NCBI GenBank assembly: GCA_963817915.1
Contig: CAWFQL010000017.1
Coordinates: 416,001-480,000 of the forward strand
DNA length: 64,000 bases
DNA from: an uncultured candidate division Zixibacteria bacterium
GTDB lineage: Bacteria > Zixibacteria > MSB-5A5 > UBA10806
Reading direction: 5' to 3'
In this document: positions 1 through 64,000 of the stretch, one piece after another
Position numbering within the stretch: position 1 is the stretch's first letter
Layout: each line of letters begins with the position of its first letter
Position numbers and translations under genes: made by a program
Notes under the pieces: generated by a model
What the model saw: only the letters and a program-made list of their open reading frames with translations
Database searches by the model: none
What the model was told of the DNA's origin: nothing

Positions 1-104
1 CAACATTAGTCCGATTGCTTTGGGTTATTGCCGTACTATGTGCCGGAACGGGGCTACTGGCCTATATCATTTTCTGGATCGTGCTTCCCAAGAAACCTGT
101 TTGA
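1..104 (+). CDS. PspC-domain protein, 5'-truncated by window edge
   Basis: Frame from nt 3 reads TLVRLLWVIAVLCAGTGLLAYIIFWIVLPKKPV*, a paralog of the PspC domain in the next ORF; not in ORF track. Confidence 0.85.
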   Translation, partial: TLVRLLWVIAVLCAGTGLLAYIIFWIVLPKKPV

Positions 105-119
105 GAATGGAGGCTTGAG

Positions 120-557
120 ATGGCCAAAAAGCTTTATAGGTCACGTACTGAATGCATGATTGCCGGCGTCTGCGGAGGATTGGCCGAATATTTTAATATC
201 GATCCGACATTAGTAAGATTGATTGCGGTTGCCCTCGTTCTCGCGGGCGGGTCCGGCATACTTGCTTATATTATCTTCTGGTTTGTCGTGCCTCAAAAAC
301 CACTAAATCTAAATCAGGTTGAACCCCAGCCGGAAACTCCTGATTCTGATGATTCGCACGAAAACGCGACTAATGAGAGAGATACCGGGATTCTTTTTCT
401 GGGGATAATTATTACGGTTCTCGGATTTGTGTTTTTGATGAATAATTTTATCTCGTTTTCATGGCTGTCATTTCATAAACTTTGGCCATTAATACTGATT
501 GCAGTAGGTGTCGCGGTCATTCTTAAGGGATCGGGGAGCAAAACAGATGAGGGTTAG
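120..557 (+). CDS. PspC-domain protein with C-terminal LiaI/LiaF-like (DUF5668-type) TM segment
   Basis: KKLYRSR..MIAGVCGGLAEYFNIDPTLVRL PspC signature; C-terminal LWPLILIAVG motif; GGAGG RBS. Confidence 0.9.
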   Translation: MAKKLYRSRTECMIAGVCGGLAEYFNIDPTLVRLIAVALVLAGGSGILAYIIFWFVVPQKPLNLNQVEPQPETPDSDDSHENATNERDTGILFLGIIITVLGFVFLMNNFISFSWLSFHKLWPLILIAVGVAVILKGSGSKTDEG

Positions 558-1473
558 TTCGGTACGATGGGGAGTGATATGGCTCGGTATCGGCTTGTTT
601 TTCCTGGCAATTAATTTTGAAGTATTGGACAAATTTGTTTTTCCAAAGCTATTTTCGCTTTGGCCGATTCTTTTGATCGCCATAGGAATTGAGATAATTT
701 TTAGAAGAACCCGTTTCTATTTCCTTGCCTTCATTTCTCCTATATTAATCGCCCTGGCCTTTGTTTTAGCCGCGTCATCCAGTGATAGCTGGCCATGGAA
801 GGCAGATCGATTCTGGCACGAATGGGGATGGAATCATACAGCCAGCCAGCTTAATGTTTTTGAAATGCCGCCGGATAGCTCGGTTAAATCAATAGATCTG
901 GTTATCAATGATAATGAGTCGACAATCGATTTTCGCGGCACTGCCGATTTTCTTGTTAAAGCAAACGCCGAATATTTTAAGCGAAGTCCCTGGATCACAA
1001 ATGAAGTTAATAATGGTATCGCGAGGATCCAATACGATAGCAGGGAAAAATTCCATTTCTTTCTATTCGGTCTGCATCTTTCAGAGCCAAGGATTGAATT
1101 TAACATCAACGATTCAATCGCGACAAGGATAAGCCTGACCTCAAAGGCGAAGAACCTCAGATTGAATTTCTCCCAAATACATCTTACTAATTTTAATCTG
1201 GAAACTAAGTCCGACGATTGCTCGTTGCGTTTCGGAATTTTAGAGGATAGCATCAATGTCGCTATAAGCGGTTCCGCGGATAGGATCGATATCCAAGTTC
1301 CGCCGCAATTTGGCATTTTGATTACCGATCGAAGCGGTGATTTGGAAACGATGCTGAAAAATTCCAAGCTCGAACATATTGCGGATTCATATCGATCCGC
1401 GGATTTGGAAACGGCAAAGGGAAAGATAATTATCGAGATTCGCGCGAAGGCTAAATCAATTTCTATAAATTAA
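547..1473 (+). CDS. LiaF/LiaG-like envelope-stress membrane protein (DUF5668-type TM region plus beta-rich domain)
   Basis: N-terminal TM helices with LWPILLIAIGI motif followed by a beta-rich soluble domain; start moved to ATG 547 overlapping the upstream gene. Confidence 0.65.
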   Translation: MRVSSVRWGVIWLGIGLFFLAINFEVLDKFVFPKLFSLWPILLIAIGIEIIFRRTRFYFLAFISPILIALAFVLAASSSDSWPWKADRFWHEWGWNHTASQLNVFEMPPDSSVKSIDLVINDNESTIDFRGTADFLVKANAEYFKRSPWITNEVNNGIARIQYDSREKFHFFLFGLHLSEPRIEFNINDSIATRISLTSKAKNLRLNFSQIHLTNFNLETKSDDCSLRFGILEDSINVAISGSADRIDIQVPPQFGILITDRSGDLETMLKNSKLEHIADSYRSADLETAKGKIIIEIRAKAKSISIN

Positions 1474-1582
1474 ATTCCTCCGATTGATTCTCGTCAACTG
1501 CCCAGGGCTTTAAATTAGCAGAGCATATTATCCATACAACTAAATTATTGACCTTGCCTAAAAGTCATAGTATTTATCCAAT

Positions 1583-3071
1583 GTGAATTTGAGCTTATTT
1601 TATTTCCTCTCGCGAATCTTTCGGATTAAATTTCTAACAATCATAATTCTTATAGCATTGTTGTCCCTCTTAAATACTCCCGTCATTTCATTTGCCGACA
1701 GCCTGGATGACATCAAGGCGCGGGGCGTTATGAGGATCGGGACCGACGCTACTTACCCGCCATTCGAGTATTTCGATGATCAAACTCGTGAAATAAGCGG
1801 TTTCGATATCGATCTAATGAGGGAGATATGCAAGACATTGAATGTCAAAGCCGAATTTATCGGGGTGCCATTCGATGCTATCATATCCGGTTTAAATAAT
1901 GATAAGTATGATTGCCTGATTTCATCAATGACGATTACTCCAGAACGGTCGCAGGCTGTATTGTTCAGCCAGCCATATTATGACGCTGGACAGTCGATCG
2001 CTGTTCCATTGGAAGATAAGACTACAAAGAGTGTTGACGATCTGTCCGGAAAAAGAATCGGCTCTCAGCTCGGAACTACCGGCGAAATGATGGCCAAAAA
2101 AATCCCCAATGCCACCGTTAAATCATTTGATAATATCGGTGAGGCCTTCCGCGATATGGCCAATGGCAATCTCGACGCCATAATTAACGACAAGCCTGTT
2201 TCCCAGCGAATCATTATGACGCGAGGCAAAGCCAAGCTTGTCGGCCCGATTCTTAATTCGGAGCAATATGGCATCGCAATTAGAAAAGATGAAATCAGAT
2301 TGAAGAAGGCTATCGATGACGCTCTTTCTGATATGAAAGAGCGAGGTATCTATTCGAAAATTAATGAGAAATGGTTTGGAGCTCCAATAACCGCTGAGGT
2401 TCAAAAGTCGTTTCTGAGTACGCTCTGGAATATATTGAAATATCTCGCCCCCGCAGTTCCCATGACCATCTTCATAACTTTATTCTCGTTTTTACTTTCG
2501 ATTATCCTCGGAATTTTCGCGGCGCTGGGACGAATATCCGTTAGTCGTATTCTCAATTTCATCTCCAAGCTATATTCCGATGTCATCCGAGGCGTGCCGC
2601 TGATAGTGCAGATATTTTTTATCTATTTCGGGCTCGGTTCAATATTTCATCTGGGTGAATTTTGGGCCGGCGTTACGGCCATTGGAATCTGCTACGGAGC
2701 CTATCTGGCGGAAATCTTCAGGGCCGGGATTCAGGCTATTCCCAGGGGCCAGAATGAAGCCGCGTTATCATTGGGAATGACTCAATGGCAGGTTGATAGA
2801 CACATTATAATCCCTCAAGCGGCGAGGCTTGTCATCCCGCCGGTTGCCAATGAATTTATCGCATGTCTAAAGGATTCATCATTGGTATCTATCATAGGAA
2901 TCCGTGAGCTGACCCGTGCAGGCAGAGAATACCTTTCCTGGTCATACATCGATTTTGCCACTTGGCTGATGGTCGGTTTGCTCTATCTTGATAATGACAA
3001 TGGCCCTTGCCCGCTTTTCGAGAAAAATTGAAAAACGATATAAAATCCCAGGACTGGGTACGAGCAATTAG
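1583..3071 (+). CDS. Polar amino-acid ABC transporter, fused substrate-binding and permease protein (+1 frameshift near 2987-2990)
   Basis: GTDATYPPFE SBP family 3 domain; permease AEIFRAGIQAIPRGQNEAALSLG EAA loop; the +1 frame continues LIMTMALARFSRKIEKRYKIPGLGTSN* to 3071, abutting the next ATG. Confidence 0.9.
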
Positions 3072-3803
3072 ATGTCTATCGTAGAAGCAAAAAATGTAGT
3101 CAAGTATTTCGGCCAGATAAAGGCCGTAGACGATGTTTCATTGAATGTCGAAAAGGGCGAAACTATCGTTGTAATCGGGCCATCCGGCTCGGGCAAATCT
3201 ACTTTTTTAAGATGCATCAATGCGCTTGAAAAGATCGACAGCGGTCAAATTACTATTGATAGCGATGTGCTCGATAGCGCCGGCAAAAATATCGATAAGG
3301 TCCGTCTCGAAGTCGGAATGGTTTTCCAACAATTCGATCTCTTCATGCATCTAAATGTCATGGACAACCTGACGCTGGCTCAAAAAATCGTCAGAAAGAG
3401 GTCGAAGGAAGGTGCAATAAAAATCGCGGAAGAATATCTGGCAAAAGTCGGTTTATCCGATAAGTCTTCGGCATTCCCGGCCCATCTTTCAGGGGGACAA
3501 AAGCAGCGAGTGGCAATTGCCAGGGCGTTATGCATGAATCCAAAAATCATGCTTTTCGATGAACCGACATCGGCCTTAGATCCCGAGATGATAGGGGAAG
3601 TGTTGGATGTCATGAAAAATCTTGCTAAAGCTGGTATGACAATGATTGTCGTCACGCATGAAATTGGTTTCGCGCGCGAGGTCGCGGATAAGATTATATT
3701 TTACGATTTCGGGAAAATTGTGGAATCAGGTCCCGCTAATGACATACTCGATTCGGCGGCCCATCCCCGTACTAAAGAATTCTTGTCAAAGGTGTTGCGA
3801 TGA
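3072..3803 (+). CDS. Polar amino-acid ABC transporter ATP-binding protein (GlnQ-like)
   Basis: Walker [36 protein letters not shown]. Confidence 0.95.
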
Positions 3804-6800
3804 AAAGAAGTCTAATAATTTGCTTAATTTTACTTTCAGGGATCACGGCGCGCGCAGAAAAGCCATATTTCCAACAAAAAATCAATTACAGAATTAACGT
3901 CGATCTCGATCCTGAGACATCGACTCTGGCCGGTTCGGAATCAATTTTATATTTCAATAATTCCCCCGACTCGCTTAAGGAAATTTATTTTCATCTTTAC
4001 TACAATGCGTTCCAGCCCGGAAGCTATATGGAAATAGTGGGGCGGAAACGGCATTATTACCGACAAGTATTCAGCAATCCAAAAAGCATGGGATATGACA
4101 AAATCGATAGAATCAAAATCAACGGAATCGAGACAACTGATTATCAGATTGATAATACGATAATGAAAACTCCTTTGAAGACTCCAATAGCGCCGGGAGA
4201 TTCGCTTTATTTTTATATCGAATTCAGGGCTCAAATACCGGCTCGGGGCAGTCGTACAGCCAGGCGCGGCGAACATTTCGATGTCGGCCAGTGGTTTCCA
4301 AAGCCCGCGGTCTACGATCGTTATGGTTGGCATGTTCACCAATATCTGCTTGAGGGTGAATTCTACGCTGATTTCGGCAATTTCGATGTCGAGATATCAT
4401 TGCCGCCAAAATATATTGTCGCGCATACCGGCGAGCTCTTAAATGAGGAAGAGATATTTGGGCGAAAACTCCCTGTCCCCGAAGGTGATTCGATTCTTAT
4501 CGACGCCCTCGCATTTTATAAATCCGATTCGCTTTCCATTAAGAATAAGGATTCGTTAGCGGCCTCATTAAATTTAAAACAGTTGCTTGCTGCTGATTCC
4601 CTTCCGTCGCCATTAAATCCCAACGATACTCTGAATCTCGTCGATTCATCCAAGACCGGAATCGATACGGTTTCGATGGCCAAAAATCTCAAAACATGGA
4701 AAATAAGAGCTGAAAATATTCACGATTTCGCGTTTAGCGCGGATCCGGAATTTATAGTCGATATCTGCAGATACAATAATACTATTATCAAATCATACTA
4801 TACAAAATCGACAAAAGATCGATGGCAATTCAAAGCCGCCGATCAAACCCGCAAAGCCATAAAACTATTTTCCGAAAAGTATTATGCTTATCCCTATCGC
4901 CAGTTTTCCAATGTCGCGTCACTGGTAGATGGCGGTATGGAGTATCCTCAGCTTGTGATGATATCCGGCCATTACGGCGAGAATAATAAATACGATCGCG
5001 GCCTCGAATCGACTATCGCCCACGAAGTCGCCCACAATTGGTTTTATGGGCTTCTGGGTTTCAATGAAACAGAGCAGGCCTATCTCGATGAGGGCATGGC
5101 GTCATTTGCCACTATCCAATATATGGAAAATTATCACGGACGTTTCGCTAACGATTATTCCTATGACAAAAAATGGCAAAAGCTATTATTGCCTAATAGC
5201 AATGAACGCGATGAAAATTATAAAACCTATATCGAAAATGCTATTGTCGGGGAGGAAGACCCCTTACTGACTCCAGCCGATCAATATGCGGACGCCGGTA
5301 GATATTTCGTAGCCTCATATCAAAAGGCTTCCGCTGTCTATTTCATGCTCCAATATACGATTGGTACAGAAAAATTCGACCAGATGATGAAATCATTTTG
5401 CGGGAAATGGGCATATAAGCATCCGTATCTTTCAGACTTTCAAAATATGGCCGATTCCACGAACGGTCAGAGCCTCGAGTGGTTCTTTCGCCAATGGTTC
5501 ACTACAACCTGGACGCTCGATTATGGGATTTCCAGATTACATTATGAGAAGGCTATAGTCGAAAAACAGCAAGGCTATATGACGGATTTTACATTGATGA
5601 ATAATAGCCGCTGCCTTTCGCCCTTGGATGTGGAATTGTATTTTAAGGATGGTTCGATAGATACAGTCGAGATAGCCGAATCAGTCTGGGAAAAGGGGCA
5701 GATAAATTATGACACCTCGATATTTTTCCCAACCAAACCATATAAGGCAATTCTCAATCCGGATTTGAGGCTGGCCGATATCAATCGATTGGATAATTAT
5801 TCCGGCATACCGAAGATTCACTGGCAATTCGTGGTGCCAAAATTTATTTACCGCCATAATGAGGTACAGGATTATGTGGAGTCTTATACTATCTCTCATA
5901 AGCCGAATTTTTGGTATAATTCAGTCGACGGCCTTAAAATCGGTTATCATCTCAAGGGCTCATATTTGGATATCTCAAAAAAACTGGCTCTCAATTTGGA
6001 GTATGGGCTTCAAAGCAATAAGACTGACTATGAAGTTTCCTATGAAGATCGATTTTATTCATTTAATCCGCAGCTGCATTATTATGGCAGATCCAGGGAG
6101 CTGGAAGGACGTGGACAGCATGAAATCGGAATTAAATATGGATATGATTCCTACTTTAACGCCGGAACAGTCGCGGACCTTTCACTCAAGAGGACATATC
6201 TTTACTCTTCAAAATATATTAGCGGCCATCCCTGGTCTAAGGGCTCCGTGAATACATTCGATTTGAGTGTCGGCCGATCGATGGAAGTAAAATCGACCGA
6301 AATTATTCTTCAGGCGAGCATGTCAACCTCAGCCCCAGGCAGTAACTACGATTTCACTCGAATGGCGTTTGGTGCGCAATTCAATATCTACGATTCGTTT
6401 TCAGGGCAAAGCTCGATATTGTTCAAGGCCGGACGCGCCGATGGCAACGTACCTTTTCAGAGGAGATTCTTCCTCTCATCCGCCGATCCTTACGATACTT
6501 GGGATGCGCCCCTATATAGAAGCCGCGGCACATTGCCCGAGAAAGCAATCAATAATGGCCACCTGTTTCTGCCCGGAGGAGCTGGACTATACGGTTACTA
6601 CGACCGCAAGATTTCTGGCAATAAGCTAATTGCAGTCAATGTGCTGAAAGATTTGCCCGAATTCAATTTGCCTTACTCAATACCGATACTGAGCGGCGAA
6701 ATAGCGAAAATTCAGACACAGATATATCTCAATGGCGGCCATACCTGGGATAGTGGTACCAAATTCAAAACCAACAATATGCTGTGGGAGTCGGGATTAA

Positions 6801-6940
6801 TTTTCAAATACCGCATACCATATCTTGATCTTTTTATGGATCAGAGCCGAATGTCCTTGTATTTGCCGCTCTGGATTTCGAATCCGGCAAATGGCGAACA
6901 TAATTTCAAATGGCGCTGGTTGATTAGCATAACGGGCTAA
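3800..6940 (+). CDS. Exported M1-family zinc aminopeptidase with long C-terminal, probably beta-barrel, region
   Basis: Signal peptide; GGMEYP exopeptidase motif; HEVAH followed 18 residues later by E (LDEG). Confidence 0.9.
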
Positions 6941-7069
6941 AAATCAAAATGGAGTTTATCGCTCTATTTAAACAGAGATAATTTTGGTTTTTTTCTTGAC
7001 AGCTTGCGAAACCGATATGATATTTAGTATATGAAACAAATAATGAACCCTTTTGATGGAGGTGGGTTA

Positions 7070-7651
7070 GTGAAGAAACTTATTGCCGTTCTAACAATGT
7101 TGGGCCTTCTCGTTTTTGTGTTTTCTATTTGCATGGCTCAGGACAAGGCAGCGGAATCCGCGGCGGCTAAAGCGCCCGAAAAGGCTGCTCACAAATTTGT
7201 CGGTGCCAGCAAATGCAAAATGTGCCATAATTCCCCAGCAAACGGCGAGCAATTCAAGAAGTGGACAGAATCAAAGCATTCCAAGGCTTTCGAAATGTTG
7301 GCCTCTGAAGAAGCGATCGCGGTTGGAAAGAAATTGGGAGTTGATAAACCGCAGGCAAGTGATAAATGCCTTGGTTGCCATCTTACTGGTTATGCCGCCC
7401 CTGCTGAAGACAAAGCCGCAAGCTACGTCGCTACTGAAGGCGTCGGATGCGAAGCATGCCACGGCGCAGGTGCTGATTATATGAAGATGCAGGTCATGAA
7501 GGACAAGACGGCTTCAATTGCTGCCGGCCTGGTACTTCCTGATGAAAAACTTTGTGTCACCTGCCACAATGAAAAGAGCCCGACCTATAAGAAATTCGTA
7601 TTTGCGGATGCCGCAAAAATAATTGCGCACCCGATTCCGCCAAAGAAGTAA
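7070..7651 (+). CDS. Periplasmic tetraheme cytochrome c (c554/c552-like)
   Basis: Signal peptide; four CxxCH motifs (CKMCH, CLGCH, CEACH, CVTCH); likely GTG start at 7070 after GGAGG. Confidence 0.9.
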   Translation: MKKLIAVLTMLGLLVFVFSICMAQDKAAESAAAKAPEKAAHKFVGASKCKMCHNSPANGEQFKKWTESKHSKAFEMLASEEAIAVGKKLGVDKPQASDKCLGCHLTGYAAPAEDKAASYVATEGVGCEACHGAGADYMKMQVMKDKTASIAAGLVLPDEKLCVTCHNEKSPTYKKFVFADAAKIIAHPIPPKK

Positions 7652-7673
7652 AAAACTTCTCAGGTAAAAAATT

Positions 7674-7706
7674 AGGGAGGTCGTCGACGGCCTCCCTTTA
7701 TATTTT
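7674..7706. terminator. Probable bidirectional intrinsic terminator
   Basis: AGGGAGG...CCTCCCT stem flanked by A-rich and T-rich tracts, between convergent genes. Confidence 0.7.
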
Positions 7707-7722
7707 CACCAAATTAAATTTA

Positions 7723-7950
7723 TCAATCGAGGTGGCTAAGCTGTCTCAATATCTTTTCTTTTAATAACGACGGAGCTCTGTCCTGAAAACAATTTTCGTG
7801 AATTAGATTTTTCATTGAAAGCTCAAATTCGAATCGACTGCAGCATAATCTGCATAAATCAAGATGTTTATCTATTTGGGCAGAGGAAGATGGGTCTAAT
7901 TCCTTATCCAGATATTCATATAACTGCTTCACAGCTTCTTCACAAGTCAT
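7723..7950 (-). CDS. Zinc-binding anti-sigma factor (ZAS, RsrA/RshA-like)
   Basis: MTCEE..LYEYLDKEL and HLDLCRLC (HxxxCxxC) motifs; coupled to the ECF sigma gene. Confidence 0.88.
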   Translation of the reverse strand: MTCEEAVKQLYEYLDKELDPSSSAQIDKHLDLCRLCCSRFEFELSMKNLIHENCFQDRAPSLLKEKILRQLSHLD

Positions 7951-8552
7951 GCCTTTGTACCTCTAAGGATTCCTCTCTCTTTTGCAAAATCCCATAATAG
8001 CTTTTGCAATATTTTTCGTCCCCTGAAAATCCGTGACTTTACCGTTCCGACACTTATCCCGAGAATTTCCGAAATCTCCTGATAACTGAATCCCTCCACA
8101 TCTGATAACAACACTGCCATGCGGAATTGTTCCGGTACACTCTCCAGAGCCTTGACTACATCGTCGGAAACATAGTCTTTTAGTATTTCGGTAACATTGG
8201 AACCCTTAGCTTCTGATTTATCTTTGGCCGTGATTTCTTTGACAATTTCATCAGCCAGACAGAAATTTTCGACCGTTTCGAAATCGATCATATCCGGCTC
8301 TTGTTTTTTCTTTCTGTATCTCGTCCGGAAAGTGTTGGTCAAAATTGTCAATATCCAGGCTCTCGCATTTGTGCCGCGTTCGAAACTATGGAAGAAGCGA
8401 AACGCTTTTAAATAAGACTCCTGAACTAAATCTTCGGCATCCTTGTCATTTCGAGTCATCCTGATAGCCACATTATAGAGATTGTCTATAAGTGGCAGGA
8501 ATATCTGCTCGAATTCTTTCTTTTTATCTTGATTGTGGTTATCTTGAGTCAT
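7947..8552 (-). CDS. ECF RNA polymerase sigma factor (SigH/SigR-like)
   Basis: DAEDLVQESYLKAFR region 2; FSYQEISEILGISVGTVKSRIFRGR region 4. Confidence 0.93.
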   Translation of the reverse strand: MTQDNHNQDKKKEFEQIFLPLIDNLYNVAIRMTRNDKDAEDLVQESYLKAFRFFHSFERGTNARAWILTILTNTFRTRYRKKKQEPDMIDFETVENFCLADEIVKEITAKDKSEAKGSNVTEILKDYVSDDVVKALESVPEQFRMAVLLSDVEGFSYQEISEILGISVGTVKSRIFRGRKILQKLLWDFAKERGILRGTKA

Positions 8553-8563
8553 AATTTTACACC

Positions 8564-10246
8564 ATGTTCACTTTCTTCAAAAAGGGTAATATTGCGAGAA
8601 GGCTTTGTCAAGTTATTATCTACCCATTTTTACTATATTTTGTCCTGCTTTCTTTAATCTCTTCCAAAGTGTCCATCGCAGCCGATAATCCTTCAAAAGC
8701 TTATTGGGTCTTTTTTGATAATAAGGAGTCCGACCCTCTTGTTTCCATTTCTACCCGCGCGGTTCAAAGACGGCAACTAAGATCGGGTATAAATTCATCC
8801 TCGTTGTACGATCTACCCGTATCGAAAGATTATATCCTCGCCATAAAAAACAGTGGTGCGAAGATTAGGACTATTTCCAGATGGCTGAATGGAGTTAGCG
8901 TTGAAGCCTCTGATTCAGTAATACAAGTCATTGCGGGATTGCCATTTATTACAAATATATCGCGAGTGTCATCCTATTATAGCCGACCGCTTCCAGAATT
9001 AGTTCCCGGCGGTAATCTTGCTTCCAATACGACGGCGTTTAATTATGGACCATCATTTGCTCAGATTTCAATGCTATCGATCGACTCGCTCCACAATCAA
9101 GGTCTCAGTGGCGCGGGAGTAATGATAGGTATTATGGATACGGGCTTTGATACGAGTCTTTCCGTTTTCGGCAGGATGAGAGCTCAAAATCACGTAATTT
9201 ATACTTATGACTTCATCAATGGCGATAGCAATGTCGTCGATCAATTTAATATTCAAAGGCAGCATGGGACTGCCGTCTTATCGGTTATAGGCGGTTTTTC
9301 GGAAGGTGATCTCATCGGCCCGGCATTCAATTCAGAATTTATTTTAGCAAAAACAGAAATCGTAAACTCCGAACAACATGTTGAGGAGGATCATTGGGTC
9401 GCTGCGTGCGAATGGATGGAGTCTCTTGGTGTCGATATTATATCATCGTCTTTGGGCTATATTGATTGGTACGATACAACCCAGCTCGACGGTCAAACTG
9501 CAGTTATTACGCGGGCGGCCAATATCGCATACTCCCTTGGCGTGATTGTCGTAAATTCGGCAGGCAACGAACGTGGTTCTCTATGGGAAAAAATTATTCC
9601 ACCGGCCGATGGCGATTCGGTCATAGCAGTTGGAGCAGTCGATTTCGCTGGAAATATCGCGGCTTTCTCGTCCAGGGGACCGACCGCCGATGGTAGAATT
9701 AAGCCGAATTTTTGTGCTATGGGCGTCTCGGATTATGCCGCGAATTATCAGGGCGGTTATGGATATTACAGCGGCACTTCTTTCTCTGCTCCATTGATCG
9801 CGGGTGGAATCGCGTTGCTGCTTGAAGGGCATCCAGAATGGAAACTGTCGGATATTTTCAGCGTGCTTAAGAATGCGTCTTCCAAGAAATTTCTGCCTGA
9901 TAATTTGTATGGCTGGGGCATTCCGAATTTCGTAGATGCTTTTTACAGTCAGCCCTACCAGCCGAATGAACCTTTATCTCTATTGATCGCGCCTCATCCT
10001 GCCGAAGATTCGACTATATTTTATATCACCTCGACAATTACCGGCGGGGCTTATATCGATATTTTTGACGTCTCAGGAGTGCAAGTAAAGTCCATAAAAT
10101 TTCAGATATATGAGCCTACCACCATTAAAAGCGTCTGGGATGGCAAAAATGAGGCAGGAAAGAAAGTGGCGTCGGGAATTTATCTTGTCGCCATATCAAT
10201 TGGAAATGATATTTTAAGAGATAAGTTTTTCCTTAAATCGCGTTGA
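8564..10246 (+). CDS. Secreted S8 (subtilisin-like) serine peptidase with C-terminal FlgD-Ig/T9SS-type domain; start uncertain
   Basis: Catalytic motifs IMDTG, HGT, NSAGN, SGTSFSAP; C-terminal WDGKNEAGKKVASGIY. Confidence 0.92.
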   Translation: MFTFFKKGNIARRLCQVIIYPFLLYFVLLSLISSKVSIAADNPSKAYWVFFDNKESDPLVSISTRAVQRRQLRSGINSSSLYDLPVSKDYILAIKNSGAKIRTISRWLNGVSVEASDSVIQVIAGLPFITNISRVSSYYSRPLPELVPGGNLASNTTAFNYGPSFAQISMLSIDSLHNQGLSGAGVMIGIMDTGFDTSLSVFGRMRAQNHVIYTYDFINGDSNVVDQFNIQRQHGTAVLSVIGGFSEGDLIGPAFNSEFILAKTEIVNSEQHVEEDHWVAACEWMESLGVDIISSSLGYIDWYDTTQLDGQTAVITRAANIAYSLGVIVVNSAGNERGSLWEKIIPPADGDSVIAVGAVDFAGNIAAFSSRGPTADGRIKPNFCAMGVSDYAANYQGGYGYYSGTSFSAPLIAGGIALLLEGHPEWKLSDIFSVLKNASSKKFLPDNLYGWGIPNFVDAFYSQPYQPNEPLSLLIAPHPAEDSTIFYITSTITGGAYIDIFDVSGVQVKSIKFQIYEPTTIKSVWDGKNEAGKKVASGIYLVAISIGNDILRDKFFLKSR

Positions 10247-10422
10247 TTCGCATTATTACACAATAACCATTTATACTTGACATTCACTATTTCGGGGATA
10301 AATTTGTGGCATGTTAATCGACTTGCCAATAATTGGGGAAAAGGAATTAGATGTAAATTGTGATTAAAATACTATTAAAAATGAATAGGGTTTGTACAAA
10401 AATCAATTCAAGGATTATGTAA

Positions 10423-10908
10423 ATGGGCTCTGAGAAAAAGGAACATAGATTGAAGAAATTGGCGTTGATTGCGATTTTGCTTATAATTGTCAGCTGTTTC
10501 GGGCCGATCCGCAGCGGCAGGCATATTCCGGACGGCCCCGTATCCTATCAGACAATTCTTGGTGGTTCTCATAGCCTGGTTGATACTTCTTTGGTAGAGC
10601 TTATCACCAATGAAGATGATTGGGAAAATACATGGCTTTTGGCCTGCGGCGGCATCGAACCATTGCCCGCCAGGCCTGAAGTTGATTTCGGCCATCAATA
10701 TGTAATAGCCGCCTATATGGGGAAAAGATTTAGCTCCGGCTACAAAATCGAGATATCATCGATTCTGAAACAAGGCAATGATCTATTGGTCACAGTGAAA
10801 AGATATGAGACGGCGGGAATGCTGCCGGTTGTGACGACACCATTCAGCCTTGTCAGGATTCCCCGGGGCAGCTATAAGCTAAAAGTAATTGAAGAATCCG
10901 TTAGATGA
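10423..10908 (+). CDS. Lipoprotein with PrcB C-terminal-like domain
   Basis: Lipobox IVSC; PEVDF..VIAAYMG.R.SSGYKIEI...VVTTPFSLVRIP pattern. Confidence 0.7.
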   Translation: MGSEKKEHRLKKLALIAILLIIVSCFGPIRSGRHIPDGPVSYQTILGGSHSLVDTSLVELITNEDDWENTWLLACGGIEPLPARPEVDFGHQYVIAAYMGKRFSSGYKIEISSILKQGNDLLVTVKRYETAGMLPVVTTPFSLVRIPRGSYKLKVIEESVR

Positions 10909-11888
10909 AAAGACAGCTGAATCTTCTCGTCAGTGTTACTCGCGATGAGAGCATTCATCGAATTCTCGAATCGAACATTTTGTCGCACAAGAATGTTGCT
11001 TCAATGTTTAAACGAAAATATGTTAAAAACCGTTTGGAGATGATTCAAGGCATTGAGAATGCTGACGTGTTATTTTCATTCGCTGTGCCGGAAGAAGCAA
11101 TCGCGAACGCGAAAAACCTGAAATGGATTCATTTTGCTTCCGCCGGAGTGGACAAATCGTTAAATGAATCACTTAGAAGAAAAAGAATTAAATTGAGTTG
11201 TTCGCGGGGTATTCATGCTAATACTATCGCGGAACACGTCATAATGCAGATTCTCGCGTTTTCTAAAAACTTGAAAAAATCATTTGAATATCAGCAAAAG
11301 AAAGAATGGCGTTTCGACGAACTTGTCGAAGGCAGGTTTGATCTCGAAAATAAGACTATCGCCATTATCGGTCTCGGTTCAATTGGCAGGCGCATCGCGC
11401 AACTCGCAAGCGCATTCGATATGAATGTCACGGGAACCGTTAACAATGTCCGACCAATTAAGCACGTCGACAAAGTTTATTCTAGGAAGGAATTGCACAA
11501 ATGCCTTTCAGACGCTGATTTTGTAGTGCTTTCCACGCCATTAACAGATGAAACCAGAAATATCATTAGTGCCCGGGAATTCAAAGCTATGAAAAAAAAT
11601 GCTTTTCTGGTAAATATCGGACGCGGTTCACTTATAAATGAAAACGATCTTGTTCAGGCATTGACTTCGCACAAAATCGCCGGCGCGGCGCTCGATGTCT
11701 TTGAACGAGAGCCATTGCCTCCCCAATCTCCATTATGGTCATTCGACAATGTCTTCATTACGCCGCATTATTCCGGCATGGCGGAAAAACTTTGGGAAAA
11801 AGTTGCCAATCTATTCTGTGAAAATGCGATTCGGTTTAGGGACGGTAAGAGGCTTATTGGACGAGTAAGTATCGAAAAAGGATATTAG
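10905..11888 (+). CDS. D-2-hydroxyacid dehydrogenase (NAD-binding)
   Basis: GLGSIG Rossmann motif, VNIGRG, ALDVFEREPL, ITPHYS. Confidence 0.93.
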   Translation: MKRQLNLLVSVTRDESIHRILESNILSHKNVASMFKRKYVKNRLEMIQGIENADVLFSFAVPEEAIANAKNLKWIHFASAGVDKSLNESLRRKRIKLSCSRGIHANTIAEHVIMQILAFSKNLKKSFEYQQKKEWRFDELVEGRFDLENKTIAIIGLGSIGRRIAQLASAFDMNVTGTVNNVRPIKHVDKVYSRKELHKCLSDADFVVLSTPLTDETRNIISAREFKAMKKNAFLVNIGRGSLINENDLVQALTSHKIAGAALDVFEREPLPPQSPLWSFDNVFITPHYSGMAEKLWEKVANLFCENAIRFRDGKRLIGRVSIEKGY

Positions 11889-11953
11889 CTGAAACTTGGA
11901 TAATGATTTAGTTTTTGAATATTAATAAACATGAGAGGTCGCAAAAATATACT

Positions 11954-12973
11954 ATGAGCTATTATTCAGAACCTGTCGCGCATATTTTTAGAGCGGACGC
12001 AATTGAATCGATCCATTACGGATCTGCGGTCGTGGTCGACTCTAATGGCCACTTGCTTTACCGAATCGGCGATCCCTACATGGTCACATATTTTCGTTCA
12101 TCCAGCAAGCCGTTCCAGGCAATTCCAGTGATTGAATCGGGAGCGGCCAAAAGATTTAATTTTACGCCGAAAGAAATTGCAATCATGGCGGGATCGCATT
12201 CCGGCGAAGATTTTCATATCGAAACAGTAAAACAGATTCTTGATAAGATCGGTTTGACTCCGGACCATCTCCAATGCGGAGTCCATGTGCCTCATCGTTA
12301 CACGGCCCTGAATCTCGTTCCTGAGCCGGGCCGCGAATTTACGCAACTTGAGCACAATTGCTCCGGTAAACATGCCGGTATGCTTGCCGCCGCTGTCCAT
12401 AAAGGATTAACTGTGGAAGATTACCTTTCGCCGGAACACCTCATACAGCAGATGATAAAAAAAGCGTTATCTGATCTTTGCGTCTACCCTGAAGAAAAAA
12501 TCACTGTCGGCATCGACGGCTGTTCCGCCCCTAATTTTGCCATGCCGATTTATAATATGGCATTGGGATTTGCTCGTTTCATAAGTCCGAATTCTGTCGC
12601 AAAAGATAAAGCCAAGGTTTATAGCGCAATCAGTCAGGCCATGATGGAATATCCCGAAATGGTTGCTGGAACTCAAAGGTTTGATACCGTAGCAGCCAGG
12701 ACTCCAGGCGAATCAATGATCTCTAAGGCTGGCGCTGAAGCAATCGAAAGCTTTGGCTTTGTAGGTCGAAAAGCAGGGGCTACTTTAAAGATCACCGACG
12801 GCGGCACCCGCGCGCTATTCCCGGTTGCGACTGAACTTTTATATAAACTTGGCGCCAGGTCCAAATGCGATGAGCTTGAAAAATTCCATCGGCCTCCGAT
12901 AACCAATTTCCGCAATATCGAAGTCGGAAGAATTGAACCGGTTTTTTCATTGCATAAAATAGAAGAAGAATAG
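11954..12973 (+). CDS. Asparaginase, Rhizobium AnsA-type (asparaginase II family)
   Basis: RSSSKPFQA, SHSGE, HNCSGKHAGML, DGCSAP, SKAGAE motifs. Confidence 0.88.
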   Translation: MSYYSEPVAHIFRADAIESIHYGSAVVVDSNGHLLYRIGDPYMVTYFRSSSKPFQAIPVIESGAAKRFNFTPKEIAIMAGSHSGEDFHIETVKQILDKIGLTPDHLQCGVHVPHRYTALNLVPEPGREFTQLEHNCSGKHAGMLAAAVHKGLTVEDYLSPEHLIQQMIKKALSDLCVYPEEKITVGIDGCSAPNFAMPIYNMALGFARFISPNSVAKDKAKVYSAISQAMMEYPEMVAGTQRFDTVAARTPGESMISKAGAEAIESFGFVGRKAGATLKITDGGTRALFPVATELLYKLGARSKCDELEKFHRPPITNFRNIEVGRIEPVFSLHKIEEE

Positions 12974-13039
12974 ATGCCTGTTGTGATTTTATGATAAGGG
13001 ATACAATATTTATTGGTAATTTGGAATAGAGGAGTACAC

Positions 13040-14413
13040 ATGTTAGATTTTCCCCCAGAACCATATCGAATTAAATCAGTGGAGTCCATAAAAAGGATTT
13101 CAAAGGATGATAGAGAGAAAGCCATAAAAAAGGCCAAGTTCAATATTTTCCAGGTGCCCGCGGAAGATATCTATATTGATTTTCTGACCGATTCCGGTAC
13201 CTCGGCTATGTCCGACAATCAATGGGCCGGGATTCTCACCGGAGACGAATCATACGCAGGCTGCCGCAATTATTTTCATTTTGAAGAGACTATCCAATCG
13301 ATAACCGGATTCAAGTATGTTATTCCTGTTCACCAGGGACGGGCGGCGGAGCATCTGTTGTTTTCCAACATGTTGAAAAAAGGCGATTCGGTTCCTTCAA
13401 ATACTCATTTCGATACGACCCGCGCCAATATCGAATATGTCGGGGCCGATGGTGTTGACCTTGTTATTGAAGAAGGCAAAGATCCCAAACTAATACATCC
13501 ATTCAAGGGAAATATAGATTTAAAGAAGCTCGAAGATTTTCTAAAGAAACATGATACCAAAAAGATCCCGCTCGGTATGATAACCGTCACCAATAATTCG
13601 GGGGGCGGTCAGCCCGTATCATTGGAGAATATCAAAGCGACCTCGGAAATTTTGCACGCGCACGGAATACCATTCTTTATCGATGCCTGCCGCTATGCCG
13701 AGAATTGCTATTTCATCAAAATGCGCGAAAAAGGACAGGAAAATAGGACTGTCCGAGAAATAGCTCGTGAAATATTTTCCTATGCCGATGGCTGTACTAT
13801 GTCAGCCAAGAAGGACGGTCTGGCTAATATCGGCGGTTTTATCGGATGCAATGATGAGAAGATGTATAGGAAATTATTAAATTCGCTGATTCTATTCGAG
13901 GGATTTCGAACTTACGGCGGTCTCGCTGGACGTGATTTGGAAGCTATAGCGCGGGGCTTGGTCGAAGCGTTGGACGAAAATTATTTGAGCCATCGTATAG
14001 GTCAGATAGAAAGCTTTGGCAATTTGCTATTAAAAGAAAATATCCCGATAGTTCAACCTACCGGCGGCCATGCTGTCTTTATCGATGCGGCAGGTATGTT
14101 GCCCAATATTCCACGCGAACATTATCCCGGATGGGCATTAACTGTAGCGCTCTATCGTGAAGGTGGCATAAGGGCGGTGGAAATTGGTGGCGTGATGTTT
14201 GGCAAGAAAGATGAAGATGGCAAATCCCTTTTCCCGCCGATGGAGCTCGTAAGGCTGGCAATTCCTCGAAGAGTATATACAGAATCGCATTTCAAATTTG
14301 TTGTCGGCGTATTTAAAGAGATCGCGGCCAAAAAAGATAAAATCCGCGGGATTAAAATAACATATGAGCCCGAATTTTTACGTCACTTTACGGCGGAATT
14401 TGCGGAGATCTAG
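13040..14413 (+). CDS. tnaA: Tryptophanase (beta-eliminating lyase; tyrosine phenol-lyase not excluded)
   Basis: EPYRIKSVE, DFLTDSGT, HQGRAAE, MSAKKD (PLP lysine), RLAIPRRVYT, LRHFTA. Confidence 0.8.
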   Translation: MLDFPPEPYRIKSVESIKRISKDDREKAIKKAKFNIFQVPAEDIYIDFLTDSGTSAMSDNQWAGILTGDESYAGCRNYFHFEETIQSITGFKYVIPVHQGRAAEHLLFSNMLKKGDSVPSNTHFDTTRANIEYVGADGVDLVIEEGKDPKLIHPFKGNIDLKKLEDFLKKHDTKKIPLGMITVTNNSGGGQPVSLENIKATSEILHAHGIPFFIDACRYAENCYFIKMREKGQENRTVREIAREIFSYADGCTMSAKKDGLANIGGFIGCNDEKMYRKLLNSLILFEGFRTYGGLAGRDLEAIARGLVEALDENYLSHRIGQIESFGNLLLKENIPIVQPTGGHAVFIDAAGMLPNIPREHYPGWALTVALYREGGIRAVEIGGVMFGKKDEDGKSLFPPMELVRLAIPRRVYTESHFKFVVGVFKEIAAKKDKIRGIKITYEPEFLRHFTAEFAEI

Positions 14414-14452
14414 CGATTGAGTTTTGGAATCATTATGGCAAGCCATAATAGA

Positions 14453-14481
14453 TTGACAACAAGGAGCTGAATAGCTATCAT
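14453..14481 (+). promoter_or_regulatory. Sigma70-type promoter for the transketolase/serine operon
   Basis: TTGACA-N17-TATCAT, preceded by hairpin ATTATGGC-AA-GCCATAAT at 14432-14449. Confidence 0.65.
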
Positions 14482-14537
14482 TTTATGAGTTAGCCTGGCG
14501 TGGTAACTATGCAAGTTATCACCCGGAGGAGGTTGAA

Positions 14538-15401
14538 ATGGCGCGACTTAATAATTCGATAGACCAGTTAAAAGAAAAAGCCCTCATTATTCGGCGGGAT
14601 ATAATTACGATGCTAATTGAGGCTCAAAGCGGGCACTCCGGCGGGCCGTTATCCTGCGCCGATTTTTGTTCGGTATTGGCATTTTATGAAGCCAATTATA
14701 ACCCCAAAAATCCCAAATGGCCTGAAAGAGATATGTGGTTTTTCTCAATCGGCCATGTCACGCCGGTTCATTATTCGATGCTGGCTGAAGCGGGATATTT
14801 TCCGTTAAAGGATTTAATGGGGTTCAGAAAATTCGGCAAGCACTGTCAGGGTCATCCGAGCTGTCTCGATACTCCTGGCGTTGAAGTGTCGTCGGGCTCA
14901 TTGGGGCAGGGGCTTTCGATTGCAGTCGGTGCCGCTATCGCCGCCAAAATGGACAAAATTCCTCGCCGTGTTTATACTATTATGGGCGATGGTGAACAGC
15001 AGGAGGGAAGCATCTGGGAAGCCGCGATGGCGGCGGCCCATTATAAGCTGGATAATCTTTGCGGTATCATTGATTTCAATAAGGCCCAGATAGATGGTTT
15101 TGTCGAAAATGTCATGAATATCGAATCGCTCGCTGATAAATACAAAGCGTTTAACTGGAATGTCATCGAAATCGATGGACACAATATCCTCGAAATAGTC
15201 GGTGCCTTTGATAAAGCCAGAACCCTCAAAGGCCGTCCAACCGCAATCCTCGCCCACACCATAATGGGCAAAGGGGTCAGCTTCATGGAGAATGATCCCG
15301 CCTGGCATGGAAAGCCTCCGACTCCCGATCAGGGTAAGAAAGCTCTCGTGGAATTGGGCACAACGTGGGAAGAATGGTCGTCCAGGCTTCTGAATAATTA
15401 G
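14538..15401 (+). CDS. Transketolase, N-terminal (TPP-binding) subunit
   Basis: SGHSGG, GSLGQG, GDGEQQEGSIWEAA motifs. Confidence 0.95.
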   Translation: MARLNNSIDQLKEKALIIRRDIITMLIEAQSGHSGGPLSCADFCSVLAFYEANYNPKNPKWPERDMWFFSIGHVTPVHYSMLAEAGYFPLKDLMGFRKFGKHCQGHPSCLDTPGVEVSSGSLGQGLSIAVGAAIAAKMDKIPRRVYTIMGDGEQQEGSIWEAAMAAAHYKLDNLCGIIDFNKAQIDGFVENVMNIESLADKYKAFNWNVIEIDGHNILEIVGAFDKARTLKGRPTAILAHTIMGKGVSFMENDPAWHGKPPTPDQGKKALVELGTTWEEWSSRLLNN

Positions 15402-15424
15402 GCCGGGTGATTGGAGATTAATAG

Positions 15425-16396
15425 ATGGCAAATACTGAATACAAACTGACTCGTGAAGGCTGGGGCAAAGCCCTGGTCGAGTTGGGTAAAGAAAACCCTA
15501 ATGTTGTAGTATTAGTGGGTGATCTTTCGGGCTCCACTATGGTCAATTTCTTTCAGGAAGCATTTCCCGAAAGATTTATCGAATGTGGTATCGCCGAACA
15601 AAATATGACAACAATCGCGGCCGGGCTTTGCATCGCCGGAAAGATTCCGTTTTATGCGACTTACGGGGCCTTTGCGTCATGCCGCGCCGCCGACCAGTTA
15701 AGGGTGACAGTCTGCTACTCCAATCTCAATGTTAAAATCGGGGGCGCTCACGGTGGAATTTCTGTTGGCCCTGATGGCGCCACTCATCAGGCGATGGAAG
15801 AGATTGCCATACTTCGTTCGCTGCCAAATATGAAAATGATAATACCCGCCGACTATTACGAAGCTTTCAAGGCGACCAAGGCCGCCGCCGAAATCTACGG
15901 ACCTGTCTACATTAGATTTGGACGCGAAAAAGTACCGGTTGTTACAAATCCCGATTCGCCTTTCGTATTTGGAAAAGCCAATATCCTGCGCGATGGCAAT
16001 GATGTCGCGATTATTGCCTGCGGTGTGCTTGTCAATGAAGCCTTGATTGCCGCCGAGGAACTCGCCAAGAAAGGTATCGAAGCGCGAGTTATTAATATGC
16101 ACACTTTGAAGCCGCTTGATGACGAATGTATTATAAAAGCCGCGAAGGATTGTGGAGCGATTGTCACCGCCGAGGAACATCAGATTTTTGGGGGCCTTGG
16201 CTCATCCTGCGCGCATGTGGTAAGCCGCGAATATCCGGTCCCGATGGATTATGTTGCTGTCATGGACAGATTCGGGGAATCAGGGAAACCCGATGAATTG
16301 CTGACAGCATTCGGGCTGCGTAGTGTGAATATTGTTGATAAAGTAAATAAGGTTTTAGCGAGAAAAAAGAAATCAGTCGATGTTGGTCGTAAATGA
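15425..16396 (+). CDS. Transketolase, C-terminal subunit
   Basis: ECGIAEQNM, GPDGATHQ, VTAEEHQ..GGLG. Confidence 0.95.
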   Translation: MANTEYKLTREGWGKALVELGKENPNVVVLVGDLSGSTMVNFFQEAFPERFIECGIAEQNMTTIAAGLCIAGKIPFYATYGAFASCRAADQLRVTVCYSNLNVKIGGAHGGISVGPDGATHQAMEEIAILRSLPNMKMIIPADYYEAFKATKAAAEIYGPVYIRFGREKVPVVTNPDSPFVFGKANILRDGNDVAIIACGVLVNEALIAAEELAKKGIEARVINMHTLKPLDDECIIKAAKDCGAIVTAEEHQIFGGLGSSCAHVVSREYPVPMDYVAVMDRFGESGKPDELLTAFGLRSVNIVDKVNKVLARKKKSVDVGRK

Positions 16397-16451
16397 TGAT
16401 TGTGCTTTGACTGACTGATTTAGTGCAACTTTGAAATCCTTAGAGGTATAA

Positions 16452-17697
16452 ATGTCAATCGTTCGTCCGTTTAGAGGATTGAGGCCGAAGCCGGAATATG
16501 CATCAAAATTGGCTTCGCCGCCTTATGATGTTCTCAGTAGCAAAGAAGCCAGGATTATGGCGCAAGGCAATCCGTATTCATTTCTAAGAGTAAACAAATC
16601 CGAAATTGAATTCGATGACAAAGTAAATCCCTACAGCAACGAAGTATATCTTCGCGCCAGACTGAATTTGGAGAATTTCGAAAAAGACGGCATCATGATT
16701 CGCGATCCGAGGCCTTGCTTTTATATATATCGATTAACAATGGATAATCGGAGCCAAACCGGATTGGTCGCCCTGACTTCTGTAGAAGAATACGATAATA
16801 AGAAGATAAAGAAGCATGAAAATACCAGACCTGAAAAAGTTAATGATCGAGCCAATCATATCGATACGGTCGGCGCGCAGGTGGGCCCAATTTTCTCAAC
16901 ATTCAGGTACGATAATGCCATCGATCAGATTTTTAAATCTATTACCAATAATTCAGCCGAAATTAATTTCACCAGCGATGATGGAATACGGCACGAACTC
17001 TGGGTTGTTTCAGATCAAAAAATAATAGATAAAATCGTCGTGGCTTTTGGGCAATTAGATTGTCTCTATATCGCCGATGGTCACCATAGAAGCGAATCAG
17101 CCGCTGAATTGTGCCATCGATATAAAGCGAAAAACAAGAATCATACCGGAAACGAAATTTACAATTTCTTTTTGAATGTTCTTTTTCCAGATAACGAACT
17201 CAAGATAATGTCATACAATCGAGTCGTGAAAGACTTGAATGGATTATCGTTATCCGAATACTATGGAAAAAGCTTCAGGGAAATTTAAAGTTACCAATTC
17301 ATTGAAGGAAGCGACTCCGCAGAAAGTCCATCAATTCGGCGTTTATTGCGAGAAAAAATGGTATCTACTCGAAGCGATAGCCGGCAGCTTCGATGCAGGG
17401 CATCCTACGCAATCCATCGACGCTTCAATTCTTGCCAATAATTTTATAGCCCCGATTTTAGGAATTACCGATCCCAGAACCGATAAACGGATAGACTTTG
17501 TCGGCGGAATACGAGGAGTAAAAGAACTTGTCAAGTTGGTCGATTCCGGCGATTTTAAAATAGCGTTTTCATTATATCCAACGTCCGTGGAGCAATTGCT
17601 CAATGTGGCCGATCGCGGCGAAGTCATGCCGCCAAAATCCACATGGTTCGAGCCAAAACTTCGCGACGGGATGGTTGTAAATCTTCTGAGTGAATGA
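16452..17697 (+). CDS. DUF1015 family protein (+1 frameshift near 17260)
   Basis: PPYDV, IKKHENT, YIADGHHR in the first ORF; MPPKSTWFEPKLRDG in the second ORF. Confidence 0.88.
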
Positions 17698-17717
17698 ATA
17701 TTTGATGAAGGAGCTGT

Positions 17718-18602
17718 GTGATGTTGATCTTAATTTCCGATTCTTTTGATGGGGGGCTGGCGGCCAGGTTGGCCAAATTTGGTGAAGTGACGGTTGATAA
17801 GAATCGTTTGCCCGAGGTGGATATTGTCCTCGTGCGAAGCAAGACCAAGGTGACAAAGGAATATATGCAATCGGCTCCCAAGCTGAAAATGGTGCTCAGG
17901 GGGGGTGTCGGCCTTGATAATATCGATTTATCAACCGCCGCTGAGCGCGGAATAATTGTCCGCAATACAGCAGATGCCTCTACAACCGCTGTAGCCGAAC
18001 TAGCTTTTGCTATGATGATTGCCTTGCCTAATCATTTAGTAACTGGGACAAATTCCGTGCGCGAAGGCAAATGGCTTAAAAAAGAACTGAAGAGAACCGA
18101 GCTTTTCGGCAAAACTCTTGGCGTCCTGGGTCTGGGAAGAATTGGCATCGCGCTTGCGCAACGAGCCAACGCATTTAGGATGAAAGTCCTTGGATGGCAT
18201 CCCGATGTCAATTTCACGGATTTTGCTGAAATTCGACATTCTTTCAAAGAAGTATTGAATGAATCTGACTATGTCTCACTCCATATGCCGCTAGTTGAGG
18301 ATACCAGAGGAATGATAAATAAAAATACTCTTAAGGAATTTAAAGACGGCGCATACCTGATTAATACAGGCAGAGGCAAATGTGTGATCGAAGAAGATGT
18401 GGTGGAAGCCCTAAAAAGCGGAAAGCTGGCCGGATATGCCACGGATGTTTATTACTCAGATCCGCCGGAAAATTCACCGCTTTTGTCGGCCCCGAATGTT
18501 ATCCTGACTCCTCACATCGGCGCGGAGACAGAAGAGAATTTGCATAGAATAAGTGTTGTCATGGAAAGAATAATCGGCGAGTATGTCGCCGGAAGACATT
18601 AA
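17718..18602 (+). CDS. serA: D-3-phosphoglycerate dehydrogenase, short form without ACT domain
   Basis: RGGVGLDNID, AVAELA, GLGRIG, NTGRG, TPHIGA; adjacent to serC. Confidence 0.75.
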   Translation: MMLILISDSFDGGLAARLAKFGEVTVDKNRLPEVDIVLVRSKTKVTKEYMQSAPKLKMVLRGGVGLDNIDLSTAAERGIIVRNTADASTTAVAELAFAMMIALPNHLVTGTNSVREGKWLKKELKRTELFGKTLGVLGLGRIGIALAQRANAFRMKVLGWHPDVNFTDFAEIRHSFKEVLNESDYVSLHMPLVEDTRGMINKNTLKEFKDGAYLINTGRGKCVIEEDVVEALKSGKLAGYATDVYYSDPPENSPLLSAPNVILTPHIGAETEENLHRISVVMERIIGEYVAGRH

Positions 18603-18645
18603 TAAAAATTTTGGTACAAGGGACTAATTTTTAGGAAGGTTTATT

Positions 18646-19731
18646 ATGGCGCATAGAGTGTACAATTTTAATCCCGGCCCGGCAGTGCTTCCATTGGAAG
18701 TTTTGCAGATAATCAAAGAGGATATACCGGATTATCGTGGAACGGGAATGTCAATTTTTGAGATTTCTCATCGTTCCGCCGAATATGAAGAAATCAACAA
18801 TACCGCGATGGCATTAGCCCGCGAATTAATGGGACTGAGCGATAATTACAAAATTCTGTTTGTCGGAGGAGGAGCTTCCACCCAATTCGCGATGATCCCG
18901 ATGAATTTTCTCCAGGCGGGTAAAACAGCCGCTTATGTCGATACCGGCTCCTGGGCTAATAAGGCAATCAAAGAAGCCAAGTTATTCGGTAATGTTCACG
19001 TCGCCGCGTCGACTAAAGCCGAAAATTACAAACGGATACCCAAGTCCGAGGAAATCAAGTATCCATCTGATGCCGCATATATGCATTTAACATCGAACAA
19101 CACGATTTTCGGATCGCAATATCAGGAATTTCCAAATATAAATGACATTCCTCTCTTCTGCGACATGTCTTCGGATATATTGTCTCGGCGACGCGATTTC
19201 AAAAAATTCGCGCTGATTTATGCCGGGGCGCAAAAGAATCTGGGACCGGCGGGAGTTACCGTAGTAATTATTCGCGATGACATGTTGGAAAAATGTCCTC
19301 AGACTCTACCGACCATGTTTAATTATCAAACCCACGCGAAAGATAATTCGCTTTATAACACTCCTCCCGTATTTGCTGTTTATACCGTAAAACTGGTGCT
19401 TGAATGGATCAAGAAAAGCGGCGGACTCGAGGCAGTCGAAAAAAATAATCGCGCTAAGAAAGATTGCATCTATGGCCTGATGGATAGAAATCCTGATTAT
19501 TTTCGCGGTACTGTCGATTCCGATAGCCGTAGCTGGATGAACTTGACTCTTCGTCTGCCGTCCGAGGACCTTGAAAAGAAATTCTTAGGTGAGGCGAAAT
19601 CCGCCGGATTTATCGGCTTGAAAGGCCATAGAAGTGTCGGCGGCATACGAGTTTCTTTATACAATGCCTTGACACTTGAGGGAGCACAGAAATTAGCCGA
19701 TTTCATGGAGGCGTTCAGAAAGGCAAATTAA
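18646..19731 (+). CDS. serC: Phosphoserine aminotransferase
   Basis: NFNPGPAVLP, SHRS, AGAQKNLGPAG, YNTPP, KGHRSVGGIRVSLYNA. Confidence 0.96.
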   Translation: MAHRVYNFNPGPAVLPLEVLQIIKEDIPDYRGTGMSIFEISHRSAEYEEINNTAMALARELMGLSDNYKILFVGGGASTQFAMIPMNFLQAGKTAAYVDTGSWANKAIKEAKLFGNVHVAASTKAENYKRIPKSEEIKYPSDAAYMHLTSNNTIFGSQYQEFPNINDIPLFCDMSSDILSRRRDFKKFALIYAGAQKNLGPAGVTVVIIRDDMLEKCPQTLPTMFNYQTHAKDNSLYNTPPVFAVYTVKLVLEWIKKSGGLEAVEKNNRAKKDCIYGLMDRNPDYFRGTVDSDSRSWMNLTLRLPSEDLEKKFLGEAKSAGFIGLKGHRSVGGIRVSLYNALTLEGAQKLADFMEAFRKAN

Positions 19732-19764
19732 ATCGTTTAATTTTACCGAGGGAAGCAACTTAGG

Positions 19765-20928
19765 ATGAATCTAGCTGTGAGAATGTCCCGATTGGGGACT
19801 GAGACTGCATTTGTAGTGCTGGCAAAGGCAAGGGCGCTTGAAGCTCAAGGCAAAAATATAGTTCACCTGGAAATTGGAGAGCCTGACTTCGACACGCCTA
19901 AAAATATTGTTGAAGCAGGCATAAAAGCCCTGCGGGATGGCTGGACTCATTACGGGCCATCGGCCGGGTTGCCAAGCTTGCGCGAAGTAATCGCAAATGA
20001 GATAACCTCGACTCGAAATGTAAAAACAGAACCGTCACAAATAGTAATAACCCCGGGTGGCAAGCCCATCATGTTTTTCACTATGATGGCGCTCCTTAAC
20101 GAGGGTGACGAAGTGATTTATCCTAATCCGGGATTTCCTATTTATGAATCGGTGATCAATTTTATTTCTGCCCGTCCGGTTCCGATAAGCCTTCGTAAAG
20201 AAAATCAATTCCGCCTCGATATCGGCGAATTGAGAGAATTGGTGACCCCTCGAACCAGGATGATCGTATTGAATTCGCCGCAAAACCCAACCGGTTCTAT
20301 TCTGACCAAAAACGATCTCGATGCGATAGCCGAAATATCATTGAAGAATAATATCTTCATACTTTCCGATGAAATCTATTCGAGGATTATCTATGATGGT
20401 CAGCATCATTCGATTTATAGTATCGATGGAATGCCTGAAAGGACCATAATTCTAGACGGTTTTTCTAAGACATACGCGATGACTGGATGGCGTTTAGGGT
20501 ACGGAGTAATGCCCGAATACCTCGCCGACCAAGTCGCGAAACTCCAGACCAACTGCAACTCATGCACGTCAAGTTTTTCGCAAGTTGCTGGAATAGAAGC
20601 GATTACCGGCCCTCAAACAGCGGTGGAAAGCATGGTAAAGGAGTTTAGAAAACGCAGGGACTTTATCATTGCGGGGCTAAACGATATAAAAAGCATCTCG
20701 TGCAGTGTCCCCGATGGGGCATTTTATGTATTCCCTGATATATCAAAAACCGGCCTGACATCATCTGTAATTGCCGATAGAATACTGAAAGAAGCGGGAG
20801 TGGCCGTATTATCTGGGACATCTTTTGGTACTGGCGGCGAAGGCTTTATAAGGCTTTCATATGCCAATTCCATTGAAAATATCGAAAAAGCCTTATCAAG
20901 GTTGCGTGAATTTTTTGATAATATATAG
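19765..20928 (+). CDS. PLP-dependent class I aminotransferase (aspartate aminotransferase-like)
   Basis: IGEPDFDTP, NSPQNPTG, SDEIY, GFSKTYAMTGWRLG. Confidence 0.93.
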   Translation: MNLAVRMSRLGTETAFVVLAKARALEAQGKNIVHLEIGEPDFDTPKNIVEAGIKALRDGWTHYGPSAGLPSLREVIANEITSTRNVKTEPSQIVITPGGKPIMFFTMMALLNEGDEVIYPNPGFPIYESVINFISARPVPISLRKENQFRLDIGELRELVTPRTRMIVLNSPQNPTGSILTKNDLDAIAEISLKNNIFILSDEIYSRIIYDGQHHSIYSIDGMPERTIILDGFSKTYAMTGWRLGYGVMPEYLADQVAKLQTNCNSCTSSFSQVAGIEAITGPQTAVESMVKEFRKRRDFIIAGLNDIKSISCSVPDGAFYVFPDISKTGLTSSVIADRILKEAGVAVLSGTSFGTGGEGFIRLSYANSIENIEKALSRLREFFDNI

Positions 20929-21063
20929 CGGCATCCAGAATTAATAAAAAACATCTTTTTTATTAAGGAATATGATTAATTGCCGAATTGTATATATATG
21001 CTATATATAGTTTTTCCCGACAAATTATTGCAGAAATTTTAATCAAAAAAGTGTTGAAAAAGC

Positions 21064-21092
21064 TTGACTTAAAATGGCTCTACTCCTATAGT
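21064..21092 (+). promoter_or_regulatory. Sigma70-type promoter for the TonB-receptor operon
   Basis: TTGACT-N17-TATAGT in an AT-rich intergenic region. Confidence 0.6.
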
Positions 21093-21275
21093 TTTTTCAA
21101 GGATGGGATGTTCCCAGGTCATAGAGCGTTTAAAGGACTCAACTTAATAGGCAATACAACGGACAGGAATTATCGAGAAAGAACAACTAAAGGGAGGTTA
21201 CTAGAGACCAAAAGTATTTTTACTTCGTACCTAGTTCGCAATTAATCTATAACCTATCTCAAGGAGGGATGAGAT

Positions 21276-24218
21276 TTGTTAGTAAAGCCTCTAATCAGGC
21301 TGGCCACGGTCATGCTAATCTTACTGGTTGCAGCGTCAACATGGGCTGGAACAACCGGAAAGATCGCAGGTAAAGTTACTGACAAAACGACAGGCGAGCC
21401 CCTTCCGGGCGTTAATGTCATTATTGTTGGTACTACCGTTGGAGCGGCTACAAACATCCAAGGTGAATTTTTCATAATCAACGTCAGACCCGAAGTTTAT
21501 ACTTTGAAGGCTAGTCTTATCGGCTACAGGCCCGTCGAGGTAAAGAATGTTCAGGTCTCAGTGGATCTCACTACTACAGTTGATTTCCAATTGGGCACCG
21601 AGACAATCGAAATGGGCACTGTCACTGTTGAAGCGGTCAGACCGTTGATAGAAAAAGATATCACCTCTTCAAGAACCACTATTACCCCGTCACAGATTAC
21701 CGATTCTGCCGTCAACGGCATTATCGCTCAATCAAACTTATCCGCGAGTTCAGTACTCGGATCGTTCAGGGGCGGACGCCAGGACAACGGCGAAGTAGTC
21801 TATATGCTTGATGGCGTCAATCTTTCTAATCCGCTCGGCGAATCGCGCGTCGGAAATAACCCTGGCTCAGGGACTACCGCTCTGGCAACTATTATTCCAA
21901 ATGAATCGATTGCCGAAGCCGAAGTCTTATCGGGCGGGTTCGGGGCTGAGTACCCCAGCGTTCAGTCTGGTGTCATTAATATTGTCACCAAAGAAGGCAG
22001 CGATAAGTTTACCGGCAAGATAAAATCCAAATCTTCGCCGGAAGTGCTATTCAAAGGCACATCGAAACTGGACAAGTACAATAGAAATAAATTGTACGAT
22101 ATGAGACAGCATGAATTTGGTTTGAGCGGTCCCATACCGATTTCCAATGTCGATGTTCCCGGAAAACTGTCGTTTTCGGCTTCGGGCGTTTATACTTATG
22201 TTCGTAGCTATCAAGATGAAAGAGCCTGGGAAAAAAGCCAGTCGATGCAGGGTAAGCTGATTTATCAGATTACATCTTCAAAGAAACTGACTTTTTCCGG
22301 TCTCAAATCGTTCGACAACTTTAAGGGCGCGAATAGAAGCAGAATGCTTTATCTCACTTGGGGATCGCCCACGTACTATACAAAGACCAATGTAAATACA
22401 GCTAACAATCAGTTGTATGATACGACGGTCTCATTTACTCCATATGCCTGGATTCTGGCTCCCAATCATACACAGGCTGAAGCCGATACGCTATATTTCC
22501 GCTGGCTGGCCGGTTATACCAATGATACCACCTGGAATCATAGGATTGGCGCCTATACATCAGTGCCGGATAGTTTGTTGAATTTGGGCAGAGATTATAT
22601 TGATAGTCTCTATAATGCCGGTACCGGCTTTGCAAGAAGCTACAGCAATTATGATATGACCCAGACCCTCGGTATGCCCGAAACATGGTCATATTCATTC
22701 GCGGTCAATTTTAATAGCACGATTAGTTCGAAGAGCTATTACGAACTTAGCTTCTCTCGATTCCTGACCGCCCAGAGAGCAAGGGTATACGACCCGTGGG
22801 ACAGACACCCGATGTCGGCGGATCAATTCCTTGATGCGCGCATCGCGGCTCCCCCAGTTTCATCAATCGAATCAAGTCTCCTGTTTGCCAACCCGATGTA
22901 TATTTCCAGATACAGTCAGGATGACCATTCGATTATTAATACCCTCAAGGGTGATTTCACAAGTCAGGTTAATTCATACAACCAGATGAAGATGGGCGCG
23001 GAAGTAAAGTTCTTTGATCTGCTTTATGATTATCGCTCATATGCATCGGGCAACAATGAATACAATTCTCAGTACAACGTGTCGCCTTATCAGATTGGCG
23101 CTTATGCCCAGGATAAGATCGAGACTCAAGGGATGATTGTTAATGTCGGTATGAGATACGATTTCTTCAATCCGAAAACAGTCGTACCATTTAATCCTCT
23201 ACAGCCTTTGAATCCTGGCTTCAGCGATGTTAATGATCCTCGCTACGGCCAGACCTCAGATCTAAATGCCAGATTGAAAGATCCAGTGCCGGCTAAGAAG
23301 AAACAGCAGATTTCTCCGAGAGTGGGAGTCAGCTTCCCGATAACCGAAAATGACGTATTGCACGTCACTTACGGCCACTATTTCCAGTTGCCGGTATTTG
23401 ATGATTTCTACACCAACCATGCATTTGATCTTCGTGGCGCATTCAAATACATCGGAAATCCCAATCTTACCGAGGAAAAAACCGTGTCGTACGAAGCAGG
23501 TATCGAGCATGGCTTTAATGATTACCTGAAATTGGCTGTCACGGGATATTTCAAGGATATTGCCGATTTGGTGAACCACAAGAGATTCATCAATAATCAG
23601 ACTGGCGATATTTTCTGGATTAATACCAATTCCGATTATGCTCGCGTAAAAGGTTTCGAGATTACTTTTACACAGCGTCCATGGCATAATTTCTCAGGTG
23701 TTTTAACCTATACTTACCAGAATGCTATGGGTAAGGCGTCGAATAAGACTCAGGGATTTTTGGACGCCTATTACCAGAGAAAGCCACGTACTGAAGATTT
23801 CCCTCTTGACTGGGATCAACGCAATACTGCGAAGGCCGATATCAATTACAGAATTCCACCTTCAGAAAATGTTATTACTGGAGACTGGGGTCTTGATGTC
23901 GTGTTTACATTCGGATCCGGTGGACCATACTCTAGCGCTACTAACGTCACGCCTCCCAATCTACCTCCTATCAACGACAAGAGAATGCCGAATACATGGC
24001 AAATCGATCTTCGAGTCGATAAGGGCGTCAAAGTATATAAGAACTATACAGTTGATGCTTTCCTTGAGGTTACAAACCTTACTGATCGCGCCAACATCAT
24101 CAATATACTTGACGTACTTAAATACGATATTACCGGATACCCTGCCGGTGCCATCGGAGATCCTTCAGCTTACTCAGCACCAAGAAGAGTACTCTTGGGA
24201 TTGCAGATGACCTTTTAA
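21276..24218 (+). CDS. TonB-dependent receptor with N-terminal carboxypeptidase-regulatory-like domain
   Basis: Signal peptide; GKIAGKVTD..GEPLPGVNV; plug SGGFGAEY..SGVINIVTK; terminal PRRVLLGLQMTF; AAGGAGG RBS. Confidence 0.93.
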   Translation: MLVKPLIRLATVMLILLVAASTWAGTTGKIAGKVTDKTTGEPLPGVNVIIVGTTVGAATNIQGEFFIINVRPEVYTLKASLIGYRPVEVKNVQVSVDLTTTVDFQLGTETIEMGTVTVEAVRPLIEKDITSSRTTITPSQITDSAVNGIIAQSNLSASSVLGSFRGGRQDNGEVVYMLDGVNLSNPLGESRVGNNPGSGTTALATIIPNESIAEAEVLSGGFGAEYPSVQSGVINIVTKEGSDKFTGKIKSKSSPEVLFKGTSKLDKYNRNKLYDMRQHEFGLSGPIPISNVDVPGKLSFSASGVYTYVRSYQDERAWEKSQSMQGKLIYQITSSKKLTFSGLKSFDNFKGANRSRMLYLTWGSPTYYTKTNVNTANNQLYDTTVSFTPYAWILAPNHTQAEADTLYFRWLAGYTNDTTWNHRIGAYTSVPDSLLNLGRDYIDSLYNAGTGFARSYSNYDMTQTLGMPETWSYSFAVNFNSTISSKSYYELSFSRFLTAQRARVYDPWDRHPMSADQFLDARIAAPPVSSIESSLLFANPMYISRYSQDDHSIINTLKGDFTSQVNSYNQMKMGAEVKFFDLLYDYRSYASGNNEYNSQYNVSPYQIGAYAQDKIETQGMIVNVGMRYDFFNPKTVVPFNPLQPLNPGFSDVNDPRYGQTSDLNARLKDPVPAKKKQQISPRVGVSFPITENDVLHVTYGHYFQLPVFDDFYTNHAFDLRGAFKYIGNPNLTEEKTVSYEAGIEHGFNDYLKLAVTGYFKDIADLVNHKRFINNQTGDIFWINTNSDYARVKGFEITFTQRPWHNFSGVLTYTYQNAMGKASNKTQGFLDAYYQRKPRTEDFPLDWDQRNTAKADINYRIPPSENVITGDWGLDVVFTFGSGGPYSSATNVTPPNLPPINDKRMPNTWQIDLRVDKGVKVYKNYTVDAFLEVTNLTDRANIINILDVLKYDITGYPAGAIGDPSAYSAPRRVLLGLQMTF

Positions 24219-24269
24219 TTAATGGCTAAGATTCGAATGATTAGTAATGTTAGGGAGGATTTAAATAAG

Positions 24270-26102
24270 ATGCGAAAAGCAATTTATTGGGGAATAGGCG
24301 GCATCCTGATAACTTTATTTTTATGTATTGTTATCAGTCAGCCTGCCTTGGCCTATGATAAGAGAGTGGCCGAAAATCCCCTTCTGCGTCACAATGGAAA
24401 TGCGCGGCCGACAGTGGTGGAGGATGTCGTATGTAATGTCGGTTACGTTTATAATAGAGTAACCAACACCACCGTGGAAAGCTCGACCGGTACCAATGAC
24501 TGGACCATCCTCATGGGGGATGATGCTTTGATTTTTCCCTCTATGAGAAGGCAGACACCGGCTCAATATGCTGCAATCAATGATTATTTATACTTCGCCA
24601 GTCTTCGTATGGGAAGAGGCGATAAGCTGGTAAAATTCTCGTCCGATACGTCGCCCGGAATTACGGTGACATCCACTTCTACCGACACTACTGCTATCAG
24701 CCTCTTCGATACCTATTTCAAAATATCAGATCAATCGCCTAATGTTTCCGATGCTGATAAAATGGGTATCGAGGTTCATAGCACAACTCATGCCTGGTCA
24801 GAGTCCTACCGTCGTAATTTTATTATTTACGACTACTGGATTCTGAATCTCAACTCGACGCCAATGGATTCATTCTTCGTCGGATTTCACGCCGACTGCG
24901 ATATTTCCGTTGCAGAGGGCGGTTCAGGCGTACAGGCCTATAGTATCGACGACTTGGTTGACTATTACCGCGACGATGTTACCGGGGAATATATTTCCTA
25001 CATGTTGGATGGTGACAACCCCAACGTTCCCGGCGATGACACCGGTGGCAATAAGATTCCCAAGGAATCCACTGGCTACATAGGTTCCAGGCTTCTCTAT
25101 TGTCCCCCTGTTATGGGAAGCTCAACCCCGTCGGTTCAATCGGGTCATGCATGGTGGGATTGGAACTCAGATCCAGCCGCTGATGCCGATTGGATGCGTA
25201 TCTTGACAGACGGTCAATGGCTGTCAAGGCCGCCGTCGGTCCACGATTATCGCTTCTTCCAGAAGCTCGGACCGTTTTCAATACCTGGTAACGACTCCAT
25301 CAGATGCCTCTATGCTTTCGGCGTAGGTGAAGGCCTGGCCGGATTGAGAACTGACCTGGGATGGGCTGCTACCCTTTTCCAACATAATTGGGTTGGCCCG
25401 TCTGCTCCGACTCCGCCCGGATACACATTAGCCCCAGGTGATCGACAGGTTGAAATCACTTGGAATACGATAGCCGAAACAACTCCCGACCAGGCAACTG
25501 GCGTGATCGATTTTGAAGGCTATAGGGTATGGCGCGCTACTGGCGCTTCCGGAAACTGGACATTGCTTATGGAATGCGATCTGGTTGATGACGTCGGTCA
25601 TAATACTGGTCTTGTCCATTCTTATCTCGATAACGATGTCAACAATGGATTCCAATACAGATACGTTGTTACCGCCTATGATAAGGGCGATCCGGCAAAC
25701 AATATCGAATCGTTTGAATCCGGAAAGGGCAACTTTCAGTTAGCAGAGCCTGGCCGTTTGGATTATACTCCGAATGCTGCCAAGACCGGAATTCATGTCG
25801 CGCCCAATCCCTTTGTAATGTCTTCGCCGCTCGGCTATGGCTTTACGCCTTCTATTACCAATCCGTCGCAGGAGAGAATCTCATTCGTGAACCTGCCGAA
25901 GGATGCCGACGCTACCGTCACAATCTACACTTTGACTGGTGATGAAATTATAAAGCTGACCAAGATATTCAACGAAACACGCGTCGATTGGGATCTGATT
26001 ACTAAGAAGACACAGAAGGTTGTGGCAGGCGTTTATCTATACGTTGTCGAATCGCCGGCCCTTAGTAAGAATCACATCGACAAATTTATGATTGTCCGCT
26101 AA
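24270..26102 (+). CDS. Secreted protein with Fn3-like domain and T9SS-type C-terminal sorting domain
   Basis: Signal peptide; DFEGYRVWR..YRYVVTAYD; IHVAPNPF...WDL.TK..QKVVAGVYLY..KFMIVR C-terminus. Confidence 0.75.
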   Translation: MRKAIYWGIGGILITLFLCIVISQPALAYDKRVAENPLLRHNGNARPTVVEDVVCNVGYVYNRVTNTTVESSTGTNDWTILMGDDALIFPSMRRQTPAQYAAINDYLYFASLRMGRGDKLVKFSSDTSPGITVTSTSTDTTAISLFDTYFKISDQSPNVSDADKMGIEVHSTTHAWSESYRRNFIIYDYWILNLNSTPMDSFFVGFHADCDISVAEGGSGVQAYSIDDLVDYYRDDVTGEYISYMLDGDNPNVPGDDTGGNKIPKESTGYIGSRLLYCPPVMGSSTPSVQSGHAWWDWNSDPAADADWMRILTDGQWLSRPPSVHDYRFFQKLGPFSIPGNDSIRCLYAFGVGEGLAGLRTDLGWAATLFQHNWVGPSAPTPPGYTLAPGDRQVEITWNTIAETTPDQATGVIDFEGYRVWRATGASGNWTLLMECDLVDDVGHNTGLVHSYLDNDVNNGFQYRYVVTAYDKGDPANNIESFESGKGNFQLAEPGRLDYTPNAAKTGIHVAPNPFVMSSPLGYGFTPSITNPSQERISFVNLPKDADATVTIYTLTGDEIIKLTKIFNETRVDWDLITKKTQKVVAGVYLYVVESPALSKNHIDKFMIVR

Positions 26103-26122
26103 TTGTGGAGGTAAGAGATAAA

Positions 26123-27139
26123 ATGAGAAAGATTCTAATACCAGCGGTTCTGTTGGCCATTCTGGGTCTCTGCCTTCCGGCTAATGCTCAGTTTGCCAAG
26201 GTCGGCACCGTCGGTTTAAAATTCCTTGATATTGGTGTCGGCGGCAGGGCCCTTGCCATGGGCGAAGCCTATGCGGCAGTCGCCAACGACGCTTCGGCTA
26301 TTTTCTGGAATCCGGCTGGCATCGCCAACGTTAAGTCGGGCGATTTCTTCGCTGGATATACAAAATGGCCGGCTGAAATAAATCTATATTCCGCAGCATT
26401 CGTAAAGAAGACGAGTTTTGGCCATTTAGGTGGTTCATTTACGATCCTAAATACCGGCTTGATGAATCGCACATCTTTTTATGATAATGATGGCGATTTC
26501 GGAGGCACTTTCGCATACGAAGATTGGGCCGCGGGCTTGTCTTATGCCACCTATTTGACCGACAAATTCGCCTTCGGAGCGACCTTTAAGCTTCTTAAGG
26601 AGAAATTGGCCGAATTCGATAAGACCGGATGGGCAGTTGATATCGGTACCTATTACGATACCGGATTTAAATCGCTCCGCATCGGATTTGCGATTCTCAA
26701 TTTCGGCCCTGATATGAAATATGACATTCCCAATGTCGACGGCGATCCTAACGGCTACGCCGATGGGCTGGATAATAACGGCGATGGCTTCGTGGATAAT
26801 AAAGTCCCGGGCACTGCTGTTCCGCTGCCTTTGACTTTCAGGGCAGGTGCTGCATTTGAAGTTTTGCAGACCGAAAACTCCAAAGCCACTATTTCCGCTG
26901 AGCTTATGCATCCTTCCGATAATAAGGAAAGATACAATTTCGGCGGCGAATACTGGTTCCAGAATATGCTCGCTATCAGAGCAGGCTGGAAGCTTAACGC
27001 CGATGAAGGCGGATTCACAGCAGGCGCCGGATTCAAGCTACCTGTGGGGACATTTGGCGATGCCTCTATAGATTATGCTTTTAGTGATCTCGGTAAACTC
27101 AAAGGAGTACATCGCGGCTCCTTTAGCATAGCATTTTAA
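26123..27139 (+). CDS. PorV/PorQ-family outer-membrane beta-barrel protein
   Basis: FLDIGVGGRALAMGEAY.A.ANDASAIFWNPAG signature; terminal HRGSFSIAF. Confidence 0.88.
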   Translation: MRKILIPAVLLAILGLCLPANAQFAKVGTVGLKFLDIGVGGRALAMGEAYAAVANDASAIFWNPAGIANVKSGDFFAGYTKWPAEINLYSAAFVKKTSFGHLGGSFTILNTGLMNRTSFYDNDGDFGGTFAYEDWAAGLSYATYLTDKFAFGATFKLLKEKLAEFDKTGWAVDIGTYYDTGFKSLRIGFAILNFGPDMKYDIPNVDGDPNGYADGLDNNGDGFVDNKVPGTAVPLPLTFRAGAAFEVLQTENSKATISAELMHPSDNKERYNFGGEYWFQNMLAIRAGWKLNADEGGFTAGAGFKLPVGTFGDASIDYAFSDLGKLKGVHRGSFSIAF

Positions 27140-27167
27140 CAACAACGCCAATTAAGGAGGAAATGAA

Positions 27168-28856
27168 GTGAACTCTTTTAAAATTCCGATCCTGTTCTTG
27201 GTGGGATTGTTGGCGTTGGGACTCATCATGGTTGGCGGATGTGCCAAAAAAGCTCAGGCGCCCAATGAAAACGTGGCCGCCGAAACTTTTATCACAACCT
27301 ACCATGTTGATATCGCACCCGATTCCGCTACGTACTACTTTGTTACCGTCTTTTGGAAATATTCCGATAAGGATGGTGAAGCATTAGAATATCGATATTG
27401 GACTAATGTCGACACGGCAAAAGTCAGAACATTCGATACAACAGTACGCCTCAGGTTTAATTTCCCTGATGCCAATACTGTAGATACATTCTATGTAGAA
27501 GCCCGCGATAATCGCGGAGTCTACGACTCGTCACCGGCCTATACCGCTATTTCCCCTGGTGGAGATAGAAATCTTGCCGAATTTTCGCCAGAAACCAATG
27601 TGATCAATTTTACCAATGGTATTCTCACGTCGGCCGGAATCAACGTAACATTCTCAGGCAGCGATATTGATGGTATAGTGCGCACTTATCAATATATGCT
27701 TGACACCGATACCCTTTGGAGAAGCGTAGACAATGACCCTGTTTCGAATACCGCGACTTTGGTCATTGATAGCATCCCACTGGGTGCGCGCACTCTGGCC
27801 GTAAGGGCGACAGATAATCTCGGACAATTAGATCGTTCACCGGCTGAAGTTAGCTTCGTGGTGGTCGATACATTGCGTCCGGATTTGTCAGTCACAGCCG
27901 GTGCAATTCCTAATGCGTTCTATTTCCTGCCGCAGGGTGGTACAAGCACCAGCGTCGCGACTACCTGGTCGGCCGACGCATCCTGGTATTACAGCACTTT
28001 GACCTATCATTTTGCGGTAGACGACACATCCACATGGTCGGCATGGCAGGAAGCTACTTCCACAGTGTTGGAGGGCCTGGGATCAGGCACGCACAACTTC
28101 TATATCGAAGCCAGGGACCTCGCCGGAAATAAGACACTCTATTCTACCACATTTGGAGTTGGAGCGTTCGTCGGTGATAGAGGCATCCTGTTAATTAATG
28201 GAATTGATTGGCCTACCTATCCTGAAGCCGTTACGATGTACGAAAATCATGCCTTATGGGGCAGCCATAACGTTAAGTTTTGGGATTTAATGCCTCATAG
28301 TGGAGCATATCCGCCGGTTCTTGATTCGATTAAAGTAGGCACCAATGGTGCGGTTCCCGGTGATTCGCTCAAATATTATAGCACGGCACTGTTTGCAATG
28401 AATGGTTATGGCGGCGACGACGCTGTATGGAATTCAATGCAACCATTGATTGAGTCGTACCTCAACGCAGGCGGCAAAGTGCTTTTGGCTTCCCGCTACG
28501 CGACTTTATTCATCAAAGGCAATTTGCTGACTTATGGCCTGACTGGCGGATCCTTGGAATTTAATGAAGTTGGAGTCAATCCAGCCGGTTTGATAGCTGT
28601 AGCTCCCGGCTTAATCAATCAACCTAGGACGTCTAGCATTTCATTAACCGATCTTCTGGCAATTCCAACTGACCCTAATGTCACCATACTATTCAATGCC
28701 ACTGGCTATTCAAATTCCGTTGGCGGGATTCTTATTACACCAGCCTCAGGTGGCAAATTCGGATTTGTGGCCGGAAGAACCTATAGATTTAATTTTACCG
28801 CCGAAGCCGCGAACTACGATACGTTGTTGGCACGGTACTTCGGGGAAACAAATTAA
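27168..28856 (+). CDS. Lipoprotein with Ig-like repeats and a C-terminal alpha/beta domain
   Basis: Lipobox VGGC; repeated FYVEARD/VRATDN/FYIEARD Ig-like strands; YLNAGGKVLL. Confidence 0.75.
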   Translation: MNSFKIPILFLVGLLALGLIMVGGCAKKAQAPNENVAAETFITTYHVDIAPDSATYYFVTVFWKYSDKDGEALEYRYWTNVDTAKVRTFDTTVRLRFNFPDANTVDTFYVEARDNRGVYDSSPAYTAISPGGDRNLAEFSPETNVINFTNGILTSAGINVTFSGSDIDGIVRTYQYMLDTDTLWRSVDNDPVSNTATLVIDSIPLGARTLAVRATDNLGQLDRSPAEVSFVVVDTLRPDLSVTAGAIPNAFYFLPQGGTSTSVATTWSADASWYYSTLTYHFAVDDTSTWSAWQEATSTVLEGLGSGTHNFYIEARDLAGNKTLYSTTFGVGAFVGDRGILLINGIDWPTYPEAVTMYENHALWGSHNVKFWDLMPHSGAYPPVLDSIKVGTNGAVPGDSLKYYSTALFAMNGYGGDDAVWNSMQPLIESYLNAGGKVLLASRYATLFIKGNLLTYGLTGGSLEFNEVGVNPAGLIAVAPGLINQPRTSSISLTDLLAIPTDPNVTILFNATGYSNSVGGILITPASGGKFGFVAGRTYRFNFTAEAANYDTLLARYFGETN

Positions 28857-28922
28857 TTTAGCGAGTGAACTATGTCGGTGAATTCGCTTTTATACCGAAA
28901 TAGTAAAAGGAGAAAAATAGAA

Positions 28923-30383
28923 ATGATTAAAAAAACTCCTCTGACATGGTTAATAGCCGGCTTACTGATAGCGGCCCTCGCGATCATTATGTCTGGTTGT
29001 TCGACCGAGAAGCCATGGGGTACAAATCCCTCAAGGCCTCTCGTATTAACCGTTGTCTCTGGTCCGGGCTCTGCCGATACAATCGGTATCGGCGCTCCCG
29101 TAGGCTTCTCTTGGGTAGCTAAGGGAGGAACGGGCGATGCCCAATATCAATACAGAGTCGATTCGGGTGCGTATACGGCTCTTTCGCGGATAACGAGCAT
29201 TTCGCTCACAGATCTTACGGCCGGATCCCATACGGTGACCGTTAGAGCCGAAGATACTGCAGCTAATGTCGATACTACATCGCGTACATTCCATATTGCC
29301 GCTGATACGCAGGCCCCGTTTGTCTGGATTACCGAGGCGCCCACCGCCGGCACTTCCGCAGCAGTCGGAAGCGTCCTGGTGTTTTCGTGGGCTGGTTATG
29401 ATTCCCTTGGAAACAGAAATAACATCAAGTTTTATTATGATTTCAACGGAACCGTATCCGATACGACAATTGATAGAACCGTAACTTTTGCAAATGTGTC
29501 CGCTGCCGATCCCGCGATCTTCAAGGTTTGGGCAGTCGACCTGACCGGAAATGTTTCCACTCATCCTGATTCGGTTGTATTTGTAATTAAGACAGCGTCG
29601 ATTCTCTATATCGATGACTATCGATGGCTGGATAATTATGGCAATATTAATCGATTAAAAGAGCGGGAGCAAAAGGCCTTCTACGCCAGTACTCTTCAGG
29701 GCTATGCTTTTGCCGAGTGGGACAACAATGTCTCCGGTACACCAACAGCAGGCAATGTCGCAGGCTATACGACAATCCTCTGGGCCGCCGACTCCGATGT
29801 TGGCAGTGCAGACCCCGATTACAGACTTTGGTATGATGTTGGAGCTCTTGGTGGTGGAGTGTTGAAGACATTTATCGATGGCGGCGGGAAATTGATCCTC
29901 ACTGGATCAGAAGCGCTGGCTTATGTATTCAATACCAATCCTCCTGTTGCAGGTGATTTTGATGCTGCATACCTCGGCACTTCTGATACTCTCATAATCG
30001 CCTCAATAGATACGACTGTTACGCCATGGGATACTACCTATGCGGAGACCTGGGTGCATTCTACAGATTTCACCTGGGCTATCAAGGCTTCTGCCGCGAC
30101 CGGTTATCCTGATTCCATGAAGATCGACGTAGGCAAAAATGGCAATCAGTTGGCCAATTGCGCATCGTTGGTTTACATTAAAGCTGGAGTAACAAGGATA
30201 TTCAATGTCGGTCTCGATGTTGATGGTGCTGAACCTGATAATTACGGTGCAGCGTGTGCATGGACCTATGCACCCGGCGGAAATTATAGGTCGGCGATAA
30301 TCTCCTTCGATACATTCTCAATGGGCGAACCAGCCATGAGACAGACTTTCGGGAGAATTCTAACACTTTTCGGCGAGCATTAG
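28923..30383 (+). CDS. Lipoprotein with Ig-like repeats, paralog-like to the preceding gene
   Basis: Lipobox MSGC; HTVTVRAED, FKVWAVD; FIDGGGKLILTG; AGGAG RBS. Confidence 0.75.
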   Translation: MIKKTPLTWLIAGLLIAALAIIMSGCSTEKPWGTNPSRPLVLTVVSGPGSADTIGIGAPVGFSWVAKGGTGDAQYQYRVDSGAYTALSRITSISLTDLTAGSHTVTVRAEDTAANVDTTSRTFHIAADTQAPFVWITEAPTAGTSAAVGSVLVFSWAGYDSLGNRNNIKFYYDFNGTVSDTTIDRTVTFANVSAADPAIFKVWAVDLTGNVSTHPDSVVFVIKTASILYIDDYRWLDNYGNINRLKEREQKAFYASTLQGYAFAEWDNNVSGTPTAGNVAGYTTILWAADSDVGSADPDYRLWYDVGALGGGVLKTFIDGGGKLILTGSEALAYVFNTNPPVAGDFDAAYLGTSDTLIIASIDTTVTPWDTTYAETWVHSTDFTWAIKASAATGYPDSMKIDVGKNGNQLANCASLVYIKAGVTRIFNVGLDVDGAEPDNYGAACAWTYAPGGNYRSAIISFDTFSMGEPAMRQTFGRILTLFGEH

Positions 30384-30405
30384 ACCTTCGCCGATTCCGA
30401 GAAAC

Positions 30406-30442
30406 AAGCCCGCCCGCCACAACGGCGGACGGGCTTTATTTT
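30406..30442 (+). terminator. Intrinsic terminator-like hairpin
   Basis: AAGCCCGCCCGCC-ACAAC-GGCGGACGGGCTT followed by TATTTT. Confidence 0.8.
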
Positions 30443-30445
30443 AAA

Positions 30446-31897
30446 ATGAAAAAACTGCTCTTTGTAATTCTCATTATTATATTTGCGGCGAATAAGGCGT
30501 ATCCAATATCGGCTACATTAACCGCCAAATTAGATTCGTTGGTTGCGGATACCTTGCTATGTAGTGCAACTATCGGGCTTGCAGTATATGATCTCAACAC
30601 CGATTCAACCATCTACTCCCTCAATTCCGAAAAATTGTCAACTCCTGCTTCTAATCTTAAGCTCTTCACCAGCGCCGCCGCCCTTCATTATTTGAAATCA
30701 GGCTATCGGTTCAAAACGTCTTTTTTTACTAGCGGAAAGCTTAATAAAAAAGGCACTCTCAAAGGCGATCTGATAATTGTCGGTGGCGGAGATCCATTGA
30801 TTTCCGGGCGATTCCGACAAAACGTCACCGAAATCCTTGAATTCTGGGCTGATAGTATTAGGGCCAAAGGCATCAATAATATCGATGGCCGTATAATTAT
30901 TGATAATACTTTTTTCGATGGTCCCGAACTTGGAAATGGCTGGTCCTGGGATGATTTATCATATTGGTATGCCTGTCCGACATCGGCGCTGTCATTTAAT
31001 GATAATTGCGTCGACCTCCGATTATTGCCTGGCATCAAAATAGGGGATAAGGCCAAAATTCAGATTGATCCTCAATCCGATTATATTACTATCACAAATA
31101 ATTCGACAACCCTATCTGCCGATAGCCAGTTTACCTTAGATTATTATCGTATTCCGAATACTAACGATATTACTTTTTTCGGTGGAATCTCTATAGATGA
31201 CACGCTGGGCCATGTCGATTATGTCTCTGTCGACAGCCCCGGAATTTATTGCGCTTATATATTCGACGATATACTAAAATCAAAAGGCATCAAAACCCGC
31301 AAGAATAATATTTCGAGTATAGATAAATCAGCAATTATCGAACAAAATCATCTATTTGATTGGTATTCCGATACGCTCGGAGTAGTTATCTCGGTCATCA
31401 ACAAGAACAGCCAGAATTTCTTTGCCGAACAAGCCCTAAAGACTATTGGCAAAATTGTGACCGGTAACGGTAGTTTTAACGGCGGAATCAAAGCCGCTAC
31501 GGCATTCTTTGATTCAATTGGCATAAGTAAAAATGACTTGATCATGGCCGATGGCTCGGGGCTTTCATATATGAATCTCGTGAAGCCGAATGCCATTTTG
31601 AATTTATTAAAATATCAATTTCATAGCATGGATTTTGCCGCGTATTATGCGTCATTGCCGATTGCCGGGGTCGATAGATCCTTAAGAAATCGATTGTCCG
31701 GAATCGAAAACCGCGATCATTTAAGAGCCAAAACCGGTTTTATTTCAGGCGTATCCAGTTTTTCCGGGTATATCGATGGCCCCCAAAGCGGCCGCATGAT
31801 AGCATTCTCGATTATCATTAATAACTACTCTTGTCCGACATCATATGCCGAAGATTGGGAAGATAAAATCGGCACTGCTTTGCTGATGGAGTATTGA
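30446..31897 (+). CDS. dacB: D-alanyl-D-alanine carboxypeptidase/endopeptidase (PBP4, S13 family)
   Basis: PASNLK (SxxK), GGGDP, SQN (SxN), DGSGLS, AKTG. Confidence 0.95.
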   Translation: MKKLLFVILIIIFAANKAYPISATLTAKLDSLVADTLLCSATIGLAVYDLNTDSTIYSLNSEKLSTPASNLKLFTSAAALHYLKSGYRFKTSFFTSGKLNKKGTLKGDLIIVGGGDPLISGRFRQNVTEILEFWADSIRAKGINNIDGRIIIDNTFFDGPELGNGWSWDDLSYWYACPTSALSFNDNCVDLRLLPGIKIGDKAKIQIDPQSDYITITNNSTTLSADSQFTLDYYRIPNTNDITFFGGISIDDTLGHVDYVSVDSPGIYCAYIFDDILKSKGIKTRKNNISSIDKSAIIEQNHLFDWYSDTLGVVISVINKNSQNFFAEQALKTIGKIVTGNGSFNGGIKAATAFFDSIGISKNDLIMADGSGLSYMNLVKPNAILNLLKYQFHSMDFAAYYASLPIAGVDRSLRNRLSGIENRDHLRAKTGFISGVSSFSGYIDGPQSGRMIAFSIIINNYSCPTSYAEDWEDKIGTALLMEY

Positions 31898-33178
31898 TTG
31901 GACTATTTTCATTACCGAAAAGGCGAGCTCTATTGCGAAGATATTAAAGTCGCCGATATTGTTAAAAAATATTCTACACCGCTATTTATTTATAGTCTGA
32001 AAACACTCGTAAGGCATTTTCATGTGACCTCGGAGGCATTCGGAAGTATTCCGCATATAATATGCTACGCCGCCAAGGCCAATCCGAATCTCGCCATACT
32101 AAAGGTGGCATCTCTATGCGATTCCGGCGCCGATGTAGTTTCAGAGGGTGAACTTCGCGCCGCTCTAAAAGCCGGAATTCCGGCCAATAAGATCGTTTTT
32201 TCAGGAGTCGGCAAGACCGATTCCGAAATCGAATTTGCCGCCCGAACCGGAATACTTTTTATTTGTGCCGAATCTCTTCAGGAAATTGATACGATCGGCA
32301 AAATTGCCAAGAAGCTAAAAACCAAGATTCCAGTCGCAATCCGGGTAAATCCGGAAATCGATCCGAAAACCCATCCTTATATCGCCACCGGTCTGAGAAA
32401 CACGAAATTCGGCTTAAGCGAGGATTTAGCGAAAGAAGCCTATAAGAGATGTCGGAAATTCGAATGGGTGGAGCCAGTAGGGATTTCTATGCATATCGGC
32501 TCGCAAGTTGAGACTGTGAAGCCTTATGTTGACGCTACGAAAAAAATTGTCAAGCTCTACAAATATTTATGGAAACAAAATATCCGTTTAAGATATATAG
32601 ATATTGGGGGAGGATGGGCCGCTCATTTTAATTCGCGGAAGCGACTGCCACACCCCGACGATTATATCTCGGCCGTTAAAGATCTTTTTGCCGATCTACC
32701 GATCACTGTTGTGGTAGAGCCCGGAAGGTCGCTTATTGGCAATGCCGGTATTCTTGTCATGAGTGTCTTAGCATCCAAGAAGACGCCCTCGAAAAATTTC
32801 TGTATCGTGGATGCCGGCATGAATGATTTTATTCGGCCTCCATTATATGGAGCCCGGCATCGCGTCGAACCTGTCAAATATTCGCATAGAATATCTATTT
32901 TACAGGATGTTGTCGGCCCGGTTTGCGAAAGCAGTGATTTTTTCGCGAAGAAGATAAAATTGCCATTGATGAAAAAAAATGAACTGCTTGCGCTTTTCAC
33001 CGCGGGCGCTTATGGTTCATCGATGAGCTCAAATTACAATAGCCGCAGAAAAGCGGCTGAAGTGGCAGTAGCAAAAAATAAAGTATTTTTAATAAAGAAG
33101 AGGGAAACTTACGATAATCTAATCAGGAACCAAAATTTCGCTGGTATAGATTTAAAATTGGTTGGTAAATTATTATGA
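31898..33178 (+). CDS. lysA: Diaminopimelate decarboxylase
   Basis: YAAKAN, HIGSQ, EPGRSL, GPVCESSD, GAYGSSMSSNYNSR. Confidence 0.95.
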   Translation: MDYFHYRKGELYCEDIKVADIVKKYSTPLFIYSLKTLVRHFHVTSEAFGSIPHIICYAAKANPNLAILKVASLCDSGADVVSEGELRAALKAGIPANKIVFSGVGKTDSEIEFAARTGILFICAESLQEIDTIGKIAKKLKTKIPVAIRVNPEIDPKTHPYIATGLRNTKFGLSEDLAKEAYKRCRKFEWVEPVGISMHIGSQVETVKPYVDATKKIVKLYKYLWKQNIRLRYIDIGGGWAAHFNSRKRLPHPDDYISAVKDLFADLPITVVVEPGRSLIGNAGILVMSVLASKKTPSKNFCIVDAGMNDFIRPPLYGARHRVEPVKYSHRISILQDVVGPVCESSDFFAKKIKLPLMKKNELLALFTAGAYGSSMSSNYNSRRKAAEVAVAKNKVFLIKKRETYDNLIRNQNFAGIDLKLVGKLL

Positions 33179-34293
33179 TAAATAAACTCGCGCGACCATC
33201 AAGAATAGAAATAGATATCAAAGCGCTCAAGCACAATATTTCTGTCATCAAATCCTGGATCGGACCCAAATCGACTCTAATGGGAGTTGTCAAGGCCGAT
33301 GCCTATGGACATGGTGCGGTCAAAATATCTCAAGCCGCCTCCGAAGAAGGCGTAGATTTCCTGGGCGTGGCTTTTCTCGAAGAAGCAATTGAATTACAGG
33401 AAGCCGGTATTAATACTCCGAAAGTTATCCTGTATCCGGAATCGATCGAAAGAAGCATTGAGGCGGTCAAGCGGAATATATTCATTACGATTTCCAATAC
33501 TGCCCAGTATACGACAATCAAGAACGGGCTCAATGGCAACAGCAACTCGATCAGATATTTTATCAAAGCCGAGACTGGAATGAATCGCTATGGCATGAAA
33601 TCCGACGAGATTGAGCAAAATATCGTCTTGCATATTAATTCACCGACCAAAGAATTGTATGGCATCACGACTAATTTAGCCGACCCCGGTATGAATAACA
33701 AAATTCTTGCTGAAAAACAGGTGCGCAATTTTGTGGAAACTGTTAAGCACATAAGCGAAAATTCATCCAACGGCATATTCTATTCAATCGATTCTTCCGG
33801 CTCTGTTTGGAAAAATAAATCATCCAACGGTTCGTTAGTTAGAATAGGACATCTGCTTTATGGTCTTGTGCCTAATGGATCCCGCTCAGATGAATTAAAA
33901 CCGGTAATGTCGGTCAAAAGTAGGATTGCTGAAATTCATCATGTTAAAGAAGGTGATGGTGTCGGCTACGGCTTTTCATTCATTGCCAGGAGAAATTCGA
34001 TCGTGGCGACTGTGCCGGCGGGCTACGCCGACGGCTATCCATGGAATCTTTCGAATAAAGGCCAGGTGATAGTGCGAGGCAAGAAGGCTCCGATAGCGGG
34101 CAAAATTTGCATGGACGCCTTTATGATCGATATCACCGATATTCCCGAATGCCAGCAGGGGGATGATGTGATTCTGCTGGGGTCAATGGGTGATCAGAGA
34201 ATCGACGCTCATGATATCGGTTCCTGGGCCGGGACTTTTTCATATGAAATACTCTCCGGATGGAGCAAGAGGATGCCGCGGATATATCTATGA
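33175..34293 (+). CDS. alr: Alanine racemase-family amino-acid racemase
   Basis: VVKADAYGHG (PLP lysine), TGMNRYG, VGYG (catalytic Tyr), GYADGY, ICMD. Confidence 0.85.
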   Translation: MINKLARPSRIEIDIKALKHNISVIKSWIGPKSTLMGVVKADAYGHGAVKISQAASEEGVDFLGVAFLEEAIELQEAGINTPKVILYPESIERSIEAVKRNIFITISNTAQYTTIKNGLNGNSNSIRYFIKAETGMNRYGMKSDEIEQNIVLHINSPTKELYGITTNLADPGMNNKILAEKQVRNFVETVKHISENSSNGIFYSIDSSGSVWKNKSSNGSLVRIGHLLYGLVPNGSRSDELKPVMSVKSRIAEIHHVKEGDGVGYGFSFIARRNSIVATVPAGYADGYPWNLSNKGQVIVRGKKAPIAGKICMDAFMIDITDIPECQQGDDVILLGSMGDQRIDAHDIGSWAGTFSYEILSGWSKRMPRIYL

Positions 34294-35069
34294 TGGTGAG
34301 AATTAACATTAATGTTGCTGATATTCGCAAGGAACCTCAAGATAATTCTGAAAGGATTACTCAGGGATTATTCAACGAGATTGCAGAGGTTATGACCGAC
34401 AGCGATTCCTGGAGTAGAATCAAATTTCTCGATGGTTACGAAGGCTGGATCAGAAAAGCATTTATCAGTACTTATTGCAAACCATATGGCGAGGATTCAT
34501 TCGTTGTCGCTTTAAATCTCTCGCCCGGTTATATACAACCAAATATTCTATCCAGAGTTAATGGCTATTTCCCATATGGATGTTTAGTTGAAGGCATAGA
34601 TAATGGTCAATTTCTGGAGATTAAGACTGAACGATACGGCATATGTTTTTTGAACAAGACTGACCTTATAGAAAAGAGCTCTCTCGTAACGCCTCCCCAA
34701 AAAGACGAGGGGCGAATTGTATTGGAAGCAGAGAAATTTCTCGGCGTGCCATATCTTTGGGGCGGAAGATCATTTTTTGGTATCGATTGCTCCGGATTTT
34801 CGCAGGCCATCATGAAACGTTTTGGAATAAAATTGCCACGAGATTCAAAGGATCAAATTCATGAGGGAAGTGAAATCAACCGCAAGGATATTCGTACGGG
34901 AGATTTGCTCTTTTTCCCGAGGCATGTGGCGATTTCAACTTCTGGCGATATGCTTATTCACTCCAGCAGCTCCAATGGAGGAGTGGCATATAATAGCCTT
35001 GATCCCAAGAGCCCAATGTACTCTGAAAATCTCGATAAAACATTCATCACTGCCCGACGATTTTTTTAA
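34290..35069 (+). CDS. SH3 plus NlpC/P60 (C40) peptidase, YkfC-like gamma-D-glutamyl-diamino-acid endopeptidase
   Basis: DGYEGWI SH3 motif; LGVPYLWGGRS..GIDCSG, GDLLFF, HVAI, LIHS; no signal peptide; ATGA overlap with alr. Confidence 0.88.
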   Translation: MMVRININVADIRKEPQDNSERITQGLFNEIAEVMTDSDSWSRIKFLDGYEGWIRKAFISTYCKPYGEDSFVVALNLSPGYIQPNILSRVNGYFPYGCLVEGIDNGQFLEIKTERYGICFLNKTDLIEKSSLVTPPQKDEGRIVLEAEKFLGVPYLWGGRSFFGIDCSGFSQAIMKRFGIKLPRDSKDQIHEGSEINRKDIRTGDLLFFPRHVAISTSGDMLIHSSSSNGGVAYNSLDPKSPMYSENLDKTFITARRFF

Positions 35070-36209
35070 TGAATAATATTTATAAATACCTCGTTTTGAT
35101 TTTAATAATGATATTGTCATTTATGGCATTGACTGCAATTAAAGGCTCGACCTTATCAGGAGCAAAAGTGAATAATATGATTTTCATAGAAAATGATGAT
35201 GATTGGCAAAAATGCAAATTTGTCAACTGTGCTCCCAATGTTCAGGACCATTCGATTGATTTTAACTGCGCGGGCGGTCCGTCATCGCTGACTACCGATA
35301 TTATTGATCCTGGATTTCGAATTTGATCAGATAATTCTTTCCTGGAATATTAACCGACTGGATTCATTATCTTCGATGTCATTCGAATTAGAGGTTTCTC
35401 CGGATCAGGAAGAATGGTACCGATTTGGGTATCTCGCCTGGGGTGCATCCGATTCCGCCAAAATGGCCGCGTTAATGATCTCGCCGAGAACAATAGATGG
35501 AATTGGTTATATGGATACCGATGTTCTTAAGCTGAAGAAACCGATGAGATTCGCACGTGTAATTGCAGCCGCGAGTTGCGATACATCATCATCGCATATA
35601 TCATTAAGAAGACTGGCTCTTGCATTTTCTTCCAAAAACTCAAGTTGGCGCGAATACCTCAAAACAACAAAAGGTGAAAAGAAACCAATCTACGGCATTT
35701 CCAAACTCGCTGTCCCATATTTTAGCCAGAGAAATCTGCCGGAAGAAATCTCCGGCTCCTGTTGTTCGCCAACATCGGTTAGTATGGTGCTCAATTATTA
35801 TAATCTGAATATCAATCCCGAAAAGCTTGCTTGGCAAATTTACGACCCTTTCAATAAAATGTTTGGCGATTGGCCATTTAATGTTCAGGCCGCTTACATG
35901 AATGGTCTCGGCAAAGCCTGGGTTGAAATACATAGCGGTTTCGACGAAATCTACGACGAAGTCGTTGGCGGAAGACCGGTGATTATAAGTATTGCCTATG
36001 GCTATAACGAATTACCCAAATCCCCGATCCATGAAGCAACTGTCGGCCATCTAATTGTGGTCGTCGGTTTTGAGGGTCCCGATACCGTAATCTGCAATGA
36101 TCCCGCAGGCCATGATGCATCGGATGGAATAATCAAATATCCAAGGCTTGAGCTCGAAAAAATCTGGATAAATCACGGCGGCGTTGCCTATCATCTATGG
36201 CCAGAATAA
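35069..36209 (+). CDS. Exported peptidase C39-like protein (+1 frameshift near 35315-35318)
   Basis: Signal peptide in the 85-aa ORF; VPYFSQ, CSPTSVSMVL, GHLIVVVGF, CNDP in the second ORF. Confidence 0.8.
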
Positions 36210-37140
36210 TAAAACCGCGCAAATTAAATCCGGGCGATACCATCGCGCTGATAGCGCCATCATGGATCGTGCCCCCGGAACAGCTTAATAAGGGTATCGA
36301 ATTCCTTAGAAACCGCGGTTACAAGGTAAAGGAATATCCACAGATTCGTAGCCGATACGCTTACTTCTCCGGAAATGATAAAATGCGCGCCGATGCCTTG
36401 ATGCACGCATTCTCCGATAAAAAAGTCGATGCCATATTCTGTGTCGCGCGGCGGTTTCGGTGCGCAGAGAATACTTCAGTATATCGATTACAATGTGATC
36501 CGAAAAAATCCCAAACCATTTCTTGGTTACTCGGATATTACGGTCTTATTACTTTCGATATTCGCAAAAACCGGACTGGTCACATTCCATGGCCCCATGG
36601 TATCGACATCATTCGCGAGAAAGAAAAAACCATATACGATAGAATATTTTAAGAAAGCTTTGGAGGATTCATCTCCAATAGGCTTGGTGGCCAAGCCAAA
36701 AGAGTATAAAATAGAATGCCTCATTCCCGGGCGAGCTTCCGGCAGAATCGTCGGCGGGAATCTTTCCCTGATCACAAAGTTAATCGGCACCGGATTATTG
36801 CCATCATTTAAAAATAAGATAGTTTTTCTCGAAGATACCGACGAGGCTGCTTATCGTGTTGACGGCTACTTGTCTCATCTTTTTCAGGCCACTGATATTA
36901 GCCAAAGCACGAGGTTTCGTCATCGGTGAATTTACCAAAACCCCTCGACCAAAAGGCGGCGCTAAAGGCTGGACTCTAAAGCAGGTTATTCAGGATTATT
37001 TCTCGAAAGTCAAAAAGCCTACAATCAGCGGTTTCCCCTGCGGGCATGGCCACGAAAAAATCACTATACCAATCGGCGTAAATGTGGTAATTGATGCTGA
37101 CAAGAAAACTCTGGAATTTACTGAGGCGGGGGTGTGGTAA
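36197..37140 (+). CDS. ldcA: LD-carboxypeptidase (S66), two +1 frameshifts near 36444 and 36902
   Basis: GDTIALIAPS, RGGFG, GYSDIT (catalytic Ser), HGPM, GGNLS, FLED, CGHG, TIPIG distributed over three frames. Confidence 0.88.
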
Positions 37141-38141
37141 TGAAAATTAATATAAAAGAACACGAAATCCATCTAAAGACAACCTTCAGGACAACCCATG
37201 GAGCCAGCGACTCCAAACGAGTTATTATCACCGATATCGATGGCGGCCTCGGCGAGGCATCGCCGGTTCATTATTACGGCGAAAATCTTGATACGGTAAA
37301 GATATTCCTCCATCAGGCATCCAATATTCTGAGCGATGATCCGTTCCAATTGGAATCGCTGGGCAAAAAGCTTGATAGCATTGCTGCATTCAATTATAGC
37401 GCCAAAGCGGCCATCGACATGTCAATGCATGATCTGGTCTGCAAAAAACTCGGCATTCCTCTATATAAATTTTTCGGCATTACTCCACGTACAGATCTTC
37501 CCACATCCTATACAATCTCAATCTCCGATCCTGACAGTATGAAGAAAGAAACCGAAAAATCGCCGGGCTATCAGGTCTACAAGGTAAAAGTCGGCGTACC
37601 AGGCGATATCGAAATGGTTGCCGCAGTCAGAGACGCTACCAAGGCGCGAATCAGGGTCGATGCCAACGAAGGATGGTCAGTCAAAGAGGCCATCTGGCGA
37701 ATCAAAGAGCTTGAGAAGCTTGATGTCGAATTCATCGAACAGCCTCTTAATAGAGATGATTTCGATGGTTTCAAAATCCTCCGCTCCAGGGTCGATATGC
37801 CGATTCTTGCTGATGAAGGAATTTTCCGCGCAAGCGATATCCCCAAGTATGTGGGCTTAGTCGACGGTATCAATATCAAGCTCTCCAAATCCGGCGGCCT
37901 GAGAGAGGCGTTCAAAATGATCGCAGTCGCCAGGGCTCATAAAATGAAAATAATGATCGGCTGTATGATCGAGACCTCAGTTGGTATCACTGCCGCCGCT
38001 CACCTTGCGATGCTATTAGACTATGCCGATCTCGATGGCAATGTCTTGATAAAAGACGATCCCTATCGCGGAGTCACTCTCAAAAATGGCTGTCTCATTT
38101 TACCTGACAGCCCTGGCATCGGTGTAGTTCCAGCAAAATGA
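37140..38141 (+). CDS. L-Ala-D/L-Glu (dipeptide) epimerase, enolase superfamily
   Basis: YKVKVG, RVDANEGW, IEQP, ADE, NIKLSKSGG, MIGCMIE, DLDG. Confidence 0.9.
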   Translation: MKINIKEHEIHLKTTFRTTHGASDSKRVIITDIDGGLGEASPVHYYGENLDTVKIFLHQASNILSDDPFQLESLGKKLDSIAAFNYSAKAAIDMSMHDLVCKKLGIPLYKFFGITPRTDLPTSYTISISDPDSMKKETEKSPGYQVYKVKVGVPGDIEMVAAVRDATKARIRVDANEGWSVKEAIWRIKELEKLDVEFIEQPLNRDDFDGFKILRSRVDMPILADEGIFRASDIPKYVGLVDGINIKLSKSGGLREAFKMIAVARAHKMKIMIGCMIETSVGITAAAHLAMLLDYADLDGNVLIKDDPYRGVTLKNGCLILPDSPGIGVVPAK

Positions 38142-39883
38142 AGAAGCTTATACTCTGCATTTGGATCTTATTCATAGTCGATATAGCGTCGGCCGGCTTG
38201 GAAATCAATGTCATCTATCCCAGGCCCGGGCAGGAAATCGCAATTGTCGATTCGACATTTATATTCGGCAATATCACTTCAGGCGCATCTCTCTTTATTA
38301 ATGATGAACTCATTCCTGTCTATAAATCCGGTGGCTGGATTGCGTTCCAGAAAGTGCAACGCGGCGATTTTGTCTTTCATTTGGTGGCTTTCAAAGATGG
38401 CGATTCTACATCACTCGATTGGCCTGTCAGAATCGGCCCAATTATCGAATTCGATTCCACTGGTGGAGGTATCGTAAAAGGCTCTATTCGCCCGACATCG
38501 AAAGCAATTTACTCGGTCGGCGATCTTCTTGAATTTTCATTCGAAGCGCCATCCAATGGCTGCGCGTATTTCAAAATCAATAATAGGCAGCCTGTCGAGA
38601 TGATCGAATCCGATTCATCAATAAAGATCGAAAATCTATCTATGTATCGCGGCTATTATCAATTCACAGAATCCGACACTGGATCACATCGTATCTCATA
38701 CGAATTCTCTGCCAACCGTTGGGAAGCATTGACAGGCAATTTTATTACAATCGATACTCTGCTTAGCGTTTTGCCCGATTATCCGCCAGTTATCGGTGTC
38801 TTTAAAGGCACATCACAAATCGTCAGAACCGGTCCATACATGGGATATAAATTGCTCTATCAACCGCCAGGCATCAATGTTCTTGTCACCGGAATGGTTG
38901 ATGGCTTTTATAAAATTGCCCTGGCCGAAAATATCAACGCCTATGTCAATGTCGATAGCGTGAGCATCTTGAGTCCCGAAACATCTTTGCCTGCAGCTTC
39001 CTGTTCCGGTATTACGATCGACAAGGTATCCGATGGAGTCATAATTTCGGCCGAAATTGGAGCAAAGATGCCCTTTGAGGTTAATGAAAATCTCAATCCG
39101 CAAGTAATGGATATCGATATTTTCGGAGTTAAAGGCGATGTCGATAGAATTCGGTATAATTCCGATGATAAATTTATCAAAATGGCAAGATGGTCCCAGC
39201 CTCAGGATGATCTTTTCCGAATATCGATCGATTTCGGCGAAGGGAAAATCAAGGGATATACCGCTGGTTACCAGGATAAAAAATTTGTAATTCATATTAA
39301 AAAGAAATCAAATAAACATGGGATGTTCTCCAAATCATTAAAAGGCGTGCGAATCGTAGTCGACCCCGGGCATTCACACGACGCCGGAGCAGTCGGCCCG
39401 ACCGGGCTGAGAGAAGAAGACCCCAATCTCTGGATCGGGCAGGAATTGAGAACCATGCTCGAACGAAAAGGCGCGAAAGTGCTTATGACGCGCTATGGTC
39501 ACGAAGACGTCCCTTTGTATGACCGCCCCGCGATGGCGGAAAAATTCAATGCCGATATTCTTGTCTCTATACACAATAACGCTCTTCCCGATGGCAAAAA
39601 CCCATTCACCGATAATGGCACGTCTACATATTATTATCATCCGCATTCCAAGCCGCTCGCAGAAGCTATTCAGAAACGACTGCTCCATGCCACGGGTCTT
39701 CCCGATTACGGTCTCTATTATGGCAATTTGGCGCTTACCAGGCCGAGTTCATTTCCTGCTGTCCTTGTCGAATGCGCATTCATGATGATCCCCGAACAGG
39801 AAGCTATGCTGAAGAATGAGAAATTCAGAAAGAAATGTGCCAGGGCCATCATGGAAGGTATAGAAGATTATCTCGACGAATAA
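38138..39883 (+). CDS. Exported N-acetylmuramoyl-L-alanine amidase (Amidase_3)
   Basis: Signal peptide; VVDPGH, LREE, SIHNNA, PAVLVECAF. Confidence 0.93.
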   Translation: MKKLILCIWILFIVDIASAGLEINVIYPRPGQEIAIVDSTFIFGNITSGASLFINDELIPVYKSGGWIAFQKVQRGDFVFHLVAFKDGDSTSLDWPVRIGPIIEFDSTGGGIVKGSIRPTSKAIYSVGDLLEFSFEAPSNGCAYFKINNRQPVEMIESDSSIKIENLSMYRGYYQFTESDTGSHRISYEFSANRWEALTGNFITIDTLLSVLPDYPPVIGVFKGTSQIVRTGPYMGYKLLYQPPGINVLVTGMVDGFYKIALAENINAYVNVDSVSILSPETSLPAASCSGITIDKVSDGVIISAEIGAKMPFEVNENLNPQVMDIDIFGVKGDVDRIRYNSDDKFIKMARWSQPQDDLFRISIDFGEGKIKGYTAGYQDKKFVIHIKKKSNKHGMFSKSLKGVRIVVDPGHSHDAGAVGPTGLREEDPNLWIGQELRTMLERKGAKVLMTRYGHEDVPLYDRPAMAEKFNADILVSIHNNALPDGKNPFTDNGTSTYYYHPHSKPLAEAIQKRLLHATGLPDYGLYYGNLALTRPSSFPAVLVECAFMMIPEQEAMLKNEKFRKKCARAIMEGIEDYLDE

Positions 39884-39895
39884 ATAATAATTGTA

Positions 39896-40705
39896 CTACT
39901 GCTTAAGCGCTCCGGCAGTGATTCCTTCAGTAATCTGTTTCTGGAAAATCAAAAATACTATAATAACCGGCATCGAGGCAATCACCGAACCGGCCATTGT
40001 CACTGGCCAATCGCTTGAACGGGGGTCCTGCATCAACGCCAATCCCACCGGCAATGTGTACATCTGATTGGAATTAGTCAGTATTTTCTGGAAAAGAAAT
40101 GAATTCCAGGTTGTCAAAAATATCTGTACTGCCAGCACGGCCATTGCGGGTTTGCACATTGGAAGCACTATCTTGAAAAAAATCGAAAGCTCGCCTGCCC
40201 CATCGACTCTGGCGGCGTCCTCTAAATCCTGAGGCAATCCGTCGATATACTGCTTCATTAAGAATATCCCCAATGGTGATATCAGCCACGGTACAATCAA
40301 CGCCCAATATGAATCAAACCATCCGAATTTCAGCATCATCTGAAAAATAGGCAATATAAGCACGTGGGCCGGTATCATTAGCATCGCGATAGCCGATACG
40401 AAAATCGGCCAGGCTATCTTTTGAAACCCTCTCGAAAGGCCATATCCGACCATTCCGCAAAAAAGCATATTCCCCAATGTTACCACTATCGCAACAAATG
40501 TTGAATTGAAAAAGTACCAGCCAAAATTATTGGATTTGAATACTGTTGTATAGCTTTCGAGACTGAATGACAGCTTGCTCAGATCGACAGCAAATGTGCC
40601 CGGCTTTTGAAACGATAGCACGATCATATATATCATCGGAAATACCATGATAAATAATATCAGCCCCAGGAATACCGAAACTGTCCATTTAATGATCTTA
40701 TTCAT
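39896..40705 (-). CDS. Carbohydrate ABC transporter permease (MalG-like)
   Basis: LEDAARVDGA EAA motif; six TM segments. Confidence 0.93.
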   Translation of the reverse strand: MNKIIKWTVSVFLGLILFIMVFPMIYMIVLSFQKPGTFAVDLSKLSFSLESYTTVFKSNNFGWYFFNSTFVAIVVTLGNMLFCGMVGYGLSRGFQKIAWPIFVSAIAMLMIPAHVLILPIFQMMLKFGWFDSYWALIVPWLISPLGIFLMKQYIDGLPQDLEDAARVDGAGELSIFFKIVLPMCKPAMAVLAVQIFLTTWNSFLFQKILTNSNQMYTLPVGLALMQDPRSSDWPVTMAGSVIASMPVIIVFLIFQKQITEGITAGALKQ

Positions 40706-41571
40706 TTCGATGTGCTCCGCAAATTGATCAGCCTGAATTGAATCAATGAGAACAGCAGTATTATCATGAATAATATATATGCCGCCGCTGAGCCATAGCC
40801 GATATCGCCCCGTTGTATACCCTTATCGAATATATAATATACCGTGGTCAATGTAGAATTGAACGGTCTTCCTGAAGTCATCACGAAAATCTCCACAAAT
40901 ACCTGGAATGATCTTATCGTATTTAAAACTATTACGAAAACAAATGTCGATTTCAATAATGGTATTGTAATACTTTTGCTTCTTCTGAAAAAACCGGCAC
41001 CATCGACTTTTGCTGCTTCGAAAAGCTCGGTCGGTATGGATTTAATTCCCGCGAGAAATATAAGCACATAATATCCTATGGCGACCCAGATATCCATCGC
41101 CATTATCGCTAAAAGCGCAGTCTTCTCAGATTGCAGAAAGCCATTGGCAGGAGGAGTTAGTCCGGCCAGCTTATACAAAGAAAAGATATAACCGTCTCTG
41201 GAATAAAGATTATAAAACACTAATGCCACCACTACCATGGCCGTGATCGACGGTATAAAATATGTGGCTTGAAATATCCGATGTCCCGGTATTTTCTCGG
41301 CAATTATCAATGCTAATACCAGCGCCGCGATTGTGGTTATCGGTATCGTGCCAAAAATAAAGTAGAATGTATTCTTTAATGATGTGACAAATACAGGATC
41401 ATTAATTAGCCTTAAGTAATTGGCGAATCCTATGAATTTTCCGCTTCCTCTCAATAGCTGGAAGTCAGTGAGAGATAGATAGAATGAATAGACCATCGGA
41501 TAAAGCCAGAAGACTATCAGGAAAACTACCCAGGGCAAGGTGAAGAGTAGTACTTTATTTTGCTGTCTCAT
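40702..41571 (-). CDS. Carbohydrate ABC transporter permease (MalF-like)
   Basis: FIGFANY, ELFEAAKVDGA, GYGSAAA. Confidence 0.93.
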   Translation of the reverse strand: MRQQNKVLLFTLPWVVFLIVFWLYPMVYSFYLSLTDFQLLRGSGKFIGFANYLRLINDPVFVTSLKNTFYFIFGTIPITTIAALVLALIIAEKIPGHRIFQATYFIPSITAMVVVALVFYNLYSRDGYIFSLYKLAGLTPPANGFLQSEKTALLAIMAMDIWVAIGYYVLIFLAGIKSIPTELFEAAKVDGAGFFRRSKSITIPLLKSTFVFVIVLNTIRSFQVFVEIFVMTSGRPFNSTLTTVYYIFDKGIQRGDIGYGSAAAYILFMIILLFSLIQFRLINLRSTSK

Positions 41572-42751
41572 TTTCCAAATTTCTCAATTTAGTATTTATA
41601 TCGACCGACGCCTTCGTCAATACTTCCCGCGCTGTCCCATGGCCGTACATGGCAGCTTCGATCGCATCCTCGATATCTTGTTCGATATCGATCCATATCG
41701 GCGTTGGCGGAGTTGCTCTCGAATTCCGAAGCTGCTGCGCCATTATTCGCTGCTCAGGATCGCTGATTGTGAGATCATTATATGGCGGAAATCCGAACCC
41801 GGCGGCATCGCATAACCTTTGCGAATTTTCTTTCGATGTCAGAAATTCGGCCAATTTTTTCGCCATCTCCATCTTTTTTGATTTTGCGTAAACCGCGATA
41901 TATTCGCCGCCGAAGAACGATGTTCCTGTTCCGCCGCCTGAACGAAAAATCGGAACCAATCGATATTTAAAATCAGGAGGTGTCTTTTTCAATCTCCTCA
42001 GAAGCCATCCACCGGAGATTACGAATCCGACCTTCCCTTCACGAAAATATTCTTCTATTCTCGATTGACTCTCAATTATTCCGCAGTGACATAGATCAAG
42101 GTAAAAATCAAGCGCGCCCACCGACTCTTTGGTATCGAGTGCGGATATTTTATTATCTTCGCTCAATATCTGGCCGCCATTGCACCATAGAAACGGTAAA
42201 AACTTTTTATACAACCTGTGTTTTTCGGCAGAATTGCTTCCAAAACCAAAACATTCATCTCCCAAAAGATCAATTTTACGGCAAGCCTTGAGCAATTCCG
42301 GCCAATCGTTAGGAGTCTTAATTTTCGCTTTCTGAAGCAGATCAATATTGAAATAGAATATTCTCGAATCAAGCATCCAGGGCAGCGCATAAAGCTTTTC
42401 ATTCCAAACTGCGGGGTAGAGATAGTTTTCCGGCAAATCCGATTCAAATTCGGTCAAAAGTCCGTTCGATGAAAATTGCGCGATCCAATCTGAACCCAAT
42501 TCCATCACATCTGGCGGAGCCTTGGCCGCGAATGATATTACAAGCTTGTCTTGTCCGTTGGCCCATGTTAAGTCGGTTATCTCTACTTTTGTGCCGGGGT
42601 TTGCCAATTCAAATTCCGCTATCAACTGCTCAATTACCGGTTTTGTGTTGATATCCGACCAGAATTGCCAGAACCTGATGGCATTCTCATCCTTTCTCGG
42701 AATCGAACAGCTTAATAGCAAAACCGCGAGGACAAAAAATACCTTTCGCAT
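41555..42751 (-). CDS. Carbohydrate ABC transporter substrate-binding lipoprotein
   Basis: Lipobox LLSC; PPDVMELG, YALPW..D.R..YFN, F.EGKVGF...GGW family 1 SBP patterns. Confidence 0.9.
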   Translation of the reverse strand: MRKVFFVLAVLLLSCSIPRKDENAIRFWQFWSDINTKPVIEQLIAEFELANPGTKVEITDLTWANGQDKLVISFAAKAPPDVMELGSDWIAQFSSNGLLTEFESDLPENYLYPAVWNEKLYALPWMLDSRIFYFNIDLLQKAKIKTPNDWPELLKACRKIDLLGDECFGFGSNSAEKHRLYKKFLPFLWCNGGQILSEDNKISALDTKESVGALDFYLDLCHCGIIESQSRIEEYFREGKVGFVISGGWLLRRLKKTPPDFKYRLVPIFRSGGGTGTSFFGGEYIAVYAKSKKMEMAKKLAEFLTSKENSQRLCDAAGFGFPPYNDLTISDPEQRIMAQQLRNSRATPPTPIWIDIEQDIEDAIEAAMYGHGTAREVLTKASVDINTKLRNLENETAK

Positions 42752-42758
42752 AGATTTG

Positions 42759-42788
42759 ATTTTATCTTCAATACATATCGCTTGTCAA
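42759..42788 (-). promoter_or_regulatory. Sigma70-type promoter of the sugar ABC operon, probably leaderless
   Basis: Minus strand TTGACA-N18-TAAAAT with 7 nt between the -10 box and the ATG at 42751. Confidence 0.55.
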
Positions 42789-42805
42789 GCGCAAGCTCAG
42801 GATTT

Positions 42806-42849
42806 GTAGGTCGGGTTCCGAGTCAGCTATGCTGACGAGAAACCCGACA
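42806..42849 (+). repeat. GTAG-type REP-like palindrome; related copy at 50318-50365
   Basis: GTAG-GTCGGGTT..GTCAGC-TAT-GCTGAC..AACCCGAC nested hairpin. Confidence 0.75.
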
Positions 42850-42878
42850 AACTGCTAATTCTCCAAAATATATTAACC

Positions 42879-42907
42879 TTGACATAAATTTATACTACGC
42901 CTACAAT
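42879..42907 (+). promoter_or_regulatory. Sigma70-type promoter of the four-gene membrane operon, probably leaderless
   Basis: TTGACA-N17-TACAAT with 8 nt before ATG 42916; no SD. Confidence 0.65.
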
Positions 42908-42915
42908 CGATTTTA

Positions 42916-44046
42916 ATGAAGAAACTCTGGCTGATATCCTGTTTTTGTCTTCTTATATGCAATTCCATCATGGCATTCGATCTTCATATCTCCGATCAGC
43001 CCAACGATGATGGCTCCGCGCTGATAATAAAATGGGATAAACTTCCGCCCGCCGATTTGAAAGACAAAAATCCGCCAATCTACAATCTCGAACGAAGCCT
43101 TAGACCCGATTCAGGATTCTCATTTGCCTCATCAATATTAAGAGATGATTCTTCGCTGACAACAACTGACAAGGGCCTATCCAACAAGCTGAAATATTAT
43201 TATAGACTGTCTTATATTGATTCAACAATTTCCTGGCATTCGAACACAGCCGGGCCAGTCACTCCAAAGGAAAATTGGTATAATACCGACCGCTCTAACG
43301 TCCTTATAGGGATTATTATAACCGGGGCATTGGTGGCCTTTTTTATTGCGCTCGGCAAAAGAGGCAAGATGCTTTACCTGAGGCCAATCGCCGGACTCCT
43401 TGCGGTCGATGAGGCCATTGGCCGTGCTACTGAGATGGGCAAGCCGATTCTATATTCGTCCGGCCGCGGCGGTATGCAACGTCCCGCCTCTATTGCCAGC
43501 ATGAATATATTCGGCTCAGTCGCCGAGAAGGTCGCTACCTATGGGACACCTTTGATATTCCCCAACAACGACCCGGTAGTCATGGCAGTGGCGCAGGAAG
43601 TCGCCCGAGAGGGGTATACTCGAGCCGGTCATCCCGATGCCTACAATCCTGAAAATATCTATTTTGTCACTGATAGTCAGTTCGGTTATGCCGCCGCTGT
43701 AGATGGTATAATGATGCGTGAAAAACCTGCCACGAATCTTTTCTTCGGGACTTTCGAAGCCGAATCATTGATTCTCGCCGAAACCGGGAACTCCATTGGA
43801 GCTATCCAGATCGCCGGAACCGATTCATCTATTCAAATGGCGTTTTTTATGGTGGCGTGCGATTATGTTTTGATAGGGGAGGAGCTCTTTGCGGCGTCTG
43901 CATATCTTTCCGGCGATCCGCAGGTTGTTGGCTCTCTCAAAGGTTCCGATATATCGAAAATAATAATCATCGCATTGCTGATAATTGGTACGATTTTGGC
44001 ATTCATCGGGATTGCCTGGTTCGTGAATCTATTTATTACGGTTTAG
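42916..44046 (+). CDS. Membrane protein: signal peptide, Fn3-like domain, TM, DUF6754-like alpha/beta domain, TM
   Basis: DQPNDDG..IKW..YYYRL Fn3-like part; LRPIAGL.AVDEAIGRATEMGKP, QIAGT, CDYVLIGEELFAASAYL. Confidence 0.7.
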   Translation: MKKLWLISCFCLLICNSIMAFDLHISDQPNDDGSALIIKWDKLPPADLKDKNPPIYNLERSLRPDSGFSFASSILRDDSSLTTTDKGLSNKLKYYYRLSYIDSTISWHSNTAGPVTPKENWYNTDRSNVLIGIIITGALVAFFIALGKRGKMLYLRPIAGLLAVDEAIGRATEMGKPILYSSGRGGMQRPASIASMNIFGSVAEKVATYGTPLIFPNNDPVVMAVAQEVAREGYTRAGHPDAYNPENIYFVTDSQFGYAAAVDGIMMREKPATNLFFGTFEAESLILAETGNSIGAIQIAGTDSSIQMAFFMVACDYVLIGEELFAASAYLSGDPQVVGSLKGSDISKIIIIALLIIGTILAFIGIAWFVNLFITV

Positions 44047-44049
44047 AGA

Positions 44050-44667
44050 ATGAGAAGATCTGTTCCGATAATTGTTTGTCTTGGAGTCGGCCTCGCTATG
44101 CTGATCCAGTTTTTTATTCCCTCCAAGTTATCGCGCAATGTTTATAATGAAGTCACCGATTGGGCGCAGATAGTCTATGCATTTGCATTAATTGTAGGTG
44201 TTTTCGGCTTGATGAAATATCATTCGGGCAAGATTACCCGACGCGATAACGGTTGGATTTATAATCTTATCACGCTTCTGGCCTTGTTCATGATGGCCTT
44301 TCTCGGATTTGCCTTAGGCAGGAAAGACAATAGCCCATTTATGTGGATATTCAATTTTGTACAATCACCGATGCAGGCGTCAGTCTTTTCGCTTTTGGCA
44401 TTCTTTGTGGCATCGGCTGCGTATCGGGGATTCATGGCGCGCAATACCGAAGCTGTTTTATTGCTATTATCCGCCGTATTCATAATGTTTGGAATCGCTT
44501 CGGTTGGCAATTCGATACCTCCATTTTCAGATATCGCCAATTGGATTCTGATGAATCCCTCGATGACTGCTCGCCGCGGTATATATATAGGTATTGGATT
44601 AGGCACAATTGCCACCGCTCTCAGGGTTATCCTCGGTGTCGAACGGACCTATCTGGGGAAAGAATAA
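44050..44667 (+). CDS. Integral membrane protein of unknown function (about 6 TM)
   Basis: Hydrophobic helices; SLLAFFVASAAYRGF and RGIYIGIGLG.IATALRVILG.ERTYLG. Confidence 0.75.
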   Translation: MRRSVPIIVCLGVGLAMLIQFFIPSKLSRNVYNEVTDWAQIVYAFALIVGVFGLMKYHSGKITRRDNGWIYNLITLLALFMMAFLGFALGRKDNSPFMWIFNFVQSPMQASVFSLLAFFVASAAYRGFMARNTEAVLLLLSAVFIMFGIASVGNSIPPFSDIANWILMNPSMTARRGIYIGIGLGTIATALRVILGVERTYLGKE

Positions 44668-45492
44668 ATGAATTTCTGGGATAAAATTCGGCATTTGGAT
44701 CGACGAATCATTTTCATCCTTATGGCGTTGGGTGTTACTCTTCCGCTTCTTGTAAATATAGGCCTGCCGGTTCGCATCACCCCCGATGTTCAAAATATTT
44801 ATGATTATATTAATGGCTTAAAGCCGGGGGATGTTCTGATAATTTCATACGATCATGATACCGGAACACTTCCCGAGATGGTCCCTATGTCCACCGCTAT
44901 CTTGCGTCACGCCTTTTCCAAAAATTTGCGCCTAATAGGCATGGCTCTCAATGCCGAGGGTGCTGCAATCGGCAGACAGGCTTTCAGACGAGTCGGAGCC
45001 GAATTCAATAAGGAAGAGGGGATTGATTTCGCCTTTCTCGGTTACCGTCCGGAGATTACCGCCGCAGTTATGGGGATGGGAACTTCAATTCAACGAGTCT
45101 TCCCCAAGGATGATCGCGGTATTCCCGTGGATGAAATACCTCTAATGAAGACAGTCCACAACTACAATGATATCTCATTGGTTGTATCAGTCGCTGACGC
45201 CGATGCGCCCGTTTATTGGGTTAATTATGGCAATGCCCGTTTTCAGGTCAAGGTTGCCCCTGCTGTGACTGCGGTGATGGCCACTACTTTCTTTCCATTC
45301 ATTGATTCACATCAGGTGATAGGAATGATAGCCGGTCTCAAGGGCGCCGCTGAATATGAAAGATTGATTAAAAAGACGGAAGCCGCCAGCAGAGGCATGG
45401 ATGCTCAGTCGATTGCCCATCTTGTCGTAATAGGATTTATTCTTGTCGGCAATATAGCATTCTTCATGGGGCGAAAGCAGGGGAAGGGATAA
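44668..45492 (+). CDS. Membrane-anchored protein of unknown function (TM, alpha/beta domain, TM)
   Basis: N- and C-terminal TM helices; GLKGAAEYE..MDAQSIAHL motif. Confidence 0.75.
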   Translation: MNFWDKIRHLDRRIIFILMALGVTLPLLVNIGLPVRITPDVQNIYDYINGLKPGDVLIISYDHDTGTLPEMVPMSTAILRHAFSKNLRLIGMALNAEGAAIGRQAFRRVGAEFNKEEGIDFAFLGYRPEITAAVMGMGTSIQRVFPKDDRGIPVDEIPLMKTVHNYNDISLVVSVADADAPVYWVNYGNARFQVKVAPAVTAVMATTFFPFIDSHQVIGMIAGLKGAAEYERLIKKTEAASRGMDAQSIAHLVVIGFILVGNIAFFMGRKQGKG

Positions 45493-45495
45493 GAA

Positions 45496-46194
45496 ATGGA
45501 TTTTCATTTCATATTCGATTACTTGATCGCCTCTGAAAGACTGGGAATCTGGATCGCGGCCTTAATGACGCTGGCGATCTATTCCTTCCTATATAAAGAC
45601 AACCCCATCTACCGATTTGCCGAAAGCATTTTAGTGGGAATATCGGTAGGATATCTTCTCGTCACGACATTCCAGACCACCATTATGCCCCAGGCTATGG
45701 ATCCGCTTGTCTTCAGTTTCAAAAATATATTCACGCCCGGAGAATCAGGTGGCATCGGGCTTTTCGTAATGGCCGCCCTGCCGATTATCCTCGGGCTTTT
45801 GATGTTCGCTCGATTTGTGCCCAAATTCACCTGGCTTTCCAGGGTTGCGCTTGCATTCTATATAGGCTTCGGCGCGGGCGCCTCGATTCCCGCCAATATG
45901 CAGTCCCAGATATTAAAGCAAATCGAGGCTACTATACGCCCATTCCTTGGCATTCACGGCTTTATGCCGATTCTAAATGCAATCTTAATCCTGGTTGGGC
46001 TGATTACGACACTATTCTATTTCTATTTTTCCAAAGCCCATACCGGCCTATTCGGCAAGGCCGCCAAATTGGGCACATTTTACCTGATGATATTCTTTGG
46101 TGCGACGTTCGGATATACCGTCATGGCCCGTATCTCGCTTCTCATTGGCAGAGTCACATTTCTGCTGAGAGATTGGTTGGGTCTGATTTCGTAG
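45496..46194 (+). CDS. Integral membrane protein of unknown function (6-7 TM)
   Basis: SFLYKDNPIYRFAE, LMIFFGATFGYTVMARISLLIGR. Confidence 0.75.
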   Translation: MDFHFIFDYLIASERLGIWIAALMTLAIYSFLYKDNPIYRFAESILVGISVGYLLVTTFQTTIMPQAMDPLVFSFKNIFTPGESGGIGLFVMAALPIILGLLMFARFVPKFTWLSRVALAFYIGFGAGASIPANMQSQILKQIEATIRPFLGIHGFMPILNAILILVGLITTLFYFYFSKAHTGLFGKAAKLGTFYLMIFFGATFGYTVMARISLLIGRVTFLLRDWLGLIS

Positions 46195-46248
46195 ATTTCT
46201 ATTAATCTATTTTATGATAGAAAGACAAAATATAATAGGAGGTTGGTC

Positions 46249-48004
46249 GTGAAATTAGGATTTTTGACCATTATTCTTTTGGTCTTAACTATAGCATGTG
46301 AAAAGGTTGAAATGAACGCATGGGATCAAGTTAAGTTGCCCGGAAGCTATTCTGATTCTCACATATTATCGATCGACATCAAAGATAAGGAAATTTTATT
46401 GGGCACATATGGTCGAGGGGCATTATTCACCACGGATAATGGCCAAAACTGGGTATCTTATGACACAACCAAAGGTCTATCGTGGGATTTCATAATGGGT
46501 GGGGCATGGGACAAGAACTACTTCATTCTGGCTACCCTCGGAGATGGTGTCAATATTTCCGAAGATAAGGGCAAAACCTGGAAACGATACGGCTTCGATT
46601 TCTTCAAGCTCGAATATCTCTACACAGTCGGCGTAAAAATCCAAAATGGCAAAAGATATGTCCCCACTGCCGACGGCCTCGTCGTATTTGATAATATCCA
46701 AAACTGGCAAGGCTTGACCGAAAAAAATGGTTTGCCGTCTCAGTATATTTATAAAATGAAAATATCCGGCGATACTATCGCCATCGGTACGCTTCATGGC
46801 TTTTCTATCTCCACCGATTTAGGCGCGAATTGGAAAAATTCCTCTCCAAATGGCAAATACACAGCCGAAAAATCCTCCGCCTGCAAGGTGCGGGCGGTGG
46901 AATTTGCCGGCAATAATATCTATGCCGGATGCGATGACGGCCTCTATTATTCTCCGGATTTTGGCTCGACCTGGCAGCAAATCGGCCAGAATAATCTGAA
47001 AAGCAATTTTATTCATGATCTTGTCTGGGATCAGGATGGCAATCTTATGGATTGCGACATACAAAGAAATCACCAAATATAACCCAGCTAATTCGCAATG
47101 GCAGATATTCGATGAAAAAAGTGGCCTTCCCGGCGGAAGCATCAATTGTCTGGCATTGGGCAGAAAAGGTGTCGTTTACGCCGGTACCAATTACGGTCTT
47201 TATAAGCTCAACCACGGCCCTGCGATCGAACCGAAATCCGAGCCTGTCGATGCCGAATTCACCGAGACAGAGACTCCAATTCACCAATGGCTCCTGCGCC
47301 CTGTTGCCCCCGAAGAACAGAATTGCAAAGACCAAACCTACCTTTACGGTTCAACCATGGGCGGCAATTTCCGCCAGCATCAGGGAAATGAATACAATAA
47401 TCCAGAGGGAGTACCGCTACTCGCGGTTGATGATGGCGAGATAATCTATACCGAACCACCAATCGGCTTTACGATTCTTAAATGCAATACGAAAATGGAA
47501 GGCAAAGATATCTACGCCCACTACCATCATCAATTTGAAATCCTTAAAAAAGTCGGAGATAAAGTCAAAAGGGGAGATATAATCGGCTCAGTCGGCAAGA
47601 AGGGCAATGTAACCAATGAGCACCTTCATTTCGAAATCGGCATGTCTGCCAACGATTCCCAGAAGGAAGTCCCGACTCAAACCCGCAATTCCGAGCTTTG
47701 GGTCGCGCCGTTGGCGGGATGCGGCACGATTGTCGGCAATCTTGTTGATAAGGATGGCAATCCGGTTCAGGGCGCTCGCATTTACGGAGTCACCAAACCG
47801 GTGCCCTCAGAGACTCCTTTCTCGTTCGCTGAGACTTACAAAGATAAAGCCCATCCCGATAATTGGTACAATGAAAACTTCGCCATTGGCGATGTTCCCG
47901 AAGGCGATTACGTGTTGTATTGTCATAATGGCGACTTGAAATCGCGGATCAAGGTCCATGTCGATGCCGGCAAATTCACGAAAGTGAAAATGATCTTGAA
48001 ATGA
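46249..48004 (+). CDS. Lipoprotein: beta-propeller repeats, M23-family peptidase domain, carboxypeptidase-regulatory-like domain (+1 frameshift near 47045)
   Basis: Lipobox TIAC; S.D.G.TW (BNR/Asp-box) repeats; HQGNE, VGDKVKRGDIIG.VG, HLHFEI. Confidence 0.82.
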
Positions 48005-48065
48005 TTTGGAACCGTATTTGACCATTACCTGTTAATCATGGACAGAAAGTGTCTTCATTTATTAG

Positions 48066-48200
48066 ATGTTTTGCCGAAAATGTAAAAAGAAGATGGAAGA
48101 AGAGAAGCGAAGCTTCCATAAAAGACGAAAATGGATTTGCCCGAAATGCGGTTCTGTAAGATTCCAACAGGCTAAGATCGATGTTGGCAAACGCAGGTAA
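48066..48200 (+). CDS. Putative 44-aa zinc-ribbon microprotein (two CxxC)
   Basis: MFCRKCKKKMEEEKRSFHKRRKWICPKCGSVRFQQAKIDVGKRR*; below the ORF-track size cutoff; overlaps the DUF72 start. Confidence 0.6.
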   Translation: MFCRKCKKKMEEEKRSFHKRRKWICPKCGSVRFQQAKIDVGKRR

Positions 48201-48975
48201 AATCATAGTGGGAACATCCGGTTATTCATTCGATGATTGGGCTGGCGTCTTTTATCCGCCAGATCTTCCAAAGGGGAAACGTCTTGATTTCTATAAAGAG
48301 CATTTCAATGTCACCGAAATCAATTCGACCTATTATCGCATTCCACATCCGGCGGTATTCTATAATATCGCGAAAAAAGTTGGTGATAATTTCGAATTCA
48401 TGATCAAGACTCATCGCAGCTTCACTCATGACCGAAGGGATCTCAAAAAGCAATGCCAGCTTTTTAATGATTCCATCAGACCGATGACAGATTCGGGCAA
48501 ATTAAAGGGACTCATGGCTCAATTCCCATTCAGCATAAAATTTACAAAGGCCAATCTTGATTACATTATCAATGGCAAGGATTTTTTCCCCGGCCATAAT
48601 CTTTTCGTCGAATTTCGCCACGATAGCTGGGATATCCCCGAAGTCTATGATTCATTGGCGAAAAATGACATCGGGGTTTGTTCGGTCGATGAGCCACAGC
48701 TGCCCGGCCTTTTTCCTCCGAAACCGATTGCGACCACAAATATCGGCTATGTCCGGCTTCATGGACGTAATTCTGCCAACTGGTGGGGCGGCGAAGGCGA
48801 TCGATATGACTACATGTATTCGGAAAATGAATTAAAAGAGTGGAAAGATAAAATTGATCTCTTGAAAAAAAATACGGATAAGTTATATTTGTTCTTTAAC
48901 AACTGCCATTTGGGGCAGGCTGTTAGAAATGCTAAAATGTTTTTGGACATGATTCAAACGGAAATGACGCAATGA
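48181..48975 (+). CDS. DUF72 (YecE-like) family protein
   Basis: VGTSGY...W...FYP, EINSTYY, QFP, VEFRH, YVRLHGRN, RYDYMYS, FNNC. Confidence 0.92.
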   Translation: MLANAGKIIVGTSGYSFDDWAGVFYPPDLPKGKRLDFYKEHFNVTEINSTYYRIPHPAVFYNIAKKVGDNFEFMIKTHRSFTHDRRDLKKQCQLFNDSIRPMTDSGKLKGLMAQFPFSIKFTKANLDYIINGKDFFPGHNLFVEFRHDSWDIPEVYDSLAKNDIGVCSVDEPQLPGLFPPKPIATTNIGYVRLHGRNSANWWGGEGDRYDYMYSENELKEWKDKIDLLKKNTDKLYLFFNNCHLGQAVRNAKMFLDMIQTEMTQ

Positions 48976-49862
48976 AAAAATTCTGGAAAAAAATACTGTT
49001 CTATGTGTTGGCCATCTGGACTGTCACCGCGGTTTATACTGCGATAGCCAATAATCGCCGCTCTGAAAGCATTCGCTTTCAAGAGAAACCGGCGACCTTC
49101 CAACTGCTTCTTGATAGCGTCAATCCATCCAAACTTCCCAAAATAAGCGCCAAATCGGCAATATTAGTTGATCTCGATAGCGGCAATGTTCTTATGAAAA
49201 AAGATGAACTGGAAACAAGACCGATAGCCAGCCTTACCAAGCTCGCGACTGCGCTTGTTTTCCTTAATACCGCTCCCGATTTTCTTAAAGTCGAAACTGT
49301 AACTCAGGAAGATCGCGAAGGCGCTGGAAGGTCTCGTTTGTATAAAGGCGAAAAAGTTACTGTTTATGATCTTTTCCACTTGATGCTGATATGCTCTGAC
49401 AATGTCGCCGCGCGTGTCGTCGCCAGATCGACCGGCATGACCACCGAGCAATTCGTCGCCAAAATGAATGAGCTTGCGTCAAGCCTGAATCTTGCCAATA
49501 CCCATTTTGCCGATCCCACCGGCCTCGATCCCAATAATGTTTCCACAGCCGCAGAACTTGCTATCATCTTTAAATCCGCTCTCGAACAAAATTTCATTGC
49601 TGAGGCTATCTCGAAAAAGAATTTCTCATATAGGGCTGTCAACGGCGAACGGCTCTTCACAATATATAATACCAATCGCCTGCTCTTCGGACGAAATGAA
49701 ATCATCGGCGGCAAAACCGGATACATCAAAGAATCCGGCTACTGCCTGGCTCTCGGTATTGAGGATGTCGATGGCAGAAAATTAGCCGCAGTCCTCCTCG
49801 GTGCCCCTACCAGCGGATATCGTTTCCGCGACGCCGCCAAACTCATGGCCTCAGTAGAGTAA
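48972..49862 (+). CDS. S11-family D-alanyl-D-alanine carboxy/endopeptidase (PbpG/DacA-like)
   Basis: PIASLTK (SxxK), SDN, DPTGL, GKTGY; N-terminal TM or signal. Confidence 0.92.
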   Translation: MKKFWKKILFYVLAIWTVTAVYTAIANNRRSESIRFQEKPATFQLLLDSVNPSKLPKISAKSAILVDLDSGNVLMKKDELETRPIASLTKLATALVFLNTAPDFLKVETVTQEDREGAGRSRLYKGEKVTVYDLFHLMLICSDNVAARVVARSTGMTTEQFVAKMNELASSLNLANTHFADPTGLDPNNVSTAAELAIIFKSALEQNFIAEAISKKNFSYRAVNGERLFTIYNTNRLLFGRNEIIGGKTGYIKESGYCLALGIEDVDGRKLAAVLLGAPTSGYRFRDAAKLMASVE

Positions 49863-49888
49863 TATAAGATAAATAATTTTGAATACAT

Positions 49889-50365
49889 GTGGCGTCGGGT
49901 CTCCGCACCCGACGCTTGTTCAGCGCGGCAGAAATCCCGCCTGTCCCGTCATGCCTGTCATTCCGGCCCCCGAGCCGGAATCCATCTTGCTCCTGCGTGT
50001 CAGGGCTCGCCCTGACCGCATCAAGAGTGTCGTCAGGTCGCCTGACCTGACGACTTAATCTCAATCAGATTAAGTCATGAATTCTCATTTTTCATCTTGT
50101 CTCTTAATCCTCGCTCCGACGCGAAGTAATGACGCACCTGTAGGTATTTGATTTATCAAACCCGCCAGCAATTAGAACGAATGCCGCCGTAAGGGTTCAA
50201 AATTTTGAACCATCACCTGAATCATTATTGATAGAATCTTTTGTAGGGGCGAACCCAAGTGTTCGCCCTCCTCTTTTGGGCCGACACGCGGGTCGGCCCC
50301 TACAATGTAAACCCGCAGTAGGTCGGCGTTCCGAGTCCGGCCACTGCCGGACGAGAAACCCGACA
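49889..50365. repeat. Cluster of REP-like palindromic elements, including copy 1 of a 95-bp direct repeat (50023-50117) and an inverted GTAG-REP doublet (50243-50303)
   Basis: About ten short hairpins, e.g. GCGTCGGGT/ACCCGACGC, TGTCATTCCGGC..GCCGGAAT, GTCAGGGC/GCCCTGAC, GTCGTCAGGTC/GACCTGACGAC, GGTTCAAAATTTTGAACC, GTAGGGGCGAAC..GTTCGCCC. Confidence 0.85.
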
Positions 50366-50457
50366 TCTTGCCGGATGGGTGAAATAAACGATACCATTTC
50401 CCCAAAAATCTGTTATACTAAAGCAAGTAGTTTCGAGTAAAGACAATGGGGTGCAGA

Positions 50458-52286
50458 ATGACCAGACCGTGGTTTTTGGCAGCAATAACTATAGCATCAA
50501 TCAGCACCGCAACATTCGCCCAGGACGATTGGCATTTCGTTGACGAAACCAGTACTCGGCTCCCCGATACAATGGCGGTCGGCATCGGGTTGGATGGCGG
50601 CGATGTAAATGGCGATGGCGCCCTTGATATATTAGTTGGGTGTATTGAAGGAGTATGGCCTCAAGGGCCGGGATTTGAGCAACTTTACTTCAATGACCGT
50701 AATGGATATTTCAGCCTGGGCGATTCCTCAATGTTTCCTCAAATTGATGACGGAACCAACAGTGTTCTACTTTTCGATTGCGACAATAATGGAACTTTGG
50801 ATGCCTATGTGATTAATGCAGGTCGCGATACGGACTATCTTGCCATAAATGATGGCGCAGGCAGGTTTACGATAGACTGGAGCAGAATTCCTCCTGACTC
50901 CTCCACTGGGTTGGGCGCCGATTATGGCGATATCAATGGTGATGGAAACATTGATATCTGTATGCTGGGTAATGCAGTTACTAATGGCTATCATCATAAG
51001 GTTTGGGTAAATGATGGGACTGGTCATTTTACTAATCAGTTAAATCGTTTACCAACACTAAACGAAGCTTATCTTACTGTTAGATTTGCTGATATCGATG
51101 GGGATTTAGACCTGGATTTGCTTGTTATGGATTATGGTAATATCTTTCAGCCACGGATTTTGATTAATGACGGTAATGGATATTTTACCGATGAAACCGC
51201 AGAAAGACTACCTCCGGTCGAACGGAGTTATACTGGCGAATTTGTCGACATAGACGGGGATGGTGATTTTGATATAGTCCTTAGTTATATTGAAAGATGC
51301 GGATTTCTGATTAATGACGGCACTGGGCATTTTGTCGATGAAACGGAGCTTCGGGGACCATTATTTTCGGACCCATCGCATCCAACTTCGATAAGATCGT
51401 TTGATGCCGATAACGACGGACAGGAAGATATAGTTTTGGGCACCTATTTCTACGGAAGGCCAGATTTGATCTTTATGAATAGCGGCGGCGGTTTCTATGG
51501 GGATCAAACCGCTCTGAGATGGCCGAATCAGGCTCAAAGCACGCAGAGAGTCTTTTTAGGGGATTTTGATGGAGACGGAGTTTGTGATATTTTCAGGGTG
51601 GGTGACGGTTATTGCAGAAATAGCATATTTATAAATACTCTCGAAATGCCTGATTGGATTGCACCAGCCATAAAGAATGTTTCGATAATTCCAAATATCA
51701 ATCCGAATCCAGGTCCATATGCTGTTAAATTGGTGGCCAAAGATGGTGTTTCCATAGAATACCAATTAGCGGTTTCCGTTTATTATTCGATAGACGGTTT
51801 TAATTATCTGGAAAGCCATATGCATTATGTTGGCGGATATATGTTTTACGGAAATATCCCTGCTGTGGACAGTGGCTCTACTGTAAGATATTACTACACA
51901 GCAGCGGATAAGGACGGGAATATAAGGCGATTCCCGTCAAATGCGCCCGATTCAGTTTTATCGTTTGTTTATTTACCGGATTATACTGGGATTTCTGAGA
52001 ATGGTGATGGAATAAATCCCGGAAGGATTGGAATAAGAGCATTTCCCAATCCATTTAATTCCTCAACGATAATAACAATATTCAGGCATGGAAGGAGGTG
52101 AGTATCGAGATATACAATATCAACGGCCAATTAATCAGATCATTGGGGACCGAACAAAATTTGGAGGGACAAATAAAATGGGACGCCCAGGATGCTATGG
52201 GAAATAAAGTCACGTCAGGCATCTATTTCGCCAGAGCAAGAACTGCTGCAAGCTCGACGGCAATCAAACTAATTTATCTAAAATAA
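50458..52286 (+). CDS. Secreted FG-GAP/VCBS-repeat beta-propeller protein with T9SS/FlgD-type C-terminal domain (frame disruption near 52078-52103)
   Basis: Signal peptide; seven D-x-[DN]-x-D/N-G-x-x-D repeats with NDG.G.F.DET; AFPNPFNSST, then IEIYNINGQ..WDAQD.MGNKVTSGIYF in another frame. Confidence 0.85.
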
Positions 52287-52311
52287 TCATATTATAAGAA
52301 AATATATATTT

Positions 52312-52689
52312 TGCGTGTCAAAGCTTGCTTTGACCGCAAGATGCTTTTGCGATCGCAGTAAACTGCGACACGCAATTATCGATGTAGGGGCGGGTTTCAA
52401 ACCCGCCCTCTTTGTATTCTACCTGCCATTCCTGCCCCCGAGCCCGAATTAAGAGTGTCGTCAGGTCGCCTGACCTGACGACTTAATCTCAATCAGATTA
52501 AGTCATGAAACCTCATTTTTTATATTGTCTCTTAATCCTCGCTCCAGCTATTCCCTTGACCTGGAAACCTGACCCCAATAATTATTCCAAATATTATTCA
52601 ATCAACTTTCTTGACTATCCGATACATCAAATATATATTGCCGACCGACTCGAATGTGTGCCCTTGGGCGGTAGGCGTCCCGCCTGCCC
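52312..52689. repeat. Second REP-like cluster, including copy 2 of the 95-bp direct repeat (52451-52545)
   Basis: GTCAAAGC/GCTTTGAC, TCGCAGT/ACTGCGA, GTAGGGGCGGGTTTCAAACCCGCCC, degenerate TGCCATTCC..GAGCCCGAAT. Confidence 0.85.
52611..52639 (+). promoter_or_regulatory. Sigma70-type promoter upstream of tRNA-Thr/tRNA-Tyr
   Basis: TTGACT-N17-TATATT. Confidence 0.55.
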
Positions 52690-52730
52690 CTTCCTGATAG
52701 GTTTGAGTCAGATGTGTTCTTTGAAAGTGT

Positions 52731-52803
52731 GCCGGAGTAGCTCAGCTGGTAGAGCAGCTGATTTGTAATCAGCTGGTCGGGGGTTCGATTCCCTTCTCCG
52801 GCT
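52731..52803 (+). tRNA. tRNA-Thr(TGT)
   Basis: Cloverleaf GCCGGAG..CTCCGGC; anticodon arm GCTGA-TTTGTAA-TCAGC; GGTTCGATTCC T-arm. Confidence 0.96.
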
Positions 52804-52818
52804 TATTCTAAAATAAAT

Positions 52819-52900
52819 GGTGGGGTTCCCGAGTGGTCAAAGGGAACAGACTGTAAATCTGTCGCCGCAGGCTTCGGAGGTTCGAATCCTCCCCCCACCA
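52819..52900 (+). tRNA. tRNA-Tyr(GTA)
   Basis: GGTGGGG..CCCCACC-A; ACAGA-CTGTAAA-TCTGT; long variable arm; GGTTCGAATCC. Confidence 0.96.
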
Positions 52901-52922
52901 TTAATACTTACATCGATTTAAT

Positions 52923-53264
52923 ATGCCCGCGAAAAGCAAAAAATCATTTTTCATCATCCATTCCAAGGGCCTCACCGATAAGGCCGGCAAATTGGCGGAT
53001 CAGCTTCGAGCCGAGGGACATACTGTTTATGTTCCCGGCACTCAGACAAAGCAAGACACCGACGAGCTGACAATCTGTACTGCCAACCGCGATGCTATGA
53101 TGAAGGCCGATGAAGTTCGTGTCATTTGGGACGGCACTTCGCATGGAGTGATCTTCGATCTTGGAATGGCCTTCGCTCTCAATAAGCCTGTCAAATTGGA
53201 ATATGTCATTCCGAAATCGATGAAGGGCCTGATGGAACGGCTCAGCGCTCTCGATAATTCCTGA
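52923..53264 (+). CDS. Small nucleoside 2-deoxyribosyltransferase (NDT)-like protein
   Basis: Flavodoxin-like pattern L..EGH.VYVP ... AM.KADEV.V.WDG.S.GV.FDLGMAFALNKPV. Confidence 0.65.
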   Translation: MPAKSKKSFFIIHSKGLTDKAGKLADQLRAEGHTVYVPGTQTKQDTDELTICTANRDAMMKADEVRVIWDGTSHGVIFDLGMAFALNKPVKLEYVIPKSMKGLMERLSALDNS

Positions 53265-53279
53265 TTTTATTTTTCGTCC

Positions 53280-53307
53280 TTGACAAGTTCTTATAGCCGC
53301 ATATAAT
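53280..53307 (+). promoter_or_regulatory. Consensus sigma70 promoter of tRNA-Gly
   Basis: TTGACA-N16-TATAAT, 12 nt upstream of the tRNA. Confidence 0.75.
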
Positions 53308-53319
53308 TGTATGCTTGCT

Positions 53320-53392
53320 GCGGGAGTAACTCAGTTGGTAGAGTCACAGCCTTCCAAGCTGTTGGTCGCGAGTTCGAACCTCGTCTCCCGCT
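53320..53392 (+). tRNA. tRNA-Gly(TCC)
   Basis: GCGGGAG..CTCCCGC; CAGC-CTTCCAA-GCTG; AGTTCGAACC. Confidence 0.96.
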
Positions 53393-53578
53393 AATGATTT
53401 CATCCGCCGATTCTGATAATCAAGTTCCATTCTGAAACAAAAATCCAATTTAACGTCGGATATAATTACCGATATGGCTATCCATGAATTTCTAACCTAT
53501 TGTGAGGCAATAAAATTATCATTTAAGCAAGCCGCCTGCCAATCCGATAAAAAATATAGTGCGGCGGTAAAAAAATGC

Positions 53579-53606
53579 TTGACATGAAATCTCAGGGTTT
53601 TATATT
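53579..53606 (+). promoter_or_regulatory. Sigma70-type promoter of the tRNA-Thr-tuf operon
   Basis: TTGACA-N16-TATATT with upstream A-tract. Confidence 0.6.
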
Positions 53607-53659
53607 GCAAGTCTGTTATTTACGGGGAATTAACCCGTTTAAGCTATTTGTGTCAAATG

Positions 53660-53732
53660 GCCCAAGTAGCTCAGTTGGTAGAGCACATCCTTGGTAAGGA
53701 TGAGGTCACCGGTTCAATCCCGGTCTTGGGCT
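53660..53732 (+). tRNA. tRNA-Thr(GGT)
   Basis: GCCCAAG..CTTGGGC; CATCC-TTGGTAA-GGATG; GGTTCAATCC. Confidence 0.96.
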
Positions 53733-53784
53733 TAAAGAAAAACGTGAAGAAGATGAAGACCGAAAAACATAAGGGAGAGTCCTG

Positions 53785-54997
53785 ATGTCGAAGGAGAAGT
53801 TTGATAGGACGAAGCCGCACGTTAATGTAGGCACGATAGGTCATGTGGATCATGGCAAGACGACATTGACGGCGGCGATCACGATGGTGCTATCGAGGAA
53901 GTATTCGAAGGTAGCGATCCGGGATTTTGACAGTATTGACAACGCTCCGGAGGAGAAGGAACGTGGTATAACGATAGCGACGGCGCATGTCGAGTATGAG
54001 ACAGCCAAGCGTCACTACGCCCACGTTGATTGTCCGGGTCACGCGGATTACATCAAGAACATGATCACGGGAGCGGCCCAGATGGATGGAGCTATCCTGG
54101 TGGTCAGCGCTTCGGATGGTCCGATGCCTCAGACGCGCGAGCATATCTTGCTGGCCCGTCAGGTTGGAGTGCCGTTCATCATCGTGTATATGAATAAGGT
54201 AGACATGGTAGACGATCCCGAGTTATTGGATTTGGTGGAGTTGGAAGTTCGGGACCTGCTCAATAAGTATCAGTTCCCCGGCGACGAGATACCGGTGATA
54301 AGAGGCTCGGCTTTGCAGGCGATGACCAAGGGTTCTGATAAGTCGGTATCGATCGACGCGCCGGAGTTTAAGAGCATATTGGAATTGATGGATGCGGTGG
54401 ATAGCTACATACCGGAACCTGTCAGGGATACCGACAAGCCGTTTTTGATGCCGGTCGAGGATGTGTTCTCGATTACCGGCCGTGGCACGGTAGGCACCGG
54501 CAGGGTAGACCGCGGCAAGATCAGACAGGGCGACGAAGTCGAGATAGTGGGCATCAAGGATACCCGCAAGTCGGTAGTCACCGGTGTTGAGATGTTTAGA
54601 AAGCTATTGGATTTTGCTCAGGCAGGCGACAACGTTGGTCTTCTTATTGAGGGGTGTCGATAAGGAAGAGTTGGAACGCGGCATGGTAGTAGCCAAGCCG
54701 GGTTCGATCACGCCGCACAAGAAGTTTAAGGGTCAGGTCTACGTCTTGAAGAAAGAGGAGGGTGGTCGTCACACGCCGTTCTTCAATGGTTATCGTCCGC
54801 AGTTTTATTTTAGGACGACGGACGTTACGGGCAACGTGAATTTGCCGGCGGGGACGGAGATGGTAATGCCGGGTGACAACGTGGTTATGGATTGTGAGTT
54901 ATTGACTCCGATAGCGATGGAGAAGGAGCTTCGATTCGCCATCCGAGAAGGCGGCCACACAGTCGGCGCCGGAGTCGTCACCGAAATAATTGAATGA
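53785..54997 (+). CDS. tuf: Elongation factor Tu (+1 frameshift near 54640-54643, probable sequence error)
   Basis: [26 protein letters not shown](+1)[13 protein letters not shown] joins the two ORFs. Confidence 0.97.
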
Positions 54998-55008
54998 GGA
55001 TTTGAGTT

Positions 55009-55161
55009 ATGCCGAGAGAGATTATTATTTTGGCTTGCGGCGATTGTAAACGGCGCAACTATTCAGATACAAAGAATAAACGGAACCAGCCTGACCGGGT
55101 TGAATACAAAAAATACTGTCCTTTCTGTAATAAGCACACTGCGCACAAGGAAACCAGATAG
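55009..55161 (+). CDS. rpmG: 50S ribosomal protein L33 (zinc-binding type)
   Basis: [50 protein letters not shown]; not in ORF track. Confidence 0.96.
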
Positions 55162-55168
55162 GTAATAC

Positions 55169-55241
55169 AGGACAGTAGCTCAACTGGCAGAGCTTTGGTC
55201 TCCAAAACCAAGGGTTGGGGGTTCAAGTCCCTCCTGTCCTG
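55169..55241 (+). tRNA. tRNA-Trp(CCA)
   Basis: AGGACAG..CTGTCCT; TTGGT-CTCCAAA-ACCAA; GGTTCAAGTCC; usual position between rpmG and secE. Confidence 0.95.
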
Positions 55242-55264
55242 CTTAAGCTAAAGAGAGATGGTGG

Positions 55265-55459
55265 ATGTTTAACAAAATTAAGGGCTTCTTCAATGAAGTG
55301 TATCAGGAACTCCAGAAAGTTGCCTGGCCCTCACGCGATGAGCTGGTTGGCTCTACAGCGGTAGTAATCATCATGTCGTTGATTGTTTCGATTTTCATCG
55401 GAGCGGTAGATCTGATCCTCAGGGAATCCATTAACGCGTTGATTCGCATAGCCGGTTGA
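55265..55459 (+). CDS. secE: Preprotein translocase subunit SecE
   Basis: ELQKVAWPSRDEL motif plus one TM; synteny. Confidence 0.95.
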   Translation: MFNKIKGFFNEVYQELQKVAWPSRDELVGSTAVVIIMSLIVSIFIGAVDLILRESINALIRIAG

Positions 55460-55473
55460 CGGAAAAAATCATT

Positions 55474-56004
55474 ATGGCAAAAAAGTGGTATGTGGCCCAT
55501 ACATATTCGGGTCATGAAAATAAAGCCAAAAAGTACCTCGAATCAGCCGCTGAGGCGGAAGGTCTGAAAGAACAATTCGGACAGATTTTGGTTCCAACCG
55601 AGGAAATAGTTGAAATGAAGCAGGGAAAACGGCACACTGCCGTCAAAAAATTCTTGCCCAGCTATATTCTTGTCGAGATGGAGCTGAATAAAGAAACTCA
55701 GCATCTCGTTACATCCACGCCGGGCATCACTAATTTTGTTGGAGCATCCGGAAAACCTGTTGCCCTCCGCGAAAATGAAGTCAAGAGAATCCTTGCGCAA
55801 ATAGACAGATCTAAAAACAGGGAAGCCCTCGATATCCCATACAAAATCGGCGAAGCGGTCAAGGTTGTCGATGGACCATTCTCCGAATTCGCGGGCACTG
55901 TCAGCGAAGTTAATCCGGAAAAACGCAAGCTCAAAGTCATGGTTTCTATCTTTGGACGGCCCACACCGGTCGAGCTCGATTATTTGCAGGTAAAAAGTCT
56001 TTAA
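55474..56004 (+). CDS. nusG: Transcription termination/antitermination factor NusG
   Basis: KWYVAHTYSGHE, KOW GEAVKVVDGPF, VSIFGRPTPVEL. Confidence 0.97.
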   Translation: MAKKWYVAHTYSGHENKAKKYLESAAEAEGLKEQFGQILVPTEEIVEMKQGKRHTAVKKFLPSYILVEMELNKETQHLVTSTPGITNFVGASGKPVALRENEVKRILAQIDRSKNREALDIPYKIGEAVKVVDGPFSEFAGTVSEVNPEKRKLKVMVSIFGRPTPVELDYLQVKSL

Positions 56005-56028
56005 TAATAGATTCATCAAGGAGTAATT

Positions 56029-56463
56029 GTGGCTAAAAAAATTACAGGAATGGTCAAGTTGCAGATACCCGCTGGTAATGCCACACCGGCGCCGCCAGTC
56101 GGACCTGCTTTGGGTCAGCAAGGTGTCAATATCATGGAATTCTGCAAATCATTCAATTCCAGAACCCAATCGCAAGCCGGAATGATTATTCCAGTCGTCA
56201 TTACCGTGTATGTGGACAAGACATTTACATTCATCACCAAAACGCCGCCAGCATCTATTCTCTTGAAGAAAGCTGCCAAATTGGAAAAGGGTTCAGGCGA
56301 ACCCAATCGTAATAAAGTCGGCAAGGTATCAAAGCAGCAAGTCCGCGAAATCGCCCAGCTTAAGATGCCCGATCTTAATGCCAATGACCTGGAAATGGCT
56401 GAAAGAATGGTAGCTGGAACCGCTCGCAGCATGGGAATTGACGTCGAAGGTAGTGAAATTTAG
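56029..56463 (+). CDS. rplK: 50S ribosomal protein L11
   Basis: [27 protein letters not shown]. Confidence 0.98.
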
Positions 56464-56571
56464 ATATCGCTTCAATTTTATCTTCGGATTTAAACAAAGC
56501 GAATGAATTGAAATAATATTATCTAACGGTCGATACGGGGAGACCATTAACAGTTCGGAGTATTAAAAATC

Positions 56572-57273
56572 ATGAAACGTGGAAAGCTTTACAAAGCAGG
56601 CGCAACCAAGATAGAACAAGGCAAAGCCTATACCCTGGCCGATGCCGTGAAGGCTATCCGTTCCGCCGCGCACGCCAAATTTAATGAGACCATCGAGGCC
56701 ACCGTGCGTTTGGGTGTAGATCCCAAAAAAGCCGATCAGATGGTTCGTGGCACTACAGTTCTGCCTCATGGCACTGGCAAAACTATCAAAGTCCTTGTTC
56801 TCACAAAAGGTGAAAAAGTCAAGGAAGCCGAAGACGCCGGAGCCGATTTAGTCGGTGGCGATGAATACGTCGAAAAAATTCAAGGCGGATGGGCTGATGT
56901 TGATGTCATTATCGCTACTCCCGATATGATGGGACAGGTGGGAAAATTGGGAAAAATTCTCGGTCCAAAAAAACTGATGCCCAATCCCAAATCCGGTACC
57001 GTAACTATGGAATTAGCTAAGGCCATTAAATCAGTAAAGGCCGGCAAAATTGAATATAGACTTGATAAAACTGGCAATGTTCAGGTCGGTCTCGGGAAAT
57101 TATCCTTTTCCGATGAGCAGCTCTTCGAAAATGCCAAGACATTCTTTTCCGCGATCGTAAAAGCTAAACCGTCGTCCGCCAAAGGCACATACCTAAAAAA
57201 TGCGACACTATGCTCGACGATGGGCCCTGGAATCAAGCTGGACGTTAATGAACTTCTGGCGATGAGTAAGTAA
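56572..57273 (+). CDS. rplA: 50S ribosomal protein L1
   Basis: [30 protein letters not shown]. Confidence 0.98.
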
Positions 57274-57286
57274 AGGCAGGTATAAA

Positions 57287-57805
57287 GTGACAAAAGACGA
57301 AAAAAATAAAGAAATCGCTGCTCTCAAAGATAGAATCGCCAGAGCAAACGAGATTATAGTCGCGGATCATACCGGCATTAATGTCGAAGATCTTACTATT
57401 CTTCGTCGCAAGCTGAGAGCCGCCAAGAGTGAATTTAAGGTATCGAAGAATACCTTATTGAAAATAGCCGCTAAAGACACAGGAATTGAAGCGCTTGAAA
57501 AGCATTTCACCGGTCCAACTGCTATTATTTACGGATACGACGATCCTTCGGTGCCCGCCAAGATAATCTATGAGGCAATCAAGGAGAAAGAGCGACCGAA
57601 ATTTAAGGCATTCTATCTTGAAGGTAATATTCTCGGATATGAAGATCTCAAGAAGATCGCCGAATTGCCTCCAAGAAATGTCGTCATAGCCAATTTAATG
57701 GGTACGATTGTCGGGCCAATAGCCCAGTTCGTGACACTACTTAACGCCGCGTCAAGCGAGTTTATCGCCACGCTGGATGCCTTAGCTGAAAGTAAAAAAG
57801 GATAG
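57287..57805 (+). CDS. rplJ: 50S ribosomal protein L10
   Basis: LRRKLR..VSKNTL, GPTAI; synteny. Confidence 0.95.
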   Translation: MTKDEKNKEIAALKDRIARANEIIVADHTGINVEDLTILRRKLRAAKSEFKVSKNTLLKIAAKDTGIEALEKHFTGPTAIIYGYDDPSVPAKIIYEAIKEKERPKFKAFYLEGNILGYEDLKKIAELPPRNVVIANLMGTIVGPIAQFVTLLNAASSEFIATLDALAESKKG

Positions 57806-57949
57806 TGATGGCCCAAGCCTCGTATCGGAGCTTCTAAGTCGCTTTGGGAAAGGCGATTTCCGTGACGAGAAAGTGGAAACCATCAATAGATTATTAAAGT
57901 ATTTAATTAAATAGCCCCGGTTTTAACCGGTTTAAACGAGGATTTGAAA

Positions 57950-58330
57950 ATGAGTGACAGAGTACAACAAGCATTCGATATCATAAAAGAAATGACTGTG
58001 GTCGAGCTTTCCGATCTTTCGAAGAAAATGCAAACCGAATTTGGTATTACACCGATGGCGGCTGCCCCAGTAGCAGCGGCCGGTGGCGCGGCAGGCGGAG
58101 CAGCCCCAGCCGAAGAAAAGACTGAATTTGACGTTATTCTCGAAAATGCCGGAGCCAAAAAGATTCAAGTAATTAAGGTCGTACGCGAGCTTACAAGCCT
58201 CGGCTTGAAAGAAGCCAAAGATCTCGTGGAAGGTGCGCCAAAGCCACTTAAAGAGGGGGTTTCTAAGGAAGAGGCGGCAGACGCCAAGGCTAAATTAGAA
58301 GAAGTCGGTGCCACGGTAGTCCTGAAGTAG
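57950..58330 (+). CDS. rplL: 50S ribosomal protein L7/L12
   Basis: Ala-rich hinge, [34 protein letters not shown]. Confidence 0.98.
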
Positions 58331-58397
58331 TTTTTTATATCTGGCATCGTGCCAGCATAATCTTAAATTTTTAGAATCTTCCCATTAGGAGGTTCTT

Positions 58398-61300
58398 TTG
58401 AGACCATTTTTGAAGGTCGAAAGAAAAAGTTTCGCTAAGTTGAAAGAGCATGTCGAGATGCCCAATCTTCTCGATGTCCAGCTTTCATCTTACGAAAGTT
58501 TCCTGCAACGCGAAGTCCCGCCGGAAAAAAGAGAAAACGTCGGGCTTCAAGGAGTGTTTACTTCTATTTTCCCAATTACGGATGTCCACGAACTGTTTTC
58601 GCTGGAATTCGTAAGATATTCGCTCGGAGAGCCGCGCTATTCTATTCGCGAATGCCGCGAAAGAAATATGACCTTTGGCGCGCCGCTTAAAGCCACCTTA
58701 CGTCTTGTCGTAAGAGAACAAGTAGGCGAATCAACCGAAAAAGTTGTCAAAGACATCATCGAACGAGACGTCTTCCTCGGCGAATTCCCTCTGCTTACCG
58801 AAAACGGTACTTTCATTATCAACGGTGCGGAACGAGTAATCGTTAGCCAGTTGCACCGTTCTCCAGGTGTCTTTTTCGATGAAGAAATTCATCCCAATGG
58901 CAAACGTCTATTTTCCGCAAGAATTATTCCTTATCGCGGTTCCTGGGTTGAATTCTCTCTCGATGTCAACGACATCATGTTCGTTCATATTGATTCCCGT
59001 CGTAAGATGGCCGCTACTACATTATTGAGGGCATTGGGTTATTCCACCAACGAAGATTTGTTGAAGACATTCTACAAAATTTCAAACGAACAGGTATCCA
59101 CTCGTCGCGGAAATAAATTCATTGGCGCGATTTCCGCGCAAACTATAGTCGATCCTTCTACTGGGGAAGTTGTTCTCAAGGCCAATGAAGAGATAACCGA
59201 CGAACTCTTTAAGAAAGTATGCGATCTGAAAATCGAGACTCTTGATGTTCTCGATATCGACCTCGCGACGGACGCGGGAATTATAAGAAACACTATCGTA
59301 AAGGATACGACTACCTCCTTAGAGGAAGCGCTATTCAAAATATACGCGTTGATTCGGCCGGGCGACGCTCCGACTCTTGATCTCGCGCAAGATTTGCTCG
59401 AAAAGCTGTTCTTCAATCCCAAGCGATATGATCTCGGCGAAGTTGGCCGGTATATGATTAACCAGAGACTTAATCTTGATGTCCCGCTTGAGGAAACAGT
59501 TCTTAATAGAAAAGATTTCCTGGCCATAATCAAATATCTTATTAATCTGCGAAATGGCGCCGGCGATGTCGATGATATCGATCATCTTGGCAATAGAAGA
59601 GCGCGCTCAGTTGGCGAGCTTCTGTCAAATCAATTCTCGGTCGGTTTATCGAGAATGGCCCGGACTATTCGCGAAAGAATGAGTCTCAAGGATAATGAAC
59701 AAATATCTCCGCATGATTTGGTTAATGCCCGCACTGTCTCCGCCGTAATCGATAGCTTCTTTGGCTCGTCTCAGCTTTCGCAATTCATGGATCAGACTAA
59801 TCCTCTGGCGGAATTGACTCATAAGAGAAGGCTGTCGGCATTGGGTCCGGGAGGACTTACTCGTGAGAGAGCGGGATTTAAGGTCAGGGACGTTCACCAT
59901 ACGCATTATGGTCGAATCTGTCCTATTGAGACGCCTGAAGGTCCGAACATTGGTCTTATCGCTTCTTTATCGACTTATGCGAGAATCAATCGCTACGGTT
60001 TCTTGGAAGCCCCATATCGCGTGGTAAAGAATGGCAAAGTCACAGCTGAAATCCATTTTCTTACTGCCGACATGGAAGATCGTTATGTGGTGGCGCAGGC
60101 TAATGCTCCTCTTACCAAAGATGGTCATTTTGAATCTTCGCTAATCAAGTGCAGAGAAAAAGGCGAATACATATTGGCTCGGCCCGAGCAGATACACTTC
60201 ATGGATGTTTCCCCGAAACAGATGGTCTCGGTAGCTGCGGCTTTGATTCCCTTCTTAGAGCATGATGACGCCAACAGAGCTTTGATGGGCTCAAACATGC
60301 AACGTCAAGCCGTGCCGCTTTTGATCACTGAACCACCGGTAGTTGGTACAGGTATCGAAGGCAAGGTTGCTGTCGATTCTGGCGCCGCTCTTATTGCAAA
60401 AAGGCCGGGAGTCGTGGAATTTGTCGATGCCGATAAAATCCTCATTCGACCTGTCCGCCGCGGCAAAGAGAAATTACTTGAGTTGGTGGAATTCGATGAA
60501 TACGAGCTTACGAAATTCAACCGATCCAACCAGGATACTTGTTTGAATCAAAGGCCGCTCGTGAACGTCGGAGATAAACTTGAAGTCGGTGACGTCATTG
60601 CTGATGGTCCCGGAACCTCGGATGGCGAACTTGCGCTTGGTGCTAATGTCCTTGTTGGATTTATGCCCTGGAGAGGATATAATTTTGAGGATGCTATTAT
60701 CGTTTCCGAACGATTAGTGTCTGACGATGTATTTACATCAATTCATATAGAAGAATTCGAACTTCAGGTTCGCGATACCAAACGCGGTCCAGAAGAAATT
60801 ACAAGAGAAATTCCTAACGTTTCCGAAGAAGCTTTGTTGAATCTTGATGAACGTGGAATTATTCGCACCGGAGCCGAAGTCGAAGCCGGCGATATTCTTG
60901 TCGGAAAAGTTACTCCGAAGGGTGAAACCGAGCTTTCTCCGGAAGAGAGACTTTTGAGAGCCATATTCGGCGAAAAGGCCGGCGATGTTCGTGACGCTTC
61001 TTTGAAGGCGCCGCCCGGAATGAAGGGCATTGTAATTGATACCAAAGTATTTTCGCGTAAAGAGCGCTCTGAAGCCGCCAAAAAGCAGGAGCGTACTGAT
61101 ATTACTCGAGTGAAGAAAAATTTCTCCAAGCAGATCGAGTATATCGTTAATATGCGAAATAAGAACCTGGGTATCATCCTCGATGGCACGACCGCCAGAA
61201 CCATCAAAGACGAAAACGGCGAGGTTGTCATTAAGGCCGGTACTAAATTCAAAGAAGATAGTTTCGAACATTGCAATGCACAGGATTTGGTAGCTGAAAA

Positions 61301-62171
61301 TGGCTTCACTGGCGACGATAAAGCCAATCAGAAAGTCGATCAGCTTCTCCAGCAGGCCAAGGCCCTGATCGACAATAAAAAAATAGTGCAGGAAATTGAA
61401 ATTGAGAAAGTGGTTCGCGGCGCGGAATTGCCTCCCGGTGTAGTACAGCTTGTAAAAGTCGCGATAGCTACAAAGAGAGTGCTTTCGGTCGGCGATAAAA
61501 TGGCAGGACGTCACGGTAATAAAGGCGTTCTGGCTAAAGTAGTGCCAATTGAGGATATGCCATATATGCCTGATGGCACGCCGCTTGATATTATATTGAA
61601 TCCGCTCGGCGTTCCTTCAAGAATGAATGTTGGTCAGATACTTGAAACGCATCTTGGATGGGCCGCAAAGCTTCTCGGTTTCAAGGTGGCAACGCCTGTT
61701 TTTGATGGTGCCTCTGTCACCGAAATTAAAGAACTGCTCAAAAAGGCTGGACTTCCCGAAGATGGCAAATCCGAGCTTTACGATGGACGTACCGGTCAAC
61801 CGTTTCATAATAAAATCACTGTCGGATATATGTACATGATGAAGCTTTCGCATCTCGTCGACGACAAAATTCATGCCCGTTCTATCGGACCTTACTCTTT
61901 GGTTACTCAGCAGCCTCTGGGCGGTAAAGCCCAATTCGGCGGCCAGAGATTCGGCGAAATGGAAGTCTGGGCTCTTGAAGCGTACGGCGCCGCTTACACC
62001 TTGCAGGAAATGCTGACAGTTAAATCCGACGATGTTTCAGGAAGATCGCGCATCTATGAGGCGATCGTTAAGGGAGAAAATCCTCCTGAACCGGGTATTC
62101 CGGAATCATTCAACGTGCTTGTTAAGGAGCTCCAATCCCTGGGTTTGGATGTTGATTTGATTGAGAAGTAA
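58398..62171 (+). CDS. rpoB: DNA-directed RNA polymerase subunit beta
   Basis: [42 protein letters not shown] start after AGGAGG. Confidence 0.99.
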
Positions 62172-62195
62172 TGTCATCCGTTAACGGATATTTAA

Positions 62196-64000
<1,805 letters not shown>

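Follow-up and report, generated by a model that had tools for sequence, protein, structure and literature searches.

A conserved Zixibacteria gene cluster that may link outer-membrane import of peptidoglycan fragments to stem-peptide catabolism

A gene cluster in an uncultured sediment-type Zixibacteria bacterium appears to import peptidoglycan fragments and to catabolise their stem peptides by a ykfABC-type pathway, a reading to which we give a probability of roughly 0.5. At comparable odds, the cluster is a conserved Zixibacteria supra-operon in which a SusD-less capture and import unit is combined with murein hydrolases of the periplasm and a ykfABC-type pathway in the cytoplasm. The position of an outer-membrane import machine beside wall-peptide enzymes suggests that cell-wall debris from outside is harvested as food. 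Very likely, these enzymes handle products of the cell's own turnover as well. The direct basis here is gene content, compartment signals, conserved linkage, the fold of a secreted partner protein and the predicted docking of its tail on a barrel; from these we infer all substrates and the direction of flux.

The window, meaning the whole stretch analysed, spans 64,000 nucleotides of contig CAWFQL010000017.1 (assembly GCA_963817915.1); its own genome (G000) is 93.9% complete. Open reading frames in the locus were matched to Pfam and NCBIfam profiles, NCBIfam bit scores being judged against each family's cut-off, and these matches confirmed all gene families named for 21276-49862 by the first-pass annotation. 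The limits coincide with reading frames, from the start of the TonB-dependent receptor gene (21276) to the end of the S11 gene (49862). Fourteen genes at 21276-39883 share one direction and lie no more than 62 bp apart when the C39-like start is set to 35069 (Table 1). Signal peptides, lipoboxes and missing signals were judged by eye from N-termini. The proposed split into exported and cytoplasmic proteins was upheld, with signals on the receptor, 626-aa protein, PorV-like barrel, lipoproteins, DacB, amidase, solute-binding protein (SBP), DUF6754 protein, BNR protein and S11 protein, and none on LysA, Alr, NlpC/P60, LdcA or the epimerase.

Table 1. Features of the locus, in window positions.
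Feature	Position	Strand	Evidence and remarks
Sigma-70-like promoter match, TTGACT-17-TATAGT, 10/12	21064..21092	+	In 348-bp gap upstream of receptor gene; consensus match only
TonB-dependent receptor, N-terminal CarboxypepD_reg, 980 aa, signal peptide	21276..24218	+	PF00593 (TonB_dep_Rec_b-barrel) 3.1e-26; PF13715 5.4e-20 (Pfam)
Secreted partner, 626 aa, signal peptide	24222..26102	+	Galactose-mutarotase-like supersandwich (residues ~45-378), fn3-like domain, divergent T9SS C-terminal sorting domain
PorV/PorQ-family outer-membrane barrel, signal	26105..27139	+	NF033709 213.9 bits, cut-off 90
Lipoprotein, 562 aa, lipobox ...MVGGC	27168..28856	+	No named family (Pfam, N-terminus)
Lipoprotein, 503 aa, lipobox ...IMSGC	28872..30383	+	No named family; weak Ig-like matches
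PBP4/DacB-type DD-carboxypeptidase/endopeptidase (S13), signal peptide	30446..31897	+	TIGR00666 265.9, cut-off 107.8; only genome copy
LysA diaminopimelate decarboxylase, cytoplasmic	31898..33178	+	TIGR01048 473.7, cut-off 297.9; only genome copy
Alr alanine racemase, cytoplasmic	33175..34293	+	TIGR00492 318.8, cut-off 168; only genome copy
YkfC-like gamma-D-Glu-diamino-acid endopeptidase, no signal peptide	34260..35069	+	SH3_16 + NLPC_P60 (Pfam)
Peptidase_C39_2 cysteine peptidase, N-terminal membrane anchor	35069..36209	+	ATG overlaps YkfC stop codon; frameshift near 35306
LdcA LD-carboxypeptidase (Peptidase_S66), no signal	36197..37140	+	Three ORFs here, two frameshifts
Enolase-superfamily (MR_MLE) L-Ala-D/L-Glu dipeptide epimerase-like enzyme (AEE), no signal	37134..38141	+	Pfam
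Exported amidase, 581 aa	38138..39883	+	Ig-like domains, AMIN-like domain (~287-390), Amidase_3 catalytic domain
CUT1-type sugar ABC importer, two BPD_transp_1 permeases + lipoprotein SBP (SBP_bac_1)	39896..42751	-	Pfam, NCBIfam
Divergent control region	42752..42915	.	Stretch's two best promoter-like matches, 11/12 each: + 42879-42907, - 42788-42759
Four-gene membrane module, DUF6754 protein (signal) + unnamed membrane proteins of 205, 274 and 232 aa	42916..46194	+	Pfam, N-termini
BNR/Sortilin-type propeller + C-terminal M23 peptidase lipoprotein	46243..48004	+	One gene in relatives; frameshift ~47015-47082 here
DUF72 protein, cytoplasmic	48181..48975	+	Pfam
S11 low-molecular-weight PBP, signal	48972..49862	+	Best match PRK11669 DD-endopeptidase; only genome copy
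Terminator-like hairpin, 9 pairs, 6 G-C	50246..50269	+	After last gene; consensus match only

Sigma-70-like matches in the region totalled 58, against 41.1 +/- 7.5 in shuffled sequence. Frameshifts break the C39-like gene once, ldcA twice and BNR-M23, a single gene, once. Since this assembly also has both tuf copies broken, faulty assembly is the probable cause; were the breaks genuine, the pathway would be broken in this strain. Three earlier assignments, right as to family, are amended. LdcA, a single reading frame of 316-340 codons in 5/5 relatives and single-copy in G000, is spread over three frames. The M23 peptidase is fused to a BNR propeller as one lipoprotein gene in relatives, and the C39-like hydrolase has a corrected start and is membrane-anchored as well as frameshifted.

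Five genes form the receptor module. The receptor, whose orthologs in relatives are 45-63% identical, scores only 51 bits against SusC/RagA (TIGR04056, cut-off 368). Its 626-aa partner matched no Pfam family at E 0.01; residues 547-612 gave sub-threshold matches to CHU_C (E 0.015) and Por_Secre_tail (E 0.12), and its ortholog P0045 is annotated 'T9SS type A sorting domain-containing protein'. The genome also encodes a SprA-like translocon. An AF2 model of the partner (pLDDT 81.1) resembled 9ju0 (VIA Z 19.7, rmsd 3.2, 257 aligned) and 1ulv (VIA Z 19.3, rmsd 2.9, 232 aligned). The modelled supersandwich is of a generic carbohydrate-binding type and is silent on ligand identity.

The PorV-like barrel is predicted to hold the T9SS tail of the adjacent partner. 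Complex prediction with partner residues 375-611 scored 0.88 against 0.00 for the best control, a mark reached by 116/157 solved complexes and 2/215 mismatched pairs (rough counts, made with custom alignments), though the score could reflect predictor memory if a similar complex has already been solved. Three runs shared at least 80% of contacts, with partner pLDDT of at least 76. With its tail so docked, the module would be a SusD-less capture unit. The PUL-like logic without SusD that had been proposed is thus retained, the receptor's partner being a T9SS-tailed protein of carbohydrate-binding-type fold beside its own PorV-like barrel. The two lipoproteins share no significant similarity by BLASTP. 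The 562-aa protein has unnamed clusters from Ignavibacteriota and Fidelibacterota as its feature neighbours (0.98); its score of 0.91 with Bacteroidota DUF4960 is a lead only.

Among the enzymes, the YkfC-like protein has 3npf, 3h41 and 3pvq as its best solved relatives. In the C39-like protein, Cys154, His249 and Asn265-Asp266 are invariant across nine sequences, and the hydrophobic N-terminal extension is present in 9/9 relatives. Every NCBIfam match of the epimerase fell below its cut-off, the best being DgcA, an N-acetyl-D-Glu racemase (221 against 400); PDB matches were 3iji (1.3e-68), 3jva, 'Dipeptide Epimerase' (1.9e-51), and 1jpm, 'L-Ala-D/L-Glu Epimerase' (4.1e-50). DacB and the S11 protein are the only low-molecular-weight PBPs found in the genome. 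LysA, Alr, DacB and S11 are the only copies in a 93.9% complete genome that contains DapF; they must therefore also work in making the cell's own wall and lysine and are not dedicated catabolic enzymes.

The locus was described earlier as depolymerising murein, which holds for peptide and amide bonds and fails for the glycan: no glycan-cleaving family lies within the locus. In the genome, 93.9% complete, no muramidase or glucosaminidase family was found, GH3, GH20 and GH73 were likewise missing, and NagA had no match above cut-off. Stem peptides rather than whole murein seem to be what the locus targets. MurQ is present in G000, outside the locus. As Mpl likewise had no match above cut-off, and searches at this completeness found no Amidase_2, AnmK or GH3, the peptides are probably neither re-ligated nor handled in the E. 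coli way.

The predicted sugar ABC importer was recovered as two permeases and an SBP; the locus encodes no ATPase for it. Matches of the SBP are to general CUT1 sugar binders, none of them indicating a ligand. The DUF6754 module, of which three paralogous copies lie on contig C12, shows linkage with the importer across families f1, f5 and f7, and in these families the DUF72 gene travels with the S11 gene.

For import and catabolism of peptidoglycan fragments, we propose the following route. The type IX system would export the 626-aa protein, whose tail would remain docked on the PorV-like barrel; together with the receptor and the two surface lipoproteins it would catch soluble fragments, which the receptor would carry into the periplasm. 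There, PBP4/DacB would open cross-links and trim D-Ala, the unregulated AMIN-bearing Amidase_3 would strip stem peptides from MurNAc, and further cuts may come from the membrane-anchored C39-like peptidase, BNR-M23 lipoprotein and S11 PBP. The CUT1 importer may take in the glycan part, and the DUF6754 module is one candidate for peptide passage across the inner membrane. In the cytoplasm, LdcA would remove terminal D-Ala, the YkfC-like enzyme would cut gamma-D-Glu-mDAP, the epimerase would convert L-Ala-D-Glu to L-Ala-L-Glu, and LysA and Alr would yield L-Lys from mDAP and L-Ala from D-Ala.

Linkage in related genomes, named beforehand in the first-pass annotation as the test of its proposal, was found in tblastn searches with the window proteins only; the Zixibacteria relatives counted are not independent samples. 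In 17/17 assessable genomes (three sets, 9 + 1 + 7; families f1, f2, f3, f4, f5, f7, f9, f11 and f13) the Amidase_3 ortholog comes directly after the AEE gene, and adding the window's own genome brings the pairing to 10 families. A YkfC ortholog lies within the cluster in all of these but G024 (16/17). Its conservation in different families puts the clustering well beyond chance. Beyond Zixibacteria, seven Elusimicrobia loci with C39_2 homologs have an adjacent YkfC-like gene, and 4/7 also have Amidase_3.

Orthologs of the 626-aa partner (E <= 1e-40) occur in 20/121 genomes of the class. The receptor module lies on the same contig as the enzyme core and within ~12 kb of it in 12 of these 20 (G000, G001, G003, G004, G005, G007, G014, G017, G019, G021, G022, G024) and apart from it in two (G006, G016); the other six were on different contigs or not judgeable (G002, G010, G015, G018, G020, G033). 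The genes in between vary, with DacB and LysA missing from L044 and DacB and YkfC from G024, and the module still adjoins the core. In family f5 (G026, G035) a different set, comprising another receptor, a 1016-aa protein and a PorV-like barrel that falls outside the ortholog clade (clade support 99/100), lies directly upstream of YkfC.

It is less probable, though far from negligible, that this is a housekeeping murein cluster for own-wall maturation and recycling and for D-Ala and lysine synthesis, with the receptor module a co-inherited neighbour handling an unrelated substrate. The single-copy status of LysA, Alr, DacB and S11 and the presence of the DAP pathway gene DapF fit such a role. 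So does the separability of the module: no receptor module adjoins the core in f4, f7, f9, f11 or f13, nor does one in genera g3 and g9, and the module can relocate, as in G013 (with DacB and LysA, as a seven-gene block) and in G016 (five genes alone among unrelated ones). Paralogous receptor modules in G000 also adjoin unrelated genes. Against mere co-inheritance, two module types (f1-f3 versus f5) share the position upstream of the core, module and enzymes are co-directional at the close spacing given above, and in g3 the module moved together with DacB and LysA. The amidase's AMIN-like domain recalls the septal amidase AmiC, but a separate AmiC-type amidase for division, with the regulatory insertion that the locus enzyme lacks, is encoded elsewhere, next to murI. 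The absence of an above-cut-off Mpl also argues against re-use of the peptides as such.

Uptake of another glycan-peptide or D-amino-acid polymer, such as other envelope debris, with murein-type enzymes acting on look-alike bonds, is unlikely. The generic partner fold, the non-committal SBP and the sub-cut-off DgcA match would suit it, but LdcA, YkfC-type NlpC/P60, Amidase_3 and PBP4 belong to families each tied to peptidoglycan-specific bonds, and it is hard to see why else they would be conserved together. That the exported hydrolases (DacB, amidase, M23, S11, C39-like) lyse neighbouring bacteria and the remaining genes consume the spoils is very improbable: they share one block and the amidase has no self-inhibiting insertion, but each is membrane-anchored or has a usual Sec or lipoprotein signal, none is T9SS-tailed or shows signs of leaving the periplasm, and two are the genome's sole detected low-molecular-weight PBPs. 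The interpretation first advanced is partly supported: composition, predicted compartments, PUL-like logic without SusD and linkage are upheld, while murein from other cells is a putative substrate. In this locus a receptor module is in operon linkage with enzymes whose families point to one substrate class, peptidoglycan stem peptides, giving the module a testable ligand.

Import with stem-peptide catabolism shares only parts with known systems. Escherichia coli-type recycling (AmpG, AmpD, NagZ, AnmK, LdcA, Mpl), as summarised in the sections of PMC13046382 drawn on here, has LdcA in common, with periplasmic amidase and PBP4 feeding the pathway; it differs in AmpD (Amidase_2), NagZ (GH3) and AnmK, not found in the 93.9% complete genome, and in Mpl, below cut-off there. 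The ampG-murTKQ operon of Tannerella forsythia, according to the parts of PMC5388701 used, scavenges environmental muropeptides and MurNAc, a similar use of fragments from other bacteria, and G000 has MurQ elsewhere. That operon targets the sugar (MurNAc auxotrophy) via AmpG and MurT/K/Q, and 'TonB' does not occur in that paper, whereas the Zixibacteria locus seems directed at the peptide and includes an outer-membrane receptor.

SusC/SusD PULs of Bacteroidota resemble the locus in their TonB-dependent receptor, surface capture proteins and compartment-sorted enzymes, and the ddbABCDEF DNA-utilisation locus indicates, in the portion of bioRxiv 10.1101/2025.03.18.642099 consulted, that a PUL layout can serve a non-polysaccharide polymer. 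By contrast, the Zixibacteria block has a receptor far below the SusC/RagA cut-off and no SusD-like, glycoside hydrolase or regulator gene, and its receptor pairs with a protein that bears a T9SS tail and has a PorV-like barrel of its own.

The Bacillus subtilis ykfABCD operon is a murein-peptide pathway that clusters an S66 peptidase, an enolase-superfamily dipeptide epimerase and an SH3b + NlpC/P60 enzyme, as do Bacteroides BT1313/BT1314-type loci and the locus described here. For Bacteroides wall recycling, the passages of PMC4600125 used here propose an S66, epimerase and YkfC reaction chain and describe YkfC activity on a peptidoglycan bond; the YkfC orthologs there are predicted to be extracellular, whereas the Zixibacteria trio carries no signal peptides. 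Unlike in ykf- and BT1313-type loci, the trio sits inside a 14-gene operon with the receptor module, DacB, LysA, Alr, the C39-like peptidase and the amidase, and the ABC importer is of sugar type instead of peptide type.

The limits that the first-pass annotation had set for the locus agreed exactly with those of the ORFs, and profile searches with Pfam and NCBIfam recovered every gene family it had named there. The receptor gene encodes a TonB-dependent receptor (Pfam PF00593) with a CarboxypepD_reg domain, and the barrel gene scored 213.9 bits with NF033709 (PorV/PorQ family) against a cut-off of 90. The 626-aa protein and the two lipoproteins were family-less in both databases. PBP4/DacB, LysA and Alr all exceeded their NCBIfam equivalog cut-offs. 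Further families were SH3b with NlpC/P60, Peptidase_C39_2, Peptidase_S66 (LdcA), an enolase-superfamily epimerase and a 581-aa Amidase_3 protein, with two permeases and an SBP_bac_1 lipoprotein on the minus strand. The downstream part holds a DUF6754 protein with three membrane proteins, BNR/Sortilin, M23, DUF72 and S11. The division into exported and signal-less proteins made in the same annotation agreed with the N-termini, as read by eye.

Fourteen genes from the receptor to the amidase run in one direction and are separated by no more than 62 bp once the start of the C39-like gene is corrected. A 234-bp 'gap' 5' of the C39-like ORF was rejected as a regulatory region, being the frameshifted 5' part of that gene. 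The ABC importer is convergent on the 14-gene operon, and the genes from DUF6754 to S11 are divergent from the importer. The 164-bp divergent gap holds the two best sigma-70-like matches of the second scanned stretch (11 of 12 each), which are weak hints only. Promoter-like sites (58 against 41.1 +/- 7.5 in the first stretch, 38 against 23.5 +/- 4.5 in the second) and terminator-like sites (22 against 18.9 +/- 4.3 and 19 against 11.1 +/- 3.4) were near background overall, and matches were kept only at gene starts and ends, as weak hints. Rfam searches at gathering thresholds found five tRNAs only, none within the locus. The DUF72 and S11 PBP genes overlap at their stop and start codons and stay paired in families f1, f5 and f7; to our knowledge DUF72 has no link to wall metabolism. 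Upstream, genes of protein and amino-acid catabolism code for an M1 peptidase of 1046 aa, an S8 subtilase whose tail is FlgD_ig-type, asparaginase II, a beta-eliminating lyase and, for amino acids, a fused SBP-permease and ATPase; this set fits a peptide-feeding lifestyle. A row of Mur ligase homologs, probably the dcw cluster, lies ~40 kb upstream of the window and is not adjacent to the locus.

Positions of the locus features and of related features elsewhere (G000, genome under study; C, contigs; L, extracted loci; G006 and G013, related genomes)
Feature	Sequence	Position	Strand
Whole locus	window	21276-49862	
Co-directional 14-gene run	window	21276-39883	
TonB-dependent receptor	window	21276-24218	
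Receptor module	window	21276-30383	
YkfC-like gene	window	34260-35069	
C39-like gene, start	window	35069	
C39-like gene, frame shift	window	near 35306	
Dipeptide epimerase-like gene	window	37134-38141	
Amidase_3 gene	window	38138-39883	
ABC importer	window	39896-42751	-
DUF6754 four-gene module	window	42916-46194	
DUF72 and S11 PBP	window (also L006, L120, L123)	48181-49862	
Upstream catabolism genes	window	1583-14413	
DUF1015	window	16452-17697	
tuf	window	53785-54997	
Five tRNAs	window	52.7-55.2 kb	
Second tuf	G000 C17	485646-486855	
Mur ligase homologs	G000 C17	368898-377454	
SprA_N	G000 C12	122105-123340	
DUF6754 module copies	G000 C12	~153.5-156.8, 178.0-181.1, 181.4-184.7 kb	
Second SH3b + NlpC/P60 gene	G000 C12 (L026)	475858-476633 (7862-8630)	
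Contig-end overlap	G000 C16	446713-454093	
Tandem YkfC genes	G013, L006 (also G003, L001/L002)	932-1690	
lysA, residues 1-160	G006 C1	738129-738608	
lysA, residues 120-419	G006 C1	2193513-2194412	

Four locus genes were counted as frameshifted in the assembly, those listed being LdcA, BNR-M23 and C39-like. LdcA occupies three ORFs (two frameshifts) and is a single ORF of 316-340 codons in 5/5 relatives. BNR and M23, split here, are joined in a single lipoprotein ORF (579-587 codons) in G006 and G013. The C39-like gene begins at an ATG overlapping the YkfC stop codon; its N-terminus is a hydrophobic anchor, and the same extension (77-94 codons) was found in 9/9 relatives. DUF1015 and tuf are likewise split, and the 64-kb window, which spans positions 416001-480000 of G000 contig C17, thus has six frame breaks (tuf, DUF1015, C39_2, LdcA twice, BNR-M23); the assembly error rate is probably about one indel per 10 kb. 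The second copy of tuf (EF-Tu), 16 kb downstream, is broken too. Because both copies of this essential gene are broken, we read the breaks as assembly indels rather than decay, and the locus genes were therefore treated as intact in the organism, as we infer them to be. Elsewhere in the assembly the ends of contigs C16, C20 and C21 overlap at 94-97% identity and are probably strain variants or unresolved assembly bubbles; murQ, though seen three times, therefore represents one locus.

The NlpC/P60 protein carries SH3_16 and NLPC_P60 domains, matches the YkfC structures 3npf, 3h41 and 3pvq, and is predicted from its sequence to be a YkfC-type endopeptidase. A second SH3b and NlpC/P60 gene on contig C12, 37-51% identical to the locus copy, consists of two ORFs with a stop between them and lies beside fatty-acid and two-component genes. 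The epimerase has MR_MLE domains (Pfam) and falls under every NCBIfam equivalog cut-off, with DgcA first; the solved structures that match it best are 3iji (1.3e-68), 3jva ('Dipeptide Epimerase') and 1jpm ('L-Ala-D/L-Glu Epimerase'). An S66 LD-carboxypeptidase is present, with Peptidase_S66 and S66C spread over the three ORFs. In the model of the locus amidase (pLDDT 73.5) the catalytic domain, 171 residues over 173 profile positions, resembles CwlV (Z 22.2, rmsd 2.2, 167 aligned), and residues 287-390 form an AMIN-like domain (Z 12.7, rmsd 2.2, 100 aligned, to PilQ 3jc8), with Ig-like domains besides. The second Amidase_3 of the genome spans 215 residues, is matched by AmiC and AmiA in one stretch and adjoins murI; it is probably the division amidase and the locus enzyme one of unregulated type.

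PDB sequence searches gave no match for the C39-like protein or for the 274-aa membrane protein of the DUF6754 module; the DUF6754 protein itself matched an fn3-like chain only (E 0.81). The SBP of the importer matched general CUT1 sugar binders only and thus allows no ligand to be proposed. The DUF6754 module has three paralogous copies on contig C12, one followed by TPR and TonB_C-domain proteins and another by a transglutaminase-like protein, and is probably not murein-specific.

The first-pass annotation had described the block as PUL-like, without a SusD-type partner. The lack of that partner stands, as no SusD family member was matched among the 26 locus ORFs (Pfam, E 0.01). Where a Bacteroidota-type PUL has a SusD-like lipoprotein, the neighbour of the receptor gene encodes a beta-rich supersandwich protein of 626 aa, whose relatives are found in uncultured bacteria only. 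The SusC/RagA profile TIGR04056 covered only residues 29-276 of the receptor, at 51.2 bits against a cut-off of 368.25. None of the 26 ORFs matched a glycoside hydrolase or lyase family in Pfam or NCBIfam; the fold search took in only parts of the amidase and, in the 626-aa protein, residues 45-378, so family-less proteins could conceal one.

The AlphaFold2 model of the 626-aa protein (pLDDT 81.1, 30-row alignment) places a galactose-mutarotase-like supersandwich at residues 45-378, followed by an fn3-like domain and a tail. Whole-model Foldseek against the PDB gave low TM-scores (~0.3), and domain-level VIA was used instead. The supersandwich matched 9ju0 (Z 19.7, rmsd 3.2, 257 aligned) and the glucodextranase N-domain of 1ulv (Z 19.3, rmsd 2.9, 232 aligned), a shared fold that alone shows no function. 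The tail reached E 0.12 with Por_Secre_tail and E 0.015 with CHU_C, both under cut-offs. Shorter paralogs carry PF18962, and the source of the ortholog P0045 names it T9SS type A sorting domain-containing. Many proteins in the genome have T9SS tails, and SprA_N of the T9SS translocon scored 115 bits, above cut-off, on contig C12. In complex predictions the barrel with residues 375-611 of the 626-aa protein scored 0.88 against 0.00 for the best control. Among solved complexes 116 of 157 reached this mark, and among mismatched pairs 2 of 215, figures that are rough here, where our own alignments were used. The runs agreed in at least 80% of contacts, with a partner pLDDT of at least 76 and the interface on residues 501-611. 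The tail is thus predicted by modelling to bind the PorV-like barrel, a pass that may reflect memory if a similar complex has already been solved. The two lipoproteins share no significant pairwise similarity (E 0.24) and were not called paralogs; their language-model neighbours include DUF4960, as leads only. Three further receptor modules in the genome each lie beside unrelated genes, the pattern expected if every module has its own substrate.

Synteny was examined by tblastn with the window proteins, in 10 relatives over the 40 kb surrounding the YkfC ortholog, then in further genomes and in 20 Zixibacteria loci from the C39_2 alignment; relatives in these counts are not independent samples. 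The epimerase gene was directly followed by the Amidase_3 ortholog in 17/17 assessable genomes (families f1, f2, f3, f4, f5, f7, f9, f11 and f13), with YkfC in the cluster in 16/17 and the convergent importer next in 11/16 assessable ones. In f1, f5 and f7, though not in f2, the importer is followed by the DUF6754 module. DUF72 and S11 come next in G013 (f1), G035 (f5) and G037 (f7), and S11 alone was detected in G026 (f5). Of 121 class genomes, 20 had an ortholog of the 626-aa protein (E <= 1e-40), none of them outside f1, f2 and f3. The receptor module lay on the contig of the YkfC-epimerase-amidase core, within ~12 kb, in 12 of these 20 and away from it in two (G006, G016), the other six having separate contigs or an unmatched core; in G013, outside this sample, module and core are also apart. 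Linkage in relatives, the check proposed in the first-pass annotation, was thus largely borne out.

Some genera have two YkfC genes in tandem. Of the G013 pair, one carries a lipoprotein-type signal and its neighbour no signal, suggestive of periplasmic and cytoplasmic versions of one step. In G006, a complete genome, the lysA matches fall into two pieces separated by 1.45 Mb, which reflects a rearrangement breakpoint, the remnant of a duplication or a join in the assembly. Full-length C39_2 homologs (~30% identity, N-domain included) are common in Planctomycetota (L049-L108, mostly of this phylum), where tblastn with the window proteins detected no murein partners. Among Elusimicrobia homologs a YkfC-like gene adjoins in seven loci (L077, L082, L084, L092, L096, L100 and L101), with Amidase_3 too in four.

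We also checked murein metabolism across the genome (3.33 Mb in 22 contigs, 93.9% complete). GH3 (PF00933; NagZ), Amidase_2 (PF01510; AmpD) and AnmK (PF03702) had no match there, GH20 and GH73 were not found at the threshold used, NagA gave nothing above cut-off, and the best Mpl score (TIGR01081) was 207 bits against a cut-off of 388.7. An E. coli-type recycling route is therefore not evident, and stem peptides are probably degraded, not re-ligated. DapF, MurQ and four SLT domains are present, and no MurNAc-utilisation operon was found around murQ. The sugar half of murein is thus without an obvious catabolic route, and the locus looks aimed at the peptides. The earlier proposal of peptidoglycan use is upheld in part: composition and linkage support it, with the peptides rather than the whole polymer as the apparent target.

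We consider a three-step model best supported, with a probability of roughly one half. Peptidoglycan fragments, of other cells or of the cell itself, would be imported via the SusD-less receptor module. Periplasmic steps would open cross-links and strip off the peptides, and these would be degraded in the cytoplasm by a pathway of ykfABC type. The main alternative, a cluster for own-wall recycling and housekeeping with an unrelated receptor next door, is possible but rather unlikely. It gains from LysA, Alr, DacB, S11, LdcA, the epimerase and the importer all being single-copy, and LysA, Alr and both PBPs must also do housekeeping work. Cores without an adjacent receptor, found in f4, f7, f9, f11, f13 and genera g3 and g9, favour it as well. 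It does not sit well with two different module types at the same junction: the genes directly upstream of YkfC in f5 (G026, G035) encode a different receptor, a protein of 1016 aa and a PorV-like barrel. This barrel falls outside the 8-member ortholog clade (99/100 support) in a PorV tree with long branches and open forks among the G000 paralogs; as the tree could not place it among these, we call it different or very diverged and do not claim independent acquisition. Nor does the alternative sit well with the co-migration of DacB and LysA in G013, where they form a 7-gene block with the module ~330 kb away. The 5-gene module of G016, which counts on the side of the alternative, lies among unrelated genes; the relocated G013 block is likewise flanked by unrelated genes. 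The genes between module and core vary whilst the two stay adjacent (L044 is without DacB and LysA, G024 without DacB and YkfC). Together with the G013 block and the f5 module, this argues at the level of gene order for function rather than mere inheritance.

A fuller reading is improbable as a whole: a dedicated locus importing other cells' peptidoglycan fragments across the outer membrane and mining D-amino-acid stem peptides for carbon and nitrogen, the first substrate-assignable case of an undescribed 'TonB receptor + T9SS-tailed binder + private PorV-like barrel' machine, with the conserved DUF6754 four-protein complex as a new inner-membrane transporter for released peptides or muropeptides.

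In soils and sediments peptidoglycan presumably makes up a large pool of bacterial necromass, and we know of no mechanism for its outer-membrane uptake by Gram-negative bacteria. If the three-step model is true, it provides a concrete ligand hypothesis for an uncharacterised SusD-less uptake module of phyla related to Bacteroidota, suggests that Zixibacteria consume cell-wall peptides and supplies a set of marker genes by which necromass turnover could be traced in metagenomes. Otherwise the block would still map, in well-conserved form, how an uncultured phylum metabolises murein peptides.

In the full-text literature, with subscription journals outside, we found no described locus in which stem-peptide catabolism is coupled to a TonB-dependent receptor, nor any paper dealing with the use of peptidoglycan by Zixibacteria. 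Two papers name the phylum among taxa with exported peptidases or CAZymes (PMC6365825, PMC10809760). Nearest among described systems come the scavenging operon ampG-murTKQ of Tannerella (PMC5388701), recycling of the E. coli and Caulobacter type (PMC13046382) and the DNA locus ddbABCDEF, which is PUL-like (bioRxiv 10.1101/2025.03.18.642099). With ykfABC-type murein-peptide catabolism the locus shares the S66 LD-carboxypeptidase and the YkfC-type SH3b and NlpC/P60 protein, its epimerase-like enzyme lying under the NCBIfam cut-offs. The locus thus joins two known kinds of system, ykfABC-type peptide catabolism and PUL-like uptake, in a new form.

Follow-up and report, generated by a model that had tools for sequence, protein, structure and literature searches.

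The window, a 64,000-nucleotide stretch of a Zixibacteria genome, contains four genes on the + strand that we refer to as g1 (42916..44046, 376 aa), g2 (44050..44667, 205 aa), g3 (44668..45492, 274 aa) and g4 (45496..46194, 232 aa). As proposed in the first-pass annotation, these open reading frames (ORFs) are tightly packed, with intergenic gaps of 3, 0 and 3 nt, and anchored alpha/beta proteins alternate with polytopic ones: g1 and g3 have the order transmembrane helix (TM), alpha/beta domain, TM in the AF2 models, and g2 and g4 are polytopic with approximately six TMs each. The annotation had also reported that no Walker motif is present; indeed, a regular expression for Walker A gave 0 matches in g1-g4. 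A consensus scan placed a promoter-like site, TTGACA-17-TACAAT (11/12), at 42879..42907 on the + strand, ending 9 nt before the g1 ATG, and a mirror promoter-like site at 42788-42759, for a divergent binding-protein gene; both are pattern matches only. Directly upstream of the module lies a CUT1-type ABC importer, identified by Pfam as a binding protein and two permeases (39896-42751, minus strand). No strong terminator-like site was found in the interval between g4 and the following M23 gene.

Fold and topology of the four proteins

The g1 protein is a clear member of the Pfam family DUF6754 (PF20539; E 6.9e-108, 360.1 bits vs a cut-off of 27), with residues 118-372 matching profile positions 2-256 of 257. 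Its AF2 model (pLDDT 82.5) consists of a signal peptide, an Fn3-like domain, a TM, an alpha/beta domain and a second TM. The Fn3-like ectodomain (residues 21-117; 42976..43266, +) is assigned from PDB profile matches to titin Fn3 (E 4e-16), backed by neogenin, and from VIA Z scores of 9-10.4 against Fn3 domains. The strand and helix order of the AF2 model defines a Rossmann-like alpha/beta domain at residues 150-334 (43363..43917, +), which VIA aligned to PGK, transhydrogenase dIII (Z 9.1), SIRT1 and 1kjn, with Z 8.7-9.4 overall. This domain has no glycine-rich dinucleotide loop, and no sequence match of g1 to any enzyme family was detected in Pfam or by PDB profile. An alignment of g1 homologues has 57 invariant columns, mostly in the alpha/beta domain, and the invariant polar residues include R156, R170, E173, K176, E228, E283, E289, D303, D316 and E323. 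A name search of the literature library used here found no paper naming DUF6754 or PF20539.

The g3 protein is modelled with high confidence (AF2 pLDDT 93.6) as a Rossmann-like alpha/beta domain (residues 34-238) between two TMs. The best VIA match of this domain is 1kjn_B (Z 9.8, rmsd 3.1, 137 aligned of 152). The g3 family is large: a search of 1.84 billion proteins recovered 5090 representatives (50% identity, E<=1e-3), and its members carry variable insertions in the outward part. When the g1 and g3 models were compared with the PDB using Foldseek, only Fn3 and generic Rossmann matches were obtained, and a wide VIA-align search likewise returned generic Rossmann-like matches with Z 8-10.

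Topology was predicted from K+R counts over 38-41 homologues per family. In g1, a count of 3.55 after TM1 places the alpha/beta domain in the cytoplasm and the Fn3-like domain outside, while counts of 3.55 in the N tail and 3.12 in the C tail of g3 place both tails inside and the domain between them outside; for both proteins this agrees with the sides originally assigned. The same counts predict g2 to be N-in/C-in and g4 to be N-out.

For g2, g3 and g4 we found no Pfam, NCBIfam or PDB sequence family. Member-by-member Pfam votes on their homologues (E<=1) pointed to no consistent family, with 7TMR-DISM_7TM (10/41) and DUF3704 (22/38, a 12-residue stretch) as the most frequent matches. The sole MFS_1 match, to g2 (E 0.57, 9.5 bits vs a cut-off of 33.4), led us to reject an MFS/AmpG permease. 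Our search for inter-subunit fusions and longer g2 forms yielded no fusion; both finds were longer g2 variants with an inserted loop domain of about 260 aa between TM3 and TM4, on the outward side. Among the invariant residues of g1-g4 there are no Cys pairs and no His that could serve cofactors; g1 has one invariant Cys, and g2 and g4 have none.

The first-pass annotation had emphasised similar ends of genes 1 and 3 and proposed that their domains are related. We could not substantiate this: BLASTP aligned a 25-residue TM stretch only (E 0.058, not above chance), and the hhalign probability was 0.7% when the whole proteins were compared and 0.3% when only the domains were. What stands of the idea of related domains on opposite faces is that the two domains are predicted to lie on opposite sides and are both Rossmann-like, but homology was detected by neither method. 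A similar picture emerged for g2 and g4 as an inverted pair, where the predicted orientations are indeed opposite but the profile match is weak and in parallel register. It connects only the N-terminal half of g2 to the C-terminal half of g4 (E 7e-5, with a probability of 63% as against 6% for the reversed control), and the matched three-TM units, g2 TM1-3 and g4 TM4-6, are both predicted to start inside and are thus parallel rather than inverted. With no g1/g3 homology and a weak, parallel g2/g4 half-match, a secondary carrier built of inverted structural repeats is not supported.

Conservation and paralogy of the module

The four ORFs are real genes, and a complete g1-g2-g3-g4 set, adjacent and co-oriented, is present in 63 of 80 related loci, spanning Zixibacteria, WOR-3, Stahlbacteria, TA06, Eisenbacteria, Coatesbacteria and others. 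Of the 17 incomplete loci, 14 end at a contig edge; the exceptions with ample flank are L020 and L030, without g3/g4, and L060, without g2-g4. The whole module is duplicated in tandem in four loci (L048, L052, L072, L073). PF20539 was detected in 151/151 sampled Zixibacteria genomes (88/88 genera), usually with 4-6 matches per genome, as compared with 0/14 control genomes; it was also detected in 47/51 sampled genomes of a second phylum.

The source genome contains four copies of the module, and the other three have a copper-ATPase-like gene, pyrimidine genes and unknowns as neighbours. Thirteen modules from five genomes sort into positional classes, and the pairwise-identity matrices of their four genes correlate (r 0.74-0.87). 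The parts of the module differ in how far they have diverged between within-genome paralogues (mean identity over 11 pairs): the cytoplasmic domain of g1 is the most conserved (64%), followed by g4 (46%), g2 (45.5%) and the outward domain of g3 (38%), and the Fn3-like domain of g1 has the lowest identity of all parts (26%). A conserved g1 cytoplasmic domain combined with diverged outward parts would be expected if all modules fit one shared cytoplasmic partner.

Linkage to a MutL/GlmL-type gene and to protein X

A candidate for such a partner comes from the gene order at related loci. In four loci the order is a MutL-like gene, a gene for a conserved protein of about 375 aa that we call X, and then two or three complete modules, and the order MutL-like, X, g1 was also found in L052, L055, L058 and L065. 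The source genome has a single MutL-like gene, encoding a protein of 628 aa (PF13941 match at contig 17, 63991-65439), and one gene for X (contig 18, 86226-87353), the product of which is 52% identical to X of L052, from the second phylum. Neither adjoins any module in this genome, the MutL-like gene being approximately 395 kb from the module described here. The MutL-like protein covers the PF13941 profile from end to end (E 7e-128), but the match stops at residue 494, leaving a C-terminal extension of about 130 aa in these proteins of about 620 aa. It contains the motifs DCGSTTTK and DIGGATTD, which we take to be the phosphate-1 and phosphate-2 motifs typical of actin-fold ATPases. A name search of the same literature library found no paper naming PF13941.

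PF13941 is present in 149/151 Zixibacteria genomes, nearly always as one match, in 47/51 genomes of the second phylum, and as exactly one match in 5/5 genomes of other lineages. When the match tables were compared, DUF6754 was within 5 kb of PF13941 in at least 49 Zixibacteria genomes among the 150 of 729 DUF6754 matches listed, and the two were adjacent in 10 genomes of the second phylum. Of the 51 genomes of that phylum, 46 have both, 3 neither, 1 only DUF6754 and 1 only the MutL-like gene (Fisher p 7.6e-4, computed over related MAGs of uncertain completeness that are not independent of one another). Inside phyla where both genes are near universal, such co-occurrence speaks weakly for linkage. 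Three genomes have DUF6754 but no MutL-like match: G085 and G122 from Zixibacteria, and G178 from the second phylum.

X gave weak Pfam matches, to RnfC_N in 4/8 members (best E 0.007, which does not pass the Pfam cut-off) and to Biotin_lipoyl in 3/8. An SLBB protein upstream of g1 in 10 WOR-3/Stahlbacteria loci was considered as a relative of X but is unrelated to it (BLASTP E 0.059). When g2, g3, g4, X and the MutL-like protein were compared with PDB sequences by profile, no match had an E value under 0.05, leaving the MutL-like protein, too, with no PDB sequence relative. In the ESM Atlas, g2 and X matched hypothetical clusters only, with relatives in Planctomycetota, Chloroflexota and Bacillota clusters.

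Genomic neighbourhood

The module lies within an island of murein-peptide genes. Upstream in the window are genes for an S13 carboxypeptidase, a DAP-decarboxylase-type protein, an alanine racemase, an NlpC/P60+SH3 protein, an LD-carboxypeptidase (S66), an L-Ala-D/L-Glu-epimerase-type protein and Amidase_3, and downstream are M23, DUF72 and S11. Because the locus appeared to lack an Opp/Mpp or AmpG importer, import of stem peptides had been suggested as the function of the module. That absence holds at the Pfam level for the scanned window ORFs, but the CUT1-type ABC importer adjoins the module. Genome-wide, there is no OppC_N or PTR2 match, and the sole SBP_bac_5 gene adjoins a sensor kinase and a sigma-54 regulator. 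In g1-g4 themselves, no feature of Opp/Dpp/Mpp-type ABC importers was found (no Walker A, BPD_transp_1 or SBP_bac_5 match). The module is followed by M23 in 13/80, DUF72 in 11/80 and S11 in 13/80 loci, and the cell-wall neighbours occur only in part of Zixibacteria. Since these neighbours are lineage-local, and since the genome encodes OPT and CstA peptide-type transporters, stem-peptide import is unsupported; the differing neighbours of the four paralogous copies point the same way.

Discussion

Our analysis supports the view that g1-g4 constitute an undescribed four-protein membrane unit with opposite predicted topology inside each pair. Adjacency and co-occurrence with a single-copy actin-fold ATPase-like gene and with X argue against a secondary carrier that functions on its own, and the module probably belongs to a novel type of membrane machine rather than being a complete peptide carrier in itself. 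A plausible arrangement would be that g2 and g4 form the membrane core of a complex with about 16 TM helices in all, to which g1 would contribute an outward Fn3-like domain and the highly conserved cytoplasmic Rossmann-like domain, and g3 an outward Rossmann-like domain. The several paralogous modules of a genome, four in the present case, would share one cytoplasmic MutL/GlmL-type ASKHA ATPase-like protein and X, and this pair might dock on the cytoplasmic domain of g1 and drive a conformational cycle. What a given module acts on may then depend on its diverged outward regions, namely Fn3, the g3 domain and the insertions in g2 and g3. Of the possible functions, ATP-dependent transport of a solute through the membrane seems the most likely, and import is our guess, by reference to systems in which a shared energiser serves many specific membrane units. 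That the module is a conserved heteromeric inner-membrane unit which shares the soluble MutL-like/X pair and moves a solute with ATP is a reading to which we would give slightly less than an even chance. It has to accommodate the source genome, where neither the MutL-like gene nor X adjoins a module, as well as the three genomes with DUF6754 and no MutL-like match and the incomplete loci L020, L030 and L060. A bolder version, in which the DUF6754 module, the MutL/GlmL-type protein and X represent a new class of primary active machine, one actin-fold ATPase powering several paralogous modules for different substrates, probably in uptake, is tentative and on balance doubtful. Actin-fold ATPases are not known to power transporters, and no transporter has been described that is energised in this way.

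Several alternative explanations deserve consideration. The module might not be a transporter at all: motion driven by the cytoplasmic ATPase could be passed through it to outward domains that control or position extracytoplasmic enzymes, much as FtsEX controls cell-wall hydrolases. Such mechanotransmission would fit domains on both membrane faces, outward domains and insertions that vary, the location of the module between Amidase_3 and M23 genes in this paralogue class, with S11 and S13 carboxypeptidases nearby, and the apparent lack of a strong terminator between g4 and M23. However, the hydrolase neighbours are confined to one paralogue class in one phylum, and the Atlas relatives of X and g2 belong to groups with very different envelopes, so we consider this explanation unlikely. 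The g1 cytoplasmic domain, with its invariant polar residues and very high conservation, could also hold an active site, and GlmL, whose MutL/GlmL family bears a Pfam name that refers to B12 mutases, has been proposed as a reactivating or maturation chaperone of glutamate mutase. The module might thus be a membrane-anchored enzyme with scaffolding subunits and the MutL-like protein as its chaperone, but this is quite unlikely: g1 matches no enzyme family, its fold matches are generic, it has no invariant His for B12 binding, and an enzyme of this kind would not account for the outward domains or for the conservation of two polytopic subunits.

The original proposal, a self-contained secondary carrier of two inverted-topology pseudo-symmetric pairs that imports murein stem peptides for nearby cytoplasmic enzymes, draws on the opposite predicted topology within both pairs, on two Rossmann-like domains that both align over the whole of 1kjn_B, and on the striking gene island, the M23, DUF72 and S11 genes at other loci and the lack of OppC_N and PTR2, the only SBP_bac_5 gene being beside regulators. 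It is nevertheless very unlikely, given the undetected g1/g3 homology, the parallel g2/g4 match, the link of the module family to an ATPase-like gene, the unrelated surroundings of the other three copies, the absence of cell-wall neighbours outside part of Zixibacteria, and the presence of OPT, CstA and the adjacent CUT1 importer. Lastly, an Rnf/Nqr-type complex, driven by redox reactions or translocating ions, is suggested by the size (about 200-230 aa), six TMs and opposite predicted orientation of g2 and g4, by the RnfC_N and Biotin_lipoyl matches of X and by the similarity of the g1 domain to transhydrogenase dIII. Rnf-Nqr (PF02508) was not found in six frames in any of 26 Zixibacteria genomes, so such a function could be vacant. 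Yet PF02508 was matched at E<=1 by 0/41 g2 and 0/38 g4 homologues, the invariant Cys pairs, His and dinucleotide loop are missing, the Z scores are typical of generic Rossmann matches, and 4-6 copies per genome would be unusual for a respiratory complex; we give this last reading hardly any credence.

What is new is a module conserved over several candidate phyla, with four copies here, DUF6754 in every one of the Zixibacteria genomes sampled, and a linkage to a MutL-like gene and X. No family model exists for three of its four proteins, no relative of any of the four has been studied, and DUF6754 is a family that is catalogued only. Local neighbours can readily mislead the annotation of the module, in this case towards a cell-wall peptide importer. 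If the link to an actin-fold ATPase is mechanistic, it would represent a new way to energise membrane work, and could explain nutrient uptake in many uncultured, protein-degrading lineages.

Comparison with known systems places the module apart from each of them. MT0777 (PDB 1kjn), a small Rossmann-like protein, resembles the domains of g1 (Z 8.7, rmsd 3.6, 133 aligned) and g3, but at 10-11% identity the scores may reflect a common arrangement only and are uninformative on function. The E. coli MppA-Opp/LdcA/YcjG and B. subtilis ykfABCD sets recycle murein peptides using Opp-type ABC importers; the window holds the enzyme side of this pathway around the module, but nothing in the module resembles those importers and the association fails across the module family. 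In Na+-NQR and Rnf, two oppositely oriented six-helix subunits of about 200 aa are accompanied by a bitopic subunit that carries an outward domain and by a soluble one that has an RnfC_N-like barrel. Here, g2/g4, the bitopic subunit with its outward domain and the weakly RnfC_N-like N-terminus of X are reminiscent of these, but our module is multi-copy and has neither a PF02508 match nor conserved cofactor residues. The MutL-like protein shares the end-to-end PF13941 match and the two phosphate-binding motifs with GlmL/MutL of clostridial glutamate mutase, whereas its gene adjoins X and DUF6754 modules rather than lying between mutase subunit genes. In group II ECF transporters, a shared energising module serves many membrane S components. 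The DUF6754 module differs from these in having no ABC ATPase, Walker A, EcfT or S-component Pfam match, in that each unit consists of four proteins, and in that the candidate energiser is an actin-fold protein; by analogy only, it resembles them in combining one shared cytoplasmic ATPase-like unit per genome with several dispersed, divergent membrane units.

Conservation and copy number of the module

On the + strand of the window we find four ORFs, designated g1 (42916-44046, 376 aa), g2 (44050-44667, 205 aa), g3 (44668-45492, 274 aa) and g4 (45496-46194, 232 aa), with spacings of 3, 0 and 3 nt, as the first-pass annotation had described them. A regular-expression search over all four also bears out its statement that they lack a Walker A motif. 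The g1 product matches Pfam DUF6754 (PF20539; E 6.9e-108, residues 118-372), and a search of g2, g3 and g4 against Pfam and NCBIfam gave zero family matches. By pattern match only, a strong promoter-like site (TTGACA-17-TACAAT) lies at 42879-42907 on the + strand; it is the best such site, and its -10 element ends 9 nt upstream of the g1 ATG; the mRNA may have little or no leader. A terminator-like site, the best of the + strand and likewise a pattern match only, lies at 50246-50269, and three more co-oriented genes stand between it and g4.

Scanning species-representative genomes yielded 580 confirmed relatives of g1, and loci were compared for the best 80, whose record titles name Zixibacteria, WOR-3, Stahlbacteria, TA06, Eisenbacteria, Coatesbacteria, Latescibacterota, Hydrothermota and UBP2. 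All four genes were detected by tblastn in 63 of these 80, and 14 of the incomplete loci end at a contig edge; despite enough flank, tblastn found no g3 or g4 in L020 and L030 and no g2-g4 in L060. The entire module is tandemly duplicated in L048, L052, L072 and L073. Beyond g1-g4 no neighbour is conserved among the 80 loci, the commonest neighbour clusters occurring in at most 14 and being lineage-bound. The g3 family is large (5090 representatives at E<=1e-3 and 3709 at 1e-10, among 1.84 billion proteins) and some members carry inserted domains; two g2 relatives have an insertion of about 260 residues in the outward TM3-TM4 loop.

The source genome (3.33 Mb in 22 contigs, completeness 93.9%) holds four complete modules. 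Besides the window copy, contig 12 carries one at L086 7459-10787 and two in tandem at L087 7204-11111 and 11181-14707, the first of which has its g1 split into 307 + 176 aa. DUF6754 was matched in 151/151 sampled Zixibacteria genomes (88/88 genera), mostly with 4-6 matches each, and in 0/14 control genomes.

Architecture, topology and internal relationships

In the AlphaFold2 model of g1 (38-sequence alignment, pLDDT 82.5), a signal peptide is followed by a beta-sandwich (residues 23-115), a TM helix (124-148), a domain of alternating helices and strands (159-332) and a second TM helix (335-364). The sandwich is Fn3-like, with titin matches down to E 4e-16 in a PDB profile search and VIA Z up to 10.4. 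In the g3 model (pLDDT 93.6) an alpha/beta domain (39-233) is framed by two TM helices, one at 12-28 and a long one at 239-273. Counting K+R in 38-41 homologues of each family puts the alpha/beta domain of g1 on the cytoplasmic side and that of g3 on the outer side; g2, whose positive loops are 2-3 and 4-5, is read as N-in, and g4, whose positive loops are 3-4 and 5-6, as N-out. Read by the positive-inside rule, these counts uphold the predicted placement of the g1 and g3 domains on opposite faces of the membrane.

The first-pass annotation had further proposed that these two domains are related and that the complex has an inverted pseudo-symmetry. Homology of g1 and g3 was not found at the sequence level: BLASTP returned a single 25-residue TM stretch (E 0.058), and profile-profile probabilities (0.7% for whole proteins, 0.3% for the soluble domains) did not rise above reversed controls. 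Both soluble domains are Rossmann-like and cover almost all of the 152-residue 1kjn_B, with VIA Z 9.8 for g3 (rmsd 3.1, 137 residues aligned) and 8.7 for g1 (rmsd 3.6, 133 residues), and both also match SIRT1 (Z 8.5 and 8.8), scores of a magnitude that the tool's own guidance calls commonplace among Rossmann-like folds. The models thus support a common fold class for the two domains and not homology. For g2 and g4, which have no BLASTP match, hhalign gave a weak half-to-half match between the N-half of g2 (TM1-3) and the C-half of g4 (TM4-6) (probability 63%, E 7e-5, 85 columns; reversed control 6%). By charge counts both matched three-TM units begin at the inner face, and their register, if the match is real, would be parallel rather than inverted.

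A gradient of conservation runs through the module. Averaged over 11 pairs of paralogues, each pair lying within one of five genomes, identity is 64% in the g1 cytoplasmic domain, 46% in g4, 45.5% in g2, 38% in the g3 outward domain, 28% in g1 TM1 and 26% in the g1 Fn3 domain. The identity matrices of g1-g4 correlate (r 0.74-0.87) and modules cluster by array position, not by genome, from which we conclude that modules are inherited as units. The near-constant cytoplasmic part of g1 fits a single cytoplasmic partner common to the paralogues, and a catalytic site would also fit.

Linkage to a MutL-like gene and a conserved companion

In four of the 80 best loci (L052, L055, L058, L065), a MutL-like gene (PF13941, MutL/GlmL-type, actin-fold ATPase-like) and a gene for a 377-aa protein, designated X, lie immediately 5' of g1. 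PF13941 was matched in 149/151 Zixibacteria genomes (not in G085 and G122), almost always once, and exactly once in 5/5 genomes of other lineages. Hand counting from match tables placed a DUF6754 match <=5 kb from the MutL-like gene in at least 49 Zixibacteria genomes, among 150 of 729 DUF6754 matches listed. Four array loci (L091-L094) run from the MutL-like gene through X, a conserved protein of about 375 aa, to 2-3 complete modules, all on one strand in L092, L093 and L094; in L091 the MutL-like/X pair is divergent from three modules. Within a second phylum (51 genomes), DUF6754 and PF13941 occur together in 46 genomes, are both missing from 3 (G166, G180, G201) and are discordant in 2 (G178, G189); the Fisher p of 7.6e-4 refers to mutually related genomes whose completeness is not given. 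There, the two genes are adjacent in 10 of 51 genomes. Both phylum samples consist of related genomes.

The single PF13941 gene of the source genome (G000:C17:63991-65439, 628 aa) encodes DCGSTTTK and DIGGATTD, which we take to be the phosphate-binding motifs of actin-fold ATPases. It is isolated, and the gene immediately 3' of it encodes an IS200-type (Y1_Tnp) transposase (G000:C17:63991-66500 for both; L089 7959-10484). The single X homologue (G000:C18:86226-87353) is 52% identical to X of L052, a second-phylum locus. In other Zixibacteria the MutL-like gene leads an array of X and 2-3 modules, and the array of the source genome appears to have been broken up.

X is highly conserved (mean column identity 71%, 8 sequences). 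Its N-terminus gives weak barrel-sandwich signals only (RnfC_N in 4/8 members, best E 0.007; Biotin_lipoyl in 3/8), and no relative was found among PDB sequences. Similar Atlas clusters carry the labels Zixibacteria, Planctomycetota, Fidelibacterota and Chloroflexota. Ten WOR-3/Stahlbacteria loci (L044, L047, L049, L050, L061, L063, L066, L067, L070, L078) encode a protein of about 424 aa with a C-terminal SLBB domain directly upstream of g1; by BLASTP it is unrelated to X.

Neighbourhood of the window copy

A notable set of murein-peptide genes lies on both sides of the module. The co-oriented upstream island (30446-39883) begins with an S13 D-Ala-D-Ala carboxypeptidase (30446-31894), continues with genes for an Orn/DAP-decarboxylase-type protein, alanine racemase, NlpC/P60 with SH3 and a C39-like peptidase, and further includes a short S66 LD-carboxypeptidase ORF (166 aa), MR_MLE (L-Ala-D/L-Glu epimerase type) and Amidase_3. 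Downstream follow BNR-M23, DUF72 and S11 genes. The island resembles the enzymatic part of known systems for recycling cell-wall peptides. It is conserved in the closest relatives only. Of the best 80 loci, 13 have M23, 11 have DUF72 and 13 have S11 downstream of the module, and all of these are Zixibacteria; the association does not extend to the family as a whole.

The BNR/Sortilin-type + M23 gene (46243-48004) is broken into the ORFs 46243-47082 and 47015-48004, which overlap and lie in different frames, and its relatives are one ORF of about 583 aa (e.g. L004 11321-13072); the split reflects either a frameshift or an indel in the assembly. Other conserved genes likewise appear as adjacent or overlapping ORF pairs, namely those for EF-Tu (one ORF for domains 1-2 and one for domain 3), DUF1015 and a carbamoyltransferase, and the g1 gene of a paralogous module (window 53785-54994, window 16452-17694, L089 5231-7043, L087 7204-8786), which suggests assembly indel errors and not many true pseudogenes. 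Elsewhere in the window are an SBP_bac_3-permease fusion gene, an ABC ATPase gene and a gene for a 1046-aa M1-family peptidase (1583-6937), an S8 subtilase gene (8564-10243), and, at 21276-30380, the gene of a TonB-dependent receptor that includes a CarboxypepD_reg domain, with four large ORFs after it, one with weak FadL/PorV-type matches and three without a Pfam match.

Possible functions of the module

We propose that the four proteins assemble in the membrane and that the MutL-like/X pair, common to several modules, would serve them, perhaps by docking on the cytoplasmic part of g1. Module and pair together would do ATP-dependent work across the membrane, most likely the import of a solute. 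A credible alternative is a mechanotransmission device controlling outward enzymes, in keeping with the amidase and M23 genes that flank the window module. We consider a redox or ion-pump complex and a membrane-bound enzyme weaker candidates: the Rnf-Nqr family (PF02508) was matched neither by g2/g4 homologues nor in 26 Zixibacteria genomes, and g1-g4 have no invariant Cys or His of cofactor type.

Import of stem peptides, which the first-pass annotation had suggested, is unlikely for the window copy. The source genome has no match to OppC_N or PTR2 and carries an OPT-family gene and a CstA gene; a CUT1-type ABC importer adjoins the window module. Downstream of the only SBP_bac_5 gene of the source genome (G000:C15:406-5316, L100), for an Opp-type binding protein, come genes for a dCache/HAMP histidine kinase and for a sigma-54 response regulator, with no permeases, and this locus looks like a sensor rather than a transporter. 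The other three module copies stand among unrelated neighbours, and nothing specific favours stem peptides as the substrate.

In the body of literature searched, DUF6754, PF20539 and PF13941 are named in no paper. No studied transporter, pump or enzyme is matched by the sequences of g1-g4 or by the folds of g1 and g3; the g1 family is catalogued in Pfam as uncharacterised, and g2, g3, g4 and X are families for which there is no model.
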